Assembly (NCBI GenBank): GCA_963924565.1
Contig: OZ004614.1
Location: 18,414,001 to 18,478,000, forward strand
DNA length: 64,000 nucleotides
Direction: 5' to 3'
DNA from: Ascidiella aspersa
Lineage: Eukaryota
Shown: one piece after another, positions 1 to 64,000 of the stretch
Layout: the number at the start of each line of letters is the position of its first letter
How positions within the stretch are numbered: the first letter of the stretch is position 1
Translations under genes and position numbers: made by a program
The notes under the pieces: model-generated
The model's input: only the letters and a program-made list of their open reading frames with translations
Databases searched by the model: none
Told to the model about the DNA's origin: nothing

Positions 1-1721
1 AGTGCTCGCTGATTAAATTAGTTTGTTATATGCAGTTTTTATTAAGTTGTGGGATTCTTTAACAGTAAAGTGTTTGATTTAGTTGAAATAAGTAATAATC
101 TAAATTCAAAAAATACACTTGTTTAGTTGCTATACTGTTGTATTTGCAGCAAATAATCATTATCTTATAAAAATTATTTATACCTTTTCTTTTTTATAGG
201 TTTGGAATCAAAACAGACAAATCTGGAAATATAATTTCTACGAGGGAAGATTCAAACAAGCCTGCATTAAAAAAAAACACTTTTAATCATGTTCTTGATG
301 TCATATACTACACAGTTAACACCTAACAAAAAGTCAACAGTTTTGCTTGTTTTTTGTATGATACGAAATCAAACAAAATTATACAGTTGATCTAAACGCT
401 GCGAATTAAATTGATGCTTTGCAAACCAGAAGTACGCAAAACCACAAGTAAAAAACATTCTACTAAAATCAATACAATATTATTCTAGAGATTTGAAGAA
501 TGATAAGATTCATTGTAGTGACTTGTTTGTAACATTGGAAACTGACAAATTTATTTCATTGTCCTGGCGTTGTTTCACAAATATACTGTTTCTTTGTCAA
601 GATGTAAGATTTCAGTTCTGTAGCTAAAATATTCTTTGGAATTCAGCAAGTGCCTGATTTTTCAGCCAAATGCACAAGCTTGCATGATAGTGTCTGCTCT
701 AGGGCTCCAGGCTATATTAAGATAACTTTTACAAAATGACACCTATTTCATAACAGTACAAATCGTTAAAGGATGTGCATCACTCGAATATTTTCCTAAG
801 ATGTGAGGTATGTTGAGTACAAAAGAAATATAAGTTAATGCACAAGCAATACAATGTCGTTTAGAATACTATGCAGAAGAGATATTTTCGAATTAAATGA
901 CTGTTAAAAAGTGTGAATGAAACAACTTGCAAAATACAAAGTTAAATAGGTTAAAAAACAGCACTACCACAAAAAACTACAATATTCTCCCGGCTTTGTT
1001 CGCAACTAGCTGGCCTTAAATATTCTAATTATATTTTATTTATTTTCTGGTTTTAACCGAAACCCTATTTTAAGTACAAAATTAAAGTTGTAACAGTACA
1101 TGTTTAACGACTTCTCGCTACCAGTATTTGAAGAAATTGCGAATAAAAAGTGTTTATATATATTAATTAAACTTAACTTAAAACAAATAATTAGCTTCAC
1201 AATAGATTCTACAAAAACAAAGAGCGAAAACACGTAATTGAAAACAACGAATAACCATTGCAAAACATGGGCGCTCGCAACTGTTCATCTGACTCACGCA
1301 ACGCCTCTAGTGGTGGAAACCATCCTAAACAAGCAATAAACGTAATATTATATTAACTTCTTACAAATACAACTAGTCAATACAACTTACTAGTACAGAA
1401 ATATCCAATTTACAGTTAGCAACTAAAAGTTAAGAACTTGTGCCATGTGCTTTTTGCTAGCAACATTTGAGAAACTAGAAGAGAAAACGGTAACATTGTT
1501 ACGTCATCAACATAGAAATTAAACAACGTTTCTCGCTGTAACAAGCAAACTGGATAAAGCATCCGGTAAGTTTTTAGTTTGAAATTTGTGTACTGTTTTT
1601 AGGATTTCAAGTTTAAATATGTCATTTAATTTCAGAATGGCATATTCTTGGTATAACGGTAATAGTCTTGTTCTGGGAGGGCTACTGCTTAAAATTTGGA
1701 TGGCTTTGTTTGTAGGACTTC

Positions 1722-2570
1722 AAGTAAGTAAGTAAGTAATGTATATTTTTCCGTTAGCGCTTAAATACGGCCGGAGCAGCGAAGGGTCCAATAGACCTTC
1801 CGGTCAGCTGCACAGTAAAGGTAATTTTAAATTAACTTGAAATAAGGCAAAACTTTTTAACAAATATAAATAGAGCACATAAAAATGTGAAAACAGTACA
1901 TGCGTTTTATACGAATGAAAATAACAACGAACGTTGTGAACATAACAACTCAGCAATCAAAGGCTATCTCATAAGCAAGGAAAAAAGACAAGAAATCTGT
2001 GGCGCAATGTGTTTTAAGTTTAAAAAGCAAGCTCTACCCCAACTTAGAACGCAATACTGTAGGTGTGTGTTCACTAAACTGTGTAATAAACAAGGCGTAA
2101 GGAATTTGCATTTAGGTAAAATTTCATTTTAGCTAGAAGACCAACTGCTTAGGAGACTTTTCTTTCTACTTGTTGAATATGCGGTAACCAAGTTAGTTGG
2201 TTGTCAATAGTAAGGCCTAAATATTTTGCAGAAGATACTTGATCAAGTGTTTTTCCCCTAATTTTTATGTTTTAAATCTGTCACAGTGAAATGAGTTTTT
2301 GAATAATTTATAGATAATTTGTTGCAGCAAAACCAATCATTAATTTTCTAGGCTTTTCAGATTGAAGTAGGAGGCGTACAACACAGTATTATCGGCGTAT
2401 AGGCTGCAGTTAATCTTTAGTGTTTGCCGGCAAATCGTTAATATATATTTGAAAAAGAAGGGGGGCCAAGCATCCCTGCGGGACACACCGTAGTGATTAT
2501 TAATTAAGTTATGTAATAAAACTTGATGGTCAACAGTGTCAAAGGACCAAATATAGAAACACTACACGAC
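1722..2570 (-). mobile_element. Degenerate CR1/L2-type LINE 3' part (RT remnants, 3' tail of TTAC repeats)
   Basis: Minus-strand remnants reading like FDTVDHQ.L, G.PQG..LGP..F.IYINDL and YADN. The end at ~1722-1760 reads (TTAC)n on the minus strand and recurs at 4706-4812. Confidence 0.55.
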
Positions 2571-2619
2571 TGTGATTGTGTTTGTGTCTTTGTTTGATAA
2601 CAATTTTTCGTATAGTAGT

Positions 2620-2960
2620 GCCGTTGCAAGTCCTGTGGAATGATGTTTTTTAAAACCATGTTGATGCTGTGTTATTGTTTTGTTTTTCGAGAAAAATTTC
2701 TTTTTTCCGATCCGATGAGCTGTTTGGCAATATCCATTACTTTTTCTTCGCCATCATCACTTTCATTCCCTACTCCGTAAATCTAATTTACCAAGTTTAT
2801 ATTTTGTGCTATGGAGTGCCCTTTTCGTAACATAATTATTTCATTTTTTGTGTCCACTGTTTCTTGTTTGATTTCCTCGACCGTCTTCTTAAAGTTTTTT
2901 AATGTTCCCATTGAAACTTTTACCTCTTCCAGGTCTTGCTGTATTTGCGTCAATTACCAT
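2620..2960 (-). mobile_element. Possible LINE ORF1 remnant belonging to the adjacent RT fragment
   Basis: Minus-strand coiled-coil-like, E/K-rich translation directly upstream of the RT remnants. Confidence 0.3.
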
Positions 2961-3099
2961 GTTGTCAGTGTGATTGTTGGCCTAATACCTTATACAAATA
3001 GACTTGTATATGGTACTTTTTCACCAAAGAACATTTCTGTAGTCTGCAGCCTAATGCAGTTTTGTTGCAAATAGGTAATCTCATATCAGCAAAGTCTTT

Positions 3100-3330
3100 C
3101 CCAGGAGTATCTTCTAAAAAAGCAACTAAATCCAGAAAAAAACATTGTAACTGCTGCCTGAAAGGAGGTATTGAATATGGATCGAAAGCTGCTATGATAT
3201 ATGCTAAAATTTGTAAAAATGAAAAGGTGAACAACCTGTTTACATCTGGTCTCCTCATCCATCCAAACGCTTTCTGGCTAGTAGGCTGCAGCCAAGACAC
3301 GAAAGTTTATGACTTAGATGTGTCTTTTGG
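3100..3330 (+). pseudogene. YqaJ-like (lambda exonuclease family) fragment, transposon-associated
   Basis: GIEYGSKAAMIY...SGLLIHPNAFWLVGCSQDTKVYD resembles the YqaJ motif G(L)xxHPxxxWLGASPDG. Confidence 0.45.
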
Positions 3331-4250
3331 AACTATAATTGGGTCACTTCCCGGCCATGTGTTTCGTGAAATGTCCGAATTTCCTGTTGAATCGCATTGT
3401 CACGATATTTAATTACACAAAAAATTAGCAGTCTTAATACTAAGTACTGTTTTACCGTTGTCGCAATAAATATTCTGACATTGTGCTTAAAACCTACAAA
3501 TTGGTGACCCCGACGTGGTGTTGAACACGCATAATAATACCGTACCTTCTGACTAACTATTATTATTTAACCTTCTTTTATTTAGTCTTATTTTACCGTG
3601 TGTTATTCTTTCAAATCATTATGTCGAAGAATAACTTATCTGCTTAGTTTTCAAAGGTTTCAAGCAAACTGAAAGCTTGCAACGACAAAACGTCAACGCG
3701 TAAAGCTGCCATGCTTGATAATATAAGGGCAGGTAATGTTTTTCCGAAACCAAAGGGAAATAATTCGAACTTTTTCATTTCTAAGCTACGTCACACGAAA
3801 ATAGGCTCAGAAAGAAATGATGTTCCACCGATTGCACTGCCATTCTCGTCTACTGATTTCAGTTTCTCAACCTGCAGCTGTTTTTTCAGCTGAGCCGCAG
3901 ATGGACAACCACGACTTACCTTTAAATGTTCCAGGAAAATCTTTTCAGCCTGTAGCACTTTCAACTGCTGAAGCGACGCCTCGTCAACAAAGCGAGTTTA
4001 CTGCATCTCTACTACGTTCGAAACAGCTATGACGCCATGCAAATCTACGTCAAACTTGATATTCTAAAAGTACTCTCCAATCTTTAACACCTATGCTTAT
4101 CAGACAGGATTTCTTTTCAATTGAATCATGGTTCTAAACATCTCGATGATTGGAAACGCCCGCCGTACCTAACAGCTTACAAGAAAACCGTTCGTACGTG
4201 TTGCGAAGGAAGCAGCACTTTTCCTACGACGTTTACACCTGATGATAACC
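3330..4250 (+). mobile_element. Ty3/Gypsy (CsRn1-like) LTR remnant with tRNA-Trp primer-binding site and decayed gag
   Basis: AATAAA, then ...ACA (3496-3498), then TGGTGACCCCGACGTG (3502-3517), which is complementary to the tRNA-Trp 3' end. VNAxKLP-like gag start near 3690. The LTR left boundary is uncertain. Confidence 0.6.
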
Positions 4251-4705
4251 TAAGTAAGCTTTTATTTACTTTACCTTGTCTATGACCTTTGACCATCCTA
4301 ACCTTCTTTTCCCTTTATTCAAAGTCTTTGGCTAGTTCTTTTTTGACAGACGACCTGTTTTAACATTTTTGGGTAATGGTTTAGCGCTTATAATTTGAGT
4401 TACCATTAACGCAGGGATATGGGCTTTACACCAATTAAATTGGATTATATAAATAGGCTCATTACGTAGGATGGCAGCTAAAGTTTATTTGCAATTTGCA
4501 TTGTCAGTAATTGATATCTGCCTTGTTCATAATCTTACACCACGCCTCTTTCGCTCTAAGTCGCCGCAGTTGTAAGTATTTACCATTGAGTTATGAGCTC
4601 GTTTTAATGTTGTCATATCGGTCGTACTGTGCAGATTTAAAACCGCATTTGACCAAAACTATATTTACGGCTCTTTTTCTTAAGTTGAAGGTGAAACTTT
4701 ACTTA

Positions 4706-4812
4706 AGTAAGTAAGTAATGTTTATTTTTCCGTTAGCGCTTAAATTAAAATGCACTAGTAAGCTATGACAAAAAACAAATTCACGCGCGATACGGCCGGA
4801 GCAGCGGGTCCA
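4706..4812 (-). repeat. Second copy of the LINE 3' tail (AATAAA + TTAC repeats)
   Basis: AAGTAAGTAAGTAATG.TTATTTTTCCGTTAGCGCTTAAA and TACGGCCGGAGCAGCG are shared with 1722-1790. Confidence 0.6.
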
Positions 4813-5970
4813 GAGAATGTTGTTATATTGTTCTCTCATACTTACAGAAGTTGCGCCTTCTGAAGTGCGTTTCCTTTTGCGGTTAACCTGCCGTCTGGTC
4901 CCCTATATGGTTTACGGTGTTTGATCAGAAATATCACACCTAAAATAACCTGTTCATTTTGTTTGTATTCCGGGTAAAAATATCCCGATGATTTTATGTA
5001 GGCCACGTGATGCCTTTTTTACTTTACAGACGGCTGAGATACCGTCACATTTCCATTTGGGTTATAAGCTTGCAATAGTGCAACTTTTTAGTTACCTTTA
5101 CGCCAAGGTTAACATGTCTGTCATTTAATGAAAGACACACACAAAACATATGTGTTTAATAACATCTGTGATCTAGCCCCTCGGAAGTTGTTTTATGACT
5201 GTCATTTAGGTATACTTTAAAATGGACATGGCGTTTAATTTGTTTTCGCGTTTCATATTCTAGAACGATAGATTCTAGGCATTTGACTGACGGTTCACAT
5301 TAAATTACGATTTTTACGGCTTTATTTCTGCATTGTAGGCTACATTTTTAAACGCCGGTGTAAGTATTTTTACACAGATCGTTCAGCAACAAAGAACCAG
5401 CTGGATAACGGAGGGATCTTCGAACACATAAGGGAGCTGTTCAGCCTCAGCCACGACCGCTCCTGACTTGCAAGCGCTACAAGAAGTCCGCAGTTTTGAC
5501 TTAAAGGCATCTGTAGCAGTTTTACATTGGGGTAGAGAGCCTGTCAAAAAATTGGTAAGTGAGGACGATTGATAAAATGGCGACGTCCCCGGAGCGAGAA
5601 AAATTCAACAAACCTCTTTAGATAAGATAATTGAAGACAGCACGTTTTGTTACTAAGTTTTGACGCCATTTTTTATAAAGGTAAATTTGGTTAAGTTTTT
5701 AGGAGTAATCGCTAAAATTGAACCCTTTAAAAAGGGCATCTTCAGGAGGGAGTCAGTTGGATACGATAAATCTTGGACGCCTTAAAAAATGTACGTCAAC
5801 TTCGCCAGTGCGTTGTTTGGTTGGTGGGTGTTTCAATTATGAAACTCGCCCGAGTACCCTAGCTACATAGGCCATCGTTACTAGTTGTTGGAGTATTTCC
5901 ACCTGGCAGTGAAAACCCATTGTAAAGGCCGGTGATTTGGACCAGGCCGAAGCGCGGGGGTGCTGACCGA

Positions 5971-7891
5971 CAAGATTCCCAACCTTTTTGGTGCCGTGAC
6001 CCTTTTATAGGATAAAATTAGTTGGGTTGATCCTCCTTCACTGCACTTTTGGAGCTAACTAGTAGGCTACTAGGCTATATATTAAATTTGACTTCTAAAT
6101 AAATAAACAACACAACAAATCAACAACTTATCAACACAACAATTTGTTCAGTGAGAAGGCTGTGCTTGCTTCTTTTTAGCCACATCTGAAATCCTTGGAG
6201 CAGTCTTTGCAAGAGCACACAACGCAGATCATCTTCTGCATCAAGTCTGCTCCTGTATTTAGATTTGATAAACAACAAGCTTGAAAAGCCTGTTTCACAA
6301 AGGTATGTTGTTGGAAAAGGAAGAATCAGGCGCAATGCGATCTCAGACAGAACGGGATATGACTGCAAACTCTTGATCCAAATTTGGTAACTGACATTGA
6401 AGAAAAATCAGTTTTTGCTGCATCACTGGTAATGAGTTCAATGAACTCCTCTTGTGCATTCTCAGGAACATCTTCAACTCTGATGGTGAATGAGCTTCTA
6501 GCAAGTGTAAATGGTGTGTCAGGTAAATTAGGAAAATATCTTGAAGTGTTCTTTGACAGAAAGTATTGTTCTATTCATTGTTTCCTGTTCAATATCATTT
6601 TCCTCAAAGAAAACAGATGAGTTCGGCAACATGTAAATTCTATTTTCATCCAATTTTTTTTGCCAAAGCTGAAGTTTCAACTTGAATGCTCGGATCTTTT
6701 CTGACAAATCTAGGCATGTTGCATTTGGTCCTTGGAGAGACAAATTTAACTCATTTAAGATTGCAAAGATGTCAACCAAGTAAGCAACTTTGTGAAGTTG
6801 GTTTTTGTCGCCGAAAAGTACTTCAAACTGTGGTTTAGATTTTTGATTAAAAAATGTTTTCAATTCATCACGAAGATCAAAAACACGTTTCAAAACTTTG
6901 CCTCTGGACAACCATCTCACACTAGTGGGAAATAACAGAACATTAAAGCACTAGCTTTTACAAAATTCACGACACTTACAACGCTTTTCATTGTATCTTG
7001 GAATTCTTGTGGCAAAGTCTTCGTTGCTAACAGTCAGTTCCGATGGCTTTCGGTGATGCATTTGATTACCACCAAACGTTGAAATCCAGACGGACCTACA
7101 TCCCAGCATTGCTGGAGCACCGTCTGTGCAAACACCACAAACATTTTCCCAAGGAATGCCATGATTTTGCAGAAATGATCCAACTGTGTCAAAGACATCG
7201 CGTGCAGTAGTTGTCGTTTCAAGTGGTTTGCAAAAATGAAACTCATCTTTGAAATCACCTTCATAAATGTACCTCACGTAAACCAGTAACTGAGAACAGT
7301 TTGCCACATCTGTTGATTCATCAAGCTGGATACTAAATATTCCAAGTGGAGCTGATTTTATTTCCTGGATTACTTGCTCCATAATCAGCAGACATGTCGT
7401 CTATTCTTCTACTGACGGTGTTATTAACGCTTTAGGGAAGTTCAGTTAATCAGATCAATCTGCGCTGAAGCAAGTTGATATCATTGAAATCAGTATAGAA
7501 GATGTGTAACAACAATCTAAATTGTGATGTCACATCAAGATAACATAGAAATTGATGATACATTAACAGCTGAGCAGGCATGTGTTATGCGAGTTGTGTG
7601 AATGGAAATGGAGTTATGACAAAACTGTGGGACAGGTTGAGCGGTAGTTAACCAACTAAGATTGTGTAAGTGAGATTCTTAACTGGTATTGAGCAAATGG
7701 AGAGAGAGAATACCACGAGGATTAAAAACCAGACACACAAAAAAATCCGTATTTCTTTAAACCACACAGTAGGCCGCCAGGTCAACTAACGTAGTACCCA
7801 CACTGGAACTGCATGCGCGCTAACTTTCTGTCGTCATATCTAAAACTAATTTACTGGCGGCCGTCCACAGCTTAAAAGGTTGGGTACCCCT
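5971..7891 (-). mobile_element. hAT (Buster/Charlie, ZBED5/SCAND3-like) DNA transposon with frameshifted transposase
   Basis: ORFs 6951-7382 (FSIQLDESTDVANCSQLLVYVRY, CTDGAPAM), 6528-6920 (RWLSRGKVLKRVF) and 6120-6368 (PFPTTYLCETGFS). Degenerate TIRs TTCCCAACCTTTT and AAAAGGTTGGGTACCCCTG. Confidence 0.9.
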
Positions 7892-7904
7892 GGATTAGTA
7901 GTGT

Positions 7905-8255
7905 AATAATGTATTGGAGGTCATCGTCCCGATGCTGTTCCCCTCTTGTTGAGTAGATATGTCCGTTGATTCCTCCTTGGTTGGTTGCGTCCGAGCTAGG
8001 TTCCAGTGCCCGCATTCACCGCTAAGGCGTCGTTAACATTGGAGGGGGTGCCGCTTTATCTTTCCCGCCTCTTTCCCTCCTTTGGTGATTTGTCAGTTGG
8101 GGGAGGAGAGAGGTCCGGGGGAGAAGACGGAAGAGGAGGAGGGATGTTGGGGGGAGGTTAGGCTGGCTTGGTCTGCTGTTTGTATTTCTCCTTGTGTCTG
8201 GTGACGATGGTGGTGAAGCCGTCGTCGTTTGTTTCCATGTTTGATGGTTTCGGGA
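7905..8255 (-). mobile_element. Fragment of a family-A-like Tx1 ORF1
   Basis: GTGCCCGCATTCACCGCTAAGGCGTCG and TCGTCCCGATGCTGTTCCCCTC match 39400-39860. Confidence 0.75.
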
Positions 8256-8259
8256 TGAG

Positions 8260-9030
8260 ACAAATAAGTCAAAGGTAGAAGAAGGGAGGACCTAAGGTTT
8301 TGGAATGACTGGTGCTGGGACGAATTGGCTTGGTGGGACAGGAGAGGTCAGTTGGTATTAAAGGAGGGAAGTTAGCTTAACGAACAGGTCAATGTGGGGA
8401 TTAAAAAATACTATTAGGTTCTGGGGTGATACTTTTTTTATTCCGAGTTACAAATGGTATGGTGGAAAATGGTATTGAGAGTGATGAGGCCGCGGGATGG
8501 GGAGATGAAATGAATGTGGGAGTGGTAATTAAAAAGGTCGTGGGTTGGGTGGTAAAATTACAGTCAGTATAGGTTTGTATGTAACCTGGGTGTGTGAGGA
8601 GGGGTGGGGTCAAAGGAGAGTATTGGGGGTGTGGTGGGATTTCACGAGTAAGTTTCGGAGGTAGATGTGGAGGAGCATGCACCGTGAACTTGTTGGGTCC
8701 AGTTGGGGGGTTGTAGCTGAAGTTGTGGTTAGAGTATTGCAGGGGAATGGTGAGGCGGAGGTAAAGTGGTTTTATTTTGGGGCAGGTTAATTCGGTCAAG
8801 GTCGGATTATATATATTTATTAGAGTCCAAATTTGTTGATAATATGGTGAGAGGAACATTGTGTGAGGGAGCTATTTTTAATTCTGAAAAATGTACGAGT
8901 CAAAGGTGAGAGAAATGGATGTGTGATTTGTGAGATCTTGTTGTTTGAAATTTGAGTTCGGGGTGGGGTGCGGGTCGTCGGAGCGGGGGAGTGGAGAGGT
9001 CTTGTCCTGGATGTTTTTCAGGAGGGGTCG
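8260..9030 (-). mobile_element. Fragment of family C/D Tx1 ORF2 3' end
   Basis: ORF 8401-8859 (SPYYQQIWTLINIYNPTLTELTCPKIKPLYLRLTIP) is near-identical to 45300-45420 and 50300-50810. Confidence 0.85.
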
Positions 9031-9062
9031 AGTTGTTTGTTTCTCGACTCGCTCCTCTCTGA

Positions 9063-9131
9063 GCCTGCATAGCTAGAGAGCGACGGTCCCGGCTTGACCG
9101 GAGGTCGTGAGTTCGAACCTCACTGCAGGCC
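9063..9131 (+). pseudogene. tRNA-like pseudogene or tRNA-derived SINE head
   Basis: Acceptor stem GCCTGCA/TGCAGGC, T arm GTGAG-TTCGAAC-CTCAC, anticodon-type stem CGGTC/GACCG, and a T-run downstream. The D arm is partly deleted and the loop CCGGCTT lacks U33. Confidence 0.7.
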
Positions 9132-9399
9132 AGTTGTTTTTCTGGCTTGCTCTGCTTGCATCATAGATCGACAGATTCGGCGAGTCTGTGATGGCTATTC
9201 GGTGTTATTAGATCACAGATGTTATTAAACACATATCTTTGTGTGTGTCTTTCATTGATTGATACGGACTGGTGATCCCCCAGAGTGAAGTTGCTTGTAC
9301 TAACAAAATGTGCAAGTATTGTGGCGCATGGTTGTATAGATCGAGTACAAGTAAGTACCAACTGGTCATTAATTTATAAATTTTTTTTGTAAACTTAAG

Positions 9400-9711
9400 A
9401 ACAAGATGGAGTATTATTACCCTTGGCTAGATGATGAACAATGGATACTCTCTCTTGCTTATTTGTGTGATATATTTGAACAGCTGAACAAACTCAACCT
9501 ACAGATGCAGGGCAGAAATACCAATATTATTAAGTTTGTTGATGCACTAAAAATCAAAATACAAAAAATTGTGCAATGTTTTAAAAACTGGATATGCTTG
9601 TGGATGGCAGAGGGGATAAATGCCAGAGCTAATTAAAAAAGGAATTCGAAAGATACTTTCCAGAGACATCATTTTGGGAGGGAATGTAACAAAAAAGGTT
9701 GGGAACCACTG
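9400..9711 (+). mobile_element. hAT transposase fragment (ZBED8/FAM200-like) with right TIR
   Basis: WILSLAYLCDIFEQLNKLNLQMQG; ends AAAAAGGTTGGGAACCACTG. Confidence 0.75.
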
Positions 9712-9713
9712 GC

Positions 9714-9990
9714 CTAAATGTACCCCCCAAACTTCAATTTTTCTTATTTCGCTGGAAATATCTGAATTACCAGAGTGGGAGACTAAGCTTATCTTATTCG
9801 GTATGCTTTGTAGTTGTTGTGTAGCGATTTTTAGGAATTTTTTTAATGTTCGGATAATTTTAAAAAATTTGACCAAATGTACCCCCCAAACTTAAATTTT
9901 TCTTTGACTGGAAGACCAAGCTTCGATTTTTAGGAATTTTTAATGTTCGGATAGTTTTCAAAAATTCGACCAAATATACCCCCCAAAGTT
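9714..9990. repeat. Imperfect tandem repeat (3 copies of AAAT(G/A)TACCCCCCAAA with shared flanks)
   Basis: Motif at ~9717, ~9876 and ~9972; GACTAAGCTT/GACCAAGCTT and TTTTAGGAATTTTT are also repeated. Confidence 0.65.
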
Positions 9991-11483
9991 TAAAAAAGAG
10001 CTTACAGCGCAGTAAAACCAGGTGTTGCCAGTAAGGCGTGCATTGTTGACTACTGACGTTTCGTAGAATTCGGACAGTAAAAGGAAATGCGTTGGGGATT
10101 AAAACTAGCCAGTTAACGAGCAGGATGCAGGGAACAGGAAATACGCCAGAAAGACTTTGGTAGACTTTTAGCACACAACAAACACAGTACTGTAAATACC
10201 AACAAATACAGACGCTGGTTCGCTACACCTCTTTGTCAGAAAAATTTGCATTATCAGAAAAGTCTCACTTGGTAAAACTTGAAATATTTTTTAATGCAAA
10301 GCCAATCGATAAACATTGACTATCGTCTCTTGTTTTACCATAAACACTGGACTTTTTTCTCTGTCACCTTTCTCTCTATTCGTTCAGTTTGGATGATCGG
10401 CAATTGTTTATTCGACACTTCAGCGAATACAATAGTTTATATGTAGTACACCAGGTGTTCCCAACCTTTTTTTGATCTTGTTCCACTTGGACACGCTCAC
10501 TGCCAGGCGTACCACTTCTTGTTTTACCTCAGGGCACACTCGTCACTATATACCATAAAAATAATCATTGACGGAAAATGGGGAACTTGCTTAGAAAATC
10601 AGAGTTATTTGCACAGTGTATATATATTTTATAGAAGAAATAAATCTTATTGGCCACCTAATCATCCAAAACAAAAAGCAAAAAAAAATCAATTACCAGA
10701 CAAAGACCATTGGAGTATACACATAATGTGAGAGTATTGGGTGTTATTCAGGTGAGATTGCATTACCAAAACATACAGCTAGTTCATTATTTTGGAAAGC
10801 TGATAAACAATGCCTTTTAGATGATTGAAACAAAGCTCTTGAAACATCAAATATTGAAGGGTTGTGAGTTTCATGAAGGTATAAGGCCAAAAAAGAAGAT
10901 ATTTGGATGAGGAAGGTATGATGCTAGAGTTTGTTTACAGACTGGATGTTTATTAACAAATAATATTATAGCAATGGGGTACTTTTCATCAAATTAATGT
11001 ATATATAGTTTAACCAATATTTTGAATACCATTTTATCTTTAAAATAAGTAAACAACTAATATGTATTTTTCATGTGATGTTTTGTTATTAAGATAAAGG
11101 GTCTTCATTGAACGAATATAATTTGATGACGGTATTTATTTGTATTTATATTATATAAATGTGTCAAACAATGTAACCTTTTTTCTTCTTGTGACCCTCT
11201 TTTAAGTCTTCGTTAACAAAAAAACACATTCTAAAAATGGCAAAATTCACATTTTTGGCTAAAATGTCCAGATTTAAGTGTGCACATTGCACAATGAGTT
11301 AAAGTTACAGTTTGAGCGTACATTCATTTTTATTAAAAACACTTGCGACACTCAGGTTGAAGTTTCTGGTTACAATTTTTTGTACGATTAGAGTGCAACA
11401 ACTCAACCTTGTCCTCAGTAACCCAAGCTAAAAATACTAGTAGGGGTGATGCAAGCCAAAACAGGTTGAGTGAGAATCACTAA

Positions 11484-13508
11484 GCCTAATTACATGAGTG
11501 GGTTAGTTAACACGGGTTAGAGAGTTGCGGTAATTATTTTGTTAACACGATAAGCGAGTGGATTTACATGGTTCGGTGAAAACGGGTTAGGGAAAAAATG
11601 TTAAGCGAAAATGTCTGTGAACACTAGCGTTGTGTGTTGGTTCTTAATGATTAGGCCCTACAAGAATTTCACCAGAAAAAGAGTCTTTTAATTGTAATCA
11701 CAGTAGTGCACGCATTGTAGTGGAAAATGCATTTTGAAAGTTGAAGGCCCGGTGGCGCATACTAAGGAAGATTGAAGCATGCATAGATTTTGCACTAACA
11801 ATAATTGGAGCTTGCTGTATTTTACATAATTTGTGTGAATTGTTAAATCGAAGCAGTTACATTTGGCCATCATAATCTACCAGCCTGTCAGTAGGCCCTG
11901 TTCCTACAGGTGATGGTGTGCATCATCGTGATATCTTGATGCAACATATTAGCAAAAATCTGCCCTCAAGACAGTCAAGTCGGTTTTAGGCCTGTTTTGT
12001 GCAATTTTTCCTAGGTATTGTTTTGTCGATGATTTTTTCTATTGTTGTGCATTTATAAAAAAAACACAATCAACTGCATTTTGTTTTATGAAACATAGAA
12101 AGTAGAACAACACCAAAGAAAGTTATGTTCAGTATTGTATTTTATCTGAAATCTTGAAAAAAGTAAGTGCATATATATAGAACAGAAAGGTGCATAAAGG
12201 TGCATATTATGCACAGTAGTTAAATTAACTTGATATAAAAATAATTGCCACTAACGAATCTTAAAAAATAAAAAGGATATAATGTACAGTAGTTTAACAA
12301 AGTGGATAAACAGAAATGAAAGGACATTATGTACAGTAGTTCAACTGAATAGCAAAACACAGTGCAATGTTAATCTCAAAAAAGTAAAAGTGCATATATG
12401 TAAAACAGTAAGGTAGATGATAACAAAGGTGAAAATTACAACAAAAAATTTAAAGATATGCAGGCCTACAGCAGTTAAAGCTCTTCGTCATCATCTGATG
12501 GGATGTTTTGTGGAACCATGACCTGGAGTTCCATGGGTGGTTGTGGAGACAGTTTAGGTTGTTGAAAATCCGTTCTGATACCACCACTTAGCATGTTTTC
12601 CATCAGCACTCAATCTTTTTCAGAGTTGTTATTAAAGATAGTGCATAATTTTTCAAATGATAAATCAGTTGACTCTGTAAAGCCATACTTGTATTATAAA
12701 ATTGTTTTAAACATAGATATTTATTTTAAATTAGAAAAATTTTCCTCAAGGCATTGTACACACATACATAAGGGTGGCAAAGCTCACCTTTGTTTACAAG
12801 CCGGCGTCTCTTTGGTGGTCTGGGTCTTATGTTGCTGCTGGTACAAGGTTCATGGTCTGCAAAGTACAAACGTTGTGAAATACAGTGTAGCATAAAACTT
12901 AAAAAATAAAGCACTTTTCCAGGTATAGCCCAATCACATCATAAAATGTACACTATTTAGCAGTCTACAATCAAAAGCTAATTAGGCTACGCTAAACCAC
13001 AATAAAACTATTCATCTTCTTACCTATATTCGGTATTTCCTGCTCTTGTTAGGTTCGGCCAAATGATCAAACATTGGTTTATTTCTTTGTTTTCGGCCAT
13101 CTATCTGCCTAACGATATCTTTTAGGGCAATTAAATCAACTAAAAGCATGGCATCGTGATGGGTCCAGGATGCCCGTGATGTATGCTCCTTTTTCATACT
13201 TAAAAAAATAACCTAAAACACTCTTTATAGATTACCATTATAATAAACCCAGATTAAATTAAGCTAGTAAGGTATGCATTTGCTTTGCGTTGTCTAAATG
13301 TTATGCACAGAATTAAACCACAGCCTAGACTTCGAACAAAGAAATCGTAACCCACTAAACAAGTGCGTAACCTACCTGTTACGAGCGGGTTAGAGTTGAC
13401 CCGCTTAAGCACGATAATAATCAGCGAAGCGTAACGAAAAAATGCTGCGTCAGTTTAAGTGGGTTAGGAAACCGTGTTAACCCACTTAATTTCACCATGT
13501 AAAGAGGC
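11484..13508. mobile_element. Internally deleted PIF/Harbinger transposon (transposase C-terminus on +, Myb/SANT-like gene on -)
   Basis: TIRs GCCT..TTACATG / CATGTAA..AGGC flanked by TAA and TTA. The + strand has SARIVVENAF.KLKARWRILRK near 11700-11770; the - strand has RASWTHHDAMLLVDLI near 13130-13200. Confidence 0.75.
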
Positions 13509-16059
13509 TTACTGATGTGTAAGCCTTGTGTAGTAAGTGGTGTAGCGAATCAGCGTCTGTATTTGTTACTGCGCTGTAAGCTCTTTCATTGAAAGCGAAA
13601 TATGCTAAATTATGTGAATGTACAATAAATCTATAAGCGACCTGACAGTTTGTTTAGTTTCGATTTAGTGGAGTTCAGATAGTACGGTGGTATACAGTGG
13701 TACTCTTTAAGTAGTGTGAATTAATTACTTGCACTACAAATCTAGACTTGTTGTTATTCAAGGAGCCAAATAGTGTACTTAAGTGCAAAAAAGTTCACAA
13801 GACACTTGGGCTCTTTTGTTGGTTAAGTTTTTTGTTAGTATTCAACCGACTCCGGCTCTGACTCTTCAGCTTGTATTCTGCCAATTTCCGTAACTTATGT
13901 GTCTATGGTTATTTGCGCTGTTGGACGCTTATAGCCAAATTAAGTGGGTCAGTGTGCTTGACAGAAGTAGTATATTAAACCCCACCCCAGTAAAGAATCA
14001 AATAATCATGAATGTTATTAAGACAAATATCTCAGCAATATGAACAATTTAGACCTACACAACACCAAAATAATTAAATCAAACCAACATTATTGCACCT
14101 TTCATCATGTCTTTCATTCTTTTCCTCAATCAAACTAACTTAAAACTACGAAAGGATTTAACTTTGCCGTCAGCCGTTTCAAGCGAAAAAATCACGCCCG
14201 TCTGGTGAATCTTGCTTATTAGTTCCGCTAGTGATGCGGAAAACAATTTTTTTGAGACAACTAGGAGATATTTGGTAAGTTTTTTGTTTTCACCATAGAA
14301 TGTTAACCTATTAAATTAAATAGGTGACGTCATAAAACAACTTAACTTATAAATACCCGCTCTTTGAGAGTAAACTCGTGCGTAAATGGAAGTAAATAAA
14401 ACTTGAGTTTACATGCCGTATCATGTCATGGTAAGACACTCCGCTAAAACACACATTTAAAAAACACCAATATTGCTTAGCAATAAAGGTGCACAAAAGA
14501 GTTCGACGGATGTTGAAATGCGACATTAGACTCAATTATAGTCTTAAAAAATATAAGATTAGGCCTATATCAACACTGCGAGTTCTATACGTTTTAATGA
14601 TAGTGAAAACAGGGTTGTTCACGGGATTTTTTTCCTTGAAGGTTCGACGTCATAGGTTGACTTAATCGATTTAATTCAATTGAGTTTTTTTTTAGACCAA
14701 TCGCGAATGTCTTGAAGCATCTTGAATTTTTGATCCTATAAGGAATATGGATGATGATGTCATCATTATGACGGGTTGGACACATTCAATTTAAGGGGAC
14801 TTTTTTTGGAGTTCCCGGAACATTATGAATCAACAAAAAAACCTTTAGCAATTTGATCCATTTCACCTTATTTACTGGCCTATATATGTGCGACAAGTAG
14901 ACCAAGTGCTGGAGTGTGCAAACGATGGTTGCCTGATATGTGCTTCGCGCCAAAACAAACACAAAGCTTTCATTGAAAAAAAGTTATTATAAATTTCCTT
15001 TACTGAACTTTAGTTTTTTTTTTTTTTTAGGGGGGGGGTCCGCAGTGCAAAAAACGTTGCCGACCTCTGCTCTAAATCATAAACTTAAATTGATTCAATC
15101 TATATAAATATAAATTAATAATTTGATAATGTCCAGCTTACAGAACTACAGGTTTTATGATGTCAGATTTAAGTCATCCATGACAACTTTAATGTTCTGG
15201 AGCCGGTCAATTTTAAACATAGAAGGAAGAAACGAATTCTGATCGAAAATTTGGGGTTCGACGAAAGCTGCGATAAAGTAATTTATATGGTAAGGATTTA
15301 CCATGCAAATAAGTATTAAAACTAAAATTACCCATAAAAAGTAATGATAATTACAAATTGTGCTTCAGATGAAGAACTATCAGCAGATTCATTTTATACT
15401 TCCTGAATGCTTATTTTTCTTTGGACCTCTAAAACCATAGAATGTCAATTTCTTAAGTTTGCTATTAATAGTAATAAAATTTGATACAAACATCTAAACT
15501 TGCCCAATAAAAAGACTACGAGAAGCGTAGCACAAACGGCACAAGTAATTCGCAGAGGGTAATTGCATTTCAAATAACTCCTGATCTGCCAAAGTGTCCG
15601 CCACAACAATTGAAATCGTTCCAATTACCTTATCGTCAACAGTCTCTGAAGTTCTACAAGGAAAGGTTTTAATATAGCAACACAGCCATATTTTTTTGTG
15701 TTTAAAATTACTACTGCCAAAAAATTAATGTTAGATAAAGCCTTCTATACTTGGTTTTTGACACCAAAGGTTAACAACTTCGATATCATCACAGAAAAGT
15801 TGAATTTGAAGAGCAGCTGGAATTTCGGAAAAAAGTTATGAGAACTCCGCAAAGAGTCATTACCTTTTCATAGAACATTTAAAATGTATGTAGCATCTTT
15901 ACGTGAGGGTTTAAAACATTGATTAAAATATATTCAAATAATACTTATCATGCACAAGCTGCTCCTTAAAATTTATAAAACCAATTACTTTCGTTACCAC
16001 TTTTGCAGAATTTGCTTAGAATTTCTTGAAATGAAGTTTTCTGCCTGGTCAACAGCTTG

Positions 16060-16560
16060 ATGTTTTTTATGTAATTGTGTAAATTTAGGGTATGGAGTAG
16101 TCGATCATGTTGTTCTTCCAGAGTCCGTGTCCTCTAGGAAGGGGATGACGTTAGCATGTCGTGATCAGAAAAGGGGATAGGGACGAATGTGTTGTTTGAG
16201 GGTTTAATTTTTGTGGATATATAAATCGATTTAGTGTGTAAGTTTTGGTCGATCTGTAGCTATCTTTAAAGGTAAAAGGTTTGGATTGGGTTTAAAAGGG
16301 TAGGTTGGGTGTGAAATTTTGGGGGGGGATTTGTCTAATTCTGGTTGTTAAACGCAGTTGAAATCGTCACCTAGCATTATTGTGGGATCCGATGAGGGCA
16401 TACAAGGGTATATTATAAATTATCAAAAAATATTTGATTTCTCATTCGTTTCATTTTTTTTCAGTTGGGGCGTAAATATTCAAAGTGAAGGGTGTTGTGT
16501 GCGGGGTAGGCAGGTCGCAGAATTTCTAAGTATGTCTGAATTTACATGGTGCTTTAATTT
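16060..16560 (-). mobile_element. Decayed Tx1/L1-like endonuclease-region fragment
   Basis: Minus strand gives PTIMLGDDFNCV, DRFIY and SDHDML remnants with the C-rich sense-strand bias of families C-E. Confidence 0.55.
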
Positions 16561-16561
16561 G

Positions 16562-16925
16562 GCAAGTAGGCTACTACACAGCTGCTTTGACGAGTTTGCC
16601 ACTGAGGAATTTTAAATGAGGAACCCAAGACACTTTTTCATCAAGGATAACGCCAAGATATTTAATGGATTTAGTTTGTTCAAGGTCAGTCCCATTTATT
16701 GTTATATTTAATTGTGTTCTTAAAGCAATTTTGTTGTTTGAAAATACCATATGTTTTTTTTTTTTAAGGTTAAGCGACAATTGATTTGCTCTCATCCAAT
16801 CACCAACCTTTTTAATTTATTTATGTAGACAGCTGGAGTTTAGCAAAATTGTGGGGCATCCACAGACAAGTATCATCTCCAAATAGACGAGTTTCAAACC
16901 TTGATGCAGCTGGCAGATCCTTGTG
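16562..16925 (-). mobile_element. CR1/L2-type LINE RT C-terminal fragment
   Basis: WMRANQLSLN...KYLGVILDEKVSWVPHL; an RLFGDDT-like motif lies upstream. Confidence 0.8.
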
Positions 16926-17276
16926 AAACTTGATTGCTGCCCTGAGATGTATGTAGCTTGTTTTCTTTTTGTTAAATAACTTTAAAAATTTTGTAAAAGT
17001 ATTTTATGGTTAACAGTTAAAAATATAGCACAAGTTGTAAGTTTTTAATCCAATAGAGCAGTGGTTTCCAACCTTTTTGTTGTCACGGACCCCTACATAA
17101 ATTTTGCCTGAAACTCAATTAACACTTTTTTACTGTGTGAAATTGTTGTTGAAAAAAGAAAAAACGAACAAACAAAAGTTGAATAAACAATTGACATGAA
17201 ATAAAGAAACTAGAAAGAAGTGGGGAAAATATCTATTTAACTACATCCTGGTGTTTTCATTCAAATATTGACTATA

Positions 17277-18271
17277 AGCCTGTTTATATATGCACCTTTC
17301 TCAGGCAGATTAGATTAATAAGGTTCAAGCCGGCTTGAAAAGTAATCCGTTCCAGCGTCGTAATTACATGGCGCGAAATTCAAGCCAGCTTGAGTGTACA
17401 AACTGCACTGATATTATGCATTATTACGTAATATTCCAGTAAACCTAACCAATTTTTCGGCTTCGGCTACTCCTTGCGGTAGCAATTTATTGCTGCTTGT
17501 TCGTTTTTATAAACTAACATTGAAAAAAACCCAAGAATTACTGCGTTAGGTTTGCCGAATAAGTACGTTTTGACTGTCTGTATTGTGCTTTCAGTTTACC
17601 TGGCACACAGAATGTAAGTGCAGGAAAAAGCTTGTTTGTTCTGGCCAACGCTATATACAAGGCAAAGTGGACAAAAGAAGGTGATAAGATGTACCAAACA
17701 TTAATTAAAACTGTATTTGGCGCTGGCCTAGAACAGCGTTGAGACAATTATTATAAGCAAAGTTACAATATTTGGGTGAGGGTGGGCCAACTATTACTAT
17801 TTATAAACCTAACCCAAATAATGTTATATGTTGTGGATTCTAGACCAGCGCCTATGTCACAAATTAGTATCTGATTCTAACGAGTGTATGTAATGTTCTT
17901 CTTTCCTTGCCAACTATTACTATTTATAAACCTAACCCAAATAATGTTATATGTTGTGGATTCTAGACCAGCGCCTATGTCACAAATTAGTATCTGATTC
18001 TAACGAGTGTAATGTTCTTCTTTCCTTATGCGCTAAACTTGTTTTGTTTACGACTAGCCGTTGGTGTTCGTGTTACGTCATAATGCCCCAAAAGTGGCGG
18101 TGATGTTTAATCTGCGTTAAAGCAGGTCATTCAACATCAAACAATTCCGGCCGTCAGCGAAACGAACAGATTAGAAAACGAGAGAACTTAATTCATTCCA
18201 GCGCCAAAACGAAAGAGAATGAGAATAAACGAATCAGATTCGAATCCGGCTTAAACGTGCATAAACGGGCT
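17277..18271. mobile_element. Non-autonomous Harbinger-like element (MITE)
   Basis: TIR-like ends AGCCTGTTTAT..ATGCAC / GTGCATAAACGGGCT in a TA-rich context. Confidence 0.5.
17786..18027. repeat. Near-perfect tandem duplication, ~123 bp unit x2
   Basis: GCCAACTATTACTATTTATAAACC...TTCTTTCCTT starts at 17786 and at 17909. Confidence 0.95.
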
Positions 18272-18609
18272 TTATGACTATGCATACCACTCGCTTACCG
18301 GTACACTACTGGCCTCTACCAGTACAGCGTCTGCAACTGCGCAAGCAGTGGTGTCGTTACCGCCACTATGAGGTAAACTTTGGTGTTACACCCCGCATGC
18401 GTTATTACGTAAAAGACGAGCCAATCCTGATTAGACTGTAATCAACATGCATTGTGCTATCTAAACGTTGTATTGTAGTGTAAGATGTACACACTGTGTA
18501 GTAGGGAGAGCCAACAAAGATTTATTTTATTGCATACCACCAGCACAGTTTATTCTCGCGGGCTTGAGCTTGGTAATATGAAAGTAAAAAGATCGCTTTT
18601 CGTTTTTTT

Positions 18610-19450
18610 CCCCAAAATTCATCAAGGTAATCACGGACCCCCAATCTTTAGGTTGTTGCCTTCGTTTTAAGGTCAAGCCGGATACGGTGTCAAATACCGG
18701 GGGGAGGGAGTTGAGTGGGGGGATGGGCAAGTAAGGGTGAACGTCGTCAGCATAAGCCACGAGTTTTGGGTGTGGGCAGGGGCGGGAGAAATGGAGGGGG
18801 TCGAGGGCGATCAGGAAGAGGGTGAGAGACTCAGCGGGTCGCCTTGCCTCACACCTCTCTTCTGATCGCCACGAGGGGTCGTCAGTGGGGAGCCATTTAA
18901 CAAAATGGCGGAGGTGGCTGAAAGTTAGAGTAATTTGGCAAGGTCCGAATGTTTCTGGGTTATATTTCCCTATGTTAAGTTTTTTAGTTATATAATGGAG
19001 GAGGTGGTTTGCAATTTGGGTTTTTACTAGGATCAAAAAATTAAGTGAGTCGCATAGAGCCGGTTTAATTTTTTGAAAGTGGAATTTGGAAGTCGGGATG
19101 GGTGTGTCGCGTTCTTTTCAGAGGCAGACTCTGGGATGGGATATATCTAGGGTGAGGGTGACGACTGATCATGGTTTGAGAAGGAGGGGTTTGGGGTAAA
19201 GAAAAAAGGGTGTCCGTCTCTAACAAGGTTTGTTGGGGTGACGGGATGGTTCTGGGGGGTGGAATTTGTGGTGAGGCTGGAGAGGGGAGGAAGTTTTACG
19301 TAAGGGTAAAAATTTGTTGTTAGCTACAAGATTATTTTTACCGGACGGGGCGTATGGGGTAATAAGTGGGGACGAAAGAAATTAAATGGCGACTCCTCCG
19401 GAGGAAACAGAGTTAAAACATCCTACACCCGGAGCTCACTCGGCAGCCCT
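18610..19450 (-). mobile_element. Heavily deleted family C/D Tx1 ORF2 fragment
   Basis: ILVKTQIANH, SLTLFLIALDP, KLVAYADDV (ORF 18527-19036); endonuclease-region sequence near 19250-19450. Confidence 0.8.
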
Positions 19451-19640
19451 GTCGACGTGATTTTTCACAGTGCCGCCGAGAGTTGATGATAAAACTTCAG
19501 GGCGAGTGGGGAAATAAATTTTTGATATCGACTACCCACCCCATACTCACTTGGAGCGCTCCTTCTCATCTCCCCGTTAAAGTTACCCGCCAAAACGTTT
19601 GGGTGCCTCGTGTGCAACACCCAGCGTAGATGGCCGCAGG

Positions 19641-19770
19641 CTGCTGCTGAAAGACTTCAGAGTCAACCTGGGCTGCTGAGTGGGGGGCCCCTGGTGTGTA
19701 GCTTAAGTAATTCTGCTCCCTCTGGAGGATGGATCTTCTTCCTCCGAGGGCGTTGCCATTTTTCCCCCCA
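19641..19770 (+). mobile_element. Short family C/D endonuclease fragment in opposite orientation
   Basis: AGTCAACCTGGGCTGCTGAGTGGG...GCCATTTT matches 62056-62155. Confidence 0.7.
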
Positions 19771-19819
19771 ACATTCAGCACGTAGTGTCAAAGTACTTTT
19801 TATACCGCTTATGGGATTT

Positions 19820-20625
19820 TTCAAGCTGCCTGAGGGAGCAATTTTCAGTGTGTCCTCCATACGCTGCTTTAAATCAAAAACATACCTGTAGCCTGCTTCG
19901 CACATTGGGGTTCCGTTGACGCGTTCGTCGTCCACAATTCCCTCCGAACAGACAATATGTCGATTCTTGTGACACTTCACGGTAAGCGAATAACAACAGC
20001 GCGTTATGCATCGATGCCACTGCTTGGCGCCTAAGCATTCTGTTCAATGTTCCAATTGAGTCCCAAGTCGCTTAAAATCTCATCGGGTATTCCGAGGCGA
20101 CTGTACATATCCACTAATGTGTCACACGACCTGCAAAACCTCTTCTTCTTGACCGTCATCCTTGAGACCAGGCCAATAGAAATCTTTATCAGCCGTCTTT
20201 TTACAATGCCCATGTGCCCCCCCCCCCCCATCATGGCGTCGTGAGCGAGCTCCATTATTTTCCGGCGCATATTCTACCTTCCACCATTAACCCTTCTTCA
20301 TTCATTTCTTTCAAGGCTTGCAAAGTCGTGTCTTCGTTTTGTGCGGCCTCGAACCCGGCCCCATCAATAAAACAGACCACTCTTCACAACTTGGCACTTT
20401 TAATGGTTTGCGCTCCGCTGCGCTTTTAGTCTTTGCGGCGCAACCTTCGTTCCACATTGGATAGGGATCGTCAGGGTCCCTAGCGTCTGGCAAGCACAAC
20501 GCATCCACATCTGGCGAATCGATATAAATTCGAGCCACGTCTGCCTTAACCGTACTAGACAACAACGTAACAAGACCACTGTGCCCTGTCAGTTGACCGT
20601 CCTTGACAAATTTCCGTTTCATAGA
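19820..20625 (-). mobile_element. Decayed Gypsy pol fragment with protease directly followed by integrase (Gmr1-like order)
   Basis: KRKFVKDGQLTG...ARDPDDP (protease region), then IMELAHD..GHMG..FCRSCD (HHCC), YSRLGIPDEILSDLG and YRYVFDLKQRMEDTLKIA. Confidence 0.7.
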
Positions 20626-22789
20626 TCACTTGTTACCAATATTTTATTGTCGTGACTCACTTTTTAGTTTTCGACAACCTGCGCGACATTCCAATTTTGG
20701 TGTTAGTTTGCACAATCATATCCAACTTGGAAAAATGTTCACATGTCTGACAGGTTGTTTTCAAACTAGCCCGGATTTAAACCATAAGCATGCTCATGCT
20801 CAAGGAACTATTTGCCTATGTCGTGCAAGTGGATGGTAAGAAAATCTCCGTAAACTCCTGTAGTTAACTATCCCAAGTGTAAATATAAAATATATTATTA
20901 TTAATACATATGGTTTCATGTATCTTTTTATCGTTTTGCTCTGAAATGTTAAAAACCCCTTGGGGGTCCGTAAAGGCATAATTGAAATAATAATTATTAT
21001 TTAAGAAGTCAATTTATCAAAGAAAATAGTTTTATTAAAAATAAAACAATTTTGATAGTTTTTGTACAGAAATCAGCACATTTATGAAGTTTCTTCGTAC
21101 TGTGTTGTGTAAATTTAGGACGTTATTTTTGATACTTGTTTGCCTACAGAGGTCCGCGGTTCCTGCTATAGGCGAAGTAATTTCTATGCAAAACATATAT
21201 GCTTTCAAACGGGCAACAGGAGTAACCTATAGGCAAATTGCCATTACTGTATAAATTCAGCACTACCACCCACTGTCAGCTGAAGCCTGAAACAATTTTA
21301 TTAATGACATTTTCTTAAGTGATATAATCGTTTTAATGATGTCACAAATACTCTTGGATTCAATGAATAGCCGAAGCTCAAGTCCAACGGCCTTATAGAC
21401 ACATCTGTAACAACGTCCTCCACACAATTTAGAGCAAAAATAGGTTATATGAAAACCAGACCGGAGTCGAACCGAACCCAAAAAATGGCACTCTATGAAA
21501 CGGTTGTGAAAATAAACCGTTTTTTTAGATTTTAACGAAACGACCGAATATTATAAAGAACCTGCTGAACCCGAACTGTTAAAAAAGTGAGCATGATGTC
21601 ACAACTCGTGTTTTACAGAGCAAAAAATGTAAAGGTTTAAAAACCCAGAATCAGACAGGTTTTTAATAATATTTCGCCTACACTAGCGTAGCACATCGTC
21701 AGTTTCTGTTATGAAGTAAAATCAAAAACCTATGAGACCAATGCAGATACAAAACTGATATGCTGTTCAAGCCCTTAGTTTAGGTTGAACGGTAGTTCTA
21801 TTTTATATCCGAACCGAACTTTATCAACCGGGTTTAAAATTTTTTTTAACCGGAGCTTTTAAATTTTTTGGTGTAGAATTTTCTATGTTCATATAACAAC
21901 AGCATTATTCAAATTACACCTGTCAGTCTAAATAACAATAAAAGTTTTCCCTCCTACATCATTGTCTTACAACGCTACAGTGTCTCCTCCTACTCTAGGG
22001 GGCGTTTTTGCTTTTGACAAGGTGGTCAATGGCTGTCGCAACATGTTTGTCCAAACTAGCTTTAAAATATCTAACGCACGAAAAATGCGCAGTTATAAGT
22101 TAAGCTCAATAAAATAAGGCCAAGCACCACTGTGCTCGCAACTTAAAAAAGTGCTGTATAGTAAATTCAGGTATTCTTTAACCGCTATTGAACTATGAGG
22201 GAAATTTGTGTGAATTTTATTCGGGGAAATCGGTAAACAAATGATGAGTTTGCAGGCATGGGATTCGTAAAACTGTATAGGCCTACAAAAGCAAAAACAA
22301 AGGGAGGGAGCTACAACATATCAAATAAATAGATTTGCCAAAAAAACAATGACAAACTTATTGTGCAAATACCAGAGTAGTCTTGTGGGGACCAAATATA
22401 TTACAATCTTAAATCTGAACTACAAAATGCAAGATTTAGAACTTCGCCAGCTTCGTAATTTGCGACATTGTGACGTAACATAGAGTTAATGGTCTACTTT
22501 GGACTTTATCGTAAGACACAATTGCAAGTGTTGTGTGCTCTCAACTGTTTAGAAGTAGGCTACAACAAGTCTTAAATTTTAGGACCAGTTGTATGTGAAA
22601 AACTTTAATCGAACCACGTATAACACGTATGATATCAAAGAGACAGCAGCAAATTATTCATTGAATTTAAGTTTTGTTGCATACTTTTGTCATATTTGCA
22701 TTTTGGTTGATTTTGATTTTTGAAGGTCCACCGGTCCGCAAAAAATTTGTTTTAAAATGTTATCGGTGCGTAAGATAAAAAAGGCTGAG

Positions 22790-24115
22790 AACCGCGGGCC
22801 AAATCCGGCCGCTGGGTTGCATAACCTCTGGCCCGTCTGACAATTGGCTTAAACCAATAATTCATTACTATTTATTGATTACCGTATCCATTAACCCCAC
22901 AGAAAAAACATTTGTTGTTGCACAGTTCAATTGTTGAAACTTTGTTTAATAACAAATTAATCTGCTGAGCTAGCCTACTTAAAAAATAGCTCGTTTAGCA
23001 AAAAAAAGTTTTTGAAGCTTTGTTGAGTCAGCAGTCACATTAATCAAGTTATGCTAACGTGTCGTAACAGTTTCAGTGTGAAAGCTAAATAAGATTTGTT
23101 GTTAAACTTGTTGATAACTAGCTAAATTATCACTGTGTGGATATTCAATGAGTGCATTAAAGAAGCAAATAGTGGATAGTGAGCGCAGATACTTTTTACA
23201 GAAGTCGGATCAACGGCGGTATGTCGTCTTACATGCCAAAATAAATTTGCTGTTTTAAAAGAATACAACATCCGCGGCCGTTTTGACACCAACCACGCAA
23301 ACTATCTTAGTTGCCAGTCAACTTAACGAGACACTACTGCGCAAAGATTAACAACAAATTTTCGGATTCAACAAAATAATACTCTTTTCCAGCAAAGAGC
23401 CCATATCAGTCAATCACCAAGGCAAGCTTTTTACTGCTGGCTTTTAGAATAGCAAAATCAAGCCGTTCTCTTGTGTCCAGATGCAAAAAGCAAATACGAA
23501 CAAATTAGTTTATCACGAAGAACAGTAACTCGCCGTGTAGAACAAATTGACGAGCACTTAGCCAGAGAGTTAAAAGGAAAAACAGATTAATTTATTTATT
23601 CCTTGGCATTGGACGAAAGTAATGACTGACGTTAAGAACACCGCCCAGCTTTTGGTTTTTGTCAGAGGGATTAATACCAATTTTGAGATAATAGAAGAAC
23701 TGTTAGCGGGAATCGCTAAAGGGAAAAACACGAGGAGCTTTTCATCAAAGTGTTTTGCGTGATGACAGGCTGAAGCTACCTTGGAGCAAACTTGCAAATG
23801 TCACCACAGATGGATCACCAAATCTGACAGGAAAAAATAGTGGACTGCTGAAAAGACTTAAAGATAAGATGGAAGAGGAAAGCCCTGGGATGAATATAAC
23901 TTTTTTGCAAGAGGCACTATGTAAGTCTCTGTATTGCAGCTTAATCATGTGGCAGTGGTGAAACTGATCAATTAAAGGGACTTTTCACCATCGACAATTT
24001 ATAAAGTTTCTTGAGGAAATAGATTCTGATCATCAAGACTTGCTTTATTTACCATTCTCATGTTCGCTGGTTAAGTCTAGGGAAAGAGCATCAGCATATT
24101 TTTGAATTTAATCGA
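22790..24115 (+). mobile_element. Degenerate hAT transposase (GTF2IRD2/EPM2AIP1-like)
   Basis: AVLKEYNI, LSRRTVTRRV, SLALDES.DV..TAQL, KLPWSKLANVTTDGSPNLTGK and VRWLSLGK remnants. Confidence 0.8.
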
Positions 24116-25177
24116 AAAAACTGATGACTTCCCTGAGCTAGAATTTTCGGCAGTTCAGTTAGTTAGCGGAACCGAATCCCGGGTTGTTAAAAATGACGGT
24201 TCAACAGAAACCGAAGAGTCCGCTCAAAATAAAAATGAATCTAATAAAACTGATTCTCGCTAGCATACCGGCGGAACTTTGTACCCTGAGTTGGACTAAA
24301 ACGCTTTTCTCCGTTTTGAATGATAACTAACAGCATGTTTTTGTTTTTACGTTTACCGTTACCTAAAACCTCATATTGTGTTGTAAGTGTACGAATTAAT
24401 ATCCAAAAAAATCATAAACGTAATATAAAATATCAGTCCTTTAAACTTAAAATTTGTGTCTCCTTTTGTACCTACTTACTGTTGAAATATGATTATAATT
24501 GCTACCTCTAACCTAGTGTTGAACATTTAACTGCCGTAAATTTTTATTGTTTCAGCGCGATCTTGTGTTCGAATGCTCCCAACTAGAAATCGCACACGAT
24601 GGCAGGCATCTCAACTGACCTTTGTCGACAAACGAATTCCAAAATTTTGCTGCTAACATCGTACGTGAATTTTTGAGGAACGTATGCAGTGCCGTGTCCA
24701 TCTAATTAAATATTTCGACGTGGTGTGTATCCAAGTTTGCCTTTTACCATTATTCGTTTCGCGGTAATTACTTTTCTCGCTACTCTTCTCTTTCTCTTGT
24801 TACTCTCACTTTCTCGCATGTGCCTTTTCGTGCTACGCCCTCGGCAGTGTGACCTGGGCGCCTTCCGTGAGCAGTCGCCTTTGCTAATACATCGGACTGA
24901 TAAACAATAGTCTGGGTAGATGTGATTATACATTAATTATTGCTTGTGATGCTACAGATTTAACGCAACTTATATTATGTCCGAACCGGAAAAGTCAAAC
25001 GGTTCGACTCCCTGATTTAATATAAAAGACATGGAAAACAATACGAATTTGTGCCAACAGCAAAAACATCCCCTAGAGTAGACACTATAGCCTGTTGTCG
25101 GATGGCAATGATGTAAGTAAGAGAAATGCTTATTGAGTGCTTAATGCCTTCACTTTGTTAAAACCAGCAATCAGACA

Positions 25178-26245
25178 AAGTGCTCCGCAACCTTTTTTCC
25201 ATTTGCGGCGCACCAACAGAGCTTTAAATATTCCGCGGCACACCTACGAAATATATGACGATCGACAATAGACAACAAAACCAAATATACTGGGCTACCC
25301 ACAAAAAACAGGCGAATGATTAAATGCGGCGCCGACGATTTGACCTTTTACGTTCTATTATCTGCAAGTTTTGTGGTTTTACAATTCTTCTTAAATACCT
25401 CATACGACCGAAGGGACACCAGCCATATAACTGAAATTAGAAATCAACGTCGAAATAAAACAAATTTCGGAATAAGACAAAAATAGAACTATAATATATA
25501 AAATCGTAATAACGTCTAAATCGGACTAAGTCCTAAACACGTCGAGAAAATGTCTAAATGGCTAAAATAAGGCCAATAATACATCACCAAACAGGAGCAA
25601 ACAACTTGATGCCAAACCATCCGAAGTGACACCGTCATACACTCTTAGGCCTTATTCCCATGAATTTAGGACTGTTTCCGACATTTTAGGTATTTTTTAG
25701 AAGATTTTAGATTTTAATCCGTCGTTGATATTTCTGCGATTTTGGCTTTATTATGACGTTAGCCTATAAATACTATTGTAAATTGTATTGTTTTTAGAAG
25801 TCCTGTAAATTGCACCCCATTGCGAGTCACAGAAATAAGTGAGTTGCGCCGCCTATTTTATTTTTCATGCCAGCCGACAAGGTTAATTTAACAATTACAA
25901 AATGCCAATAATTACATATTTACAGTAATATTTCATTATGGTTTCGCGCGTTGATAATCTCGCTTTTCACTTTGTAGTCTACCTTTTCCACTTTGTGTCG
26001 AGTTCGAAAAAAATATATTTATACTTTTGTTGTATATTTATACTATTGATAGTTGTGTTAGTTAAAAAAATGTTTTGAAGTTCGATTCTGGTGATTAAAC
26101 GTATCATAGGTTTTAAAAAGCTTTAATTAACTATGAATAAAGTTACATCTGGATTTTTATATTGATTCTACTAAAAAAGTATCCTAAAAAAACACAAGTA
26201 AAACCCACGGGAACATCGCGGCACACCACCGGTTGCGGAGCACTG
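25178..26245. mobile_element. hAT-type MITE
   Basis: TIRs AGTGCTCCGCAACC / GGTTGCGGAGCACT with subterminal CGCGGCACACC motifs. Confidence 0.7.
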
Positions 26246-26577
26246 GTTTAGGAGAAGATATGTCCTGATGCCAAAACACATGCATACAACCCCTATATAC
26301 CCAAAATATGTCGTCAAAAGTAACAAATATAAATAAAAGGAGCAACACCAAGAACTTATTAAAAATTAGTAGATCAAAAACTTGAAAATCGCAAAATCTA
26401 GAATCAAATTTGTCAGTTAGTTAACCATAATGTTTATGTAAAGTAAAGAACATTAAAAAAACAGAATTATCACTAAGCGTTGTCACTACACCAAAAACAA
26501 TATCGAATTATGAAAGAGCAGATTCAATAAGTTGTTTGCCTCATAATGCCTTTGCGAGTTTCTGTTTCGTTCTAGAG

Positions 26578-26865
26578 CAGTGTCAACCTTTTTAGAATAA
26601 GGACCGTTGAAATTTCAAACCAAATGTTGCGGACCGGACCTTTAAGAATCAAAATCAACCCAAAATTAATTACGCAATAGTATACAACCATAACGCTTCT
26701 TAGCTTTTTCACATACAACTGATCTTAAAGTTTAACACTTAACGAGTTGTTTAGCCTACTTTTAAACAGTTGCGCTTAACATCTTGAATTTTTTAATTGA
26801 TATATCAATTTTTAATATATTTGTGGACCGTCACGGGTCCGCAGACCGACGGTTGAGTACCACTG
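26578..26865. mobile_element. hAT-type MITE with 8-bp TSD
   Basis: CAGTG...CACTG flanked by TTCTAGAG / TTCTAGAT; the interior is related, in inverted orientation, to 22540-22795. Confidence 0.7.
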
Positions 26866-26884
26866 TTCTAGATATAATAAATTT

Positions 26885-27395
26885 ACCTGAGATTATTGTA
26901 CTGCCATGGAAGTTCTCCGTTTGGTGAATGAAAATATTGCTTGAATAAGTCACGAATGCCCAATGCTTTGCAGGTCTAGATCTGTTTACATGGACATAAG
27001 AATGCGTGTTGCAACTTGTTCCGTATCACAGAAGGAGGGCTCAATGACGGTGCCTTCTTGTTTTCTAACATAATTGTGAAGTATATATGCTGCTTTACCA
27101 ACTTTGTCGACTTGTTCTGGTTGCAGACATATAGGTTTTTCGAAAACCCGCCATTTAACAGCCATCATTCCAAATGCACACACTCAACACATTTTCTTGC
27201 TCTAGATAAACGAGCATTAAACACGCATTTTTCGTTATCCAAAGCTATTCTCGGGTAAGGCCGCATAAGATTTTGTAGCAGAGGGTATGCTTCGTCTCCG
27301 ACCAACACATATGGAAAGTCATTTTCTGTTTCTCCTGGGAGAGGGCGATTTTGCGGAATGTCCAATGAATTTCCAATTAGTTCAACATTAATTTT
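26885..27395 (-). mobile_element. PIF/Harbinger (HARBI1-like, DDE_Tnp_4) transposase fragment
   Basis: PYVLVGDEAYPLLQNLMRPYP...FNARLSRARKCVECAFGMMAVKWRVF. Confidence 0.9.
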
Positions 27396-27399
27396 CAGT

Positions 27400-27790
27400 A
27401 AAATCATGGGAAGGAAAAAAAGTTATAGCCCGCCAAACTGGGGGGGAGGTTTCGCACGATAAATATAGCATTTTTTTTCGTATATTCAAAGAGTAATTTT
27501 TATGCAAAAACCTGAATGGCATGCGCTAGTGACTAACGTCATGTTATTAGTTAGGTCTTGTTATTAAGTAGTTTAACAGTAATTTTTAGGAAAATCATGG
27601 TGGGAAGGGAAAAAAAGTTATAGTCCGCCAAACTGGGCACGAAAAAATATAGCATTTTTTTCATAGAAACGTCTTGGAAAAAGTTATTTTTCTGCAAAAA
27701 TCTGAATGGCAGGAGTTAGTGACTAACGTAGTTTGCCAGTAATTTTTAGGAAAATCGTGGGAAGGGGAAAAAATTATAGCCGTCAAGGTT
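27400..27790. repeat. Imperfect tandem repeat, ~160-190 bp x3
   Basis: AAAATC(A/G)TGG..GAAGG..AAAAA.TTATAG at ~27400, ~27591 and ~27751. Confidence 0.75.
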
Positions 27791-27799
27791 CGACTATCG

Positions 27800-28624
27800 C
27801 AGGGGTCGGCAACCTTTTTCTAGTCGCGGGCCAAAACCAAACTGAGAAAGGTCTCTGCGGGCCGCACAAAATGCTAACTAAGAATGGTGTTTTTGAAATG
27901 TTTTTTTTTTTTAATTTTTTTTTTTTTTTAAGAATGGTGTTTTTGAAATGTTAGAACAACTGTGAATCAGGCGGGCCTTGGATATTTTTTCCACTTCAAG
28001 ACGTGTTTAAATACATTTACAGAGGCAGTGCAGTGTTGCGCAAAGCGCGAAAAAAGCGTTTGTTTTGTTTAAAATTCGAGTTCACACGTCGTCATCCATA
28101 CTACTAATGAAAAGTGTAGTAAAACTACTTTGAGGGAACGCGATGACATTTAAAGTTAATCTAGCTCTGTGTTTGTTAACCGTTTTAAGTCAAGGCGCAC
28201 CTGGCGAGCGAAGCGAGCGCGATTTTTTTTTTTGTATACTGGTATTTCTTTTAAAAATTTCTTGCAAGTTTTTATTATTTCCGAAAATAAAAAATGTTAA
28301 AAAATATATGTCTAATATTTTTGACTACGTTTTCCGTTTTTGCGCGTCGCATTTGGCAGCCTTCCACGGCGCAACGGTAACGAAGCGCAGATCTAGGTGA
28401 AAACGCAGCATCAAAACTAAACAAAGCGGACGTAGAATGAACATTCGCGCGAAACGCTTTCGCAAAAACGCTTTTCGAAAATTGAAAAGCGAAAACGCTT
28501 TTCGAAATTTTTCGCAATTAACTAGTAACAATAGTCAAAAAGTATGTGGAATGGACTTGTATAATTTTGTCAAAAGAGGCAGCGGGCCGGATCCGGCCCG
28601 CGGGTCGTAGGTTGCCGACCCCTG
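27800..28624. mobile_element. hAT-type MITE with perfect 15-bp TIRs and 8-bp TSD
   Basis: CAGGGGTCGGCAACC / GGTTGCCGACCCCTG, flanked by GACTATCG on both sides. Confidence 0.95.
28160..28525 (+). mobile_element. Possible non-autonomous Helitron nested in the MITE
   Basis: A|TC 5' end and CTAG|T 3' end, with hairpin GAAAAGCG-AAAA-CGCTTTTC about 18 nt before the end. Confidence 0.45.
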
Positions 28625-31427
28625 GACTATCGCATGACAATTAAATTGTAAAATGTTCAAATTCACACAGTAAATTTTTCGGAAAATTCACGTTTCTTTA
28701 CAACATTTGTTTAAGAACCTTTATTTGTGTGAATGTGAACTACTGTTTTGTACCTTAAACCAGTGCTTCTTAAACTTTTTTAGTTTTGTTCACCCCTAGC
28801 ATCTATCTCCAGATTTTTCATTCACCCTTGTCTCATGATATGACAAAATATCTATATATAATAGCACAAAATGACTGAGATTGTTTCGATTTTGACCTTT
28901 TTTTGCCGGCAAGTAAAACGAAAATAGCCACCCCCTACTTAAATATCACTGAGACAATTTGAAAATAATGAAGTGTGTTGTCGGTATGGATTTAATTGTT
29001 GATTTGGCGCTAAACTGTAAAAGGCTTTTCGAAAAACATTGCGCCGCCTGTTGCTAGCCTGTTATCCGAATAACTATGGATAAAAAATAGGTCAAACGGT
29101 GGATGACTTTTATTTTTGCTGCAAAATAAGCTGAAATGCAAGTCTAAACACCTGTTATCTAAGTGACATTGGTCTCTAACTCTAAAACGAAATAACTTTT
29201 TGGAAGACTAACTATGGCAAAATAAAGAGACGGCTAATCAAGTTTAAAGAAGGACATTTTTTTCCTTACTGCAGAATGAGCTGAAAATTGCAGAAGTGCA
29301 AGTCTAAACATCTCTTATCTAAATGATATTGGTCTCTAAACTTTTTCCAAGACTACTTACCGAAAATGACGCGAAATACGCGAATTAGCGACGGCTTTTT
29401 GCTCCAGACTTATTGAAGCCCAAATTTCATTATTTATTACATTATCGTCGACTTGTAACATATTATGGCCCGCTTCTACATCTGTGGTGTTTGCGCTTTG
29501 AGTCTTTCCATCAAAAACTTGAAAGAGTTGCCAAAAATATTGGAAATTTTAAAAATATTTGCTATATATAGTGTTGCTAACAGAGTTCCTATGCAAAAAT
29601 GTTTCGAATACAGTGAAAATTCTTGTCTGTTAGATAATTTAGACGTTTCTGGCAGAGAACGGTGTGTTTATTAAATCTTGATGCATAAATTTCCTCTTTT
29701 CTTGTAAAACTAACTTGTTTCAATTCCTCAGTAAAACTATAAATGGTATCAGGTACAGTAAGAGAGGGGTGTGTTTATGTAATTGATGTCGTTCATATTT
29801 CTCCAGTAATTGTCCAATACAAAAATATAATTAATTATGTAATTTGTTCAACAGTGTTGCAGCCCTTACACTTTGATAAACATTTTCAGTTGTAAAAAAT
29901 ACTGACAAAACAGTGTTTTTTGAGCCAGGTTAGTAAATCTCTTCTCAGGCTCTTGATGTTTTATAAAGTTAGTGAAAAAAGTTTTGTAAAACTAAAGTAC
30001 ACTGTTTCAAATTTTAAGTTATTATTAATGTTTTATTACATCAAAGGCTCCCAGTGTAATATTGATATGTCTGCCTTCATGGTTAGTCAGTATCTTTAAA
30101 TGGACAAGTCTATGTGAGTGAATATGTCATCATTTTTTATTTCTTTTTTATAAACATCTCCCCTAACATTGTATATATATTTTGCGGAGTTATTTAATCT
30201 TTTTTTAGAAATTATGGAATATAGTTATCATGTTACGTTTGGTAAATTTAAAAAAAATGTCAAATGTCTATCAAAAGAAGCTGTGATTGAAGAAGTAAAG
30301 AATATATTTGGTATAGTAAAAAGCATTGAACTTCAAGTATATAATAATGAATTACCAGACAAAGGAAAACTTCTAGTTATTTGTTGTCTGTAAATGAAAA
30401 ATTCTGTATGTATGTGTACAATAAATAGAAATACCTGTCCTATATATTCCTGTAGTGACAAAGAACTGGTTTTAAGTCAACAACCGAAAACTTTAAATAA
30501 ATTGTGTCAACCTTTGCAAATTGTTCAACGTTATAAAGTAATCATTTTCATGAAATTACAAGTTTTGTTAAACACTAAATAGAATTAGTAAAAATTGACT
30601 AAACTTAAAAAGTATTTTTATGTTATTTTGTATTTTTGGTGCTTACTAAAGGTCTTCGGAAACTGCCTACAAAACGGTTTGCATGAAACTTGTAGAGAAG
30701 TATCCTGTTCTGGCTGACAAAAATAATGACAATGCAATTTAATTGTAAGTTTGCTATCAATCTAAATACATTTTCTGATAGTAGAAAAATATAGGCATTC
30801 AAGCCGTATTTGGTTTGACCAGGGAACGTGGTTGATTAGCCTAAGGCAGAGGTTTAAAGATGCCCGTTGGCCAATGAAACAGTAAAGTGAGAGCCATGAA
30901 GCGTAAATATCGCTTTCAAAAAATGGAATAAGCTTCAGGTTATGAAGACCAGCTCACCCCTGCTAGGCGCAGTTTTTGTGATAAGATGTGTTGTTATTTT
31001 GAGAATCCATGTAACAATAAACAGTTTGGTATACCGGAATTGAGTGACAGTGCTTAAAATCGGTTATCAGATTTTTCTTTCAACCATTTATATTTATGTA
31101 AAGTTTAAAAGTTGTTTAAATTATTAGAAACAAGACACAGAACATAATGAGGTATTTGAAGATGAAATCGGCCCAAACCAGCACATAAAAAGAGGAGTAA
31201 AAAGTACCTCCAAGTGAGGCGGTTATGCTTGTTCGTATGATGCGGACTTATCAATATTTAGCCTTTCCACATGGCCGCTTCAAAGGTGGCTTTTTGGTGT
31301 GCGTATCGAAAGGTTTTCGGTTTGCCCAGTTCACCTTCTACTTAATTTCGGTTTATGTGTTGTTAAGTGAAGATTTTTACGCAGTCATATTCATAGCAAA
31401 GGTAAGGTACATTTTAGTAACAAAAGG

Positions 31428-34400
31428 TGTATTGAAGCGGTTGATGCTTTATTGCGAGATGCGTAGATCGAATAAAAAGGGTCAGCGCAACACAACACTC
31501 GATTATAAAGCACAACACAAAAAAGGCAAATTGCACGCTTCGCTAAGCGCGCGCCGACACGGAACCATGTACGCCACAGTACCCCAGAAGCGGGCATATA
31601 AAAAGCCGCGTAGCGTTGCGGGGGATGAACGTTGCTGCGTCTTGGTCGTCCTCTGGCCGGAGGTTGCGCGACTGGAACCGGTTTAGTTAAATCGACGTGA
31701 GCCGGTTTCAAGCGGTCGATGGAAATGGTCTGTTGACGACCAACATCTAAAAGGAAGGTTTTGCTGGACGCTTGAAGGACCTTATATGGGCCGCGTCGTA
31801 CGGTTTGGTCAGAGGAGCGCGATGAGTGTCACGGCGTACAAACACGTATGGGCTTATTCCTCAATGTCGACGGGACGGAAATACGAGGGTTGCTGTGACG
31901 CGACATCGGTTGTGGCAACAGCTGTCGGAGACTGTCCTGTAAAGCAGGTAAAATCCTTCATTAGCAATGAATTGACCCGGAATTGTTAAAGGTGCGCCAT
32001 AAACCAACTCAGCGGATGACGCTTTTAAGTCTTCCTTAGGAGCAGTTCTAATGCCCAGCAACACCCAAGGCAACTCGTCCATCCAGTTTGATCCCGTCAA
32101 GCGTGCCATCAATGCGCTCTTCAAATGACGGTGAAAACGCTCCACCAGGCCGTTCGCTTGAGGATGGAATGCTGTCGTGCGGTGGAGGTGAATAATACCC
32201 AATAGTTGGCCTACGGTAGTCCACAGCTCAGACGTGAACTGCGGGCCTCGATCGAGAGCCCGCGCACAGGTGAGTGTGGTAGCGTCTTCCATTGGTATAG
32301 CTTCCGGCCATCGTGAGAATCTGTCGACAATTGTCAAAACATACCTATGGCCTCGACACGGTGGAAGCGGAAGGAATGGACAAATGACCTGGATAGCGCA
32401 TCAGCAACTGTATTTGACTTACCGCTGATGTGTTGGACATCGGTAGTAAACTGGGAAATATAGGAGAGTTGACGTTGCTGACGAGCAGACCACGGATCTA
32501 AAACTTTCTTGAATGCAAAAGTGAGAGGTTTGTGATCAGTATAGGCTGTGAAGTTGCGACCTTCAAGAAAGTAGCGAAAGTGCCTGATTGCTAGGTGTAG
32601 TGCTAACAACTCGCGATCGAAGGCACTGCTGTACCTGGTTTCGGGTTTTCTCAGTTGACGACTGAAAAACGCCAGGGGGGCCCAGCAGCCTTCTTTAAGT
32701 TGTTGGATGACAGCGCCGACGGCAGACTGCGAAGCATCAACTGTGAGCGCGATGCTGGCTTGCCACTCCGGGTGATGCAAAAGCGTTGCGTTAGCGAGTG
32801 CATTCTTTGCTTTGTCGAAAGCTTCCTGAAGAACGCGAGTCCAAACGAGTGACCTCGGCTTGCCGGATAAGGAACCATACAGGGGCTTCATAATGTCTGC
32901 GACATTTGGAATGAACCTGTGATAGAAGTTTATCATACCGCAAAACTCCTGTAAACCCTTGACGGTTTGAGGCACAGGAAAGTTGTTGATTGCGTCAACT
33001 TTCGAAGGCAGAGGTTTGACCCCGTGCTGGTCAACGAAATGACCGAGGAACTCCAGGCTTTCTTCACCGAACTCGCACTTTTGCAGGTTCAAAACAAGAC
33101 CGTGGTCTGAAAGCTGCTGAAAAAGCTGCGTTAAGGGTTGCATATGAGCAGCCTTAGTTGGACTAGCAACAAGAATGTCATCGAGGTAAACATAAATAAA
33201 GTGCAAACCTTGACAAATCGAGTCCATCATCCTCTGAAAAGTTTGCGCGGCATTCTTCAACCCAAACGGAGTTCGAAGAAACTCGAAGAGACCAAATGGC
33301 GTGATGACAGCGGTCTTTGCGATGTCTGCTTCAGCAACTGGAACCTGATGATAGCCTCGTATTAAGTCTATTTTAGAAAATACGGTACAACCAGCCAGAC
33401 GTGCAGTAAAGTCGTGGATATGGGGTATAGAGTAACGATCAGCTTGAGTGGCATCATTGAGGCGACGATAATCGCCACAGGGGCGCCAACCACCCGAGGG
33501 AGGGCTTCTCTACCATGTGGAGAGGTGACGACCATGGGCTGGATGACCGGCGCACTATATATACCTAACTCGAGCATCTTTTGAAATTCAGCCCTAGCTA
33601 ACGATAACTTTTCAGGCGAAAGGCGTCTGACGCGGGAATGTACAGGTTGGCCAGTGATCACAATATAGTGTTGTACGCCATGTTTAGGCAAAGCATCGGA
33701 AAAAACTAGGGATTTTCAGACTAGGAAACCTATCTAATAATCTTTCAAATGGAGAAAGCAACGAATTAAGTGTGTTAAGTTGAGGCGGTGGACAGCGATA
33801 TACTCTTAACGGGCCGGCTGTCTTCGCTATCACAGCCAGCCGGCCTTGTCGTTTCCCTGAAAAGAACACGGTTGGCTGCATTGACGTGCGTCTGCTCCAA
33901 AGCGTCTATGGAAACATATACCAGTAGTTTTATCGCTGTTATTGCGAAATTGCTTACCGCGTTGCACCTTGCTTACAGCAAACTCGTTGCTGCTACTGCG
34001 AGAAAGCCATAAAATGTCTGGCTGCCTTCAGAGCCAATCGACGAAGATATGTGGTATCCTCGTGAGCCAATACTAACCGGATATCCTCAGGCATGTGCTG
34101 CAAAAACAAATGTTCAAAAAGAAAACAAGAACGGTGGTGTCTCCGAGTAGGGCAAGCATCTCGTCCATTAAAACAAGAGGGTTTCTTGTCGCCCAAAGGA
34201 GGCATGTTTAAAAGCTGCGCTGCTCGTTCTTGCTTTGAAAGCGTAAATGACTGCAGCAAGCGTTTCTTAATTGCGTCGTACTTGCCTTCGGCCGGCGGGC
34301 GCTCCAGCAGGTCAATTAAACGTGCTGCAGTTTCTTGGTCGAGCGCAAAAACTATGTAATAGAACTTAGTTGCTGTGTTGGCCAGAACGTAGGAAGAAGC

Positions 34401-34470
34401 TTGATCGAAACGGCGTGTTCAGCTTCCATCTTCGACTTCAAAAGAACGTTTTAAAGTTGCGGGGTTACCA
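31428..34470 (-). mobile_element. Ty3/Gypsy LTR retrotransposon (CsRn1-like), frameshifted gag-pol; 5' LTR missing
   Basis: gag: TKFYYIVFALD...LGDKKPS and CHCC motif CFHRRFG..ARQCSQPC. RT/RNase H ORF 32334-33260 (YLDDILV, DASQSAVGA, YTDHKPL). Integrase 31861-32337 (GLVERFHR). PBS-like TGGTAACCCCG at 34460-34470. Putative 3' LTR 31428-31578. Confidence 0.93.
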
Positions 34471-35686
34471 GTAAAGCGATTATGTTTGTTTATTCGCGTC
34501 ATTAGGGGAAGCGAATAAAGGAGGAAAAGGACGAGAAAAACGGGCGAGGCGTACATTACACAACACGGAAATAATAAATAAATAAAAAGGAAAAGAAAGG
34601 TAATGTGTAATAACAATGGAAAGCGTTGGACAGGATGGGCGGCGGGGGTTAATATCTATAAATATTCGGAGGAAACGTTGCATTTTACGGGAAGGAAAGC
34701 GAGCAGAAAGTGGGCGGTAGAGAGCCCATGCGAATATTACATAAAGTTGAGGTACAATTGAAGAGGGTGCGAGAAAAGGAGTGGATATTTGAAAACCGTG
34801 CTAGGTCTCAACAGGGTATGCAGTGTGACGAGGTTACTAGGGAAAGGACAAAAAAAGGCGCGACATGGCAATATATTGACCACTAGGAGAGCTAGGAAGC
34901 GTTGTGGTGGAAGACCAATAAGTAGACAAAATTAACGAAGGCTTGCGTGGCGATGCTTACTATAAAACGAGGAGGAGTCATATTGAAACAAGCAAACAAG
35001 GTCTTAAATGGCGTAGGTAAATAAATAAACAAAGAAATAAATGGCGATGGATGCTGAAAAGAATAAAAAGAACAATAAGTAGAGAAAGGGTGTTGGTCAG
35101 CCAATGAGAGCTCAAAGTTTGTAGTGTCTAGGGTTCGGGGAGGGGGGTATGTCCCCTGGTTCTTCTCCCTGGATTGGCTATTAAGGAGAGCTTGTGCTAG
35201 TTCTCTCTCATTGGTGGCAGTATGGGTTTTCGCCTCGGACGAGAGCATTTTAGGGGTAATTCTGAATTTTATTGGGGCGCACAATGGAGCTTGGTCTTTT
35301 GATGATTGTTTTGCCTGTTATTTGGGCCTGTTCCGAAAAGAACTTGGACTATTTTTGGGTTGGATATTTAGATTTTATTTTGCCTATTATTTCACCTATC
35401 CCATTAGGACTGGGTGAAAGTGAGGAGGATTTTTGGTAAGGTGGTGCCGGAAAATTTAGTTGTTCTAGGTATTGGAGGGTTAATTTTTTGGGGGGCAGCT
35501 TTGCCTTGTTGGTTTTGGGTGGTCTAAGTGGGTTTTTTATTTGAAATTTACGGGGTTTTTGTTTCCTTATTGTGCGGTTTAAAGTTTTATTGGGTGGGAG
35601 ATTGGCGAGTTGAAATTGTCGTTTATGTTTTAATTTTATTGGGGGTGGGGTGGCAAAGCTGCCGCAGGACGCAACTCACAACGTAC

Positions 35687-38600
35687 CTATTGGGATAGCA
35701 AATTCCTGAGGTCTTGTATTGTTGACATGAATGTTGTGTCTAGCCTATTATGTTCAACGTTGAGTCGTTGTGTAATTCCTCTTTTTATTGCAGATATAAT
35801 TGCTGAAACTGGCCGAATTTGTTTATGTTCGAACTTGATTTTATTTCTGGTTCTCCAGATGTGGTGCCGGGTGAGTGTATTGATGTATACTAGGTGCTCT
35901 GTGTATATTTCAAGGTGGCTGGGTATGTTGAGTCGTGTAGTAATCTCATCAGTGAGCGTGGTGGCAGTGTTGGTGAGTCGGTTGATTAGCTGTTCAATGT
36001 ATTTCCACACTGGCGCCAGTGTGGAACATGTTGAAAAAATGTGGTGCGTGGTTTCTGGCCTACTTCCGCAGAAGAGGCACAAGGTAGCCGGGTCGAGAGA
36101 TATGGAAGAGAATTTGGTGGATACGGGTAAGAGGTCAAATAAAGTTCTATAATTAAACGTTTTTGCCGCGTTAGAGAGGATTGGGTGGTGGACGTTATTC
36201 CAGAGGGTTGTCGGAGCAATGGGACCATCCCTCTGGCTAACGTCGGGGTTGGGGGAGACTAGGCCTAGATAGAGGGTACGGATTGAGCCATGAACGAGTT
36301 GGTCGAAGGAGAAAGAATATTTTTTAACCAGGTTTAAGGCGTGTTTGTAGAAGGGGTTGGGGATAACGGCGTGGGGGTGTGAGTTTCTTAGTCGTAACTT
36401 AAAAAGGTTTGAAAGTTGGAGTCCAATATTATACTCGATCATGGCCAATCCGGGTGTAGTTGGGGTATCGTTTTCTCTATGGCGGCAATAGAAGAAGATA
36501 GACTGCATAAAGAAAAGATCGCAGTAGACGGGAATGTTTGCTACCTTGTATCCCCCCCTATCGAACGGAAGGGCCAGTTGTTGTATTGGAAGGTGCAATC
36601 TACTGTTCCCAGTTATAAAATTACCGACCGCGTCATCTACCCGTTGCCGCAACGACTCGGGGAGTGGATAAACCGTGGCTGTATAGGATATTAATGGCAG
36701 GAATTTAGCCTTCGTGACGATGGATTTGGCGTTCCACGTCATTGCGAACCGGGCATGGCGTTTTATTGTGTCTGTGAGGGTTTTAAAATGTTCGGCCCAG
36801 TTCGCCGTGACGCTCGGCCCAGACCCGATCACGGTCCCGAGTAAACTCAGGTGCGATCGAGTCCATCCGATGGGGGGGAGGGGGCCCTGAGCGCTTCGGG
36901 TGTAGAGGCCTTTGGTCTTGGAGTAGTTCAGAGTTAAACCCGAAGCGTCTCTGAAACGATCTAATTTTTGGAACGCCAATGTCACGGAGTATGGGTGGCA
37001 AAGGGTCAGGGTTGTGTCATCGGCATAACTGGGACACTTGATGCAGTGTCGACCAGGTATGCCGATGCCGCTGACCGACGAGTCGGCCTGAAGGGCCAGT
37101 GAGAAGGGCGTTGCGGCAATCAGGAAGAGGAACAAGCTAAGGGGATCGCCTTGTCTTATTCCCCTTCCAATTGCAAATGGCGCAGTCGGGAACCCGTTAA
37201 CAAGAACAGTAGATTGTGCGTCTGTGTTTATGCTGCGTATTACTCTGATAAAGTGTTCAGGAAAACCCATTTTAGTCATAACACAATAAAGCCATGCGTG
37301 GTCGACCGAGTCGAAGGCCTTCTTGAAGTCTAGGGAGATAAAGTAAGCATCCGTACCCCTCCCCAGCGCGTCATAGTAGAGATCCCTAAGGAGGGTGGTG
37401 GCATCCGATATACGCCGTTTTGGCGCTGCGAATTGGTGGGGGTGGAGGACTCGCTCCAGGATCGCTTTTATCCGAGTGGCCAGGATTTTGGTGTAAATTT
37501 TTAGGTCGGTGTTGAGCAGGGAGATAGGGCGATAGTTTCCTAGGTCCGAGGGATCTTGTTTTTTGTGTAAAAGGGTGAGTGTGCCGAGTTTCATGTCCTC
37601 GGGGATTTGGCCTTGTTCGTGGATTCGGTTCATGACGTCAGTCAGATCCCGACCAATCAGCTCCCAGTACAGAGAATAAAACTCTGTGCTGATGCCGTCC
37701 GGACCGGGGGACTTTCCCGACGCCATTTGCCGAATTGCGTTATGTACTTCCTGGCCCGTGATTGGTCGGGTCAGGGTGTCGTCTAAGGGGTCTAAGCTAG
37801 TAGGGACGTGCGCTAGAAAACTCCGCTGCGCCTCGGCGTCTGTGGGTTGAGTGCGGTACAAGTCCGTGTAAAAGCTGTGGGCGATGTTAAGCATCTCTAC
37901 GTTGTTACTGGTTTTGTTTTGGCTTGTGCCTTGTTTAAGCTCGAGTATGGTTGTGTTCCTACGCTGTTCGGCAAACCGAGCAAAGAAAGCCTTTGTGCCC
38001 CGGTCTCCCCAGTCAAAACCTTGGGCTTGGGATTTTAGAAGTCTGGCGCGGGCAGATTGCCGCTGAAGGGTGCAAAGTTGACGTTTAAGGGTTAGGTAGG
38101 GGGTAAGTAGGGTTGGGTTGTTTGCCAGCGGCCCCCAGAGTGCCGTGACGCCTTCCTGCAGTTGCACATGGTGTTTGTTTCGCTCTACGGCTAGCAATTT
38201 GGAGTGCTTTATGTTAAGGTCTTTTATGCGTTGTTTTATGTGCAGCCACCAGGAGGTTTTATCGTCGAAAAGGGCGGGGTGGAGCGTGCTCCACATTTCC
38301 CACCGCTTTTCGAGTTCCTCCAGGAAAGCTGCGTTGGCGTAGGTGCTAGTATTGTTTTTCCAGTACCCCTTACCCCTGCGGGATCCGGGGACTGTCTCGA
38401 TTTGTAAGGTTACCATGTCGTGGTCCGACTGGCAATTAGGCGGCGTCCCATTTTCCGAAATTGGTTTTATGAGTGCGCTGATATAGAAACGATCTAAGCG
38501 GGACTGTGTGTTGTTAAGTCTACGTGTATAGAATGGCCTATCGCCGTACAACTGCCGAAAGGAGTCTGACAACTGGAGATCGCGGCAAACGTCAATGAGA

Positions 38601-39071
38601 CCTGCCAGGAGCTCGGGATAAGTAGAGGGGGGGGTAAACGATCAAGGCGCGAGTTCTCCACCCCGTTAAAATCGCCCGCCAAAATGGTTGGGTGCCTCGA
38701 ATGCACGTGCACGTACAGCGACCCGAAGAAAGCTCTGCGAGCAGCACTTCCTTCGGTTCGCTGCGGGGCATACACGTTTACGACGTGTATTGTTGAGCCG
38801 AAAAGCTGTATATCGACTGCCAGGACCCGCCCGTCTCCGTCGCCACTACGCGCGCCGAAGCTGAGTGATGGATGCCTAAGCAATATCGCGACCCCGTTCC
38901 TCGCGAGAGGCCTCGACAAGGCCGACCAAAACAGGGCTTTATTGGGTTGCCATTCAACACCCCACGCCATTTCCTCCGCAGGAGAACTGTGCGTCTCCTG
39001 ATGGCCGATCGTTTGGCCGCATCTTTCATTCCCCCGACGTTGAATGTGGTTACTTTAAGGTAAGTAGCCAT
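35687..39071 (-). CDS. Family A ORF2: APE endonuclease, reverse transcriptase and C-terminal zinc knuckle (frameshifts in the endonuclease region)
   Basis: MATYLKVTTFNVGG, ILAGDFN, SRLDRFY, SDHD, GKSPGPDG, YRPISLLNTD, SLDFKKAFDSVDH, GIRQGDPLS, YADD, CLFC..ETTHHIFSTC. ORFs 38778-39071, 38494-38970 and 35687-38572. Confidence 0.95.
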
Positions 39072-39128
39072 GACTACTATTTAGTTTAGGTTAAGCTATC
39101 TATCCTAGGTACATCCTAAGTTGCGTCC

Positions 39129-40499
39129 TTATGCCATGCTTTGCGAAAGCGGCGTGGCCTTCTTCTCGCATTGGGGGCAGACGCTTATGTCTCCCGTGTT
39201 TGAAAAAAAATGGCAGCTGCCGACGCAGCTTTGTAGCCACTGGGGGCAGCCGGTACACTTAATGGCTTTGCCCGCTAGAGGGACTTGGACGGCCACGCCG
39301 CAATCGCAGGTTTCGGTTAGAGTTTCTAGGCGCTGTGCCTTATGGTTAGTTGTACTCTCGTCCGAGCCTGAATAAAACCGCTTAACTGCATCATTTATGT
39401 TGTCGTCGTCCTGATGCTGTTCCCCTCCTGTTGTGTCCGTTTCCGATGTGAATGTGGTTGTAGTTTCGCTTGAGCTGGATTCCGTGGTGCCCGATGTGCC
39501 CGCGTTCACCGCTAAGGCGTCGTTTTCAGTGGTGCCCGCGTTCACCGCTAAGGCGCTGTTTTCTGTTTTGCCCGCGTTCACCGCTAGGGCGCTGTTGCTT
39601 GCTGTGCCCGCGTTCACTGCTAAGGCGTTGTTGTCATTGGACCCCTGTTCACCAGGTGCCGCTTTTTCTTTCCCGCCTTCCTCGCTCTCGCTCGGTGGTT
39701 GGTCGGTTGGCGGGGGGGAGGTTCTCTCAGGCACCTGTTGATGGGAAGGCGGCGGAGGAGGAGGAAGAGGGGGAGTAGGAGGAGGAGGAGGGATGTTGGG
39801 GAGAGGAAGGCCTGGCTTGGGCCATTGTTTCCCGTTGCGTCTGTTGACGGTGGTGTAGCCATCCATGTTGGATGGCCCTGGTTTGGGGGTTGACGTGTGA
39901 TCCGGCGTTGTCAGCTCCTGAGATTTCAGGACCTGGCAGTCGTCCTTGTAGTGGCCGAACTTTCGGCATATAAAGCATTGGGGGGGTTGGCCCGTGTACT
40001 TTGTCGGGAAGGCCAGCCCCTCGACCCGGATCGTTTGCGGGATGGGGCTTCTTTTGAGGTCCGCAGTTCTCATTGTATAAGTGGTGCGGCCGTCGTTTAA
40101 ATGGTTGCGGTCCTTCTGCCGCTTGTAAACTTTGACTTCTCCATGCCGGAAATTCAGTAGGGAGACTATTTCCTGGATCGGAAATCTTGGCGGGACGTGT
40201 GAGACTTCGACCGTAGTAAACTCGCTTTCATACCGCTTGACGGACTGGACCGCTGATTGGCCGGTTAGGCGTATGACCAGGTCATCGGCGGTTTTTTCGT
40301 CGACGCAGGTGAAGTCAGTGAAGCCTCCTCTGCGTTCGACGATGCCTTCCAGGCGGTTGTAGTTGAAGTGCGCCTTCTTCAGCAGTTCGTATATGAAGTT
40401 GCGGGATCTTTTGTCCGGCAGCTTTGCCACTACTTCTGTTTTTCTTTCGAAGATTGTTCGGCTTCTGGCGACAACTTTGTTCCAGGCTGGCTGGGACAT
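39129..40499 (-). CDS. Family A ORF1 (RRM-like region, CCHC knuckle, low-complexity linker, Cys-rich C-terminus)
   Basis: Intact 456 aa ORF upstream of ORF2; CFICRKFGHYKDDC; C-terminal CDC..CTGC..CVGSC..CPQC. Confidence 0.9.
   Translation of the reverse strand: MSQPAWNKVVARSRTIFERKTEVVAKLPDKRSRNFIYELLKKAHFNYNRLEGIVERRGGFTDFTCVDEKTADDLVIRLTGQSAVQSVKRYESEFTTVEVSHVPPRFPIQEIVSLLNFRHGEVKVYKRQKDRNHLNDGRTTYTMRTADLKRSPIPQTIRVEGLAFPTKYTGQPPQCFICRKFGHYKDDCQVLKSQELTTPDHTSTPKPGPSNMDGYTTVNRRNGKQWPKPGLPLPNIPPPPPTPPLPPPPPPSHQQVPERTSPPPTDQPPSESEEGGKEKAAPGEQGSNDNNALAVNAGTASNSALAVNAGKTENSALAVNAGTTENDALAVNAGTSGTTESSSSETTTTFTSETDTTGGEQHQDDDNINDAVKRFYSGSDESTTNHKAQRLETLTETCDCGVAVQVPLAGKAIKCTGCPQWLQSCVGSCHFFSNTGDISVCPQCEKKATPLSQSMA
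39497..39632. repeat. 36-bp coding tandem repeat x4 (ALAVNAG)
   Basis: TGCCCGCGTTCAC(C/T)GCTA(A/G)GGCG with period 36. Confidence 0.95.
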
Positions 40500-40964
40500 T
40501 GCGGGCTGGGTTGAGAAGGTGTGCAGTGGGGTGACTGCAGGTTAAAGGGGAGGATATTTGGTGGCGTCTTATTGGACGGTTGTCCTCAACGCTTAGGTCG
40601 GGTAGTTCTAGCGGACCTTAAAAAAGGCCAGGAAAAGGGTTTTTTCCTTTTGCGCTTGGTAGGATCTGAGGTTGGGGTTTTTTGGGTTGGCCCACTTACC
40701 GTTCCGGCGGCAAAACTCTTGAAAAACCGAGTAATGCGTTTTTTTCCGGCAACGGGGTGGGACGGGTTGCTGGTACTAAGCCTGTTCAGGGAAATCCCTA
40801 CGCTCCAAACCTTCGGGGCTAGGCTGGAGCTTATTCTCTTTTCTTCCTGAATCAGGTAAGTCTGGCAGGATATTGCGCAGATCTTGCTGTTGTGGACGGT
40901 TTGTCGGGTCCTTTCGGAGCTCTGATCTGAAAGACTGACTGCTGACAGCTCTTCGGATATTGTG

Positions 40965-41160
40965 AAGGATAGAGTTCTTCACTTTGTAATAACTACGCCT
41001 CGCCTATCGAAAAACCGCCCGACGGTTGAAAAGCGCGCGCAGTAACACCCAATCGTTTTTTTTCGCGCACTCTCGCACTGCTCCATTGGCGAAAGCGTCG
41101 AACCGTCATTTGCATCTCTTCCGATCTATAAGCGACGAGAGTGGAAAAACACGCCACACT
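40965..41160. promoter_or_regulatory. Orphan H2A/H2B-type divergent histone promoter
   Basis: CCAAT 41049-41053, E2F-type TTTCGCGC 41061-41068, ATTGG 41085-41089, octamer ATTTGCAT 41108-41115 and TATAAG 41127-41132. Octamer followed by TATA is the classic H2B arrangement. It lies between head-to-head elements A1 and B1. Confidence 0.75.
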
Positions 41161-42582
41161 CTTCGTCGTCGAAAGCTACGAAGAACCGATTTCACTCGAG
41201 AAACAAGATACTCGAACATACAAGTGTATGACCCAAATATGTTGTCCAAGCCATGGAGCATGGTTGTTTCCCAGGGGAATCCCCACACCGCCGCAGGGAA
41301 TCCTTCCCTCGTCGCAGCGCCCCACAGGAGGGAGGTCTTCTCCCGTCGTACGGAGGTCGTTGCTAAAATTCCTAGCAAGAGGTCAAGGAACTTCATCTAC
41401 AGCCTCCTAAAACTGGTGTCTTTCGACACCAACAATCTGGAGGGGATAGTCGAACGAAAAGGAGGCTACACCGACTTTACGTGTAAAACTGAACAGCAAG
41501 CCGAAGAGTTGGTCTTCAAGCTGAAGAGCAGACCCGAGGTCGATCTCGCAAGGCGCTATGAGAGCGAATATACCAGCGTGGAAATCTCGCACGTGCCACC
41601 TCGCTTCAACATCGGTACGCTTATGGCGTACATCCAGAAGAACCACGGCACTGCCCTAGAGGCCAGAAAGCTAAAGGACGCCATAGCCGGTCTCCCAGAC
41701 GGGAGAATAAAAGCAGAGGTGCTCACCGAGCACCTGAAACAAAATCCCATCCCGGCAACCATCCGATGCGAAGGACTCACGTTTCCAGTGAGATACTACC
41801 AGCAACCACAGCAGTGCTTTCACTGCAGAGCCTTCGGCCACATCCGGGCAAATTGCCCGACACGCCAGCCCCCATCGCAGCGCACAGCAGACGAGGAACC
41901 CGACCCAGCGACAAACTCAGAGAAGACCCCGGAGAACATGCCAACAGACATCTCGTCGGAGAACGGTGAGAAGACGGAGAAAGAAAGAAGGACAGAGGCG
42001 GCAACATCATCCAGCATAACGGCGGCCACAGCAGTAACAGCAACAGCAGCATCCGGCAACTCAGCGGCAAACGATATCCAACAGCCAGAAGACGACTGAA
42101 CCACCAAACGACAAAGAAGCAGCGGCAACACCCCTCCCGAGAACGACCAAAAGCGTCCAAAAGCAGAAGATGACAGGCTATGCCTGCCGCAGTCCGAGGG
42201 GCCTTCTGTGGACGGGCCAGTGCGTAAATGCCGTGAATGCCTCGAGTGCGACTGCCAAGCTCTCGTGGATTTTCCAGAGCCGGGCATACCGACTGTATGC
42301 GACGCCTGCAAGAGGATCTTCCGCTGGTGCGATGAATGCAATTATGCATACGTGTGGCTTCCCAAAAGCCAGAAGTCTTGCCCCACTTGCGGGACTTTCA
42401 TACCGGAAAGCCTCTCACAAACCCTCCCGGGTTGACAGAGGCGGTCTGGAGCAGGAAATTACATAATCATTGTTTGATTTCAAAGTTTTTATTTGCATAT
42501 TTGTTTTTCGCCTCGCCCGTTTTATTTTCGTTCTTTTTTCTTATTCGTTTTCTTTAATTGATGCGAATAAACCAACATACTC
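41161..42582 (+). mobile_element. Family B ORF1-only non-autonomous Tx1 derivative (copy B1)
   Basis: ORF1 is homologous to family A ORF1 and is followed within ~150 bp by a 3' end (CGCCTCGCCCGTTTT...TTATTCG...GCGAATAAA) homologous to that of family A. No ORF2. Confidence 0.85.
41239..42435 (+). pseudogene. Family B ORF1 with one nonsense codon (42097-42099)
   Basis: MLSKPW...CFHCRAFGHIRANC. The TGA corresponds to TGC in copy B3, and the frame continues into Cys-rich ORF 42208-42435. Confidence 0.85.
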
Positions 42583-42872
42583 AGAAACAAGACACTCGAA
42601 CATACAAGACCCAAATATGATGTCCAAGCCATGGAACATGGCCGTTTCCCAGGGGAATCCCCACACCGCCGCAGGGAATCCTTCCCTCGTCGCAGCGCCC
42701 CGCAGGAGGGAGGAGGTCTTCTCCCGTCGTACGGAGGTCGTTGCTAAACTTCCTAGCAAGAGATCAAGGAACTACATCTACAGCCTCCTAAAACTGGTGT
42801 CTTTCGACACCAACAACCTGGAGGGGATAGTCGAAAGAAAAGGAGGCTACACGGACTTTGCTGAAGAGAGCT
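42583..42872 (+). mobile_element. Tandem second family B copy (B2), 5' part only
   Basis: Near-identical to 41199-41480; deletion junction into family C ORF2. Confidence 0.9.
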
Positions 42873-42875
42873 GAA

Positions 42876-45800
42876 GCTCCGGGTGTAGGTTGTTTCAATT
42901 CTTGTCCCTACGGAGGGTCTTCCTCCGGGGGGGTCGCCATTTTATTTCCTGCGTCCCCACTTTTACCCCTTTAGACATTTTCTCAGATCTCACCGGCAAA
43001 ATTATTTCCTACAATATTAATACTAATATATATATGCCCCGTCCGGTAAAACCAACCACTTAGCCAACAACAAATTTTTCGACAACCTTTACCCTTACGC
43101 AACCTCCCCCCACCCCACCATCCTGGCTGGAGACTTTAATTGCGTTCTCCAGCCCCACCTTGATAAATACCCCCCAGAACCATCCCGTCACCCCCAACAA
43201 ACCCTTAATTACCCTATTAGATACCCTTAACCCTTACGCCAAAACTTTCTCCCGCCGCACCCATAACTCCCAATCCCGCCTTGACCGTTTTTATGTTACC
43301 CCAATATTACCCCCGTTAATCACACCTTCACCCCAACCCCCTTTTCAGACCACGACCTAGTCACCCTCACCCTTGACATCCCCATTTCTCCCCCAGAGGC
43401 TACGGCCTCTGGAAAAACGACATCCGCACCCCCTTACCCACCCCGACTTCCAAATACCACTTTACATTAAATTAAACCGGCTTAAATCAATACAACAGGA
43501 CTATGACCCGCTTAATTTTTGGATTCTAGTCAAAACCCAAATCCCAGAAACAACATTCGACCCTTGCCAAATTACGGGAACAAATGAGTCCCCTTAAAAC
43601 CTTTGCTACTTTCCAAAAATTAAAACGTGAACTCAACCCCAATACTACCTGGAAAAATCAAAACAAGACCTTCTAAAGGCAAAGGTTGATAATATGGAAA
43701 ATAAAAATATATCTAATAAAGCCCTTTATACTCTCGTGTGTTGCCCCAAAAACAAAAAACCCATATCAACGAACTACTGGATGATTTCCATCTCTCCCAT
43801 ACCACCCCCGCCGAACTCTGCCACCTAGCGGAGAAATATTATAAAAACCTATACGACTGCCCCCCAACCCCCCAGACCCAAATTGACCCCTTCCTCCACA
43901 ACCATACCCCAATCCCCGACCAACTCCACCAATCACTCACCCAACCATTTACCCGCCATTAAATTAGCAACATTATTAAAACCTTCCCCACCGGTAAAAC
44001 CCCCGGGCCCGATGGCCTCAGCATTGAGTTTTTTACACTGAATGCTGGGAGAGCTCATCGGGCCCTATCCCACCCCCGCCCTCAATTACGCCTACCTAGC
44101 CCCAACCCTCCCCGCAGACTTTACCCACGGAGCCATAACCCTCATACCGAAAACCCCCGCTGCCAACTATCGCCCCATTTCTCTTCTAAACACAGATCTC
44201 AAAATTCTAAATCAACGCATTAAGCCGCAATTAAAACATTTTCTCTCTCCCCTTCAACACGCACAACCCGGAAAAAATACTTCAACCGCATCAACCCTCA
44301 TCCGCGACCTCTACCACCATGCCACCCAAAACACCCCCCCTCATATTTCATATCCCTTGATTTCAAAAAAGCCTTCGATTCGATCACCCACCCATATCTC
44401 ACCCACATCCTCACCACCCGCAACTTCCCCCAACCCTTCATAAATTACACCCAAACCAGCCAAACCTCAGCCACCTCCGCCATTTTAATAAATGGCTTCC
44501 CCACTAACCCCGTGGCGATCAGAAGAGGTGTGAGGCAAGGCGACCCGCTGAGTCTCACCCTCTTCCTGATCGCCCTTGACCCCCTCCTCAAAAACATCCA
44601 GGACAACCCCTCCATTTCTCCCTCCCCCGCCCCTACCCGCACCCCACCCAAACTCGTCGCTTACGCGGATGATGTTACCCTCACCCTTGCCCACCCCCAC
44701 TCCCTCCCCCCGCTATTCGACAACCGTACCGGCTTGACCCTCAACCCCCTCAAAACGAAGGAATCCCTCCCCCCTCCTCTCCACGACCTCCCCCAAATCG
44801 ACTGGAACCCTCTATCAATATCCCCCCTAAATATACCCATCGGAGACCCCACCCAAATTACTCAAGCTTGGCAATCTTCCATACACAAACTTTAAAAACA
44901 AGATCTCACAAATTACACATCCGTTTCCTAACCTTTGACTCCAAATCCATTCTCTCTAAGACCATCTCCTTCTCCCCAATTTTACTCAACTGGCATCCGT
45001 TTACCCAGCCCGAAACCTTATAAAAAATAAAATTAATTCCAAATTATAACAGTATTTCATCGGCCGCAACCCCCCCATTCCCCTCGACACCCTGGCGGCC
45101 AGTCGCCCCCACGGGGGCTACTCGGTCGCCAACATCCCCCTCTACCTCGACCTCTTCCTTACCCGCATAATAGGCCCCTACCTCAACCACCGCACCCTTG
45201 ATTCATTCCCCCGCTGATACCCAAAATCAAATTTTGGAATACAACCTTCTATCAAAGAAATACGATCTTAGAATAAAAAATAATCTGCCACACACCATGT
45301 TTCCCTCACCATATTATCAACAAATTTGGACTTTAATAACTCAATATAATCCGACATTGACCAAACTCACGTGCCCCAAAATAAAACCCCTCTACCTCCG
45401 CCTCACCATCCCCCAGCAATACTCTAACCCCAACCCCAGCTACACCCCACCCCAAAGCCTAATACTTTTCTTTAACAACTCTATTCGATCCCGGTGCCAA
45501 ATTGAACAGGCCAGACCCTCTTCTCCCCATATTGACCTGTTTGTAACCCTCCTTTAATGACCAACTGACCCCTCCTCTCCCACCAAACTAAATTGTCCAA
45601 ACCCAATGTCAACCCAAAACCTTAGGTATCCGTTCCTACCCCCTTAAATTTTTAAATCTCTTGACTTGTTATTATTGTTTATGCCTGCCTTGTTCTTTTT
45701 TATTTCTCTCGCTTTTAACACTCAGTTATCTTTCGAAATGGGAAACGTATCCCTGAACCATTTGCGCCCCGTAGGACGCCATTTTTGTTTTTTCACCGCC

Positions 45801-46161
45801 ATTTTGTTTTTCATCCGCCATTTTGTTTTTTTTTAATTTTTCAATTCATTTACATAGAGCCTGCTTTGGGCTTCTATTCCACCCCCACCTAAATGTTAGG
45901 CTTTAACAAACCCCGATACGCACATCCTGGGAAAGGGGAGCATCATAGCTTTCCTCTCAAAACGAAAGACCTGCCGCATGCATACTCCTCCTTGTAGGGG
46001 GAGTGAAGGGCAGGTCCCGTCTAACTTCCATACTGGTGTATATTTCACCACCTTCACTCGCCTTTTCTTTTCCGTTATACAATAAATTCAAATAAAGCAA
46101 ACTACACGGGGCAATGATGAGCCCAAACAAACCAAAGGGGGGGTTAGCACATTGCATTGCT
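42876..46161 (+). mobile_element. Family C Tx1 element: degenerate ORF2 and 3' UTR
   Basis: ILAGDFN, SRLDRFY, GKTPGPDG, YRPISLLNTD, GVRQGDPLS and YADD across several frames; conserved 3' modules at 45920-46155. Confidence 0.92.
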
Positions 46162-46174
46162 AAGGCTGTCAATG

Positions 46175-49100
46175 TTCGACTTTTTAACTCGACAAAGCAA
46201 GAAACATGTCAAGACGCGGTTAATAGCAAACGAAAGCTTTTAGAATTGTTTTTCACTGGTAAATGAGAAGGAGAAGAGGCTGCAAGCTTCAGCAGAGGCT
46301 GAACTTTGTCTATAGTGATACAGTTTTCTAAGTGACTATTTTGCTGCTTTTTCCCTGACAAGCAAGCTTTTTCGACGAAAAATTGGATTTATTTCATGAC
46401 CTTATTTACCTGGATTATTTCGACCAGTATCGGAGTACATACGTGTACAGACTACTCACCGAAAGGTTACTTTTGTTATTATATTTCACGTGTATCACGT
46501 GTGTTAACTTCACAACTCTACTAGCGGAGCCGCCATTTTATTAAAATGGCGACCGCGGGCCCAAGCTGGGCCAATATTTGTGCGAAAGATTTTGATGTTA
46601 CCAAGTTTAACGTGTCTCGCAAGGGCGAGTTAGAAATCCACTTTAACCCTCCGCAATCAGGACCTCAGGTGTACGAAGTATTAGAATCGGTTGGCTTCAA
46701 TTATAAACGCTTTCTAGAAAGCTGTATACAAAAACCTAATGGTAAAAGTGTCTTGTGCTGCCATACAGATGAGGAAGCTAGAGACCTTGCATGCAAACTT
46801 GACAAGTTACCGTTTGTCAAATACGCCGAACCTTTCGAAGAGTCAATCATCAAAGTCAAACTTAGCTAGGATTTCTTTTCTGCCAAATTTGCCAAATGCA
46901 CCGGCCACCGAGAAATTGTAGATTTGCGTCAGGTTCATGCAGGAAAGGTGCACCTTGACTTAGACCGGAAAGAGCTTGAAAAAAAGCCTATACCCAAAGA
47001 AATTAAAATGGGGGCCCTCATATGATTGAAGTTTACTATCAAGAGCAACCAGAATGCTGTCGATATTGTCGCAAGCCAGGGCACACCCTCGAAGAGTGTG
47101 ATAAATTAAAAAAGAAAAAGGCAGACAACGAAGATAGAGAGAGAATAAACACCGAAGAGAAAGAAAGGAAGAAAGAAGAGGAAGAAAGAAAAAGGCAAAA
47201 TATGTTGTTAAACATCGCTGACATGCTGAACAAAGATAGAGAAAGGTCTTTAGTTGCAACATCCACAACCCTTCGCGACCCGTCAAAAATTGGAAAAATT
47301 GCCCCCGCAGATTTCTCCTCCCCAGGGGGCCGAAAGCCAAATAGTAGCTCTTCGAGCACATTAAGCTCCACGGAGACAGAGGAGGCTGAGGCAGAAAGCC
47401 TAGGAACAGAAATCGACGGCACTGAAAACCCTGAGCCAAGTCAACCAGACCATAGTGACGCACCCCCATAAGATTCAGAACTCGCCAACAGAAAACGCCC
47501 CTTTGAATTCTCAAGTTTTTCAAATAGAAAAGCACCCTCTCATAGAATGCTCACTATGCAACGGGCTGGGCAGCCATGCTCACCAGTGTCCAAACGAACA
47601 AGGCGACGACCCCCCCAAAGGAAATGCCACAGTTTCATATTGTTGATTCGCCAGCAACCAAGACCTCCCCCCCACTAATGTAAATACCCAGCTCAAATGG
47701 AGTCACACAAGTTTTAATGTAAATGGTCTTAGTGGCCACGCCAAGCGTAATGCAGTTTTTACGTACCTTAAAAGCTTACAGTTTGATATAGTGTTGTTGC
47801 AGGAGACCCACTCGACACCTCAGGTTGAGTCAACCTGGGCTGCCGAGTGGGCTCTGGGTGTAGGTTTTTTCGAATTCTTGTCCCTCCAGAGGGTCTTCCT
47901 CTGGGGGAGTCGCCATTTTATTTCCTGCGTTCCCACTTTACCCCTTTAGATATTTTCTCAGATCTCACCGGTAAAATTATATCCTGTAATATTAATACTC
48001 TAACCCATACCATTCATTTAACCAATATATAATCAATTACTTGGCCAACAACAATTTTTTACGTAACCTCCCCCCACCCACCCCACCATCCTGACTGGAG
48101 ACTTTAACTGCGTTCTCCAGCCCCACCTTGATAAATACCCCCCACAACCATCCCGTCACCCCAACAAATCTTTAATGACCCTGTTAGATACCCTTACCCT
48201 CACCGACACCTTTCGCACCCTTAACCCTTACACCAAAACCTTTTCCCGCCGCACCCATAACTCCCAATCCCGCCTTGACCGTTTTTATTCTACCCCTAAT
48301 ATCACCCCGGTTAACCACACCTTCACGACCTAGTTACCTTGACATACCCATCTCACCCCCCAGAGGCTATGGCCTCTGGAAAAGTGACACCCGTGCCCTT
48401 ACCCACCCCGACTTCCAAATTCCACTTAACATTAAATTAAACCGGCTAAAATCATTACAACAAGACTATAACCCACTTGATTTTTGGATCTTAGTTAAAA
48501 CCCAAGTCGCAAACCTCCATAAAATCATAAGTAAAAAACTTAACATAGAGGGAAATAGCCCAGAAACATTCGGACTCTTGCCAAATTACGGGAACAAATG
48601 AATCCCCTTAACTACCCCCAAACTTTTGCTACTTTCCAAAAATTAAAACATGAACTCAATAAATATTACTTGGAAAAATCAAAACAAGACCTTCTAAAGG
48701 CAAAGGTTGATAATATGGAAAATAAAAATGTATCTAATAAATCCCTCTATACCCGCGTCTTACCGCAAAGCAAACAAACCCACATTAAAGAATTACTGGA
48801 TGACTACCACCTCCCCCACACCACCCCCGCCGAACTCTGCCACCTAGCGGAGAAATACTACAAAAACCTATACGACTGCCCCCCAACCCCCAGACCCAAA
48901 TTGACCCCTTCCTCCACAACCACACCCCCATCCCCGACCAGTCACCCGCCACGAAATTAGAAACATTATTAAAACCTTCCCCACCGGTAAAACCCCCGGG
49001 CCCGATGGCCTCAGCATTGAGTTTTACACTGAATGCTGGGAGCTCATCGGGCCCTATCTCACCCCCGCCCTCAATTACGCCTACCTAGCCCCAACCCTCC

Positions 49101-51499
49101 CCGCAGACTTTACCCACGGAGCCATAACCCTCATACCGAAAACCCCCGCTGCCAACACCCTTGCCAACTATCGCCCCATTTCTCTTCTAAACACAGATCT
49201 CAAAATCCTTAACAAAATTCTAAATCAACGTATCAAGCCGCAATTAAAACATTTTCTCTCTCCCCTTCAACACGCACAACCCGGAAAAAATACTTCAACT
49301 GCATCAATCCTCATCCGACCCAAAATACCCCCCCTCATATTTCATATCCCTTGATTTCAAAAAAGCCTTCGATTCGTTCACCCACCAAAACGTCACCCAC
49401 ATCCTCACCACCCGCAACTTCCCCCCCCCACCCTTCATAAATTACACCTAAACCACCAAAACCTCAGCCACCTCCGCCATTTTATTAAATGGATTCCCCA
49501 CTGACCCCGTGGTGAGACAAGGCGACCCGCTGAGTCTCACCCTCTTCCTGATCTCCCTCGACCCCCTCCTGAAAAACATCCAGGATCTCCCCCGCCCCCG
49601 ACCCGCACCCCACCCAAACTCGTCGCTTACGCGGACGATGTCACCCTAACCCTTGCCCACCCCCACTCCCTCCCCCCGCTTTTTGACACCCTGGCCAAAT
49701 TTGCAACTGTATCCGGCTTGACCCTCAACCCCTTCAAAACGAAGGCTACCTACACCAAATCCCTCCCCCTCCCCTCCACGGCCTCCCCCAAATCGACTGG
49801 AACCCTCTAGCAATATCCCCCCTTAATAACCCCATCGGAGACCCCACCCAAATCACCCAAGCTTGGCAATCTTCCTACACAAACTTTAAAAACAAGATCT
49901 CACAAATCACACATCCGTTTCTAACCTTTGACTCCAAATCCATTCTCTCTAAGACCATTCTCCTCCCCAATTTTACGCAACTGGCATCCGTCTACCCAGC
50001 CCCAAACCTTTTAAAAAATAAAATTAATTCTAAATTATTGCAGTATTTCATTGGCCCCCGCAACCCCCCCATTCCCCTTGACACCCTGGCGGCCAGTCGC
50101 CCCCACGGGGGCTACTCGGTCGCCAACATCCCCCTCTACCTTGACCTCTTCCTCACCCGCATCATTGGCCCCTACTTAACCCACCGCATTCTAGATTCCC
50201 CAGCCGACACCCAAAACCAAATAATTGAATATAATCTCGGAATCCAATTATCCAATAAATATGAACTAAGAATTAAAAATAACCTTCCGCACACAATGTT
50301 TCCCTCACCATATTATCAACAAATTTGGACTTTAATAACTCAATATAATCCGACATTGACTGAAACCTGTAAAATCCCACACCACCCCCAATATACTCTC
50401 CCTAGACCCCAACTGCCCCCTTTGCCTTTCCCGATACGAATCGGACGCCCATTTACTTCACAACTGCACCCAAATCCAACCCCTCCTCACCCATGTTAAA
50501 AACCTTTATTTTAATTTTACATCCTAGCCCACTACCTTTTTTGATTACCATTCCCATATTTATTTTGTCCACCCGCCCCGCTCCCCACTCCCCAACAACG
50601 ACCTCATCACCCTCCTAAATACAATCCTACACCACACCATCTGGAAAACCCGAATTAGCAAAATAATCACCCCTGACCCGCAACCCACCCCACCCCAAAG
50701 CCTAATACTATTTTTTAATAATTCTATTCGATCCCGGTGCCAAATTGAACAGGCCAGACCCTCTTCTCCCCACATTGACCTGTTCGTAAAGCTAACCTCC
50801 CTCCTTTAATTACCAACTGACCCCTCCTCTCCCACCAAACTAAATTGCCCCTGCCCCAGGTCAACCCAAAACCTTAGGCAATTCCTCCAACCTCCCTTCT
50901 AACAATATCTCTCTTTTTATTTTGTTATTGTTTTTGCTTTTGCCTTTTGCCTTTTTATTACTCTCTTGTTTCTGCCCTTAAAAACCTTAGTTAAATGTAG
51001 AGAATTTCGACTCTAAACCCACCGGGTCTCCCAATGCAGCGAGACGCCATTTTGTTTTTAAATTGCCATTTTCGTTCTTTACTGTGTCAATTTTTGAACA
51101 CTTCTATTGTACCGGCTAACCCTATTAAGGCTGTCACACATTCCAACAAGCTCCCTCTGAAACCAATACTAACCTGGTGCTACATTCTCAATTCTTAATA
51201 TGCATATCCTCAAACGAGGGGAGCTACAACATGCAATTCCACACCATTTCTCTATCTAACTTTAGACCTGCTCACGCATACTCCTCTCGCTAGGGGGAGT
51301 GAAGAGTAAACCCGTGCTTCATTAAAAACTCACCCCGAAATTTTCTTTTTCATCGCTCCGTTCGTTTGTTTCCCCGCACCCGCTTAAAATAAATTTACAA
51401 AAATGGGCAATGATGAGCCCAAACCAAAGGGAGGGTTAGCACATTGTTAACCAACCACCCCTGAGGTACCTGAGCCCTCAAGAAAAAAAAAAAAAAAAA
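46175..51499 (+). mobile_element. Family D (C-related) Tx1 element, full length but disrupted, with poly(A) tail and TSD
   Basis: ORF1 46546-~47646 (CRYCRKPGHTLEEC), ORF2 ~47697-50815, poly(A) 51483-51501. AAGGCTGTCAATG occurs at both 46162-46174 and 51500-51512. Confidence 0.93.
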
Positions 51500-51512
51500 A
51501 AGGCTGTCAATG

Positions 51513-55507
<3,995 letters not shown>

Positions 55508-55617
55508 TAGCGAGTTTTTGGGTCGTCGCTCGAAGGTTTGTTATTTGCCAAGTAAAATCCTGCTCACTAACGAACTAGGGGGGTACATTTCAAGGTAGAG
55601 GTAGGTACCAAATGGTT

Positions 55618-55652
55618 CTCTTTCAAACTGTAGGGTGGCTCTGAAAAGAGCC
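55618..55652 (-). terminator. Histone mRNA 3' stem-loop and downstream purine-rich element (HDE)
   Basis: Minus strand AAAC-GGCTCTTTTCAGAGCC-ACCC (stem-loop 55637-55652), followed by AAAGAG. Confidence 0.97.
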
Positions 55653-55679
55653 GTTTTTTGGTGTGAAGCAGTTGTTGCT

Positions 55680-56057
55680 TTAAACTTTCTTTGAGGTCTT
55701 CTTGGGAAGAAGCACGGCCTGGATATTGGGCAGCACACCTCCCTGAGCGATGGTTACACCGCCGAGCAGCTTGTTGAGCTCCTTGTCGTTGCGAATGGCC
55801 AACTGCAAGTGACGGGGGATGATTCTGGTCTTCTTGTTGTCACGGGCTGCGTTGCCAGCCAACTCGAGCACTTCGGCGCTCAGGTACTCGAGCACGGCTG
55901 CCAGGTACACGGGGGCACCGGCACCAACACGCTCCGAGTAGTTGCCGTTGCGCATCAGTCTGTGCACACGACCGACTGGGAACTGCAGGCCAGCTCTCGA
56001 GGAACGGCTCTTCGGCTTTGGCTTTGCTTTACCACCACCTTTACCACGTCCAGACAT
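55680..56057 (-). CDS. H2A: Histone H2A, replication-dependent (intact ORF, promoter displaced, possibly pseudogenising)
   Basis: 125 aa, MSGRGKG...[12 protein letters not shown]...[20 protein letters not shown]; intronless; stem-loop downstream. Confidence 0.97.
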
Positions 56058-56062
56058 TTTTT

Positions 56063-59000
56063 GCGATTATGTTTGTTTATTCGCGTCATTAGGGGAGGCG
56101 AATAAAGGAGGAAAAGGACGAAAAACGGGCGAGGCGTACATTACACAACACGAGAATAAAAAAAAAGAAAAAGAAAGGTAATGGATAATAACAATGGAAG
56201 CGTTGGACAAAATGGGCGGCGGGGGTTAATATGTATGTATATTCGGAGAAAACGTTGCATTTTACGGAAAGGAAGGCGAGCAGAAAGTGGGCGGTAGAGA
56301 GCCCAAGCGAATGTTCCATAAAGTTGAGGTACAATTAAAGAGGGCGCGAGAAAAGGAATGGATATTTGAAAACAGTGCTAGGTCTCAACAAGGTATGCAG
56401 TGTGACGAGGTTACGGGGGAAAGGACAAGAAAAAGCTGCCGAAGGACGCAACTCACAACGTACCTATTAGGATAGCAAATTCCTGAGGTCTTGTATTGTT
56501 GACATGAATGTTGTGTCTAGCCTATTATGTTCAACGTTGAGTCGTTGTGTAATTCCTCTTTTTATTGCAGATATAATTGCTGGAACTGGCCGAATTTGTT
56601 TATGTTCGAACTTGATTTTATTTCTGGTTCTCCAGATGTGGTGCCGGGTGAGTGTATTGATGATGTATACTAGGTGCTCTGTGTATATTTCAATGGTGGC
56701 TGGGTATGTTGAGTCGTGTAGTAATCTCATCGGTAAGCGTGGTGGCAGTGTTGGTGAGTCGGTTGATTAGCTGTTCAATGTATTTCCACACTGGCGCCAG
56801 TGTGGAACATGTTGAAAAAATGTGGTGCGTGGTTTCTGGCCTACTTCCGCAGAAGAGGCACAAGGTAGCCGGGTCGAGAGATATGGAAGAGAATTTGGTG
56901 GATACGGGTAAGAGGTCAAATAAAGTTTATAAATTAAAATCTATAATTAAAGTTTTTGTCGCGTTAGAGAGGATTGGGTGGTGGGCGATATTCCAGAGGG
57001 TTGTCGGAGCAATGGGACCATCCCTCTGGCTAACGTCGGGGTTGGGGGAGACTAGGCCTAGATAGAGGGTACGGATTGAGCCATGAACGAGTTGGTCGAA
57101 GGAGAAAGAATATTTGTTAACCAAGTTTAAGGCGTGTTTGTAGAAGGGGCTGGGGGTAACGGCGTGGGGGGTGTGAGTTTCTTAGTCGTAACTTAAAAAG
57201 GTTTGAAAGTTGGAGTCCAATATTATACTCGATCATGGCCAATCCGGGTGTAGTTGGGGTATCGTTTTCTCTATGGCGGCAATAGAAGAAGATAGACTGC
57301 ATAAAGAAAAGATCGCAGTAGACGGGAATGTTTGCTACCTTGTATCCCCCCCTGTCGAACGGAAGGGCCAGTTGTTGTATTGGAAGGTGCAATCTACTGT
57401 TCCCAGTTATGAAGTTACCGACCGCGTCATCTACCCGTTGCCGCAACGACTCGGGGAGTGGATAAACCGTGGCTGTATAGGATATTAATGGCATGTTCGG
57501 CCCAGTTCGCCGTGACGCTCGGCCCAGACCCGATCACGGTCCCGAGTAAACTCAGGTGCGATCGAGTCCATCCGATGGGGGGGAGGGGGCCCTGAGCGCT
57601 TCGGGTGTAGAGGCCTTTGGTCTTGGAGTAATTCAGAGTTAAACCCGAAGCGTCTCTAAAACGATCGAATTTTTGGAACGCCAATGTCACGGAGTATGGG
57701 TGGCAAAGGGTCAGGGTTGTGTCATCGGCATAACTGGGACACTTGATGCAGTGTCGACCAGGTATGCCGATGCCGCTGACCGACGAGTCGGCCTGAAGGG
57801 CCAGTGAGAAAGGCGTTGCGGCAATCAGGAAGAGGAACAAGCTAAGGATCACCTTGTCTTATTCCCCTTCCAATTGCAAATGGCGCAGTCGGGAACCCGT
57901 TAACGAGAACAGTAGATTGTGCGTCTGTGTTTATGCTGCGTATTAATCTGATAAAGTGTTCAGGAAAACCCATTTTAGTCATAACACAATAAAGCCATGC
58001 GTGGTCAACCGAGTCGAAGGCCTTCTTGAAGTCTAGGGAGATAAAGGAAGCATCCGTACCCCTCCCCAGCGCGTCATAGTAGAGATCCCTAAGGAGGGTG
58101 GTGGCATCCGATATACGCCGTTTTGGCGCTGCGAATTGGTGGGGATGGAGGAATCGCTCTAGGATCGCTTTTATCCTTTGGTGTAAATTTTTAGGTCGGT
58201 GTTGAGCAGGGAGATAGGGCGATAGTTTCCTAGGTCCGAGGGATCTTGTTTTTTGTGTAAAAGGGTGAGTGTGCCGAGTTTCATGTCCTCGGGGATTTGG
58301 CCTTGTTCGTGGATTCGGTTCATGACGTCAGTCAGATCCCGACCAATCAGCTCCCAGTACAGAGAATAAAAAACTCTGTGCTGATGCCGTCCGGGCCGGG
58401 GGACTTTCCCGACGCCATTTGCCGAATTGCGTTATGTACTTCCTGGCCCGTGATTGGTCGGGTCAGGGTGTCTGTCGTCTAAGGGGTCTAAGCTAGTAGG
58501 GACGTGCGCTAGAAAACTCCGCTGCGCCCCGGCGTTTGTGGGTTGAGTGCGGTACAAGTCCGTGTAAAAGCTGTGGGCGATGTTAAGCATCTCTACGTTG
58601 TTACTGGTTTTGTTTTGGCTTGTGCCTTGTTTAAGCTCGAGTATGGTTGTGTTCTTACGCTGTTCGGCAAACCGAGCAAAGAATGCCTTTGTGCCCCGGT
58701 CTCCCCAGTCAAAACCTTGGGCTTGGGATTTTAGAAGTTTGGCGCGGGCAGATTGCCGCTGAAGGGTGCAAAGTTGACGTTTAAGGGTTATGTAGGGGGT
58801 AAGTAGGGGGTTGGGTTGTTTGCCAGCGACCCCCAGAGTGCCGTGACGCCTTCCTGCAGTTGTACTTGGCGTTTGTTTCGCTCTACGGCTAGCAATTTGG
58901 AGTGCTTTATGTTAAGGTCTTTTATGCGTTGTTTTATATGCAGCCACCAGGAGGTTTTATCATCGAAAAGGGCGGGGTGGAGCGTGCTCCACATTTCCCA

Positions 59001-59247
59001 CCGCTTTTCGAGTTCCTCCCGGAAAGCTGCGTTGGCGTAGGTGCTAGTATTGTTTTTCCAGTACCCCTTACCCCTGCGGGATCCGGGGACTGTCTCGATT
59101 TGTAAGGTTACCATATCGTGGTCCGACTGGCAATTGGGCGTCGCATTTTCCGAAATTGGTTTTATGAGTGCCGTGATATAGAAACGATCTAAGCGGGACT
59201 GTGTGTTGTTAAGTCTACGTGTATAGAATGGCCTATCGCCGTACAAC
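56063..59247 (-). mobile_element. Family A copy A2 (3' two-thirds, frameshifted), 3' end abutting the H2A start codon
   Basis: Near-identical to 34476-34850 plus 35656-38553; ends GCGAATAAACAAACATAATCGC-AAAAA-ATGTCTGGACGT. Confidence 0.95.
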
Positions 59248-60387
59248 TCGACACCAACAACCTGGAGGGGATAGTCGAAAGAAAAGGAGGCTACACGGAC
59301 TTTACGTGCAAAACTGAACAGCAAGCTGAAGAGCAGACCCGAAGTCGATCTCGCAAGGCGCTATGAGAGCGAATACACCAGCGTGGAAATCTTGCACGTG
59401 CCACCTCGCTTCAACATCGGTACGCTTATGGCGTACATCCAGAAGAACCACGGCACTGCTCTAGAGGCCAGAAAGCTAAAGGACGCCATAGCCGGTCTCC
59501 CAGACGGGAGAATAAAAGCAGAGGTGCTCACCGAGCACCTGAAACGAAATCCCATCCCGGCAACCATCCGATGCGAAGGACTCACATTTCCAGTGAGGTA
59601 CTTACAACCACAGCAGTGCTTCCACTGCAGAGCCTTCGGCCACATCCGGGCAAATTGCCCGACACGCCAGCCCCCATCGCAGCGCACATCAGACGAGGAA
59701 CCCGACCCAACGGCAAACCTCGTAAACATGGCAGCGGACACCTCGTCAAAAGGCAAAGAGGAGACGCAACAAGTGAAAAAACCAGAAGTGGCAACATCGC
59801 CAAACGCAACAGCAACAACAATCTCCGGCAACTCAGCGGCAACCGACATCCAACAGCCAGAAGACGACTGCACCACCAAACGACAAAGAAGCAGCGGCAA
59901 CACCCCTCCCGAGAACGACCAAAAGCGACCAAAGGCCGGAGATGACAGGCTATACCTGCCACCGTACGAAAAGCCTTCTATCCACAACGAAGGGTGCGAT
60001 TACCTCATCTGCACCTGCACCGGTATGGTGGAATATCCAGAGGTGGTCGCACCGACCGTATGCGGTGAATGTTTGAAGCTCTACCGCATGTGCAATGGAT
60101 GCAATGAAAAGCACACGAGTGGTACCTCGAGAGCCAGAAGCTTTTCCCCAAGTGCAAGACCCCCATAATAGGCTTCCTCTCGCAAACCCTTCCGGGTTAA
60201 CAGGGGTGTGGCCTAGAGTGGGAATCCCGCAGAAAGTCAAATGCGCTATTTTTTGCCTAATTTGCATAATTTCGTTAATTTCAATTATTTTTTTATATTC
60301 ACATTTGTTTTCGTTTCGCCCGTTTTATTTCGTTCTTTTTCTCCCTTATTCGTTTTCTTTAATTGATGCGAATAAACCAACATACTC
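59248..60387 (+). mobile_element. Family B copy B3 (ORF1-only, 5' deleted)
   Basis: ORF 59383-60168 is homologous to B1; same 3' end GCGAATAAACCAACATACTC; no ORF2. Confidence 0.9.
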
Positions 60388-60417
60388 ATGGCTGCAAGCA
60401 AAGGAAAGGCTGTTAAG
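60388..60417 (+). pseudogene. Probable N-terminal codons of histone H2B (MAASKGKAVK), interrupted
   Basis: The ATG directly follows the B 3' end on the octamer side of the divergent unit. SKG-KAVK resembles the H2B tail motif KGSKKAV. Only 10 codons, so this is an inference. Confidence 0.5.
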
Positions 60418-63400
60418 TAATAGCTTTGTTGTACGTGAAGGAGTAGAAGCCGCAAGGCTCAGCAACTGGCTGACCTTGTTTCTAGTGTTGTTACAGCAAA
60501 CCTGTCTTACTGCTGCCATTTAGCTTTGAGGCATCGCTGAATACAAAGAGTAGCAGTTGCTTGGATTTATTTTCATCGCTCAGCACAACGGCTTGGATTT
60601 CATCGTTTCCGTTATATGGAAACATATCGCTTCATAAGGTAACAATTGTTTGTATATTTTTCATTCGCTGGGACCCCCCGTTCGAAGCTGGATAACAAGA
60701 ACCTGTAAAGACTTCGATATGAAGCGCTTAAACGTGGACCGAACAGGCAAGGTAACCATCCAGTTTGCCCCGCCCCAATCGAGACCACAGATTTACGAGC
60801 TCATGGAGCATCTCGGCTTTAACTACAAGCGCCACCTTGAAAGCTTCATACAAAAGCCGAACGGGAAAAACTATTTTGTGCTGCCACGACCAGCAGCAAG
60901 CTGTCGAATTAGCTGCCAAGCTAAATACATCGAACGTAGTTAAACGGGCCGTCCCCTACGAGGACTCAATTATCAAGGCAAGGTTTGTTACATACCAAAT
61001 CGTATTAGACCTGATACTGTCAGGGACTTTTTCTCTGCCTGCTGCCCCGTGCAGACTCGCCATTGACGCACCTGATTCAAGGCGCATTAATGCCGGGAAA
61101 CTCATCTTAGACTTAGACCGCCAGTCTGTAGAGCTAAAGGCAATACCCAAGGAAATAAAAATGGGCCATACCATTATCGGGGTCCATTACGATGGCCAAC
61201 CTGAATCATGCAGGTACTGCAAACAATCTGGCCACGTCTTAGAGACATGCCCCAAATTATTAAAGAAAAACCGCGATAACGAAGAACGAAAATTGTTAGA
61301 AACCAAAAGAGCAGAAGAGGAACGACAACTTGCGCAAAATAGGCAACAAATTGTCCTTGGGGAACCTCGGTCACATTCTTCCCGCAGAGACCAGCACCCC
61401 GGGAGGAAGACGAGTACCCAGGAGCGGAAGTCAACGCGCATCAACCCGCCTCCACTGGAGAGCTCTGCTGAAACAACAACTACTTCCAGCTCTGATGATC
61501 TGAGCACTGGCTCATCAACAGAGGAGGAGGAGCAACAGGAGGAACAGGAGAAGGAGGAGCAGCGGAAGGAGAAGGAGCAAGATAAGGAGGAGCAGGAGCA
61601 GCAGGATGAACACCACCATAACACACCGGACCCGGACTCGGAACGGGGCAAAGGTACTCAACCTGTTGGCGGCACCAAGAGACCCTTAGAGATCTCGCCG
61701 TCCGACACTAGTGGCACATCCAGAAAAATCCCCTACACCGACTTGGTGTGTCAGGCCTGCCATGGCAGCAGTACCAATTGGCCGCAACCTTTTATGCTCA
61801 GAATGTGGGGACGATTCCTTCGCACCCCTCAACTATAGTTGCCCCCCAGTTTTGATAACCCCCTCTTTTAAAAAAAAATGTCAAAATTTTAAAACCCCTT
61901 ATCAATAAACAAAATGGCGTCACATTTAAAAATCGCAACTTTTATTGTAAACGGTTTAACCAATGTAACTAAACGTAATGCTGTCTTCAACTATTTAAAA
62001 ACTTTAAGCGTCAACATTTTAGTTTTGCAGGAGACCCACTCGACACCCCAGGTTGAGTCAACCTGGGCTGCCGAGTGGGCTCCGGGTGTAGGTTGTTGTT
62101 TCAATTCTTGTCCCTCCGGAGGGTCTTCCTCCGGGGGTGTCGCCATTTTATTTCCTGCGTCCCCACTTACCCCTTTAGACATTTTCTCAGATCTCACCGG
62201 CAAAATTATATCCTGTAATATTAATACTCTAACCCATACCATACATTTAACCAATATATATGCCCCGTCCGGTAAAATCAATTACTTAGCCAACAACAAA
62301 TTTTTCGACAACCTTTACCCTTACGTAATCGCTCACCTCCATAAAGAAATAGCTAAAAAACTTAACGTAGAAAAATCCCGGAAAATAGCCCAGAAACATT
62401 CGGACCTTGCCAAATTACGGGAACAAATGAGTCCCCTTAACTACCCCCAAACCTTACTTTCCAAAAATTAAAACGTGAACTCAACCAATACTACCTGGAA
62501 AAATCGAAACAAGACCTTCTAAAGGCAAAGGTTGATAATATGGAAAATAAAAATATATCTAATAAAGCCCTTTACACCCGAGTATTGCCACAAAGGAAAA
62601 AACCCATATTAAAGAATTACTGGACGAATTTCACCTCCCACATACCACCCCCTCAGAACTCTGCCACCTAGCGGAAACTTTTACCAAAACTTGTACGACT
62701 CCCCCCCGATCCCCCAGACCCAATACGACCCCTTCATCCACAATCACACCCCAATTCCCGACCAACTTCACCACTCACTCACCCAACCATTCACCCAACA
62801 CGAAATTAGAAACATCATTAAGACCTTCCCCACCGGTAAAACCCCCGGGCCCGACGGTCTCAGCATCGAGTTTTACACGGAATGCTGGGACCTCATCGTG
62901 CCCTATCTCACCCTTGCCCTCAATCATGCTTACCTTGCCCCAATCCTCCCCGCCGATTTCACCCACGGAGCCATAAACCCTTATCCCCAAAACCCCCGCT
63001 GCCAACACCCTTGCCAACTATTGCCCCATTTCTCTTCTAAACACAGATCTCAAAATCCTAAACAAAATTTTACCGTATTAAACCGCATTTAAAACACTTT
63101 CTATCACCCTTACAACACGCACAACCCGGGAAAAATACATCAACTGCATCAACCCTCATCCGTGACCTCTACCACCATGCCACCCAGAACATCCCCCCTT
63201 CCTATTTTATATCCCTTGATTTTAAAAAAGCCTTCGATTCAATCACCCACCCCTGGCTCACCCACATCCTCACCACCCGCAACTTCCCCCCACCCTTCAT
63301 AAATTACATCCAAACCACCCAAACTTCAGCTACCTCCAAAATTTTAATAAATGGCTTCCCCACTAACCCGTGGCGATCAGAAGAGGTGTGAGGCAAGGCG

Positions 63401-64000
63401 ACCCGCTGAGTCTCACCCTTTTCCTGATCGCCCTCGACCCCTTCCTCTAAAACAGCCAGGACAACCCCTCCATTTCTCCCTCTCCCGCCCCTACCCGCAC
63501 CCCACCCAAACTCGTCGCATACGCGGACGATGTTAGCCCCCACTCCCTCCCCCCGCTATTCGACACCTTGGCCAAATTTACAACCGTATCCGGCTTGACC
63601 CTCAACCCCCTCAAAACGAAGGCTACCTATACCAAATCCCTCCCCATCCCCTCCATGATATACCTCAAATCGATTGGAACCCCCTATCCATATCCCCCTT
63701 AAATATACCCATAGGAGACCCCACAAACTTTAAAAACAAGATCTCACAAATTACACATCCGTTTCTAACCTTTGACTCCAAATCCATTCTCTCTAAGACC
63801 ATCCTTCTCCCCAATTTTACTCAACTGGCATCCGTTAACCCAGCCCCAAACCTTAAAAAAAAAAAAATAAAAAATCCCATTCCCCTCGACACCCTGGCGG
63901 CCAGTCGCCCCCATCCCCCTCTACCTCGACCTCTTCCTTACCCGCATAATAGGCCCCTACCTCAACCAACGCACCCTTGATTCCCCCGCTGATACCCAAA
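60418..64000 (+). mobile_element. Family C/D-type Tx1 element (5' UTR, frameshifted ORF1, degenerate ORF2), running off the window
   Basis: ORF1 ~60650-61838 (KDFDMKRLNV.., CRYCKQSGHVLETC); ORF2 from 61914 (MASHLKIATFIVNG, LQETH, GKTPGPDG, YADD). Preceded by AAGGCTGTTAA. Confidence 0.92.

What the first reader, a model, noticed from the sequence alone, without database searches (positions are those of the whole stretch)
34476..64000. Candidate new system: a radiation of Tx1 retrotransposons that each target a specific site in replication-dependent histone genes
Seen: about 30 kb of related APE-RT elements whose identifiable non-element neighbours are histone-gene parts. The family A 3' end runs into the H2A ATG. 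The family E poly(A) runs into H3 codon 4. A1 and B1 diverge from an H2A/H2B-type promoter. Family B ends at an ATG followed by SKGKAVK, and C/D elements are bounded by AAGGCTGTYAA. All are in the same orientation as the host gene. Established: Tx1-clade elements are often sequence-specific for multicopy targets (Keno-U2 snRNA, Mutsu-5S rDNA, Dewa-tRNA spacers, Kibi/Koshi-microsatellites). Inference: these families use the multicopy histone cluster, a protein-coding target, as a safe haven and have partitioned it by site. I do not know of a characterised multi-family system like this, but cannot exclude entries in repeat databases.
Basis: partly seen in the sequence, partly recalled or inferred. 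Interest (0 to 1): 0.95.

Follow-up and report, generated by a model that had tools for sequence, protein, structure and literature searches.

The report
LINEs living in histone gene starts
A group of related jumping genes (L1/Tx1-type LINEs) repeatedly inserts, always in the gene's direction, into the first few dozen bases of all five histone genes of this genome and is transcribed from the histone promoters; I found no published case of a LINE using a protein-coding gene family this way.

Summary
Window 34476-64000 is a head-to-tail pile of related APE-RT LINEs, and the only non-element DNA between them is histone 5' sequence: an H2A/H2B promoter piece, H2A, an H3 remnant, and 11-47 nt pieces of H2B and H4.

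Much of the pile is a segmental duplicate of DNA next to the intact histone array 110-150 kb upstream, so many junctions are not independent. By my own rough count, about 12-15 separate insertion events remain. They fall at about 8 positions within -96..+50 of the five start codons, all in sense orientation.

New here: full-length copies elsewhere in the genome carry histone leaders that start 29-33 nt after a TATA box and end at the in-array junction. So source copies are transcribed from histone promoters.

Every lineage has dispersed copies, lineages have moved between histone genes, and Tx1 membership could not be tested.

Verdict: a new variant of target-specific LINEs, with a protein-coding Pol II target and promoter capture. 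The scan had already noted this system in neighbouring windows of the same genome.

The parts
34476..34479 (-). 4 nt of H2A 5'UTR (-9..-6) left downstream of A1. The rest was cut off by an LTR-type retroelement whose end lies at about w34475-34481.
34480..40997 (-). A1: a near full-length family A LINE. ORF1 is intact (w39132-40499). ORF2 is split by a frameshift in the endonuclease part. About 55 nt of its 5' end plus the H2A TATA/leader are deleted. It is a duplicate of the intact copy at C8:18301156-18307649.
40998..41187 (.). Piece of the divergent H2A/H2B promoter (intact-unit positions 4116-4304). It ends 11 nt before the H2B ATG.
41188..42582 (+). B1: a 1.4-kb ORF1-only (non-autonomous) element inserted at H2B -10. 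Its first ~45 nt are an H2A leader plus the A-type leader/body joint. It has an A-like 3' end and no poly(A).
42583..46161 (+). C: a decayed chimeric element. It has a 5'-truncated B-like start fused to an ORF2 of the H2B+40 lineage, and its 3' tail is truncated.
46162..46172 (+). AAGGCTGTCAA (H2B +40..+50): upstream copy of the target-site duplication that flanks D.
46173..46219 (+). H4 leader (-32..+14, 91% identical to the intact H4 gene) carried at the 5' end of D. It starts 33 nt after the first T of the H4 TATA box.
46220..51499 (+). D: a full-length but decayed LINE (ORF1, APE-RT ORF2 with many frame breaks). The conserved 3' module ends with CTGAGCCCTC at w51470-51479, followed by poly(A).
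51500..51510 (+). AAGGCTGTCAA: downstream copy of D's target-site duplication. It is also the 5' boundary of E.
51511..55249 (+). E: a chimera. An A/B-like ORF1-only element (5'-truncated, to about w52500) is joined to the 3' two-thirds of an ORF2 that is sister to the H1-site family. Tail at w55227-55236 plus an 11-nt poly(A).
55250..55463 (+). H3 remnant. It starts at codon 4, has a 52-nt internal deletion (frameshift), and is truncated at about codon 93.
55611..55657 (-). Histone 3' stem-loop of the H2A gene (Rfam RF00032, 39.1 bits).
55680..56066 (-). Intact H2A ORF (125 aa, 98% identical to the array copies) plus 9 nt of its 5'UTR. A2 separates it from its promoter.
56067..59248 (-). A2: a family A copy truncated at ORF2 residue ~159, with many frame breaks and a short (370-nt) 3'UTR variant. 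It has the same H2A -9 junction as A1.
59249..60387 (+). B-like ORF1-only element, 5'-truncated (from ORF1 residue ~77). A2 plus this fragment look like the A-promoter-B arrangement with the middle deleted.
60388..60417 (+). H2B ATG..+50 remnant (M A A S K G K A V K, with a 7-nt deletion) between the B-like 3' end and the F 5' end.
60418..64000 (+). F: a LINE of the H2B+40 lineage. It runs off the window and ends at C8:18479378 with poly(A) followed by AGGCTGTCAAGAAA. It is a duplicate of C8:18316539-18322171.

Best explanation
This is the decayed margin of the genome's single replication-dependent histone array. It has been colonised by one clade of L1/Tx1-type LINEs (ORF1 with an RRM-like region and a CCHC knuckle; ORF2 with APE, RT and a zinc knuckle) whose niche is the transcribed 5' end of histone genes.

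Shown:
- Elements sit in sense orientation at about eight positions: H1 -15 and -22, H2A -9, H2B -10 and +40/50, H3 +10, H4 +14 and -96.
- The same nucleotide is hit repeatedly, giving 11-13 bp target-site duplications and head-to-tail arrays.
- Full-length copies elsewhere in the genome carry a histone leader that begins where a TATA box predicts the transcription start and ends at the in-array junction.

Inferred:
- Source copies have no promoter of their own and are transcribed from the histone promoter.
- The poly(A) lineages share a conserved 3' RNA module and prime on a T-rich nick (CTTT/ on the bottom strand).
- The A/B lineages lack poly(A) and are copied from read-through transcripts.
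- Integration prefers lineage-specific sites, most likely through ORF2p/endonuclease recognition, helped by 3' RNA-target homology in A/B. This preference is leaky. Off-target copies lack a promoter and decay.
- Multicopy histone genes tolerate the hits. Inactivated units then rot and are duplicated, which produced this window.
For: Intact unit and breakpoints: the intact 4713-bp unit is H1, H4, H3, H2A(-), H2B, and insertion breakpoints were mapped against it.

Catalogue of 3' junctions, all sense:
- H1 -15 (3 copies), H1 -22, H4 -96, H2B +40 (D, F), H3 +10 (E, M).
- H2A -9 (A) and H2B -10 (B).

Target-site duplications:
- D is flanked by identical 11-bp copies.
- Arrays at H2B+40 and H3+10 are separated only by the duplicated target segment.

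Genome-wide pattern checks: tail + poly(A) + H2B target, and tail + poly(A) + H3 target, occur only in the cluster.

Leaders:
- A copy on C4 carries 34 nt of H2A leader.
- B copy on C3 carries about 30 nt of H2B leader.
- H1-like copies on C5 carry 36 nt of H1 leader.
- At least 7 loci carry H2B leaders that all start at -38..-43.
- H4 leaders are found in D and at two other loci.
- Leader starts lie 29-33 nt after a TATA-like box.
- The leader-element joints of the A, B and H1-like copies are identical to the in-array joints.

Other:
- Off-cluster A/B copies end with 4-12 extra nt of downstream H2A or H2B.
- Among the scored candidates, intact ORF2 of 1140 aa or more was found only in the cluster.
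- The few RNA-seq reads are all on one strand, consistent with sense transcripts if the library is stranded in the usual way.
- The 3' module is conserved across the poly(A) lineages.
- No other RNA gene target lies in the window.
Against: - Every lineage has dispersed copies. At least 11 of about 16 exact tails of the H2B+40 lineage are off-cluster with unrelated flanks. Five of six young H4a-family copies are off-cluster.
- H4a sits upstream of the H4 TATA box, so it is not downstream of a histone start site.
- Several junction sets are duplicates of a single event (A; the young H1 family with shared flank variants; the F, K, M and G pairs).
- No RNA read crossed a promoter-element joint, and expression in the one RNA run was very low.
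- No shared target motif beyond AAAG was found.
- A-like relatives in another organism's contigs form arrays, but no histone sequence was recognised there.
Confidence: 0.62

Rival explanations
1. Targeting is regional rather than sequence-specific. The elements are drawn to histone gene 5' ends by a shared state of these genes, such as the histone locus body, S-phase transcription, open promoter-proximal DNA, or a tether on ORF1p/ORF2p. The exact nick is then set only by a short A-rich motif. This works like tRNA-gene targeting by the Dictyostelium TRE elements.
For: - Five unrelated target sequences are used, but always within -96..+50 of a histone ATG.
- Lineages move between histone genes: D from H4 to H2B, B from H2A to H2B, and ORF1-only copies related to E's 5' part carry H2B or H4 leaders.
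- H2B leaders end at several positions (-2, +1, +11..+15, +33..+39), implying more H2B sites than two.
- The only common motif is AAAG.
- Off-target flanks show no partial resemblance to the H2B target.
Against: - The same nucleotide is reused by separate events, with target-site duplications of constant length at H2B+40 and H3+10.
- There are no insertions in the many AAAG motifs of the Lys-rich H1 tail or in the spacers.
- No candidate tethering domain was found. Pfam found only the CCHC knuckle in ORF1. A short C-terminal Cys motif seen in the ORF1 sequences is unclassified.
Confidence: 0.25
2. There is no integration preference. Ordinary dispersed LINEs accumulated here because broken histone units are neutral DNA, and segmental duplication multiplied a few chance insertions.
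For: - There are large 95-98% duplications between C8:18.30-18.34 Mb and 18.45-18.50 Mb.
- A composite B+C' unit is triplicated in tandem.
- All lineages have dispersed copies.
Against: - After collapsing duplicates, my rough count of about 12-15 events remains. Histone 5' regions are about 1e-5 of the genome.
- All are in sense orientation and none is in the spacers or gene bodies of intact units.
- D has precise target-site duplications inside a pre-existing junction.
- Leaders on off-cluster copies show that source copies were histone-resident.
Confidence: 0.04
3. The histone leaders on dispersed copies come from template switching of the reverse transcriptase onto abundant histone mRNAs, as in U6-L1 chimeras, and not from histone-promoter transcription of resident source copies.
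For: - Leaders start at the mRNA 5' end, as such chimeras would.
- H2B leaders end at variable positions.
- No RNA read across a joint was obtained.
Against: - For A, B and the H1-like copies the leader-element joint is the same nucleotide as the in-array 5' junction, and the alignment runs straight through it.
- Intact copies do sit behind histone promoters.
Confidence: 0.07

Closest known systems
R1/R2 and the other rDNA-specific non-LTR elements (R1-clade radiation over several 28S/18S sites)
   Same: - They live in a tandem multicopy gene and always insert in sense orientation at fixed nucleotides.
- Several related lineages divide one locus by site.
- R2 has no promoter of its own and is co-transcribed with the target. 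Read-through target sequence at the RNA 3' end helps precise priming (background from PMC4494074 and my own knowledge).
   Different: - The target here is a Pol II protein-coding gene family, hit in its 5'UTR or first codons.
- ORF2 is L1-like rather than R1- or R2-like.
- Specificity is much leakier.
- The leader is not removed (no ribozyme seen) but is carried into new copies.
Tx1-clade site-specific LINEs (Tx1L, Keno in U2 snRNA genes, Mutsu in 5S rDNA, Dewa, Kibi, Koshi)
   Same: APE-type LINEs of the L1 group that target multicopy sequences. PMC4640811 lists the Tx1 clade as one of three groups holding most target-specific families. They have two ORFs, and ORF1 has a CCHC knuckle.
   Different: - The targets named in the papers read here (PMC4640811, PMC4494074) are rRNA and small-RNA genes and telomeric repeats. 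From my own knowledge, microsatellites and another transposon are also targets. None is a protein-coding gene.
- Clade membership of these elements was not tested.
- Many off-target copies exist here.
SLACS/CZAR/CRE and NeSL elements in spliced-leader RNA genes (own knowledge)
   Same: They insert a few nucleotides downstream of the start site of a tandem Pol II-transcribed gene, so the host promoter can drive the element. The target is multicopy.
   Different: Those are early-branching elements with a restriction-like endonuclease, and their target is a small non-coding RNA gene. Here the elements are APE-bearing and L1-like, in protein-coding histone genes.
Dictyostelium TRE5/TRE3 (own knowledge)
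   Same: Position-specific rather than sequence-specific integration next to one class of genes. This is the model for the regional-targeting rival.
   Different: Their target is a Pol III gene, they insert outside the transcribed region, and the tether is TFIIIB/C.
5' transduction and promoter capture by SVA (the MAST2 subfamily cited in PMC4494074) and by L1 (own knowledge)
   Same: Copies carry a piece of upstream host exon that begins at the host transcription start, which shows that the source copy used a host promoter.
   Different: In those cases it is a one-off accident of a single source copy. Here it recurs for four of the five histone genes (no H3 leader was found off-cluster) and for several lineages.

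Membership tests
APE-type non-LTR retrotransposon, L1 group (L1/Tx1) | ORF2 with an N-terminal apurinic-like endonuclease, RT, and a C-terminal zinc knuckle, collinear with L1 ORF2p | tested here: met
   Pfam Exo_endo_phos 2.5e-21, RVT_1 9e-34, zf-RVT 3.4e-06. Human L1 ORF2p matches at E 7.5e-59 over residues 4-734, and no R1Bm or TRAS endonuclease hit was found.
APE-type non-LTR retrotransposon, L1 group (L1/Tx1) | Marks of target-primed reverse transcription: 3' poly(A) or a fixed 3' end, 5' truncation, target-site duplication | tested here: met
   Poly(A) of 11-60 nt, duplications of 4-13 bp, and 5'-truncated copies.
Tx1 clade | RT phylogeny groups it with Tx1L, Keno and Mutsu rather than with L1 proper | not testable with these tools
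   No named Tx1 reference sequence could be obtained. The only hint is an automatic name, 'Transposon TX1', on a 27-29% identical relative.
Tx1 clade | ORF1 with an RNA-binding region plus a CCHC knuckle | tested here: inconclusive
   The CCHC knuckle is weak in Pfam (E 0.002-0.007) but visible in all ORF1s. It is not specific to Tx1.
Strictly target-specific LINE ('safe-haven' element such as R2 or Keno) | Independent insertions share the same target nucleotide and orientation | tested here: met
   H2B+40/50 (C', D, F, the following F-like element, and the 5' end of E), H3+10 (E, M, and the following element), and H1 (two lineages 7 nt apart). All are sense.
Strictly target-specific LINE ('safe-haven' element such as R2 or Keno) | Nearly all copies with intact 3' ends are flanked by the target | tested here: not met
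   At least 11 off-cluster tails of the H2B+40 lineage lack an H2B flank. Three of 6 A 3' ends and 5 of 6 young H4a-family copies are off-cluster.
Strictly target-specific LINE ('safe-haven' element such as R2 or Keno) | The target is a multicopy sequence | tested here: met
   Eight assembled histone units. Read depth hints at more.
Co-transcribed, promoter-less element (R2-like life cycle) | Transcripts start at the host gene's start site | tested here: inconclusive
   Indirect support is strong: leaders on retrotransposed copies start 29-33 nt after TATA boxes. Direct RNA evidence is lacking.

The most novel reading that the evidence does not exclude
A whole LINE clade has become dependent on the promoters of replication-dependent histone genes. 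Lineages are specialised for different nucleotides in the 5' ends of all five histone genes and occasionally switch between them. This would be the first 'safe haven' that is a protein-coding, Pol II-transcribed, S-phase-regulated gene family, and it would couple element expression to DNA replication.
Probability: 0.5. Interest if true: 0.85.

Novelty: new variant of a known kind. Interest (0 to 1): 0.8.

Why it matters
The target-specific LINE targets named in the papers read here, and those I know of, are RNA genes, microsatellites, telomeres or other transposons (PMC4640811). A clade that lives in the transcribed 5' ends of histone genes would extend the safe-haven strategy to protein-coding Pol II genes.

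The leader fossils give unusually direct genomic evidence that a host promoter drives the source copies, so element expression would follow histone expression (S phase, early embryos).

The clade offers a natural series of related ORF2 proteins with different integration sites and different stringency. That is useful for asking how LINE target choice evolves and for work on targeted integration.

It also bears on histone-array evolution: how many units are knocked out, how they are purged, and how dead units pile up at the array's edge.

Tried and rejected
Off-cluster copies were therefore studied only through match coordinates of junction-spanning queries and hypothesis-driven patterns. I did not use patterns to read out flanks.
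- RNA-seq: one run gave 24 reads, all on one strand (consistent with sense) and none on a promoter-element joint. This neither supports nor refutes promoter capture.
- Cross-species test: 23 metagenome contigs with A-like elements (44% aa identity) show same-strand arrays. No histone ORF, N-terminal codons or histone stem-loop was recognised. Inconclusive.
- The protein atlas and cluster look-ups gave no usable names or taxa.
- Literature: six full-text searches found no report of a LINE that targets histone genes. The Characidium paper only reports CENSOR hits to LTR elements in histone clones.
- Rejected: the 12 nt AAACAAACATAA after family A as a plain target-site duplication. Family B ends with nearly the same sequence in front of a different target, so it is, or has become, part of the element's 3' end.
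- Rejected: M as a simple element. Its RT is of the H2B+40 lineage but its tail is of the H1/H3 type, so it is a chimera or two elements.
- RNAalifold on the 3' tails gave only a weak consensus (-5 kcal/mol). I report conservation of the module, not a proven structure.


Full report
WHERE THE WINDOW LIES
The window is C8:18414001-18478000 of a 308-Mb assembly. All canonical H2A copies lie on this contig between 18.248 and 18.481 Mb. Four compact 4713-bp units come first, each holding H1+, H4+, H3+, H2A- and H2B+. Next come units interrupted by roughly 6-kb insertions. After that comes DNA in which only scraps of histone genes survive.

I fetched 303 kb around the window. I mapped every break in homology to an intact unit. 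No further genome letters could be fetched after that.

Window 34476-64000 consists of LINE copies whose ORF2 has Exo_endo_phos, RVT_1 and zf-RVT, and whose ORF1 has a CCHC knuckle. The only non-element DNA is histone 5' sequence:
- the H2A/H2B promoter piece at w40998-41187;
- an intact H2A (w55680-56057, minus strand) with its 3' stem-loop;
- an H3 remnant that starts at codon 4 directly after a poly(A) tail;
- a 47-nt H4 piece;
- three copies of AAGGCTGTYAA from H2B codons 9-12.

Rfam finds no other RNA gene in the window.

HOW MUCH IS DUPLICATION
- w34476-42582 (A1, promoter, B1) is a 95-98% copy of C8:18301140-18309285. There the family A element is intact (ORF1 456 aa, ORF2 1140 aa) and sits between an H2A promoter and a complete H2A gene.
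- w59248-64000 and the DNA that follows duplicate C8:18316024-18343700.
- A2 plus the neighbouring B fragment look like the same A-promoter-B arrangement with its middle deleted.
- The three young H1-site copies share flank variants that intact units lack, so they are one event spread by unit duplication.
- A composite B+C' unit is triplicated in tandem.

It is not met for the system as a whole.

INDEPENDENT EVENTS
After collapsing duplicates, the distinct junctions are:
- A at H2A -9;
- B at H2B -10;
- the young H1 family at H1 -15;
- a very different lineage (K) at H1 -22;
- H4a at H4 -96;
- F, a following F-like element, C', D and the 5' end of E at H2B +40/50;
- E and M, plus an element that follows M's duplicated target, at H3 +10;
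- an inferred source copy at H4 +14.

My own rough count from these is about 12-15 events, all in the orientation of the histone gene and all within -96..+50 of a start codon. No break falls in the spacers or gene bodies of the units.

D is the cleanest case. It is full length, flanked on both sides by the same 11 bp, and sits between two other elements that also abut that 11-mer. Genome-wide, the tail + poly(A) + H2B-target pattern and the tail + poly(A) + H3-target pattern occur only in this cluster. Histone 5' regions are about 1e-5 of the genome, so chance cannot give this.

PROMOTER CAPTURE
Elements that retrotransposed away from their source carry histone leaders at their 5' ends:
- D begins with H4 -32..+14 although it sits in H2B.
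- B begins with an H2A leader and the A-type leader/body joint although it sits in H2B.
- An A copy on C4 carries 34 nt of H2A leader and no promoter.
- A B copy on C3 carries about 30 nt of H2B leader.
- H1-like copies on C5 carry 36 nt of H1 leader.
- At least seven loci carry H2B leaders that all start at -38..-43. Several are directly upstream of element copies.
- Two more loci carry H4 leaders that end at +12.

The leader starts lie 29-33 nt downstream of the first T of a TATA-like box in H2A, H2B, H4 and H1. For A, B and the H1-like copies, the leader-element joint is the same nucleotide as the in-array junction. This favours transcription of resident source copies from histone promoters over template switching onto histone mRNA.

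Off-cluster A and B copies also end with 4-12 nt of the downstream H2A or H2B sequence. That is expected if read-through transcripts are the templates of these lineages, which lack poly(A).

Direct RNA proof is missing. One RNA-seq run gave 24 reads, all on one strand (consistent with sense), and none lay at a joint.

LIMITS OF SPECIFICITY
- The H2B+40 lineage has at least 11 exact tails elsewhere in the genome. None is followed by an H2B-like sequence, not even by AAAAGG.
- The H4a family has five copies of 95-98% identity elsewhere. Its single cluster copy lies upstream of the H4 TATA box.
- A, B and the ORF1-only relatives of E's 5' part are dispersed as well.
- Among the scored candidates, ORF2 frames of 1140 aa or more were seen only in the cluster. 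Off-target copies therefore look dead on arrival, but only 48 of 798 candidates were scored.

LINEAGES AND SITES
In the RT tree:
- A (H2A), K (H1 -22) and H4a are deep branches.
- E (H3) is sister to the young H1 family.
- C, D and F (H2B+40) form a tight group that also holds M and an off-histone copy (N).

By 3' tail type, E and M (both at H3) resemble the H1 family. D, F, G and N share another type. This fits a loose "one lineage, one preferred site" rule. The leader fossils show moves between histone genes.

I therefore commit to lineage-specific but leaky site preference, with regional tethering as the main rival.

CLASSIFICATION
ORF2 is collinear with human L1 ORF2p (E 7.5e-59). The closest database proteins are unnamed. 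A Tx1-versus-L1 tree needs reference sequences that I could not bring in. Tx1 membership is open.

KNOWN OR NEW
Six full-text searches found no LINE that targets histone genes. The papers I read name rRNA and small-RNA genes and telomeric repeats as targets of specific elements. Repbase and Dfam could not be searched.

The scan had already flagged this system in neighbouring windows of the same genome. My leader and junction results agree with that follow-up's summary and add the quantified leakiness and the duplication structure.

Noticed in passing
window 31861-34481 (minus strand): LTR-retrotransposon-type pol remnant (RVT_1 + RT_RNaseH). Its end abuts and truncates the H2A 5'UTR left downstream of A1. 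The terminal ~82 nt recur at 95-96% identity at 10 or more places in the genome.
   Followed up: partly
G000 C3:5.22-5.44 Mb and C7:14.5-15.3 Mb: Many copies of a distantly related LINE (about 25% aa identity to A) with open ~1200-aa frames, in the C3 block often 8-17 kb apart and mostly on one strand. This may be another array-resident or target-specific LINE family.
   Followed up: no
L019:1-6000 (C8:18275001-18281000), runs X1 and X2: In Logan contigs the H2B-H1 spacer has about 13x (X1) and about 200x (X2) the word depth of the H1-site element, against 8 units to 3 elements in the assembly. X2 carries a ~2% diverged variant. This hints that the histone array is collapsed in the assembly and that element load differs between samples. 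Depth is a poor measure of copy number.
   Followed up: partly
window 39496-39640: A 36-bp x4 tandem repeat inside family A ORF1. It encodes repeats of a 12-residue unit (approximately NSALAVNAGTTE) in the low-complexity linker.
   Followed up: no
window 55250-55463: The H3 remnant has a 52-nt internal deletion (about codons 8-25) between short GCCGC-like repeats, giving a frameshift, and it is cut off at about codon 93.
   Followed up: yes
L036-L055 (JGI metagenome contigs JGI24021J15306, JGI24158J21664, JGI24159J19872, JGI24022J15233, Ga0210059): Records filed as metagenomes hold eukaryotic LINE arrays 44% identical (aa) to family A. There are up to four or five elements of 63-78% mutual identity on one strand within 24 kb. 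Their host organism and target are unknown.
   Followed up: partly
3' ends of all poly(A) lineages, e.g. window 51400-51479 and 55157-55236: A conserved ~80-nt 3' module runs from GGGCAATGATGAGCCC, through a lineage-specific palindrome, to CTGAGCCCTC just before the poly(A). The ORF1-only element C' shares it. It is probably the RT recognition signal.
   Followed up: partly
G000 C8:18721936-18722509: A composite locus outside the cluster. An H2B leader (-38..+1) abuts an H4 leader (-41..+12). About 200 bp away lies a family A 3' end that runs on through the H2A 5'UTR to the ATG.
   Followed up: no
G000 C8:18644390-18647154: An old A-like copy in the opposite orientation, 170 kb downstream of the window, is joined to 90 nt of H2A promoter (97% identity), TATA box included. 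It is probably another decayed histone unit hit at the same site.
   Followed up: no
ORF1 C-termini (A: window 39132-39290; also B, H1b, H4a, F): All ORF1s end in a short Cys motif (CxxC...CxC, expanded to 8 Cys in A and B) after a long low-complexity linker. Pfam does not recognise it. It is a candidate nucleic-acid or target-binding module.
   Followed up: no

Follow-up and report, generated by a model that had tools for sequence, protein, structure and literature searches.

When a short stretch of apparent histone promoter is found wedged between two retrotransposons, the question arises whether the elements picked up this promoter, whether they merely landed beside it, and whether they are transcribed from it. 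This question was raised by a 64,000-nt stretch of the Ascidiella aspersa genome (contig OZ004614.1, here C8, positions 18,414,001 to 18,478,000; hereafter the window, in which position 1 is the first letter). The initial annotation had described, at 40965-41160, a bidirectional histone H2A/H2B promoter with two opposed CCAAT boxes, an E2F site and an octamer plus TATA box, captured on both sides by retrotransposons, one reading out to the left on the H2A side and one to the right on the H2B side, and had inferred that both elements may borrow an S-phase or embryonic histone promoter, analogous to the co-transcription of R2 with rDNA. We found the observation itself to be correct, albeit with shifted borders, whereas the interpretation is supported only in part: genomic evidence supports promoter borrowing for the element families, but the direction implied by the word captured is wrong and actual transcription was not examined, since no RNA data were used.

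The H2A-H2B island and its surroundings

A search of the 308.6-Mb genome (75 contigs) with window 40940-41180 gave 11 matches, all on C8 between 18.249 and 18.481 Mb, four of which are spaced 4713, 4596 and 4713 bp apart. These four belong to a tandem histone array about 190 kb upstream of the island on the same contig, of which at least six units (C8:18.249-18.290 Mb, period 4713/4596 bp) are intact. The unit used as native reference (L012) carries H3 (+) at 643-1053, H2A (-) at 1549-1926, H2B (+) at 2202-2561, H1 (+) with its ATG near 3699 and its end at 4304, and H4 (+) at 4674-4985. An Rfam scan placed the histone 3' stem-loop RF00032 downstream of all five genes, at 35-41 bits against a gathering score of 34, so that this is a replication-dependent array. 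The BLASTN comparison that the initial annotation had put forward as its own test came out positive: window 40998-41187 matches the native spacer between the divergent H2A and H2B genes (275 bp in the native unit), at L012:2003-2191, with 95.8% identity over 191 columns (E about 1e-84), which is far beyond chance. The features of the window that matter here are the following.

34480-40994 (-): element A1, a near full-length L1/Tx1-like LINE that lacks the first 53 nt of the family and ends in the non-poly(A) tail AAACAAACATAA; 98.3% and 95.7% identical to the intact copy L013:1157-7650 (L013 is C8:18300000-18309999), with 128 mismatches in 6367 aligned bases
39129-40499 (-): A1 ORF1, 456 aa, open, with one CCHC knuckle, 96% identical to the ORF1 of L013
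35687-39071 (-): A1 ORF2 (endonuclease, reverse transcriptase and zf-RVT by Pfam hits), broken into pieces by a 43-nt deletion near 39000 and a 2-nt insertion near 38634 relative to the 1140-aa ORF2 of L013
40998-41187 (no strand): the island, a partial H2A-H2B intergenic spacer
41049-41089 (no strand): two opposed CCAAT boxes, CCAAT at 41049 (+) and ATTGG at 41085-41089, with TTTCGCGC between them at 41061
41108-41132 (+): H2B octamer ATTTGCAT (41108-41115) and TATA box (41127-41132, TATAA at 41127), with the same spacing as in the native spacer (octamer at L012:2112, TATA at 2131)
41156-41187 (+): first ~31 nt of the H2B mRNA leader, from the inferred start site to the B1 junction
41188-42579 (+): element B1, a 1.38-kb, ORF1-only relative of A, with a head (41188-41223) derived from the H2A leader and an ORF that starts at ATG 41239 and is cut short at 42099; 95.2% identical to L013:7907-9283
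42579-42858 (+): a second, partial B (family positions 7-290), joined head-to-tail to the 3' end of B1
55611-56066 (-): intact H2A gene just downstream of A2, with the last 9 nt of the leader, the CDS at 55683-56057 (tblastn 98.4% over 125 aa) and the 3' stem-loop at 55611-55657 (RF00032, 39.1 bits)
56067-59248 (-): element A2, a 5'-truncated A (family positions about 2556 to the end), whose 3' tail abuts the H2A leader 9 nt before the ATG
59248-60384 (+): element B2, a diverged B (85.6%) that lacks its first 235 nt, is fused directly to the truncated 5' end of A2 and is followed by the H2B ATG

The borders given in the initial annotation are shifted, as 40965-40994 belongs to the 5' UTR of A1 and the island runs 27 nt further, to 41187, but A1 indeed reads out to the left and B1 to the right. 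Both CCAAT boxes are conserved in the native spacer. The proposed E2F site, in contrast, is not a conserved element: TTTCGCGC occurs only in the window copy, whereas the native spacer (L012) and the L013 copy read TTTCCGCGC, which does not match the TTTSSCGC consensus, and the E2F site was hence rejected as a native element. A three-way alignment showed in addition that, compared with L013, about 120 bp are missing at the A1 junction, comprising the first 53 nt of A1 and L012:1936-2002, which hold the H2A leader, the H2A start site and the H2A TATA box (native L012:1994-1999). These are present in the native spacer and in L013. With CCAAT boxes, octamer and the H2B TATA box in place but only the H2B half complete, the window copy by itself does not settle whether it qualifies as a promoter with a TATA box on each side, and A1 cannot use the H2A core promoter at this locus now. 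The H2B start site was inferred from its position about 30 nt after the TATA box, from an Inr-like CCACACT and from a retrocopy on contig C3 whose histone part begins at this point.

The remainder of the window copy is decayed as well. A1 ORF2 and the B1 ORF are broken, although A1 ORF1 is open, and no H2A or H2B coding sequence remains attached. B1 is followed by the partial second B and then by other elements, not by H2B. The idea that the 3' flank of A1 is H2A was rejected, since its tail is followed by TCGC and then by a sequence that looks like an LTR end plus a tRNA primer-binding site (TGGTAACCCCGC..., window 34440-34491, minus strand), and the flank further to the left (about 31.2-34.4 kb) holds LTR-retrotransposon pol domains on the minus strand. 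A full B copy on contig C2 (L029/L053, C2:871860-873254) is inserted, with a 14-bp target-site duplication, at the same point of another copy of that LTR element, which suggests a secondary target for the lineage. A2 still has its intact H2A gene downstream, but between A2 and B2 the island and both element heads were lost in one deletion. Directly beside this H2A gene, at 55258-55608, an H3 coding fragment (aa 26-93) is joined to H3-H2A spacer sequence with internal deletions, as part of a scrambled histone unit.

Elements A and B in the H2A and H2B leaders

An intact version of the arrangement lies 147 kb upstream, at C8:18.301-18.309 Mb in L013. It reads, in order, H3 and H2A with the last 9 nt of the H2A leader; element A on the minus strand, about 6.5 kb, with an open ORF1 (456 aa) and an open ORF2 (1140 aa) carrying Exo_endo_phos (1.1e-20), RVT_1 (4.5e-30) and zf-RVT (4.5e-6); the spacer from L012:1936 to 2191 with both TATA boxes; element B, 1377 bp with one ORF; and the remaining 10 nt of the H2B leader with the first 40 nt of the H2B coding sequence. 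Reading the junctions showed that A lies between L012:1936 and 1935, which is 34 nt after the H2A start site and 9 nt before the ATG, and that B lies after L012:2191, which is about 31 nt after the H2B start site and 10 nt before the ATG. Both are in the sense of the gene they interrupt. The promoter was thus not captured, but the elements inserted into the leaders of resident histone genes, just downstream of the two start sites. Window 34793-42582 and 59248-74000 (the latter counted past the window's end at 64000 into the following 10 kb) are colinear with C8:18.301-18.331 Mb at 95-99% identity, the island and both elements differ from their L013 counterparts by a similar 2-3.6%, and the island shares derived changes with L013 against the native array. 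The window arrangement, A2 included, is therefore a segmental duplicate of one doubly invaded unit and not a fresh pair of insertions.

A and B belong to one lineage. The B ORF is 54% identical over 178 aa to A ORF1, B has no ORF2, and its last ~74 nt are about 80% identical to the 3' end of A, so that B is an ORF1-only relative that probably depends on an A-type ORF2. B has an out-of-frame ATG 11 nt upstream of its ORF1 ATG (window 41228-41241), opening an overlapping frame of about 60 codons that is part of an 89-codon open frame in the L002 copy and to which no significance could be assigned. The closest named relatives of the LINE protein are a pol-like protein of the ascidian Phallusia mammillata (62% identity) and plant LINE-1-like reverse transcriptases, which fits the L1 group only; the reverse transcriptase was not placed in a phylogeny with Tx1 or L1 reference elements and relatives in other species' assemblies were not inspected. 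Four further plus-strand LINE copies in the window (43030-45440, 46555-50349, 51503-54683 and 60837-63987) have strongly C-rich sense strands (GC skew down to -0.6) and encode ORF1 and ORF2 that are 22-50% identical to those of A. They are related families in the same histone-derived block, some of them next to short H4, H3 or H2B start fragments (for example 46174-46219 = L012:4642-4687).

A does not end in poly(A) but in the 12-nt tail AAACAAACATAA (window 34480-34491 and 56067-56078). A 12-bp target-site duplication for A, suggested by the BLAST borders, was rejected because the 12 nt at the 3' junction are the element's own tail, which is kept in off-array copies; the insertion is blunt. 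This tail resembles the 12 nt of H2A leader just upstream of the insertion point (AAACAAATACAA, L012:1936-1947), and why it should mimic the upstream rather than the downstream side of the target is unexplained.

The same junctions recur for diverged subfamilies, always in sense. The A tail is followed by TCGCAAAAAATG of H2A in L013 and at window 56067, and an A-like element of about 87% identity sits at the same H2A-leader position at C8:18.6448 Mb. A further, older A-like / mini-spacer / B-like arrangement lies at C8:18643265-18646406 (L061/L068); its spacer has lost its CCAAT, octamer and H2B TATA part but keeps the H2A TATA box and leader. B, and B variants 82-92% identical to it, lie 4-10 nt before the H2B ATG (copies L002, L009, L010, L028 and L031, and window 60384), and head-to-tail B-B tandems, as expected when the target is regenerated, occur at window 42579 and C8:18315780. 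Few of these events are independent because of the segmental duplication: A1, A2 and the L013 copy trace to one A insertion, so that independent A insertions into H2A number perhaps two or three. Most copies found lie in the C8 histone region, while about eight copies or fragments on C2, C3, C4, C5 and C7 lie in non-histone DNA. Specificity is thus not absolute, and as the genome search scores only the best candidates and is not a full census, these numbers do not tell whether the great majority of copies reside in the target. Two B copies that lack their first 13-18 nt (L051 and L052, C8:18311159 and 18314417) are preceded directly by the long poly(A) tail of another element, from which it appears that a poly(A)-type family inserts into the H2A-leader-derived head of B.

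Histone leader sequence on dispersed copies

The copies outside the array are informative for the question of transcription. An A copy on C4 (L063) is preceded, directly before A position 1, by exactly the 34-nt H2A leader (L012:1969-1936, 100% identity), with unrelated DNA upstream and no histone gene nearby. A B copy on C3 (L055) is preceded by the 31-nt H2B leader (L055:1470-1500 = L012:2161-2191). The B copy on C2, whose 14-bp target-site duplication marks it as a true retrotransposition event, begins with ATTCTTTC, the same H2A base at which the C4 leader begins. Both captured leaders start about 30 nt after a TATA box, inside Inr-like sequence, which is what is expected if the template RNAs started at the histone cap sites. 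Every B copy read at its 5' end begins with H2A leader sequence, although B now lives in H2B, a fossil of an ancestor transcribed from the H2A promoter. Several B-variant tails, including an off-array copy on C7, carry 9 nt of H2B leader from downstream of the insertion site, so that their templates read through into the histone gene. These observations support co-transcription with the histone genes indirectly and, in the absence of RNA reads, leave it undecided.

In contrast to the leader, the upstream promoter part (CCAAT, octamer, TATA) was found only in the C8 histone region. The outcome that the initial annotation had named as fatal to its reading, namely that the segment is the elements' own 5' UTR in copies elsewhere, is thereby ruled out. 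For the same reason a mobile promoter, picked up by the elements as their own 5' UTR and carried to new sites, is refuted for the copies examined and is hardly credible otherwise: the B head and some copies do carry histone-derived sequence at the 5' end, but only the transcribed 31-34 nt of leader travel with the elements, and the C2, C3 and C4 copies lack the promoter part.

Proposed promoter borrowing and its relation to target-specific LINEs

The explanation we favour, with good though not full confidence, is that the island is what remains of the shared promoter of one histone repeat unit, both divergent genes of which were invaded, in sense and inside the 5' leader, by members of one L1/Tx1-like LINE lineage. 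In this view A, the autonomous element, and B need no promoter of their own, as a pol II counterpart of R2 and R1 co-transcription with rDNA, and their RNA would be copied back into histone leaders by target-primed reverse transcription, and occasionally elsewhere, with B presumably mobilised in trans through the shared 3' end. The sequence comparisons demonstrate the homology of the island, the insertion sites to the nucleotide, their orientation, the relationship between A and B, the leader-bearing retrocopies and the restriction of the promoter part to the histone region, whereas actual transcription, its S-phase (or embryonic) timing, sequence-specific cleavage by the endonuclease and the trans-mobilisation of B are inferences.

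Two other explanations should be weighed against this one. It is possible, but in our view unlikely, that histone leaders are only a safe harbour, a multicopy gene that tolerates insertions, and that A and B are transcribed from promoters inside their own 5' UTRs, with leader-bearing copies as rare read-in transcripts. A does have a 568-nt 5' UTR of unknown function between the junction and ORF1 that could hold a promoter, and only three kinds of leader fossil were found. On the other hand, the only off-array A copy with a complete 5' end carries the leader from the cap site, the whole B lineage has fixed an H2A leader as its head, so that leader-initiated RNAs were the successful templates, and B has only about 50 nt between its head and its ATG, which leaves little room for a promoter. 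Much less likely still, and already disfavoured, is a chance pile-up of transposons in a dead part of the histone array, in which unequal crossing-over copied one accidental A-island-B arrangement without any target specificity or functional link to the promoter. The segmental duplication of C8:18.300-18.331 Mb, the shared origin of A1, A2 and the L013 copy, and the packing of the region with related and unrelated elements would fit such a pile-up, but subfamilies that differ by 8-30% sit at the same few nucleotides of the H2B leader, always in sense, the A-like element at C8:18.6448 Mb occupies the same H2A-leader position, tandem B-B junctions occur, and histone leader on off-array copies is not predicted by passive accumulation.

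The R2 and R1 elements of 28S rDNA likewise insert at one nucleotide position of a tandemly repeated, heavily transcribed host gene, in sense orientation. They need no promoter of their own because they are co-transcribed with the target, which for A and B is supported only indirectly. Downstream target sequence in the template helps precise priming, inserted units are inactivated, and copies are spread and lost by unequal crossing-over. Here, however, the target is the 5' leader of replication-dependent histone genes, a pol II protein-coding family, instead of pol I rDNA, and the endonuclease is APE-type, as in R1, and not the restriction-like enzyme of R2. R2 frees its 5' end with a self-cleaving ribozyme, whereas the Rfam scan of the window, L012 and L013 at gathering thresholds matched only histone stem-loops and no known ribozyme family, and the retrocopies keep the host leader, so that the 5' end is not trimmed. 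With the Tx1-clade target-specific LINEs (Tx1, Keno in U2 snRNA genes, Mutsu in 5S rDNA, Kibi and Koshi in microsatellites) the lineage shares an APE-type endonuclease plus reverse transcriptase with a C-terminal zinc-binding motif, an ORF1 with a CCHC knuckle, L1-group affinity and specificity for multicopy sequences. Some crocodilian Tx1 families prefer LTR retrotransposons (PMC4494074), which recalls the two insertions found here at an LTR-end/primer-binding-site sequence. Published target lists name rRNA, snRNA, tRNA and spliced-leader genes, transposons, microsatellites and telomeres (PMC4640811, PMC4494074, PMC3747384) and do not mention histone genes; in these lists target-specific LINEs are described for RNA genes, repeats and other transposons, not for a protein-coding gene family. 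Literature searches and word look-ups in these papers and in PMC10946416 found no LINE reported to target histone genes, Repbase reports not being among the literature covered, and the Ascidiella aspersa genome paper (PMC13746493) mentions neither histones nor non-LTR elements.

B resembles HAL1-type ORF1-only LINE derivatives, and LINE/SINE pairs that share a 3' end, in keeping an ORF1 homologue and the 3' end of its autonomous partner while lacking ORF2, and is therefore expected to be mobilised in trans, but it has its own target (H2B rather than H2A) and its head is a captured host mRNA leader rather than a LINE 5' UTR. The carriage of host sequence from an upstream promoter's start site at the 5' end of new copies also recalls 5' transduction of host exons, for example in the SVA subfamily transcribed from the MAST2 promoter (cited in PMC4494074). 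In SVA this is sporadic, whereas here it follows from a systematic insertion site about 30 nt below the cap site of a gene family.

A broader reading, which we hold to be somewhat more likely than not, is that a lineage of L1/Tx1-like LINEs in an ascidian lives inside replication-dependent histone genes, each family inserting about 30 nt below the cap site of a particular histone gene and using its pol II promoter and capped leader, and possibly its stem-loop 3' end, instead of signals of its own. Its expression would then be tied to S phase, and the families would switch between histone targets while carrying the previous host's leader as a fossil. This would be the first target-specific retrotransposon guild that parasitises a protein-coding gene family. 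The system makes it possible to ask how an APE-type endonuclease acquires a new specificity, whether retrotransposition can be coupled to S phase, and how a histone array copes with invaded units. The leader fossils provide nucleotide-level start sites for H2A and H2B and a readable record of target switching, since an H2A leader sits at the head of an H2B-resident family. Insertion just below the cap site of a histone gene would give the element a strong promoter linked to the cell cycle and to early embryogenesis, a ready-made capped leader and a multicopy target that tolerates loss of single units, which extends the R2/rDNA logic to pol II genes.

Follow-up and report, generated by a model that had tools for sequence, protein, structure and literature searches.

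Family B comprises LINEs that encode ORF1, an RNA-binding protein, but no copying enzyme, and its insertions fall mostly at a single base of the 5' UTR of the histone H2B gene. In our reading, to which we give a probability of roughly two in three, it is an old family mobilised in trans by family A, a LINE of autonomous type that supplies the ORF2, has its 3' tail in common with B and targets H2A.

The B copies in the window are remnants of one tandem pair

The window analysed here is a stretch of 64,000 nucleotides (C8:18414001-18478000) in a 308-Mb animal genome. From 34.5 kb to its end it holds a decayed histone cluster dense in LINEs, and this block is a repeat of a cluster ~150 kb upstream (copies w2 and w3 of the window equal t4 and t5 there). 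Intact histone units (H3, divergent H2A/H2B, H1 and H4) lie ~200 kb upstream of the window. The features are listed below by window position and strand; the names CCAAT, octamer and TATA are those that we take to apply to H2A/H2B promoter motifs.

34481-40980, −: family A, autonomous type, facing B head-to-head; its 3' end meets a Gypsy LTR/PBS site
35687-39071, −: A ORF2, frameshifted in this copy
39129-40499, −: A ORF1
41049-41186, +: H2B side of the host H2A/H2B divergent promoter, with the H2B 5' leader; 96% identity to six intact units
41049-41053, +: CCAAT
41108-41115, +: octamer ATTTGCAT
41127-41131, +: TATA
41156-41186, +: host H2B 5' leader, with an intact H2A/H2B unit as reference
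41187-42579, +: B element, copy 1 (w1); limits fixed by the empty allele
41187-41206, +: start of B, with a 20-nt match to the H2A mRNA leader that A carries at its 5' end too
41239-42435, +: B ORF1, copy w1
41815-41856, +: CCHC knuckle within B ORF1
42181-42435, +: exchangeable Cys-rich C-terminal cassette; left edge resolved to a 60-nt window only
42436-42579, +: 3' UTR without ORF2 or poly(A); last 72 nt common to A
42541-42570, +: predicted terminal hairpin
42580-42582, +: CTC, first H2B target bases downstream of the insertion point
42583-42859, +: 5' remnant of a second, tandem B copy (281-nt piece, 42579-42859)
55611-56057, −: histone H2A gene with 3' stem-loop
56068-59247, −: 3' half of the second A copy, which lies 10 nt ahead of the H2A start codon
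59248-60384, +: B copy 2 (w2), with a second cassette allele, frameshifted, 5' part deleted
60385-60414, +: what is left of the H2B target, including its start codon; another inserted LINE follows

The earlier note had placed B at 41161-42582 and 59248-60387. The empty allele, whose two sides are also joined directly by 877 reads of an independent DNA run, sets the limits of copy 1 at 41187-42579; those of copy 2 are 59248-60384. The insertion point of copy 1 separates the H2B leader from CTC and lies 11 nt upstream of the H2B start codon, and B ends in a fixed AACATA without an A-tract. Both copies pass directly from ORF1 to the 3' terminus, as the note had observed: the ORF1 stop lies at 42433-42435 in copy 1 and at ~60209 in copy 2, the span from the stop to the end of GCGAATAAA is 136 and 176 nt, respectively, and no ORF2 match was found between stop and terminus in either copy. 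ORF1 of copy 1 is interrupted by a premature in-frame TGA at 42097-42099; the 392-aa frame is intact in other B copies.

The Cys-rich C-termini of the two copies indeed differ, but what had been taken for strong divergence is a swapped cassette with a sharp edge near 42180, the copies being 91-100% identical before the linker and 60-68% after it. Copy 2 is a segmental duplicate of C8:18315783-18317117 (98/98/100% identity, identical flank deletion), and a deletion has removed its 5' part and joined it to the endonuclease region of A. The 281-nt piece that follows copy 1 is of the same type as copy 2 (100% across the 56 nt in common). The two copies are thus duplicated remnants of one tandem pair, without independent insertion. 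Since they are segmental duplicates that differ by a cassette swap, they are on their own no proof of propagation, and the argument that had been built on them was weak, although the lineage that it proposed is real.

Elsewhere in the window, ARAGORN calls a tRNA-Ala at 9063-9131, beside decayed LINE fragments, which receives no support from Rfam and is probably spurious. The DNA of the C-family ORF2 (43000-55000 and 62000-64000) has an extreme C-over-G skew, down to −0.6.

B is a genome-wide family with a conserved ORF1

A DNA search with B gave 27 matches (21 of 21 candidates scored). Sixteen copies were aligned, 14 of them measurable, one cut at its 3' end and one an old copy without a hairpin match. 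The junction of ORF1 with the 3' end, which the earlier note had proposed to count, is present in 14 of the 16, with the ORF1 stop 115-176 nt from the terminal hairpin, and the ORF2-bearing B copies that it had proposed to look for did not appear: ORF2 matches were found in none of 15 B tails. Even two copies that are 57-68% identical to the young ones have the stop-to-UTR junction, so ORF2 was lost once, long ago; the junction is kept at an N-terminal dS of ~0.8. The breakpoint is therefore ancient, and not the recent deletion, with ORF2 in all other copies, that had been named as the alternative.

Selection on ORF1 was measured as dN/dS on codons 1-208. Twelve N-terminal comparisons with dS >0.06 gave values of 0.07-0.20; copy t1 gave 0.13 against the copy on C2, 0.07 against that on C1 and 0.11 against t7 (CI 0.06-0.17; dS 0.78). 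Four comparisons with dS of 0.02-0.04 gave non-significant values of 0.21-0.8. The duplicate pair w2/t4 gave 0.8, the value for w3/t5 is undefined, and the linker is near neutral. ORF1 is intact in four copies (t1, t2, t3 and that on C2). These values, which the earlier note had suggested obtaining, indicate that ORF1 has been kept functional by purifying selection after the loss of ORF2.

The Cys-rich cassette occurs in at least three alleles, about 67-75% identical to one another, that assort apart from the N-terminus. The copy on C3 is 95-98% identical to t1 and w1 in front of the cassette edge and 68% behind it; t7 shows 83% identity in front and 91-94% behind. An adaptive reading of the cassette dN/dS of ~1 was dropped because the alleles align poorly. 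With B ORF1 as query, none of 5016 candidate proteins proved related at E ≤ 0.001, and the Atlas gave CCHC and RRM-like ZCCHC3-type look-alikes only, which serve as a lead.

B copies arise by retrotransposition, mostly at the H2B site

Dispersed B copies are found on C1, C2, C3, C4, C5 and C7. Target duplications flank the copy at C2:871860 (16 bp), a 150-nt mini-copy at C7:2028596 (15 bp) and an old copy on C2 (31 bp, one mismatch), as well as an A copy on C4 (12 bp); none was found at the B copies on C3 and C5 or at a second A copy. The B junctions on C2 and C3 recur in contigs of other runs. At C3:25149522-25149660 two bases separate B from the 3' UTR that follows it, which belongs to an older A-like element; a template jump from end to end may explain this.

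A pattern built on the terminus gave 32 matches in the genome against 1 in the control, and 30 were examined. The 22 examined termini with at most one mismatch comprise 7 of A type, 13 of B and 2 old ones without assignment. CTC follows 12 of the 13 B termini, and the remaining one, on C2, is followed by ACCGC; the A-type termini are followed by A in all 7 cases and by CTC in none. B is mainly at the H2B CTC and A at H2A, the opposite genes of the divergent pair to which the earlier note had assigned them. Neither an A at the H2B site nor a B at the H2A gene was found in the assembly or in the loose ends and joints of reads listed.

B might also be a deletion relic spread mainly by segmental duplication and gene conversion in the histone cluster, as the duplication of the window block from ~150 kb upstream and the recombination evident in the cassette mosaics could suggest. 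The dispersed copies, two with clean duplications and four with leaders that begin at an mRNA start, and the strong purifying selection between non-duplicate copies argue against it; the duplications and dN/dS values largely refute this explanation, which we find hardly credible. The propagating ORF1-only lineage proposed in the earlier note is borne out by the genome-wide copies, the target duplications and dN/dS.

The B copy on C2 and the A copy of the window occupy one identical base of a Gypsy LTR/PBS junction. With 40 matches to this junction in 308 Mb, a meeting of the two there by chance is of negligible probability, and both insertions reflect one specificity. Off-target flanks follow the origin of the copy: that on C2, which has an H2A leader, lies before the H2A-like ACCGC; that on C7, with an H2B leader and a t5/t6-type tail, has a flank equal to H2B at 9 of 10 bases, inside the duplication; and that on C5, 1.1% from t1, is followed by CTCCT as is t1. 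These are three cases only, and a second endonuclease would fit them too. The Gypsy element of the window (31433-34480) has its 5' LTR replaced by the 3' end of A, and the 5' end of A joins the histone promoter, an arrangement that implies a template switch or recombination event associated with the segmental duplication.

The 5' leaders suggest transcription from host promoters and an origin at H2A

The 20 nt that match the H2A mRNA leader at the start of B are shortly followed by TACAAGTGTA, which A has too. Full-length dispersed copies start ~30 nt behind a histone TATA box; those on C3 and C7 begin with the H2B leader (H2B start region) and those on C1 and C2 with the H2A leader alone, as does the dispersed A on C4. 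Given these host leaders at full-length 5' ends, B likely has no promoter of its own and would be transcribed together with the host genes from histone promoters. The nesting of the H2A leader inside the H2B leader suggests that B likely descends from an element at the H2A site that moved to H2B. The copies on C1 and C2 belong to different sublineages (nearest to t7 and w1, respectively), so H2A-started B RNAs would have arisen twice, either from B copies at H2A, of which none was found, or from template switching. Family C also has nested leaders, with H2B sequence followed by an H4 leader and start codon (window 46162-46220 and C8:18722027), which suggests H4-to-H2B hops resembling that of B.

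Family A is the probable source of the ORF2 that copies B

Family A encodes an APE endonuclease, an RT and a zf-RVT domain, with a CCHC motif in ORF1 below Pfam's cut-off, and has a fixed site in a multicopy gene, H2A. The best solved relative of its ORF2 is human L1 ORF2 (E 3e-52), and the nearest named relative is an ascidian pol-like protein (62%), with no named Tx1 reference among 84 homologues. At locus L029 one promoter is flanked by A and B copies that are both intact (456 + 1140 aa in A). A and B were found on one promoter in two of three independent B-occupied units with a readable H2A side, but this was discarded as evidence because dead units may simply collect insertions. An older decayed unit at C8:18644390-18647200 likewise has A and a t7-type B head-to-head on one promoter.

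The last 72 nt of A and B align with a score of 50, compared with a mean of 24 and a maximum of 35 in 2000 shuffles and with 14-21 for the tails of three other families. Both tails fold into a similar predicted hairpin, so the common 3' hairpin reported in the earlier note stands; none of 10 pairs showed a two-sided compensatory change, and one-sided changes only were seen. In the RT search A scored 92-100% and the next sequence ≤51% (138 of 605 candidates scored), and in the endonuclease search A scored 82-100% and the next ≤43% (150 of 293). Of the five closer RT relatives that were read, three terminate in another kind of tail, with poly(A), a fourth is truncated and the fifth is distant; the other autonomous families of the cluster likewise end in poly(A) tails.

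ORF1 trees were built as a quick tree of 49 rows and as a tree of 20 rows without frameshifted rows, from which t2, t3, t4, t5, w3, the copy on C1, c4old and duplicates of distant families were omitted. The 20-row tree unites A and B with D, another ORF1-only family (98/100), and A is the closest ORF2-bearing relative. The N-terminal domain of B groups with D (93/92), and A+B is not rejected (AU p = 0.10, from 5000 replicates, which is below the advised number).

The common tail, the presence of A and B at one base of the Gypsy site, and the finding of no other close ORF2 among the scored RT and endonuclease candidates all favour A as the driver. Against it stand the absence of any A seen at the H2B site, the little sequence that the H2A and H2B targets share, an old A-like 3' fragment followed by CTG, the grouping of the B N-terminal domain with D, the hairpin without two-sided compensatory change, and the three copies, two of B and one of A, at which no duplication was found. 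Moreover, the available part of PMC4494074 describes the endonuclease as mostly setting target choice. Between A and an unseen partner, the two drivers considered in the earlier note, A is favoured, yet unproven.

If an H2B-specific autonomous sibling of A, unseen or recently lost, placed B at H2B and A carried B only occasionally, as on C2, the clean split, in which the flanks of all 7 A termini start with A and 12 of 13 B termini abut CTC, and the C7 off-target with its H2B-like flank would be expected, and targeting by the endonuclease is the norm in the available parts of PMC7265360 and PMC4494074. There are also old orphan 3' fragments with the A/B tail, one of them the fragment followed by CTG. 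Read depth over the histone promoter is ~22 times that over B (DNA run X20), or roughly 9-10 B copies and 200 histone units if every read is host, figures that have no single-copy control; most histone units are therefore unassembled, and a partner could hide in an array that is ~20-fold under-assembled. B was recently active (the C5 copy is 1.1% from t1, and ORFs are intact), yet the scored RT and endonuclease candidates included no ORF2, not even a dead one, at 51-82% to A. Seven old orphan termini had neither ORF1 nor ORF2 upstream within 10 kb, and the listed sequences upstream of the H2B junction (112 reads) resemble, by eye, B tail variants. We consider such a sibling unlikely.

With A as the driver, the host histone promoter would yield the B RNA, and the ORF2 of A, whose element has the 3' hairpin tail in common with B, would copy it in trans. 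Lacking poly(A), this RNA would continue past the element into histone sequence, and the resulting flank would pair with the nicked target strand; read-through and pairing are the least certain part of the scheme, and we give them slightly less than even odds. One enzyme could thereby serve both kinds of site, CTCC-type for RNAs that started at H2B and ATCGC-type for those that started at H2A. Pairing between the RNA flank and the target has a precedent in SART1Bm and R1Bm (PMC7265360, available part). The H2A start on C1 and C2 could also be the product of template switching, with no B copy at H2A involved. ORF1 is likely retained because it packages the RNA of B and lets B compete for the ORF2 of A. 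Tentatively, we extend this scheme to RNA-guided target switching, in which the read-through 3' flank would pick the site, one APE-type ORF2 would serve two histone targets, a promoterless passenger would have left H2A for H2B, and the nested leaders of B, D and C would be the record of such hops.

Other LINEs share the histone genes

Besides B, family D (window 51500-52530) also has ORF1 only; it is likely the sister of B and carries a separate hairpin and poly(A) tail. Its copies, at C1:18339633, C1:21668187, C1:14741179, C3:13125591, C3:34911465, C4:15903809 and C9:11866131, start with an H2B or H4 leader and start codon. A search with the D tail gave 7 matches, and no ORF2-bearing partner was found in the 6 examined. 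At C4:18895147 (L247) an H2B leader and the first 11 H2B codons precede a decayed B/D-like ORF1 and a short D-like tail, possibly a further ORF1-only sublineage. Family G, the third ORF1-only family, lies at H2B codon 11 (L029:9294 to L030:1150, i.e. C8:18309294-18311150; C8:18312527; C4:13651317), and its 506-aa frame starts at the H2B ATG, giving a MAASKGTKKAV fusion. The poly(A) families end in GGGCAATGATG...CTGAGCCC (window 46109, 51405 and ~55167; C8:18270533, 18281215, 18287785, 18311061 and others), ends with a possible resemblance to a box C/D kink-turn that a stem closes. At C8:18265000-18298200 the H1 5' UTR and the region upstream of the H4 TATA box hold autonomous LINEs, of which two have an intact ORF2; the H4-upstream family also occurs near the starts of C3 (C3:23000-27200) and C5 (C5:17500-21700). 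An entire community of LINEs thus has its niche in histone genes, and three or more of its families are ORF1-only.

In such a community B could be carried in read-through transcripts of the poly(A)-tailed families at H2B codon 11 (C/E type), and B-G-poly(A) units do stand in tandem, with poly(A) joined straight to the 5' end of B. Alternatively, ORF1 could serve the host as a LINE restrictor, and selection alone cannot separate a parasite from a domesticated gene. However, dispersed B copies end at the A-type tail and not in poly(A), and B behaves as a multi-copy family in turnover, some members of which are dead. B RNA was almost absent from one RNA run, a weak argument: nearly all of its 92 reads were H2B mRNA and any B bin was covered by ~2 or fewer, which says little about expression. 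Carriage or domestication appears very improbable, and we retain the copying of B by A as the likely reading.

The pair bears on two questions: by what route a sequence-specific LINE comes to a new target, and what an element without ORF2 gains from keeping ORF1. At L029 an intact driver candidate and an intact passenger stand head-to-head, with different targets, the same tail and known off-targets, and B, if it borrows the enzyme of A, gives a rare view of how enzyme-less parasites may switch target. If flank pairing redirects insertion, this would bear on the programming of retrotransposon insertion sites.

Comparison with known elements

The earlier note called B HAL1-like. This is apt for the way it works and not for membership, since B has the fixed AACATA end without poly(A), whereas HAL1 has a poly(A) tail. 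In the available parts of PMC5786205 and PMC5753468, HAL1 (L1 clade), HeT-A (Jockey) and Ag-Sponge (CR1) are the bipartite non-autonomous LINEs in which ORF1 is present. Like these, B consists only of ORF1 and the 3' end of an autonomous LINE and propagates as a family: ORF1 is followed by a LINE 3' end, with the tail common to A, ORF1 is maintained by selection, and independent insertions carry duplications. Co-assembly of ORF1p with the proteins of the partner has been proposed for this class (PMC5786205, available part). Unlike all three, as far as those sources describe them, B targets a sequence-specific site in a protein-coding multicopy gene, has host histone leaders and no poly(A), and has a main target unlike that of its likely driver.

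HeT-A, which occurs with TART and TAHRE at Drosophila telomeres, and B are both ORF1-only, targeted and arranged in head-to-tail tandems, with a debated driver and a conserved ORF1 (PMC5537684, available part). According to the same part, HeT-A has its own promoter in the 3'/5' UTR, is added to chromosome ends and shares the target of its drivers. B, in contrast, occupies internal histone and dispersed sites and apparently uses a host promoter, and shows neither telomere-only addition nor a promoter in its own UTRs.

Mutsu and Dewa are target-specific LINEs of the Tx1 clade, which family A resembles. As A does, Tx1L, Keno, Kibi and Koshi of this clade combine APE, RT and zf-RVT with a CCHC ORF1 and a fixed site in a multicopy gene (PMC4494074, available part). 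The targets given there are snRNA genes, microsatellites and a transposon, and the word 'histone' is absent from that paper. The target of A is a histone gene, and its likeness to the clade is by domain content and type of target. The available parts of PMC6136364 and PMC4455052 describe no histone-specific element. In open-access text we found no histone-targeted or Tx1-derived ORF1-only element, a scope outside which Repbase Reports lie, so that absence from print is not established; in the same literature no ORF1-only passenger with a histone target differing from that of its driver was found.

The closest parallel to the proposed pairing is that of R1Bm and SART1Bm, APE-type elements in which downstream target sequence on the RNA aids accurate priming (PMC7265360, available part). 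There, pairing improves accuracy at the element's own endonuclease site, whereas the pairing proposed for B would redirect insertion to a different gene.

What the first reader, a model, noticed from the sequence alone, without database searches (positions are those of the whole stretch)
46162..51512. Recurrent target AAGGCTGTYAA for families C/D, probably inside the H2B N-terminal tail
AAGGCTGTCAATG flanks element D on both sides (46162 and 51500, the latter directly after poly(A)). AAGGCTGTTAA (60406-60416) precedes a diverged C/D-type element with a different 5' UTR. The same site used by different elements indicates sequence specificity. At 60388 it is in frame as M-A-A-S-K-G-K-A-V-K. As for family E in H3, the junction falls at an AAG lysine codon. 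C and D form a head-to-tail tandem separated only by the target duplication.
Basis: partly seen in the sequence, partly recalled or inferred. Interest (0 to 1): 0.8.

Follow-up and report, generated by a model that had tools for sequence, protein, structure and literature searches.

The report
Jumping genes homing to histone H2B
Several different L1-like jumping genes have landed at exactly the same spot, lysine codon 12 of histone H2B, and one arrived carrying the leader of a histone H4 mRNA. This points to a retrotransposon lineage that lives inside histone genes much as R1/R2 elements live in ribosomal RNA genes.

Summary
AAGGCTGTYAA occurs three times in the window against 0.17 expected. 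It is part of this genome's native H2B gene (ATG GCT GCA AGC AAA GGC ACC AAA AAG GCT GTC AAG AAG = MAASKGTKKAVKK).

- **D (46175-51499):** a full-length, polyadenylated APE+RT element flanked by a perfect 13-bp duplication.
- **F (60418 onward):** ends 1.4 kb past the window with A10 followed by GGCTGTCAAGAA, a 12-13-bp duplication of the same site.
- **Other junctions:** three more element types join H2B after the same CAAG.
- **New result:** D's first 45 nt are the histone H4 leader plus H4 codons 1-5. D is therefore a retrocopy of an RNA started at the H4 cap site that landed in H2B. A dispersed relative carries the H2B and H4 leaders nested; another carries the H2B leader and has a 28-bp duplication.
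- **In-frame stops:** the element's TAATAG is in frame in both H2B and H4.

Caveats: 48 of 58 family 3' ends lie elsewhere. All copies are degraded. No occupied site keeps the H2B body. The six intact H2B genes are unoccupied. No RNA support was found.

Earlier notes of this scan describe the same guild in neighbouring windows of this genome. I found no published histone-targeting LINE.

The parts
40965..41176 (.). H2A/H2B bidirectional promoter and first bases of the H2B leader (context)
   Evidence: 100% match to the native promoter and leader over 40 nt. DNA depth is about 600 against about 5-20 elsewhere, and 620 reads run on into the native H2B start.
41161..42583 (+). Family B element (ORF1 only) in the H2B leader; context
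   Evidence: Its start matches the native H2A leader. CCHC knuckle, below the Pfam cut-off.
42584..46161 (+). Second B 5' part (to ~42875) fused to C (5'-truncated ORF2 and 3' UTR; last ~35 nt and poly(A) missing), abutting the target copy
   Evidence: Self-BLAST: 42579-42859 matches 41194-41478 at 92%; 42876-45361 matches D at 81%. RVT_1 hits. 3' end read.
46162..46174 (+). Upstream copy of D's target-site duplication, AAGGCTGTCAATG (H2B codons K9-K12 with a T inserted)
   Evidence: Aligns to native AAGGCTGTCAA-GAAG.
46175..46219 (+). Captured histone H4 5' leader (31 nt) plus H4 codons 1-5 (ATG TCA AGA CGC GG) at D's 5' end
   Evidence: 42/45 identical to six native H4 genes, starting ~31 nt after the H4 TATA box. 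About 900 DNA reads cross into native H4 on both sides.
46220..46226 (+). Start of the element proper, (T)TAATAG: two stop codons in frame with the captured H4 ATG
   Evidence: Reading. The same TAATAG is in frame after H2B K12 at 60418 and in L091.
46175..51499 (+). Element D: full-length L1-like LINE (ORF1, APE, RT, C-terminal zinc domain; many stops and frameshifts), poly(A) at 51483-51499
   Evidence: Three-frame translation, Pfam Exo_endo_phos, A run.
51500..51512 (+). Downstream copy of D's target-site duplication
51513..55249 (+). Element E: its 5' end joins H2B ...AAG(K13) and begins with an H3-leader-like 19-mer; its poly(A) joins the H3 Lys4 codon
   Evidence: Alignment to the H3 leader is 16/19, and 6 of 1000 shuffles reach it. 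zf-RVT.
55250..55470 (+). Histone H3 fragment starting at (AA)G CAA ACC (K4-Q-T), with an internal deletion
   Evidence: One search compared with native H3.
59248..60387 (+). B-like element ending directly before the H2B ATG
   Evidence: 78% to 41423-42583; sequence.
60388..60417 (+). H2B start codon and 9 more codons (MAASKGKAVK; 6-nt deletion relative to native); 60406-60417 is the upstream copy of F's duplication
60418..64000 (+). Element F, starting TAA TAG in frame; continues 1401 nt past the window to A10 + GGCTGTCAAGAA
   Evidence: APE hit.

Best explanation
C, D, F and their relatives G1 and G2 are degraded copies of an L1-like non-LTR retrotransposon lineage (ORF1; ORF2 with apurinic-type endonuclease, reverse transcriptase and a C-terminal zinc domain). 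This lineage preferentially integrates into the 5' end of histone genes, here into the H2B coding sequence at codons 9-12. The inferred mechanism is ordinary target-primed reverse transcription. The bottom strand is nicked in the T5 run opposite ACC AAA AAG, and the poly(A) RNA is primed there. The top strand is cut after GTC AAG, which gives the 12-13-bp duplication (A)AAGGCTGTCAAG. A resident copy has no need of its own promoter. It is transcribed from the histone cap site as leader + first codons + element, and the element's first bases (TAATAG) stop the short histone reading frame. Such chimeric RNAs re-insert into the same H2B site (forming tandem arrays), into other histone genes, or occasionally elsewhere. 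Shown here: the target is native H2B; there are two clean duplication-flanked polyadenylated insertions and several further junctions at the same nucleotide; retrocopies begin with captured H4 and H2B leaders. Inferred: the nick positions, that the endonuclease (and not something else) reads the site, and that transcription runs from the histone promoter.
For: Native H2B contains AAGGCTGTCAAG at K9-K12, and 620 independent DNA reads confirm the native start. D has a perfect 13-bp duplication and A17-19. F has 5' AAGGCTGTTAAG and 3' A10-GGCTGTCAAGAA. The outer flanks of the D and F sites are unrelated, so only the ~13-16 nt are shared. G1 starts directly after F's downstream copy. An independent H2B stub with the full N-terminus is joined after ...GCTGACAAG to TAATAG. 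G2 and a chromosome-6 copy carry ...CTGTCAAG|TAG. D's first 45 nt are the H4 leader plus five codons, starting ~31 nt after the H4 TATA box. D therefore arrived by retrotransposition without H2B homology at its 5' end. The chromosome-6 copy starts at the H2B leader and has a 28-bp duplication. L096 carries H2B leader + H4 leader + D-type UTR. TAATAG is in frame in both H2B and H4 contexts. Ten of 58 family 3' ends lie in 0.24 Mb around the histone genes, about 200-fold enrichment, and at only a few discrete sites. Domains are confirmed by Pfam and by similarity to the L1 endonuclease.
Against: 48 of 58 3'-end motifs are dispersed, with unrelated flanks and ordinary A-started duplications. D's closest ORF2 relatives (83-88%) are dispersed copies, not C or F. 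None of the six intact H2B genes is occupied, and no occupied site keeps the H2B body. All occupied sites lie in a rearranged, TE-filled satellite of the histone array, part of it segmentally duplicated. The flanking B elements are as diverged (78%) as the elements themselves, so some occupied stubs may be paralogues of one old insertion. Every copy examined has broken reading frames. The RNA run gave 15 reads and none on the elements, with about 6% of the run read. No cross-species test was possible.
Confidence: 0.68

Rival explanations
1. Regional rather than sequence targeting. The elements are drawn to transcribed 5' ends of histone genes (for example through the histone locus body or open chromatin). 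A generic L1-type endonuclease then cuts the nearest suitable T-run. The same site recurs only because it is the one good A5/T5 run in that short accessible stretch.
For: The D lineage has used at least three histone sites: H4 codon 5, the H2B leader and H2B K12. Sister families sit in the H1, H2A and H2B leaders and at H3 K4, all within about 50 nt of the cap site and next to A runs. Dispersed copies show ordinary L1-like, A-started duplications.
Against: D's target had lost the H2B promoter-proximal context. It was about 16 nt of H2B sequence between C's 3' end and E's 5' end, about 5 kb from the promoter, yet it was hit at the same nucleotides. Both nick positions are reproduced to within 1-2 nt in D and F.
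Confidence: 0.2
2. One ancient chance insertion into H2B. The occupied unit was then copied by segmental duplication and unequal crossing-over, and the copies diverged in place. No targeting is involved.
For: The F/G1/G2 block is present twice, at C8:18.317-18.330 and 18.474-18.488 Mb. B flanks are as diverged as the elements. No occupied site retains an H2B body.
Against: D carries an H4 leader, its own poly(A) and a perfect 13-bp duplication, so it is a separate retrotransposition event. F is likewise bounded by its own duplication and A10. A 12-13-bp repeat is too short to drive unequal crossing-over. Four element subtypes with different 5' ends share the junction.
Confidence: 0.07
3. Homology-driven homing. 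Chimeric RNAs or cDNAs that carry H2B leader and N-terminal sequence at their 5' end recombine with H2B genes. The precise junction would then reflect homology, not endonuclease choice.
For: Retrocopies that begin with the H2B leader exist. Co-transcript homology is the accepted explanation for precise 5' junctions of R1 and R2 (established knowledge, not tested here).
Against: D's 5' end is H4-derived. It shows no significant similarity to the H2B leader or N-terminus (116-249 of 1000 shuffles reach the score), yet it has a clean junction and a duplication. The 3' junction (poly(A) to AAGG) cannot come from 5' homology.
Confidence: 0.05

Closest known systems
R1 elements of arthropod 28S rRNA genes (APE-type, site-specific non-LTR retrotransposons)
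   Same: Apurinic-type endonuclease plus reverse transcriptase. Repeated insertion at one nucleotide position of a tandemly repeated host gene. A fixed short target duplication. Inactivated host units accumulate beside functional ones. (My knowledge of R1; the APE and RT domains were tested.)
   Different: The target is the coding sequence of a protein-coding gene transcribed by RNA polymerase II. The elements have poly(A) tails. Specificity is leaky (48 of 58 3' ends are elsewhere). Clade membership was not tested; the endonuclease is closest to L1 among solved structures.
Tx1-clade sequence-specific L1-like elements (targets: snRNA, 5S rRNA, microsatellites, other transposons)
   Same: L1-like architecture with an APE endonuclease and target-specific integration into multicopy sequences. 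PMC4640811 names the Tx1 clade as one of three groups that hold most target-specific non-LTR families.
   Different: The literature I could search reports no histone target. RT phylogeny was not done, so this is a resemblance and not membership.
SLACS/CZAR/CRE and NeSL-1 in spliced-leader RNA genes; R2 in 28S rDNA
   Same: They live a few bases into a multicopy gene and rely on the host promoter, so transcripts begin with host-gene bases (my knowledge). Here, retrocopies begin with H2B or H4 leaders at the cap site.
   Different: Those elements use a restriction-like endonuclease and sit in non-coding RNA genes. Here the endonuclease is APE-type, the host is an mRNA gene, and the element supplies in-frame stop codons.

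Membership tests
APE-type non-LTR retrotransposon (LINE), L1-like | ORF2 with an N-terminal apurinic-like endonuclease and a reverse transcriptase | tested here: met
   Exo_endo_phos in D and F pieces. RVT_1 in C pieces (one of the two just below the cut-off). zf-RVT in E. L1 endonuclease is the best solved-structure match, E about 1e-4.
APE-type non-LTR retrotransposon (LINE), L1-like | Poly(A) tail and a target-site duplication of about 10-20 bp | tested here: met
   D: A17-19 and 13 bp. F: A10 and 12-13 bp. Chromosome-6 copy: 28 bp.
APE-type non-LTR retrotransposon (LINE), L1-like | Placement in the L1 or Tx1 clade by RT phylogeny | not tested
   All ORF2 copies are broken into short pieces. 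Word-index searches of ORF1 and a C-terminal piece were blank.
Sequence-specific non-LTR retrotransposon | Independent insertions at the same nucleotide position of one target sequence | tested here: met
   D and F (different subfamilies, unrelated outer flanks), plus the G1, G2 and L091 junctions after ...CAAG.
Sequence-specific non-LTR retrotransposon | Most copies of the family reside in the target | tested here: not met
   Only 10 of 58 3'-end motifs lie in the histone region and 4 of those at H2B K12; 48 are dispersed. Of the 10 full-length 5' UTRs, 8 are in histone stubs, 3 of them segmental duplicates. The 3' motif may be shared by non-specific sister families.
Sequence-specific non-LTR retrotransposon | Target use conserved in related species | not testable with these tools
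The genome collections hold only bacteria and archaea. A second organism's run holds D-like ORF1 sequence at about 96% but gives no junction information.
Host-promoter-dependent residents (R2 / SLACS style) | Transcripts start at the host gene's start site | tested here: inconclusive
   Indirect support is strong: retrocopies begin at the H4 and H2B cap-site regions. There is no direct RNA evidence: 15 RNA reads, none on the elements.

The most novel reading that the evidence does not exclude
A lineage of LINEs uses a protein-coding multigene family, the replication-dependent histone genes, as its home. It hops between H4, the H2B leader and H2B codon 12, and records each stay as a nested captured mRNA leader. 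It is adapted to life inside a coding sequence through a terminal TAATAG that closes the host reading frame. It possibly recognises a GTCAA(R) motif shared by the H2B, H1 and H3 leaders and mimicked at H2B K12.
Probability: 0.45. Interest if true: 0.8.

Novelty: new variant of a known kind. Interest (0 to 1): 0.7.

Why it matters
All well-described site-specific LINEs use non-coding multicopy targets: rRNA, snRNA, spliced-leader and tRNA genes, telomeres and microsatellites. A lineage that homes into the coding sequence of histone genes and borrows RNA polymerase II histone promoters would extend the 'safe haven' strategy to protein-coding gene families. It would also give a natural record, in nested captured leaders, of how target specificity shifts. 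And it would offer a short (about 13-16 nt) candidate recognition site for a natural L1-type endonuclease. For the host, it explains a degenerate, transposon-filled satellite beside the working histone array.

Tried and rejected
1. I first thought D's extra 5' sequence was a diverged H2B leader. Global alignments were not significant: 116-249 of 1000 shuffles reached the score. DNA reads then showed it is the H4 leader.
2. Cross-species test through ORF1 relatives. The word-index search was blank.
3. Clade naming through a C-terminal ORF2 piece.
4. A full census of 5' junctions of dispersed copies.
   - The chromosome-7 copy has a CTGTCAAG about 120 nt upstream of its homology start, but no duplication was found: inconclusive.
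   - The chromosome-1 copy sits in a local duplication of more than 80 bp of flank and is uninformative.
5. RNA evidence. The RNA run gave 15 reads. Those at 46181-46219 are native H4 mRNA, and three carry the adapter directly before 46181, which fits a cap site near D's first base but is weak.
6. Strict endonuclease specificity for the 11-mer alone is rejected as stated, because dispersed copies lie at unrelated sequences.
Full report
**Observation.** The pattern AAGGCTGTYAA occurs at 46162, 51500 and 60406, all on the + strand. That is three matches against 0.17 expected, and no shuffle of 100 reached three.
- The 13-mer AAGGCTGTCAATG lies directly before D's first base and directly after D's A run (51483-51499).
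- The bases outside the two copies differ, so the duplication is exactly 13 bp.
- At 60388 the sequence reads ATG GCT GCA AGC AAA GGA AAG GCT GTT AAG TAA TAG.

**What the elements are.** Self-comparison and three-frame translation show four related elements on the + strand.

| Element | Window coordinates | State |
|---|---|---|
| C | 42876-46161 | 5'-truncated, fused to a second family-B 5' part |
| D | 46175-51499 | full length |
| E | 51513-55249 | 5' end joins H2B, 3' end joins H3 |
| F | 60418 to beyond the window | continues past 64000 |

- Pieces hit Exo_endo_phos, RVT_1 and zf-RVT, and the ORF1 of B and E has a CCHC knuckle just below the Pfam cut-off.
- The endonuclease piece is closest to the L1 endonuclease among solved structures.
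- All copies carry many stops and frameshifts.
- The sense strand is unusually C-rich and G-poor, with GC skew down to -0.56.

**Is the site H2B?** Yes.
- A Pfam histone scan of the window's own genome found a tandem histone array at C8:18.246-18.302 Mb, about 110-170 kb upstream of the window.
- Its H2B gene reads ...cctcctgtcaaa ATG GCT GCA AGC AAA GGC ACC AAA AAG GCT GTC AAG AAG CAC..., that is MAASKGTKKAVKKH.
- The motif is therefore codons K9-A10-V11-K12 of the N-terminal tail.
- The stub at 60388 is the same start with a 6-nt in-frame deletion (CACCAA).
- Six native copies carry the unoccupied site.
- In an independent DNA run, about 620 reads run from the promoter into TCCTGTCAAAATGGCTGCAAGCAAAGGCAC.
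- The exact stub string occurs only twice in the genome. The second copy (L001) is a segmental duplicate with the same B-ATG-F arrangement.

**More junctions at the same nucleotide.**
- **F's 3' end.** I fetched the DNA after the window. F ends 1401 nt past the window as ...cctgagccctcgagt A10 GGCTGTCAAGAA. F is therefore bounded by AAGGCTGTTAAG and (A)AGGCTGTCAAG, a 12-13-bp duplication with one mismatch.
- **G1.** Directly after F's downstream copy another element starts with AAATAGTC.
- **G2.** A further degenerate unit follows: H2A stub, promoter, B, then ...ccgtcaa CTGTCAAG | TAGTATTT....
- **L091 stub.** A 5'-UTR motif search found only eight such 5' ends in the genome, seven near the histone region and one on contig 6. 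One of them, at C8:18338321 (L091), shows B's 3' end, then ccgtcaaa ATG GCT ACA AGC AAA GGC ACA AAA AAG GCT GAC AAG | TAA TAG. This is an H2B stub with the undeleted N-terminus joined at the same position.
- **Shared sequence only.** The sequences outside the D site (C's 3' end and E's 5' end) and outside the F site (H2B start and G1) are unrelated. The two clean insertions share only the ~13-16 nt of H2B sequence.

**D came from H4.** Laying reads on 40900-46900 showed that 46175-46219 is high-copy DNA. About 900 reads run off on both sides, into ...TATAAAAGGCGGTGCTAAGAGAGAGATTTCACA upstream and CAAAGGAGGAAAAGGATTGGGAAAGGGAGG downstream.
- A pattern search found this 45-mer, 42/45 identical, once per native histone unit.
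- It is the H4 leader (31 nt, starting about 31 nt after the H4 TATA box) plus ATG TCA GGA CGC GG, H4 codons 1-5.
- D is therefore a full-length retrocopy of an RNA that began at or next to the H4 cap site in a master copy sitting after H4 codon 5. It then integrated into the H2B site with a poly(A) tail and a 13-bp duplication.
- It brought no H2B homology at its 5' end. My earlier idea that this stretch was a diverged H2B leader was not significant.

**Captured leaders elsewhere.**
- The contig-6 copy begins CACACTCTTCGTCGTCGAAAGCACTGTAGAACCTCCCGTCAA CTGTCAAG TAGTAT.... This is the H2B leader from the cap region, a gap that removes the ATG, and then the K12 junction.
- That copy is flanked by a 28-bp duplication, AAGTATTCCGTAGCAATGAAGTGCTGCA. 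It is an off-target retrocopy of an H2B-resident master, and it is also degraded.
- The only other D-type 5' UTR in the genome, at C8:18.72 Mb, begins with the H2B leader (tcttcgtcgtcgaaagcactgaagaacctcctgtcaaaa). The H4 leader follows, then ATG TCA GGA CGC GG, then the element. Two stays in two histone genes are recorded one inside the other.

**In-frame stops.** The element proper begins TAATAG. After H2B K12 it reads AAG TAA TAG (F; L091). After H4 codon 5 it reads GGT TAA TAG (D). In G1 it reads AAG AAA TAG. It is in frame in both independent host contexts, where chance is about 1 in 9. This fits a function in closing the short host reading frame before ORF1, but it remains an inference.

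**How specific?** Not strictly.
- The conserved 3'-end 20-mer occurs 58 times at up to 2 mismatches and 0 times in the control.
- Ten of these lie in the 0.24-Mb histone region, roughly 200 times the expectation, and at a few discrete sites: H2B K12, H3 K4 and the H1 leader.
- The other 48 are dispersed, with unrelated flanks and ordinary duplications where these are visible.
- D's nearest ORF2 relatives (83-88%) are dispersed copies.
- None of the six intact H2B genes is occupied, and no occupied site keeps an H2B body.
- The occupied stubs sit in a rearranged, partly duplicated satellite of the array.
- The flanking B elements are as diverged as the elements themselves. Some stubs may therefore descend from one old insertion.
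- D and F remain two unambiguous separate events. G1, G2, E and C probably add more.

**E and the missing H2B body.**
- E's 5' end follows H2B ...AAGGCTGTCAA(T)GAAG and starts with a 19-mer that matches the end of the H3 leader at 16/19 (6 of 1000 shuffles reach this).
- E's poly(A) is joined to H3 at (AA)G CAA ACC, which is Lys4.
- The element that starts in L091 ends in the same way, at GCAAACCGCC.
- I read this as recombination between residents of an H2B site and of the next unit's H3 site, deleting what lay between. This was not tested.

**Mechanism.** The most likely mechanism is target-primed reverse transcription.
- The first nick would fall in the T5 run opposite ACC AAA AAG.
- The second cut would fall after GTC AAG.
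- Transcription of residents would start from the histone promoter.
- The nick positions are inferred from the junctions.
- Promoter use is inferred from the captured leaders. The RNA run gave only 15 reads, none on the elements.
- The main rival is regional targeting of histone 5' ends combined with a generic L1-type preference for T runs. It is weakened because D's target was only ~16 nt of H2B sequence, about 5 kb from the promoter and embedded between two elements.

**Known relatives and novelty.**
- Functionally the closest are R1 (APE-type, one site in 28S rDNA), the Tx1-clade specific elements, and the promoter-borrowing SLACS/CRE/NeSL and R2 elements.
- PMC4640811 states that target-specific families fall mainly in the early-branched, Tx1 and R1 groups and target repetitive sequences.
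- Four full-text searches and one review gave no histone-targeting LINE. Subscription literature and Repbase were not searchable.
- Earlier notes of this scan describe the same guild in neighbouring windows of this genome. The phenomenon is therefore not new within the scan.
- New here are the H2B K12 confirmation, the D and F duplications, D's H4 leader, the nested leaders and the in-frame stops.
- Those notes call the organism a sea squirt; I did not test that.

Noticed in passing
L096 (G000:C8:18721701-18722100, minus strand): A dispersed D-type copy begins with the H2B leader, followed by the H4 leader, H4 codons 1-5 and then the element. Two captured histone leaders are nested, recording successive stays in H4 and in the H2B leader.
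   Followed up: partly
L081-L083, L014 (G000:C8:18264.7-18270.7 kb and two further units): E-like elements sit in the H1 5' leader of otherwise native histone units. The 5' junction is after ...gaagagaagt, and the 3' junction is a very long poly(A) of 40-70 nt before gaaatcgtcaaaATG. The long tails suggest comparatively recent insertions into the working array.
   Followed up: partly
window 51513-55470; L091/L092 (C8:18338.3-18342.6 kb): Two elements have their 5' end at H2B K12/K13 but their 3' end at H3 Lys4. The H2B body, H1, H4 and the H3 promoter are missing between them. This probably reflects recombination between residents of neighbouring sites.
   Followed up: no
window 42000-55000 and 62000-64000: There is extreme strand composition in the C/D/E/F bodies: about 38% C and 10% G on the sense strand, GC skew -0.3 to -0.56. 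This gives proline- and threonine-rich pseudo-ORFs. The cause is unknown.
   Followed up: no
native leaders: L011 1489-1500 (H2B) and ~2986-2997 (H1), L007 1466-1483 (H3); window 46167-46172: GTCAA(A/G) lies just upstream of the ATG in the H2B, H1 and H3 leaders and recurs at H2B K11-K12. H4 has ATGTCAGG at its start. This may be a shared recognition motif or a conserved histone leader element.
   Followed up: partly
window 40900-41187: DNA read depth over the H2A/H2B promoter is about 600 against about 5-20 for flanking elements. The histone array therefore has far more units in that individual than the ~8-10 assembled.
   Followed up: no
window 46386-46787 (run X4): Contigs from a run labelled as a different organism match D's ORF1 region at about 96%. 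This region is otherwise unique in this assembly, so a close relative carries D-type elements.
   Followed up: no
window 55250-55470: The H3 fragment after E has an internal in-frame loss (K4-Q-T-A joined to R26-K-S-A-P) and diverges from H3 after ...SAVMAL. It is a pseudogene.
   Followed up: partly
G000:C1:20.39-20.62 Mb: A cluster of several D/C-like copies whose flanks are themselves duplicated (more than 80 bp of 3' flank recurs upstream). This is a local amplification away from the histone genes.
   Followed up: no

What the first reader, a model, noticed from the sequence alone, without database searches (positions are those of the whole stretch)
56040..56140. Family A inserts immediately upstream of the H2A start codon, without a poly(A) tail
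The minus strand reads ...TTTATTCGC-loop-GCGAATAAA-CAAACATAATCGC-AAAAA-ATG TCT GGA CGT. Copy A1 has the same end up to CATAATCGC (34476) before being cut by the Gypsy remnant. The H2A ORF and its stem-loop are left intact. Inference: the element is transcribed from the H2A promoter and could read through to use the histone stem-loop as its 3' end.
Basis: partly seen in the sequence, partly recalled or inferred. Interest (0 to 1): 0.85.

Follow-up and report, generated by a model that had tools for sequence, protein, structure and literature searches.

The report
LINE living in histone H2A leader
An L1-like jumping gene sits in the 5' leader of a histone H2A gene of this (probably ascidian) genome, a few bases before the start codon, and its family is transcribed from the H2A promoter, much as R2 elements live in ribosomal RNA genes.

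Summary
On the minus strand a 9-bp hairpin (56076-56106) is followed by the tail AAACAAACATA, then ATCGC-AAAAA-ATG of an intact H2A ORF with its stem-loop.

- **No poly(A) tail.** The A5 run is native. Six uninserted H2A genes read ...CTCGAG-AAACAAATACAATCGC-AAAAA-ATG.
- **What the element is.** Family A is an L1-like LINE (APE + RT + zf-RVT, plus a CCHC ORF1).
- **A full-length copy.** The copy at C8:18.301-18.308 Mb keeps the H2A TATA box and cap site directly upstream.
- **Promoter hijack.** Four dispersed copies of A and its sister family B begin within about a base of the H2A (three copies) or H2B (one copy) cap site. Their RNAs therefore started at histone promoters.
- **Target choice.** Duplicated target sites of stray copies start with A-N-CGC, or with CCCTCAA for the H2B-resident form. 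These mimic the home site.
- **This window's copy.** It is 5'-truncated at 59248 and has no promoter. Its H2A carries A13P and E92K.
- **Caveat.** Recurrent insertion of family A itself into H2A is not proven.

The scan had already reported this histone-resident LINE clade on other DNA of this genome (s1-790814, s1-801715). I found no publication describing it.

The parts
55611..55657 (-). Histone 3' UTR stem-loop of the H2A gene
   Evidence: Rfam RF00032, 39.1 bits against a gathering score of 34. Identical to the native copies, including the purine-rich downstream element.
55680..56057 (-). H2A coding sequence (125 aa plus stop), open but with A13P and E92K
   Evidence: two replacement changes and no silent change against the six cluster copies.
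56058..56067 (-). Native H2A leader remnant ATCGC-AAAAA between the element tail and the ATG
   Evidence: The same 10 nt precede the ATG in the uninserted H2A genes L003-L008.
56068..56078 (-). Element tail AAACAAACATA, a near-repeat of the native leader AAACAAATACA
   Evidence: The tail is carried by dispersed A copies and, as AAAC(A/C)AACATA, by sister family B.
56076..56106 (-). 3'-terminal hairpin (9-bp stem) with AATAAA at 56076-56081 in its 3' arm
   Evidence: fold. The same TTATTCG-loop-CGAATAAA is found at the 3' ends of family B and of 33-48% identical relatives in metagenome contigs.
56068..59248 (-). Family A copy A2: 5'-truncated, equals nt ~2590-6540 of the full-length copy, with internal deletions and broken ORF2
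59248..60387 (+). Sister family B (ORF1-only) copy, truncated at its nt ~235 where it meets A2. Its tail ends at 60387 directly against a short H2B start fragment (from 60388).
34481..40994 (-). Family A copy A1, nearly full length: ORF1 39129-40499, APE part 38494-38970, ORF2 35687-38572. It lacks the first 87 nt.
   Evidence: 96.8% identical to the full-length copy.
41001..41187 (.). Remnant of the H2A/H2B divergent promoter plus the H2B leader. The H2A TATA box and leader are missing.
   Evidence: (95% identical to native unit 2003-2191).
31864..34480 (-). Gypsy-like LTR-retrotransposon remnant, starting at its LTR/primer-binding-site boundary, against the 3' end of A1
   Evidence: RT, RNase H and integrase domains in that order. 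(same boundary hit on C2).
55258..55463 (+). H3 gene fragment of the same decayed histone unit
   Evidence: 99.5% identical to native unit 717-922.

Best explanation
Family A is an L1-like LINE with ORF1 (CCHC knuckle) and ORF2 (APE endonuclease, reverse transcriptase, zf-RVT). Its home site is the 5' leader of the replication-dependent H2A gene, 9-21 nt before the ATG. It appears to have no promoter of its own. Pol II starts at the H2A cap site, and the RNA carries the first 34 nt of the H2A leader, then the element, and ends in a conserved hairpin plus the 11-nt tail AAACAAACATA. Reverse transcription starts just 3' of that tail, so copies have no poly(A) tail. The template seems to run at least a few bases on into the leader (AUCGC), and nicked DNA that can pair with those bases is used as primer. 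That would explain both precise homing into H2A leaders and why stray insertions sit at A-N-CGC sites. The inserted H2A gene is cut off from its promoter by 6.5 kb and is probably silent. The copy in this finding is a dead remnant: 5'-truncated, without promoter, and its H2A has begun to decay. Shown: anatomy, junctions, cap-site 5' ends and target duplications. Inferred: promoter use, priming by pairing and silencing of the H2A gene.
For: Native leader against junctions. The full-length copy is 6549 nt from the H2A cap site to the H2A ATG, with uninterrupted ORF1 and ORF2 (1140 aa) and the TATA box 30 nt before CATTC. Domains and the L1 ORF2p match (E 3e-52). Dispersed copies starting at the cap site: C4:22436979 (A), C1:26602722 and C2:873257. 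A C7 copy starts in the H2B leader. True retrotransposition is shown by duplications of 12-15 bp. These duplications begin AACGC and ACCGC (home site ATCGC) or CCCTCAA (home H2B site CCGTCAA). The leader 22-mer gives 17 genome hits against 0 for the control. The tail 15-mer gives 27 hits against 6 for the control, and 13 of the 27 lie in the 0.19-Mb histone region. Family B makes head-to-tail arrays with varied 5' ends at one H2B site. The hairpin is conserved in relatives from other organisms.
Against: For family A itself only two copies abut an H2A ATG. A third, A1, has an H2A-promoter 5' flank but a Gypsy 3' flank. A1 and A2 are 98-99% alike and share the A-promoter-B arrangement, so they may be one insertion duplicated with its surroundings. 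Three or four A copies are off target, about as many as on target. There is no RNA evidence. The on-target copies have no fresh target duplication, so the exact nick site (9 or 21 nt before the ATG) and the origin of the tail/leader near-repeat are unresolved. The closest relatives in metagenome contigs show no histone flanks.
Confidence: 0.7

Rival explanations
1. A single chance insertion. An ordinary dispersed LINE landed once in an H2A leader and that copy became a master, so daughters carry the leader. The H2A-adjacent copies were multiplied by segmental duplication and unequal crossing-over in the histone array, not by targeted insertion.
For: A1 and A2 are 98-99% identical and share flanking architecture. 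Only 2-3 A copies are on target against 3-4 off target. Histone arrays homogenise: the H2A next to the full-length copy is identical to the cluster genes.
Against: Off-target duplications mimic the home-site bases. Sister family B shows many different 5' ends and tandem arrays at a single H2B site. A divergent A-like subfamily (72-94% identity) has the same 5' junction at C8:18.6447 Mb. Thirteen of 27 tails lie in 0.06% of the genome.
Confidence: 0.2
2. The element RNA reads on through H2A and is matured at the histone stem-loop as a non-polyadenylated RNA. The reverse transcriptase finds the hairpin internally and starts there.
For: Copies lack poly(A) tails. The pattern of target duplications implies that the RNA extends past the tail. 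The stem-loop lies about 430 nt downstream in the same orientation and is intact. Eight other sense-strand AATAAA hexamers are read through in full-length copies, so the terminal one need not act.
Against: None of the 15 H2A matches in the genome is a retro-copy carrying element plus H2A. An AATAAA sits 11-16 nt before the ends of the copies. One copy, at C8:18722231, ends CGC plus 12 A. There are no RNA data.
Confidence: 0.3
3. The native H2A leader took its AAACAAATACAATCGC from the element, either from an old very short 5'-truncated copy or a recombination scar that was then homogenised through the array. The similarity would then not be a target duplication.
For: Relatives in other organisms already have tails of the form CAAAAATCGAAC after the same hairpin. 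This suggests that AATCG is older than the H2A association.
Against: The 5' junction keeps the native version of the repeat, as a duplication would. The alignment between those short tails is loose. This reading still needs an insertion at the same spot.
Confidence: 0.15

Closest known systems
R2 and R1 elements of rDNA (site-specific LINEs co-transcribed with their target)
   Same: They live in a tandemly repeated, highly transcribed gene family. They depend on the host gene's promoter, make precise 3' junctions without a poly(A) tail, inactivate the inserted units and are often 5'-truncated. Co-transcription is thought to aid targeting (as summarised in PMC4494074).
   Different: R2 has a restriction-like endonuclease, a single ORF, Pol I transcription and a self-cleaving ribozyme. 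Here there is an APE endonuclease, two ORFs and a Pol II protein-gene promoter, and Rfam finds no ribozyme. The target is an mRNA leader, not an rRNA.
Tx1-clade target-specific LINEs (Keno in U2 snRNA genes, Kibi/Koshi in microsatellites, Tx1 in a DNA transposon)
   Same: APE-type, L1-related, two ORFs, with sequence-specific targets in multicopy genes. Family-to-family target switching occurs, as between A (H2A) and B (H2B). Target list from PMC4494074.
   Different: No histone target is listed there or in any paper I could find. Clade membership was not tested by phylogeny.
Spliced-leader gene LINEs (NeSL-1, CRE/SLACS/CZAR)
   Same: They insert near the 5' end of a short, tandemly repeated Pol II transcription unit.
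   Different: They use restriction-like endonucleases and belong to different clades. This comparison rests on my own knowledge and was not tested here.
5' transduction by promoter capture (for example the SVA subfamily driven by the MAST2 promoter, cited in PMC4494074)
   Same: Daughter copies begin with host-gene first-exon sequence because the master is transcribed from the host promoter.
   Different: There it is a one-off capture. Here the captured leader belongs to the element's own home site and is retained even after the switch to H2B.
Human L1 ORF2p
   Same: Best solved-structure match over residues 3-881 (E 3e-52). Same APE-RT order.
   Different: Copies here have no poly(A) tail, the 3' hairpin is conserved, and target choice is sequence-directed.

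Membership tests
Target-specific non-LTR retrotransposon | One kind of sequence flanks more than 20% of copies (working criterion in PMC4494074) | tested here: met
   Thirteen of 27 tail matches lie in the histone region. For family A proper, 3 of 6 tailed copies are tied to an H2A unit.
Target-specific non-LTR retrotransposon | Independent insertions at the same nucleotide of the target (different 5' truncations, tandem arrays) | tested here: inconclusive
   Met for sister family B at the H2B leader. For family A the on-target copies could descend from one event.
Target-specific non-LTR retrotransposon | Stray insertions at sites that resemble the home site | tested here: met
   Duplications start AACGC and ACCGC against home ATCGC, and CCCTCAA against home CCGTCAA. 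Only three duplication-verified cases.
L1/Tx1 group of LINEs | APE endonuclease, then RT, then a C-terminal zinc-binding domain, with a separate ORF1 | tested here: met
   Pfam Exo_endo_phos, RVT_1 and zf-RVT. ORF1 of 456 aa with a CCHC motif seen in its translation (Pfam gave no hit for this ORF, and zf-CCHC matched only the related + strand ORFs). L1 ORF2p is the best solved-structure match.
L1/Tx1 group of LINEs | Placement inside the Tx1 or L1 clade in an RT phylogeny with reference elements | not tested
   No reference RT set (Repbase) was available. The nearest named protein is a Phallusia mammillata pol-like protein, 63% identical.
Promoter-less LINE co-transcribed with its host gene (R2-like lifestyle) | Full-length copies begin at the host gene's transcription start | tested here: met
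   CATTC/ATTC 5' ends lie 30 nt after the H2A TATA box in three dispersed copies, and the in-place full-length copy has an intact promoter.
Promoter-less LINE co-transcribed with its host gene (R2-like lifestyle) | Chimeric host-element RNA observed | not testable with these tools
Histone-type (stem-loop) 3' end for the element RNA | Stem-loop downstream in the same unit, and RNA or retro-copies that end there | tested here: inconclusive
   The stem-loop is present. No retro-copy includes H2A. An AATAAA precedes the copy ends, but eight others are read through.

The most novel reading that the evidence does not exclude
A guild of related LINEs has made the histone genes its exclusive niche. 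Each family homes to the start of one histone gene, uses that gene's S-phase promoter in place of its own, and the H2A-resident family matures its RNA through the histone stem-loop pathway instead of polyadenylation. This would be the first LINE known to ride a replication-dependent histone transcription unit from cap site to stem-loop.
Probability: 0.25. Interest if true: 0.85.

Novelty: new variant of a known kind. Interest (0 to 1): 0.7.

Why it matters
Site-specific LINEs are known from rRNA, snRNA, tRNA, spliced-leader genes, telomeres and microsatellites. A lineage that lives in the leaders of protein-coding histone genes and borrows their Pol II promoters would add a new kind of safe haven. 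It would tie retrotransposon expression to S phase and the histone locus body. It would also give a compact natural example of sequence-guided insertion by an APE-type LINE, with home and stray sites sharing 5-7 bases, which is relevant to how target specificity evolves and can be redirected (H2A to H2B). For genome annotation it explains why this region is a graveyard of half histone units.

Tried and rejected
- **AAAAA as a poly(A) stump.** Rejected: native leaders have the same five A.
- **TCGC after the tail as proof that A1 once abutted H2A.** Rejected: the same A-N-CGC begins verified target duplications elsewhere. A1's flank matches a Gypsy LTR/primer-binding-site boundary that was also hit on C2.
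- **Hairpin significance from folding energy alone.** Not significant (z -1.6).
- **The terminal AATAAA as a clear poly(A) signal.** Weakened: there are nine sense-strand AATAAA in the element against about 2.5 expected.
- **Ribozyme or other known RNA in the full-length copy.** Nothing but the histone stem-loop.
- **Cross-species test.**
  - The first metagenome scan with the single protein found nothing.
  - The profile scan found 80 loci.
  - The closest relatives (42-48% identity) showed no histone flanks or known RNA genes.
  - One more distant contig (L123) has an H3 gene just downstream.
  - A weak MSGRGKGGK match in L119 was not convincing.
- **Literature.** Six searches found no LINE that targets histone genes.

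Full report
**Observation.**
- Arm TTTATTCGC lies at 56098-56106, followed by a 13-nt loop and arm GCGAATAAA at 56076-56084.
- Then come CAAACATAATCGC, five A, and the ATG of a 125-codon H2A ORF (55680-56057).
- The 22-mer spanning the 3' arm and tail occurs twice in the window (56063-56084 and 34476-34497, minus strand). No shuffle gave a match.
- Rfam places a histone 3' stem-loop at 55611-55657.
  - The H2A protein differs from the native one by A13P and E92K, with no silent change.
  - The hairpin is not unusual by energy alone.

**Native context.** The window is C8:18414001-18478000 of a 308-Mb eukaryotic genome.
- The nearest named relative of the element's ORF2 is from the ascidian Phallusia mammillata, at 63% identity.
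- About 170 kb away is a tandem array of 4713-bp histone units ordered H3, H2A (opposite strand), H2B, H1, H4.
- Six uninserted H2A genes share one leader: a TATA box, then 30 nt later CATTC (an initiator-like site), then a 55-nt leader ending ...CTCGAG-AAACAAATACAATCGC-AAAAA-ATG.
- The five A before the ATG are therefore native, not a poly(A) stump.

**The element.** A full-length copy lies in front of another H2A gene at C8:18301135-18307680 (L065).
- From the H2A cap site to the H2A ATG there are 6549 nt.
- The H2A promoter and TATA box are intact. The first 34 nt of the leader come next, then the element body, which begins GTGTACAG.
- It has an uninterrupted ORF1 (456 aa) and ORF2 (1140 aa), followed by a roughly 1.1-kb 3' UTR, the hairpin, the tail and ATCGC-AAAAA-ATG.
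- ORF2 has Exo_endo_phos, RVT_1 and zf-RVT domains. Its best solved-structure match is human L1 ORF2p (E 3e-52).
- The H2A coding sequence behind this copy is identical to the cluster genes.
- The leader sequence AAACAAATACA(A) stands at the 5' junction in native form and at the 3' junction as AAACAAACATA(A). This is an 11-12-nt near-repeat that looks like an old target duplication now carried inside the element.

**The window's copies.**
- Copy A2, the one in the finding, spans 56068-59248.
  - It corresponds to nt ~2590-6540 of the full-length copy, has internal deletions, and its ORF2 is broken.
  - At 59248 it meets, head-on, a truncated copy of sister family B. This unit therefore has no H2A promoter.
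- Copy A1 (34481-40994) is nearly full length and 96.8% identical to L065.
  - It lacks the first 87 nt. It is joined to the H2A/H2B promoter remnant (41001-41187) without the TATA box or leader.
- A1 and A2 are 98-99% alike, so they may be duplicates of one event.

**Promoter use.** A 22-mer of the H2A leader occurs 17 times in the genome, against 0 for the reversed control. Apart from native genes, the matches are element heads.
- Three dispersed copies begin at the predicted cap site:
  - C4:22436979 (family A, 4267 nt) starts CATTCTTTCG.
  - C1:26602722 starts the same way.
  - C2:873257 (family B body) starts ATTCTTTCG.
- A family B copy on C7 starts in the H2B leader. Another on C3 carries the H2B leader followed by part of the H2A leader.
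- LINE copies begin where their RNA began, so these RNAs started at histone promoters.
It agrees with earlier scan reports s1-790814 and s1-801715, which I reached independently and then checked.

**Target choice.** Three stray copies have clean target duplications.
- AACGCCTCCAGG flanks a 217-nt family A copy that is 99.5% identical to L065.
- ACCGCTTCACTGGTG flanks the C2 copy.
- CCCTCAATTCTA flanks the C7 copy.
- The first two start like the H2A home flank ATCGC. The third starts like the H2B home flank CCGTCAA.
- Another short family A copy is followed by ATCGC, and A1 is followed by ATCGCTTTACTGG.
- A1's flank is the same LTR/primer-binding-site boundary of a Gypsy-like family that the C2 copy hit.
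- I read this as priming by pairing. The template RNA runs a few bases beyond the tail into the leader of its master's home site, and nicked DNA complementary to those bases is preferred. An endonuclease preference for the same bases would look the same.
- Either way, target choice is sequence-directed and the H2A leader is the best site.
- Genome-wide, 13 of 27 matches to the tail 15-mer lie in the 0.19-Mb histone region, against 6 for the control.
- Family B shows varied 5' ends and head-to-tail arrays at one H2B-leader site.
- For family A itself, recurrent insertion into H2A is not proven.

**3' end.**
- The hairpin TTATTCG-loop-CGAATAAA, followed by a 10-12-nt tail, is also found at the ends of family B. 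It is found too in relatives at 33-48% protein identity in metagenome contigs from other organisms, whose flanks differ.
- It is therefore an old, conserved terminal signal, most likely the reverse transcriptase's recognition site.
- It embeds an AATAAA, but the full-length element has eight other sense-strand AATAAA.
- Copies have no poly(A) tail, and none of the 15 H2A matches is a retro-copy of element plus H2A.

**Comparison and novelty.**
- The lifestyle is that of R2/R1 in rDNA, and of Tx1-clade elements in snRNA genes, as listed in PMC4494074.
- The enzyme set is L1-like.
- The target, a histone mRNA leader with capture of a Pol II promoter, appears in none of the papers I could search.
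- One metagenome contig (L123) has a more distant relative with an H3 gene immediately downstream. This hints that the habit is not confined to this genome.
- I class the finding as a new variant of a known kind.

**Limits.** There are no RNA reads and no contig look-ups. Clade placement was not tested by phylogeny.

Noticed in passing
window 34461-34486 and G000 C2:871840-871865: Two different LINE families (A here, B-type on C2) end at the same nucleotide of a Gypsy-like family, at the LTR/primer-binding-site boundary. The C2 copy has a perfect 15-bp duplication. This looks like a secondary hot spot resembling the H2A site (A-N-CGC). How A1 comes to have an H2A-promoter 5' flank and a Gypsy 3' flank is unexplained.
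   Followed up: partly
L123:3660-4427 (metagenome contig Ga0210059_1046236): A LINE with ORF2 33% identical to family A is followed, about 490 nt after its stop codon and on the same strand, by an H3 gene (residues 10-102, 95% identical, with several replacements). Possible histone association in another organism.
   Followed up: partly
L070:1400-1470, L073:7190-7250, L074:10760-10830, L076:190-260, L103:10460-10520: Relatives from other organisms end in the same hairpin TTATTCG-(4-5 nt)-CGAATAAA plus a 10-12-nt tail. In L070, L076 and L077 the tail is followed by ATGACGACAG and then another element, suggesting tandem arrays there too.
   Followed up: partly
L065 (G000 C8:18300500-18308000): A full-length family A copy with uninterrupted ORF1 and ORF2 lies behind an intact H2A promoter at the edge of the main histone array. 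A 217-nt copy on C4 is 99.5% identical to it, so the family was active recently.
   Followed up: yes
window 42563-42620; L034:3764-3800; L035:6950-6990: Family B tails are followed directly by 5'-truncated heads of further elements. These are head-to-tail arrays of the kind made by repeated insertion at one site.
   Followed up: partly
window 43000-55000 and 60800-64000 (+ strand): At least four more decayed LINE copies, 33-50% identical to family A in ORF2 or ORF1, fill the space between histone fragments (H4 piece at 46174-46219, H3 piece at 55258-55463). The whole window is a histone-unit graveyard.
   Followed up: partly
G000 C8:18722231-18722380 (L021/L022): A family A copy whose end reads GCGAAT-CGC followed by 12 A, lacking the usual tail. 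It is the only copy with an A-run, possibly a polyadenylated template. Its 5' side runs into an assembly gap, which I left untouched.
   Followed up: no
G000 C8:18644594-18644729 (L060/L061): A third compacted H2A/H2B promoter is invaded on both sides: a divergent A-like element (72-94% identity, mosaic) with the same 5' junction, and a B-like element in the H2B leader.
   Followed up: partly
L036:2400-2640 (just beyond the window end): An uninserted but decayed H2A pseudogene with a diverged leader sits next to an H2B leader invaded by family B. The two sites are therefore invaded independently.
   Followed up: partly
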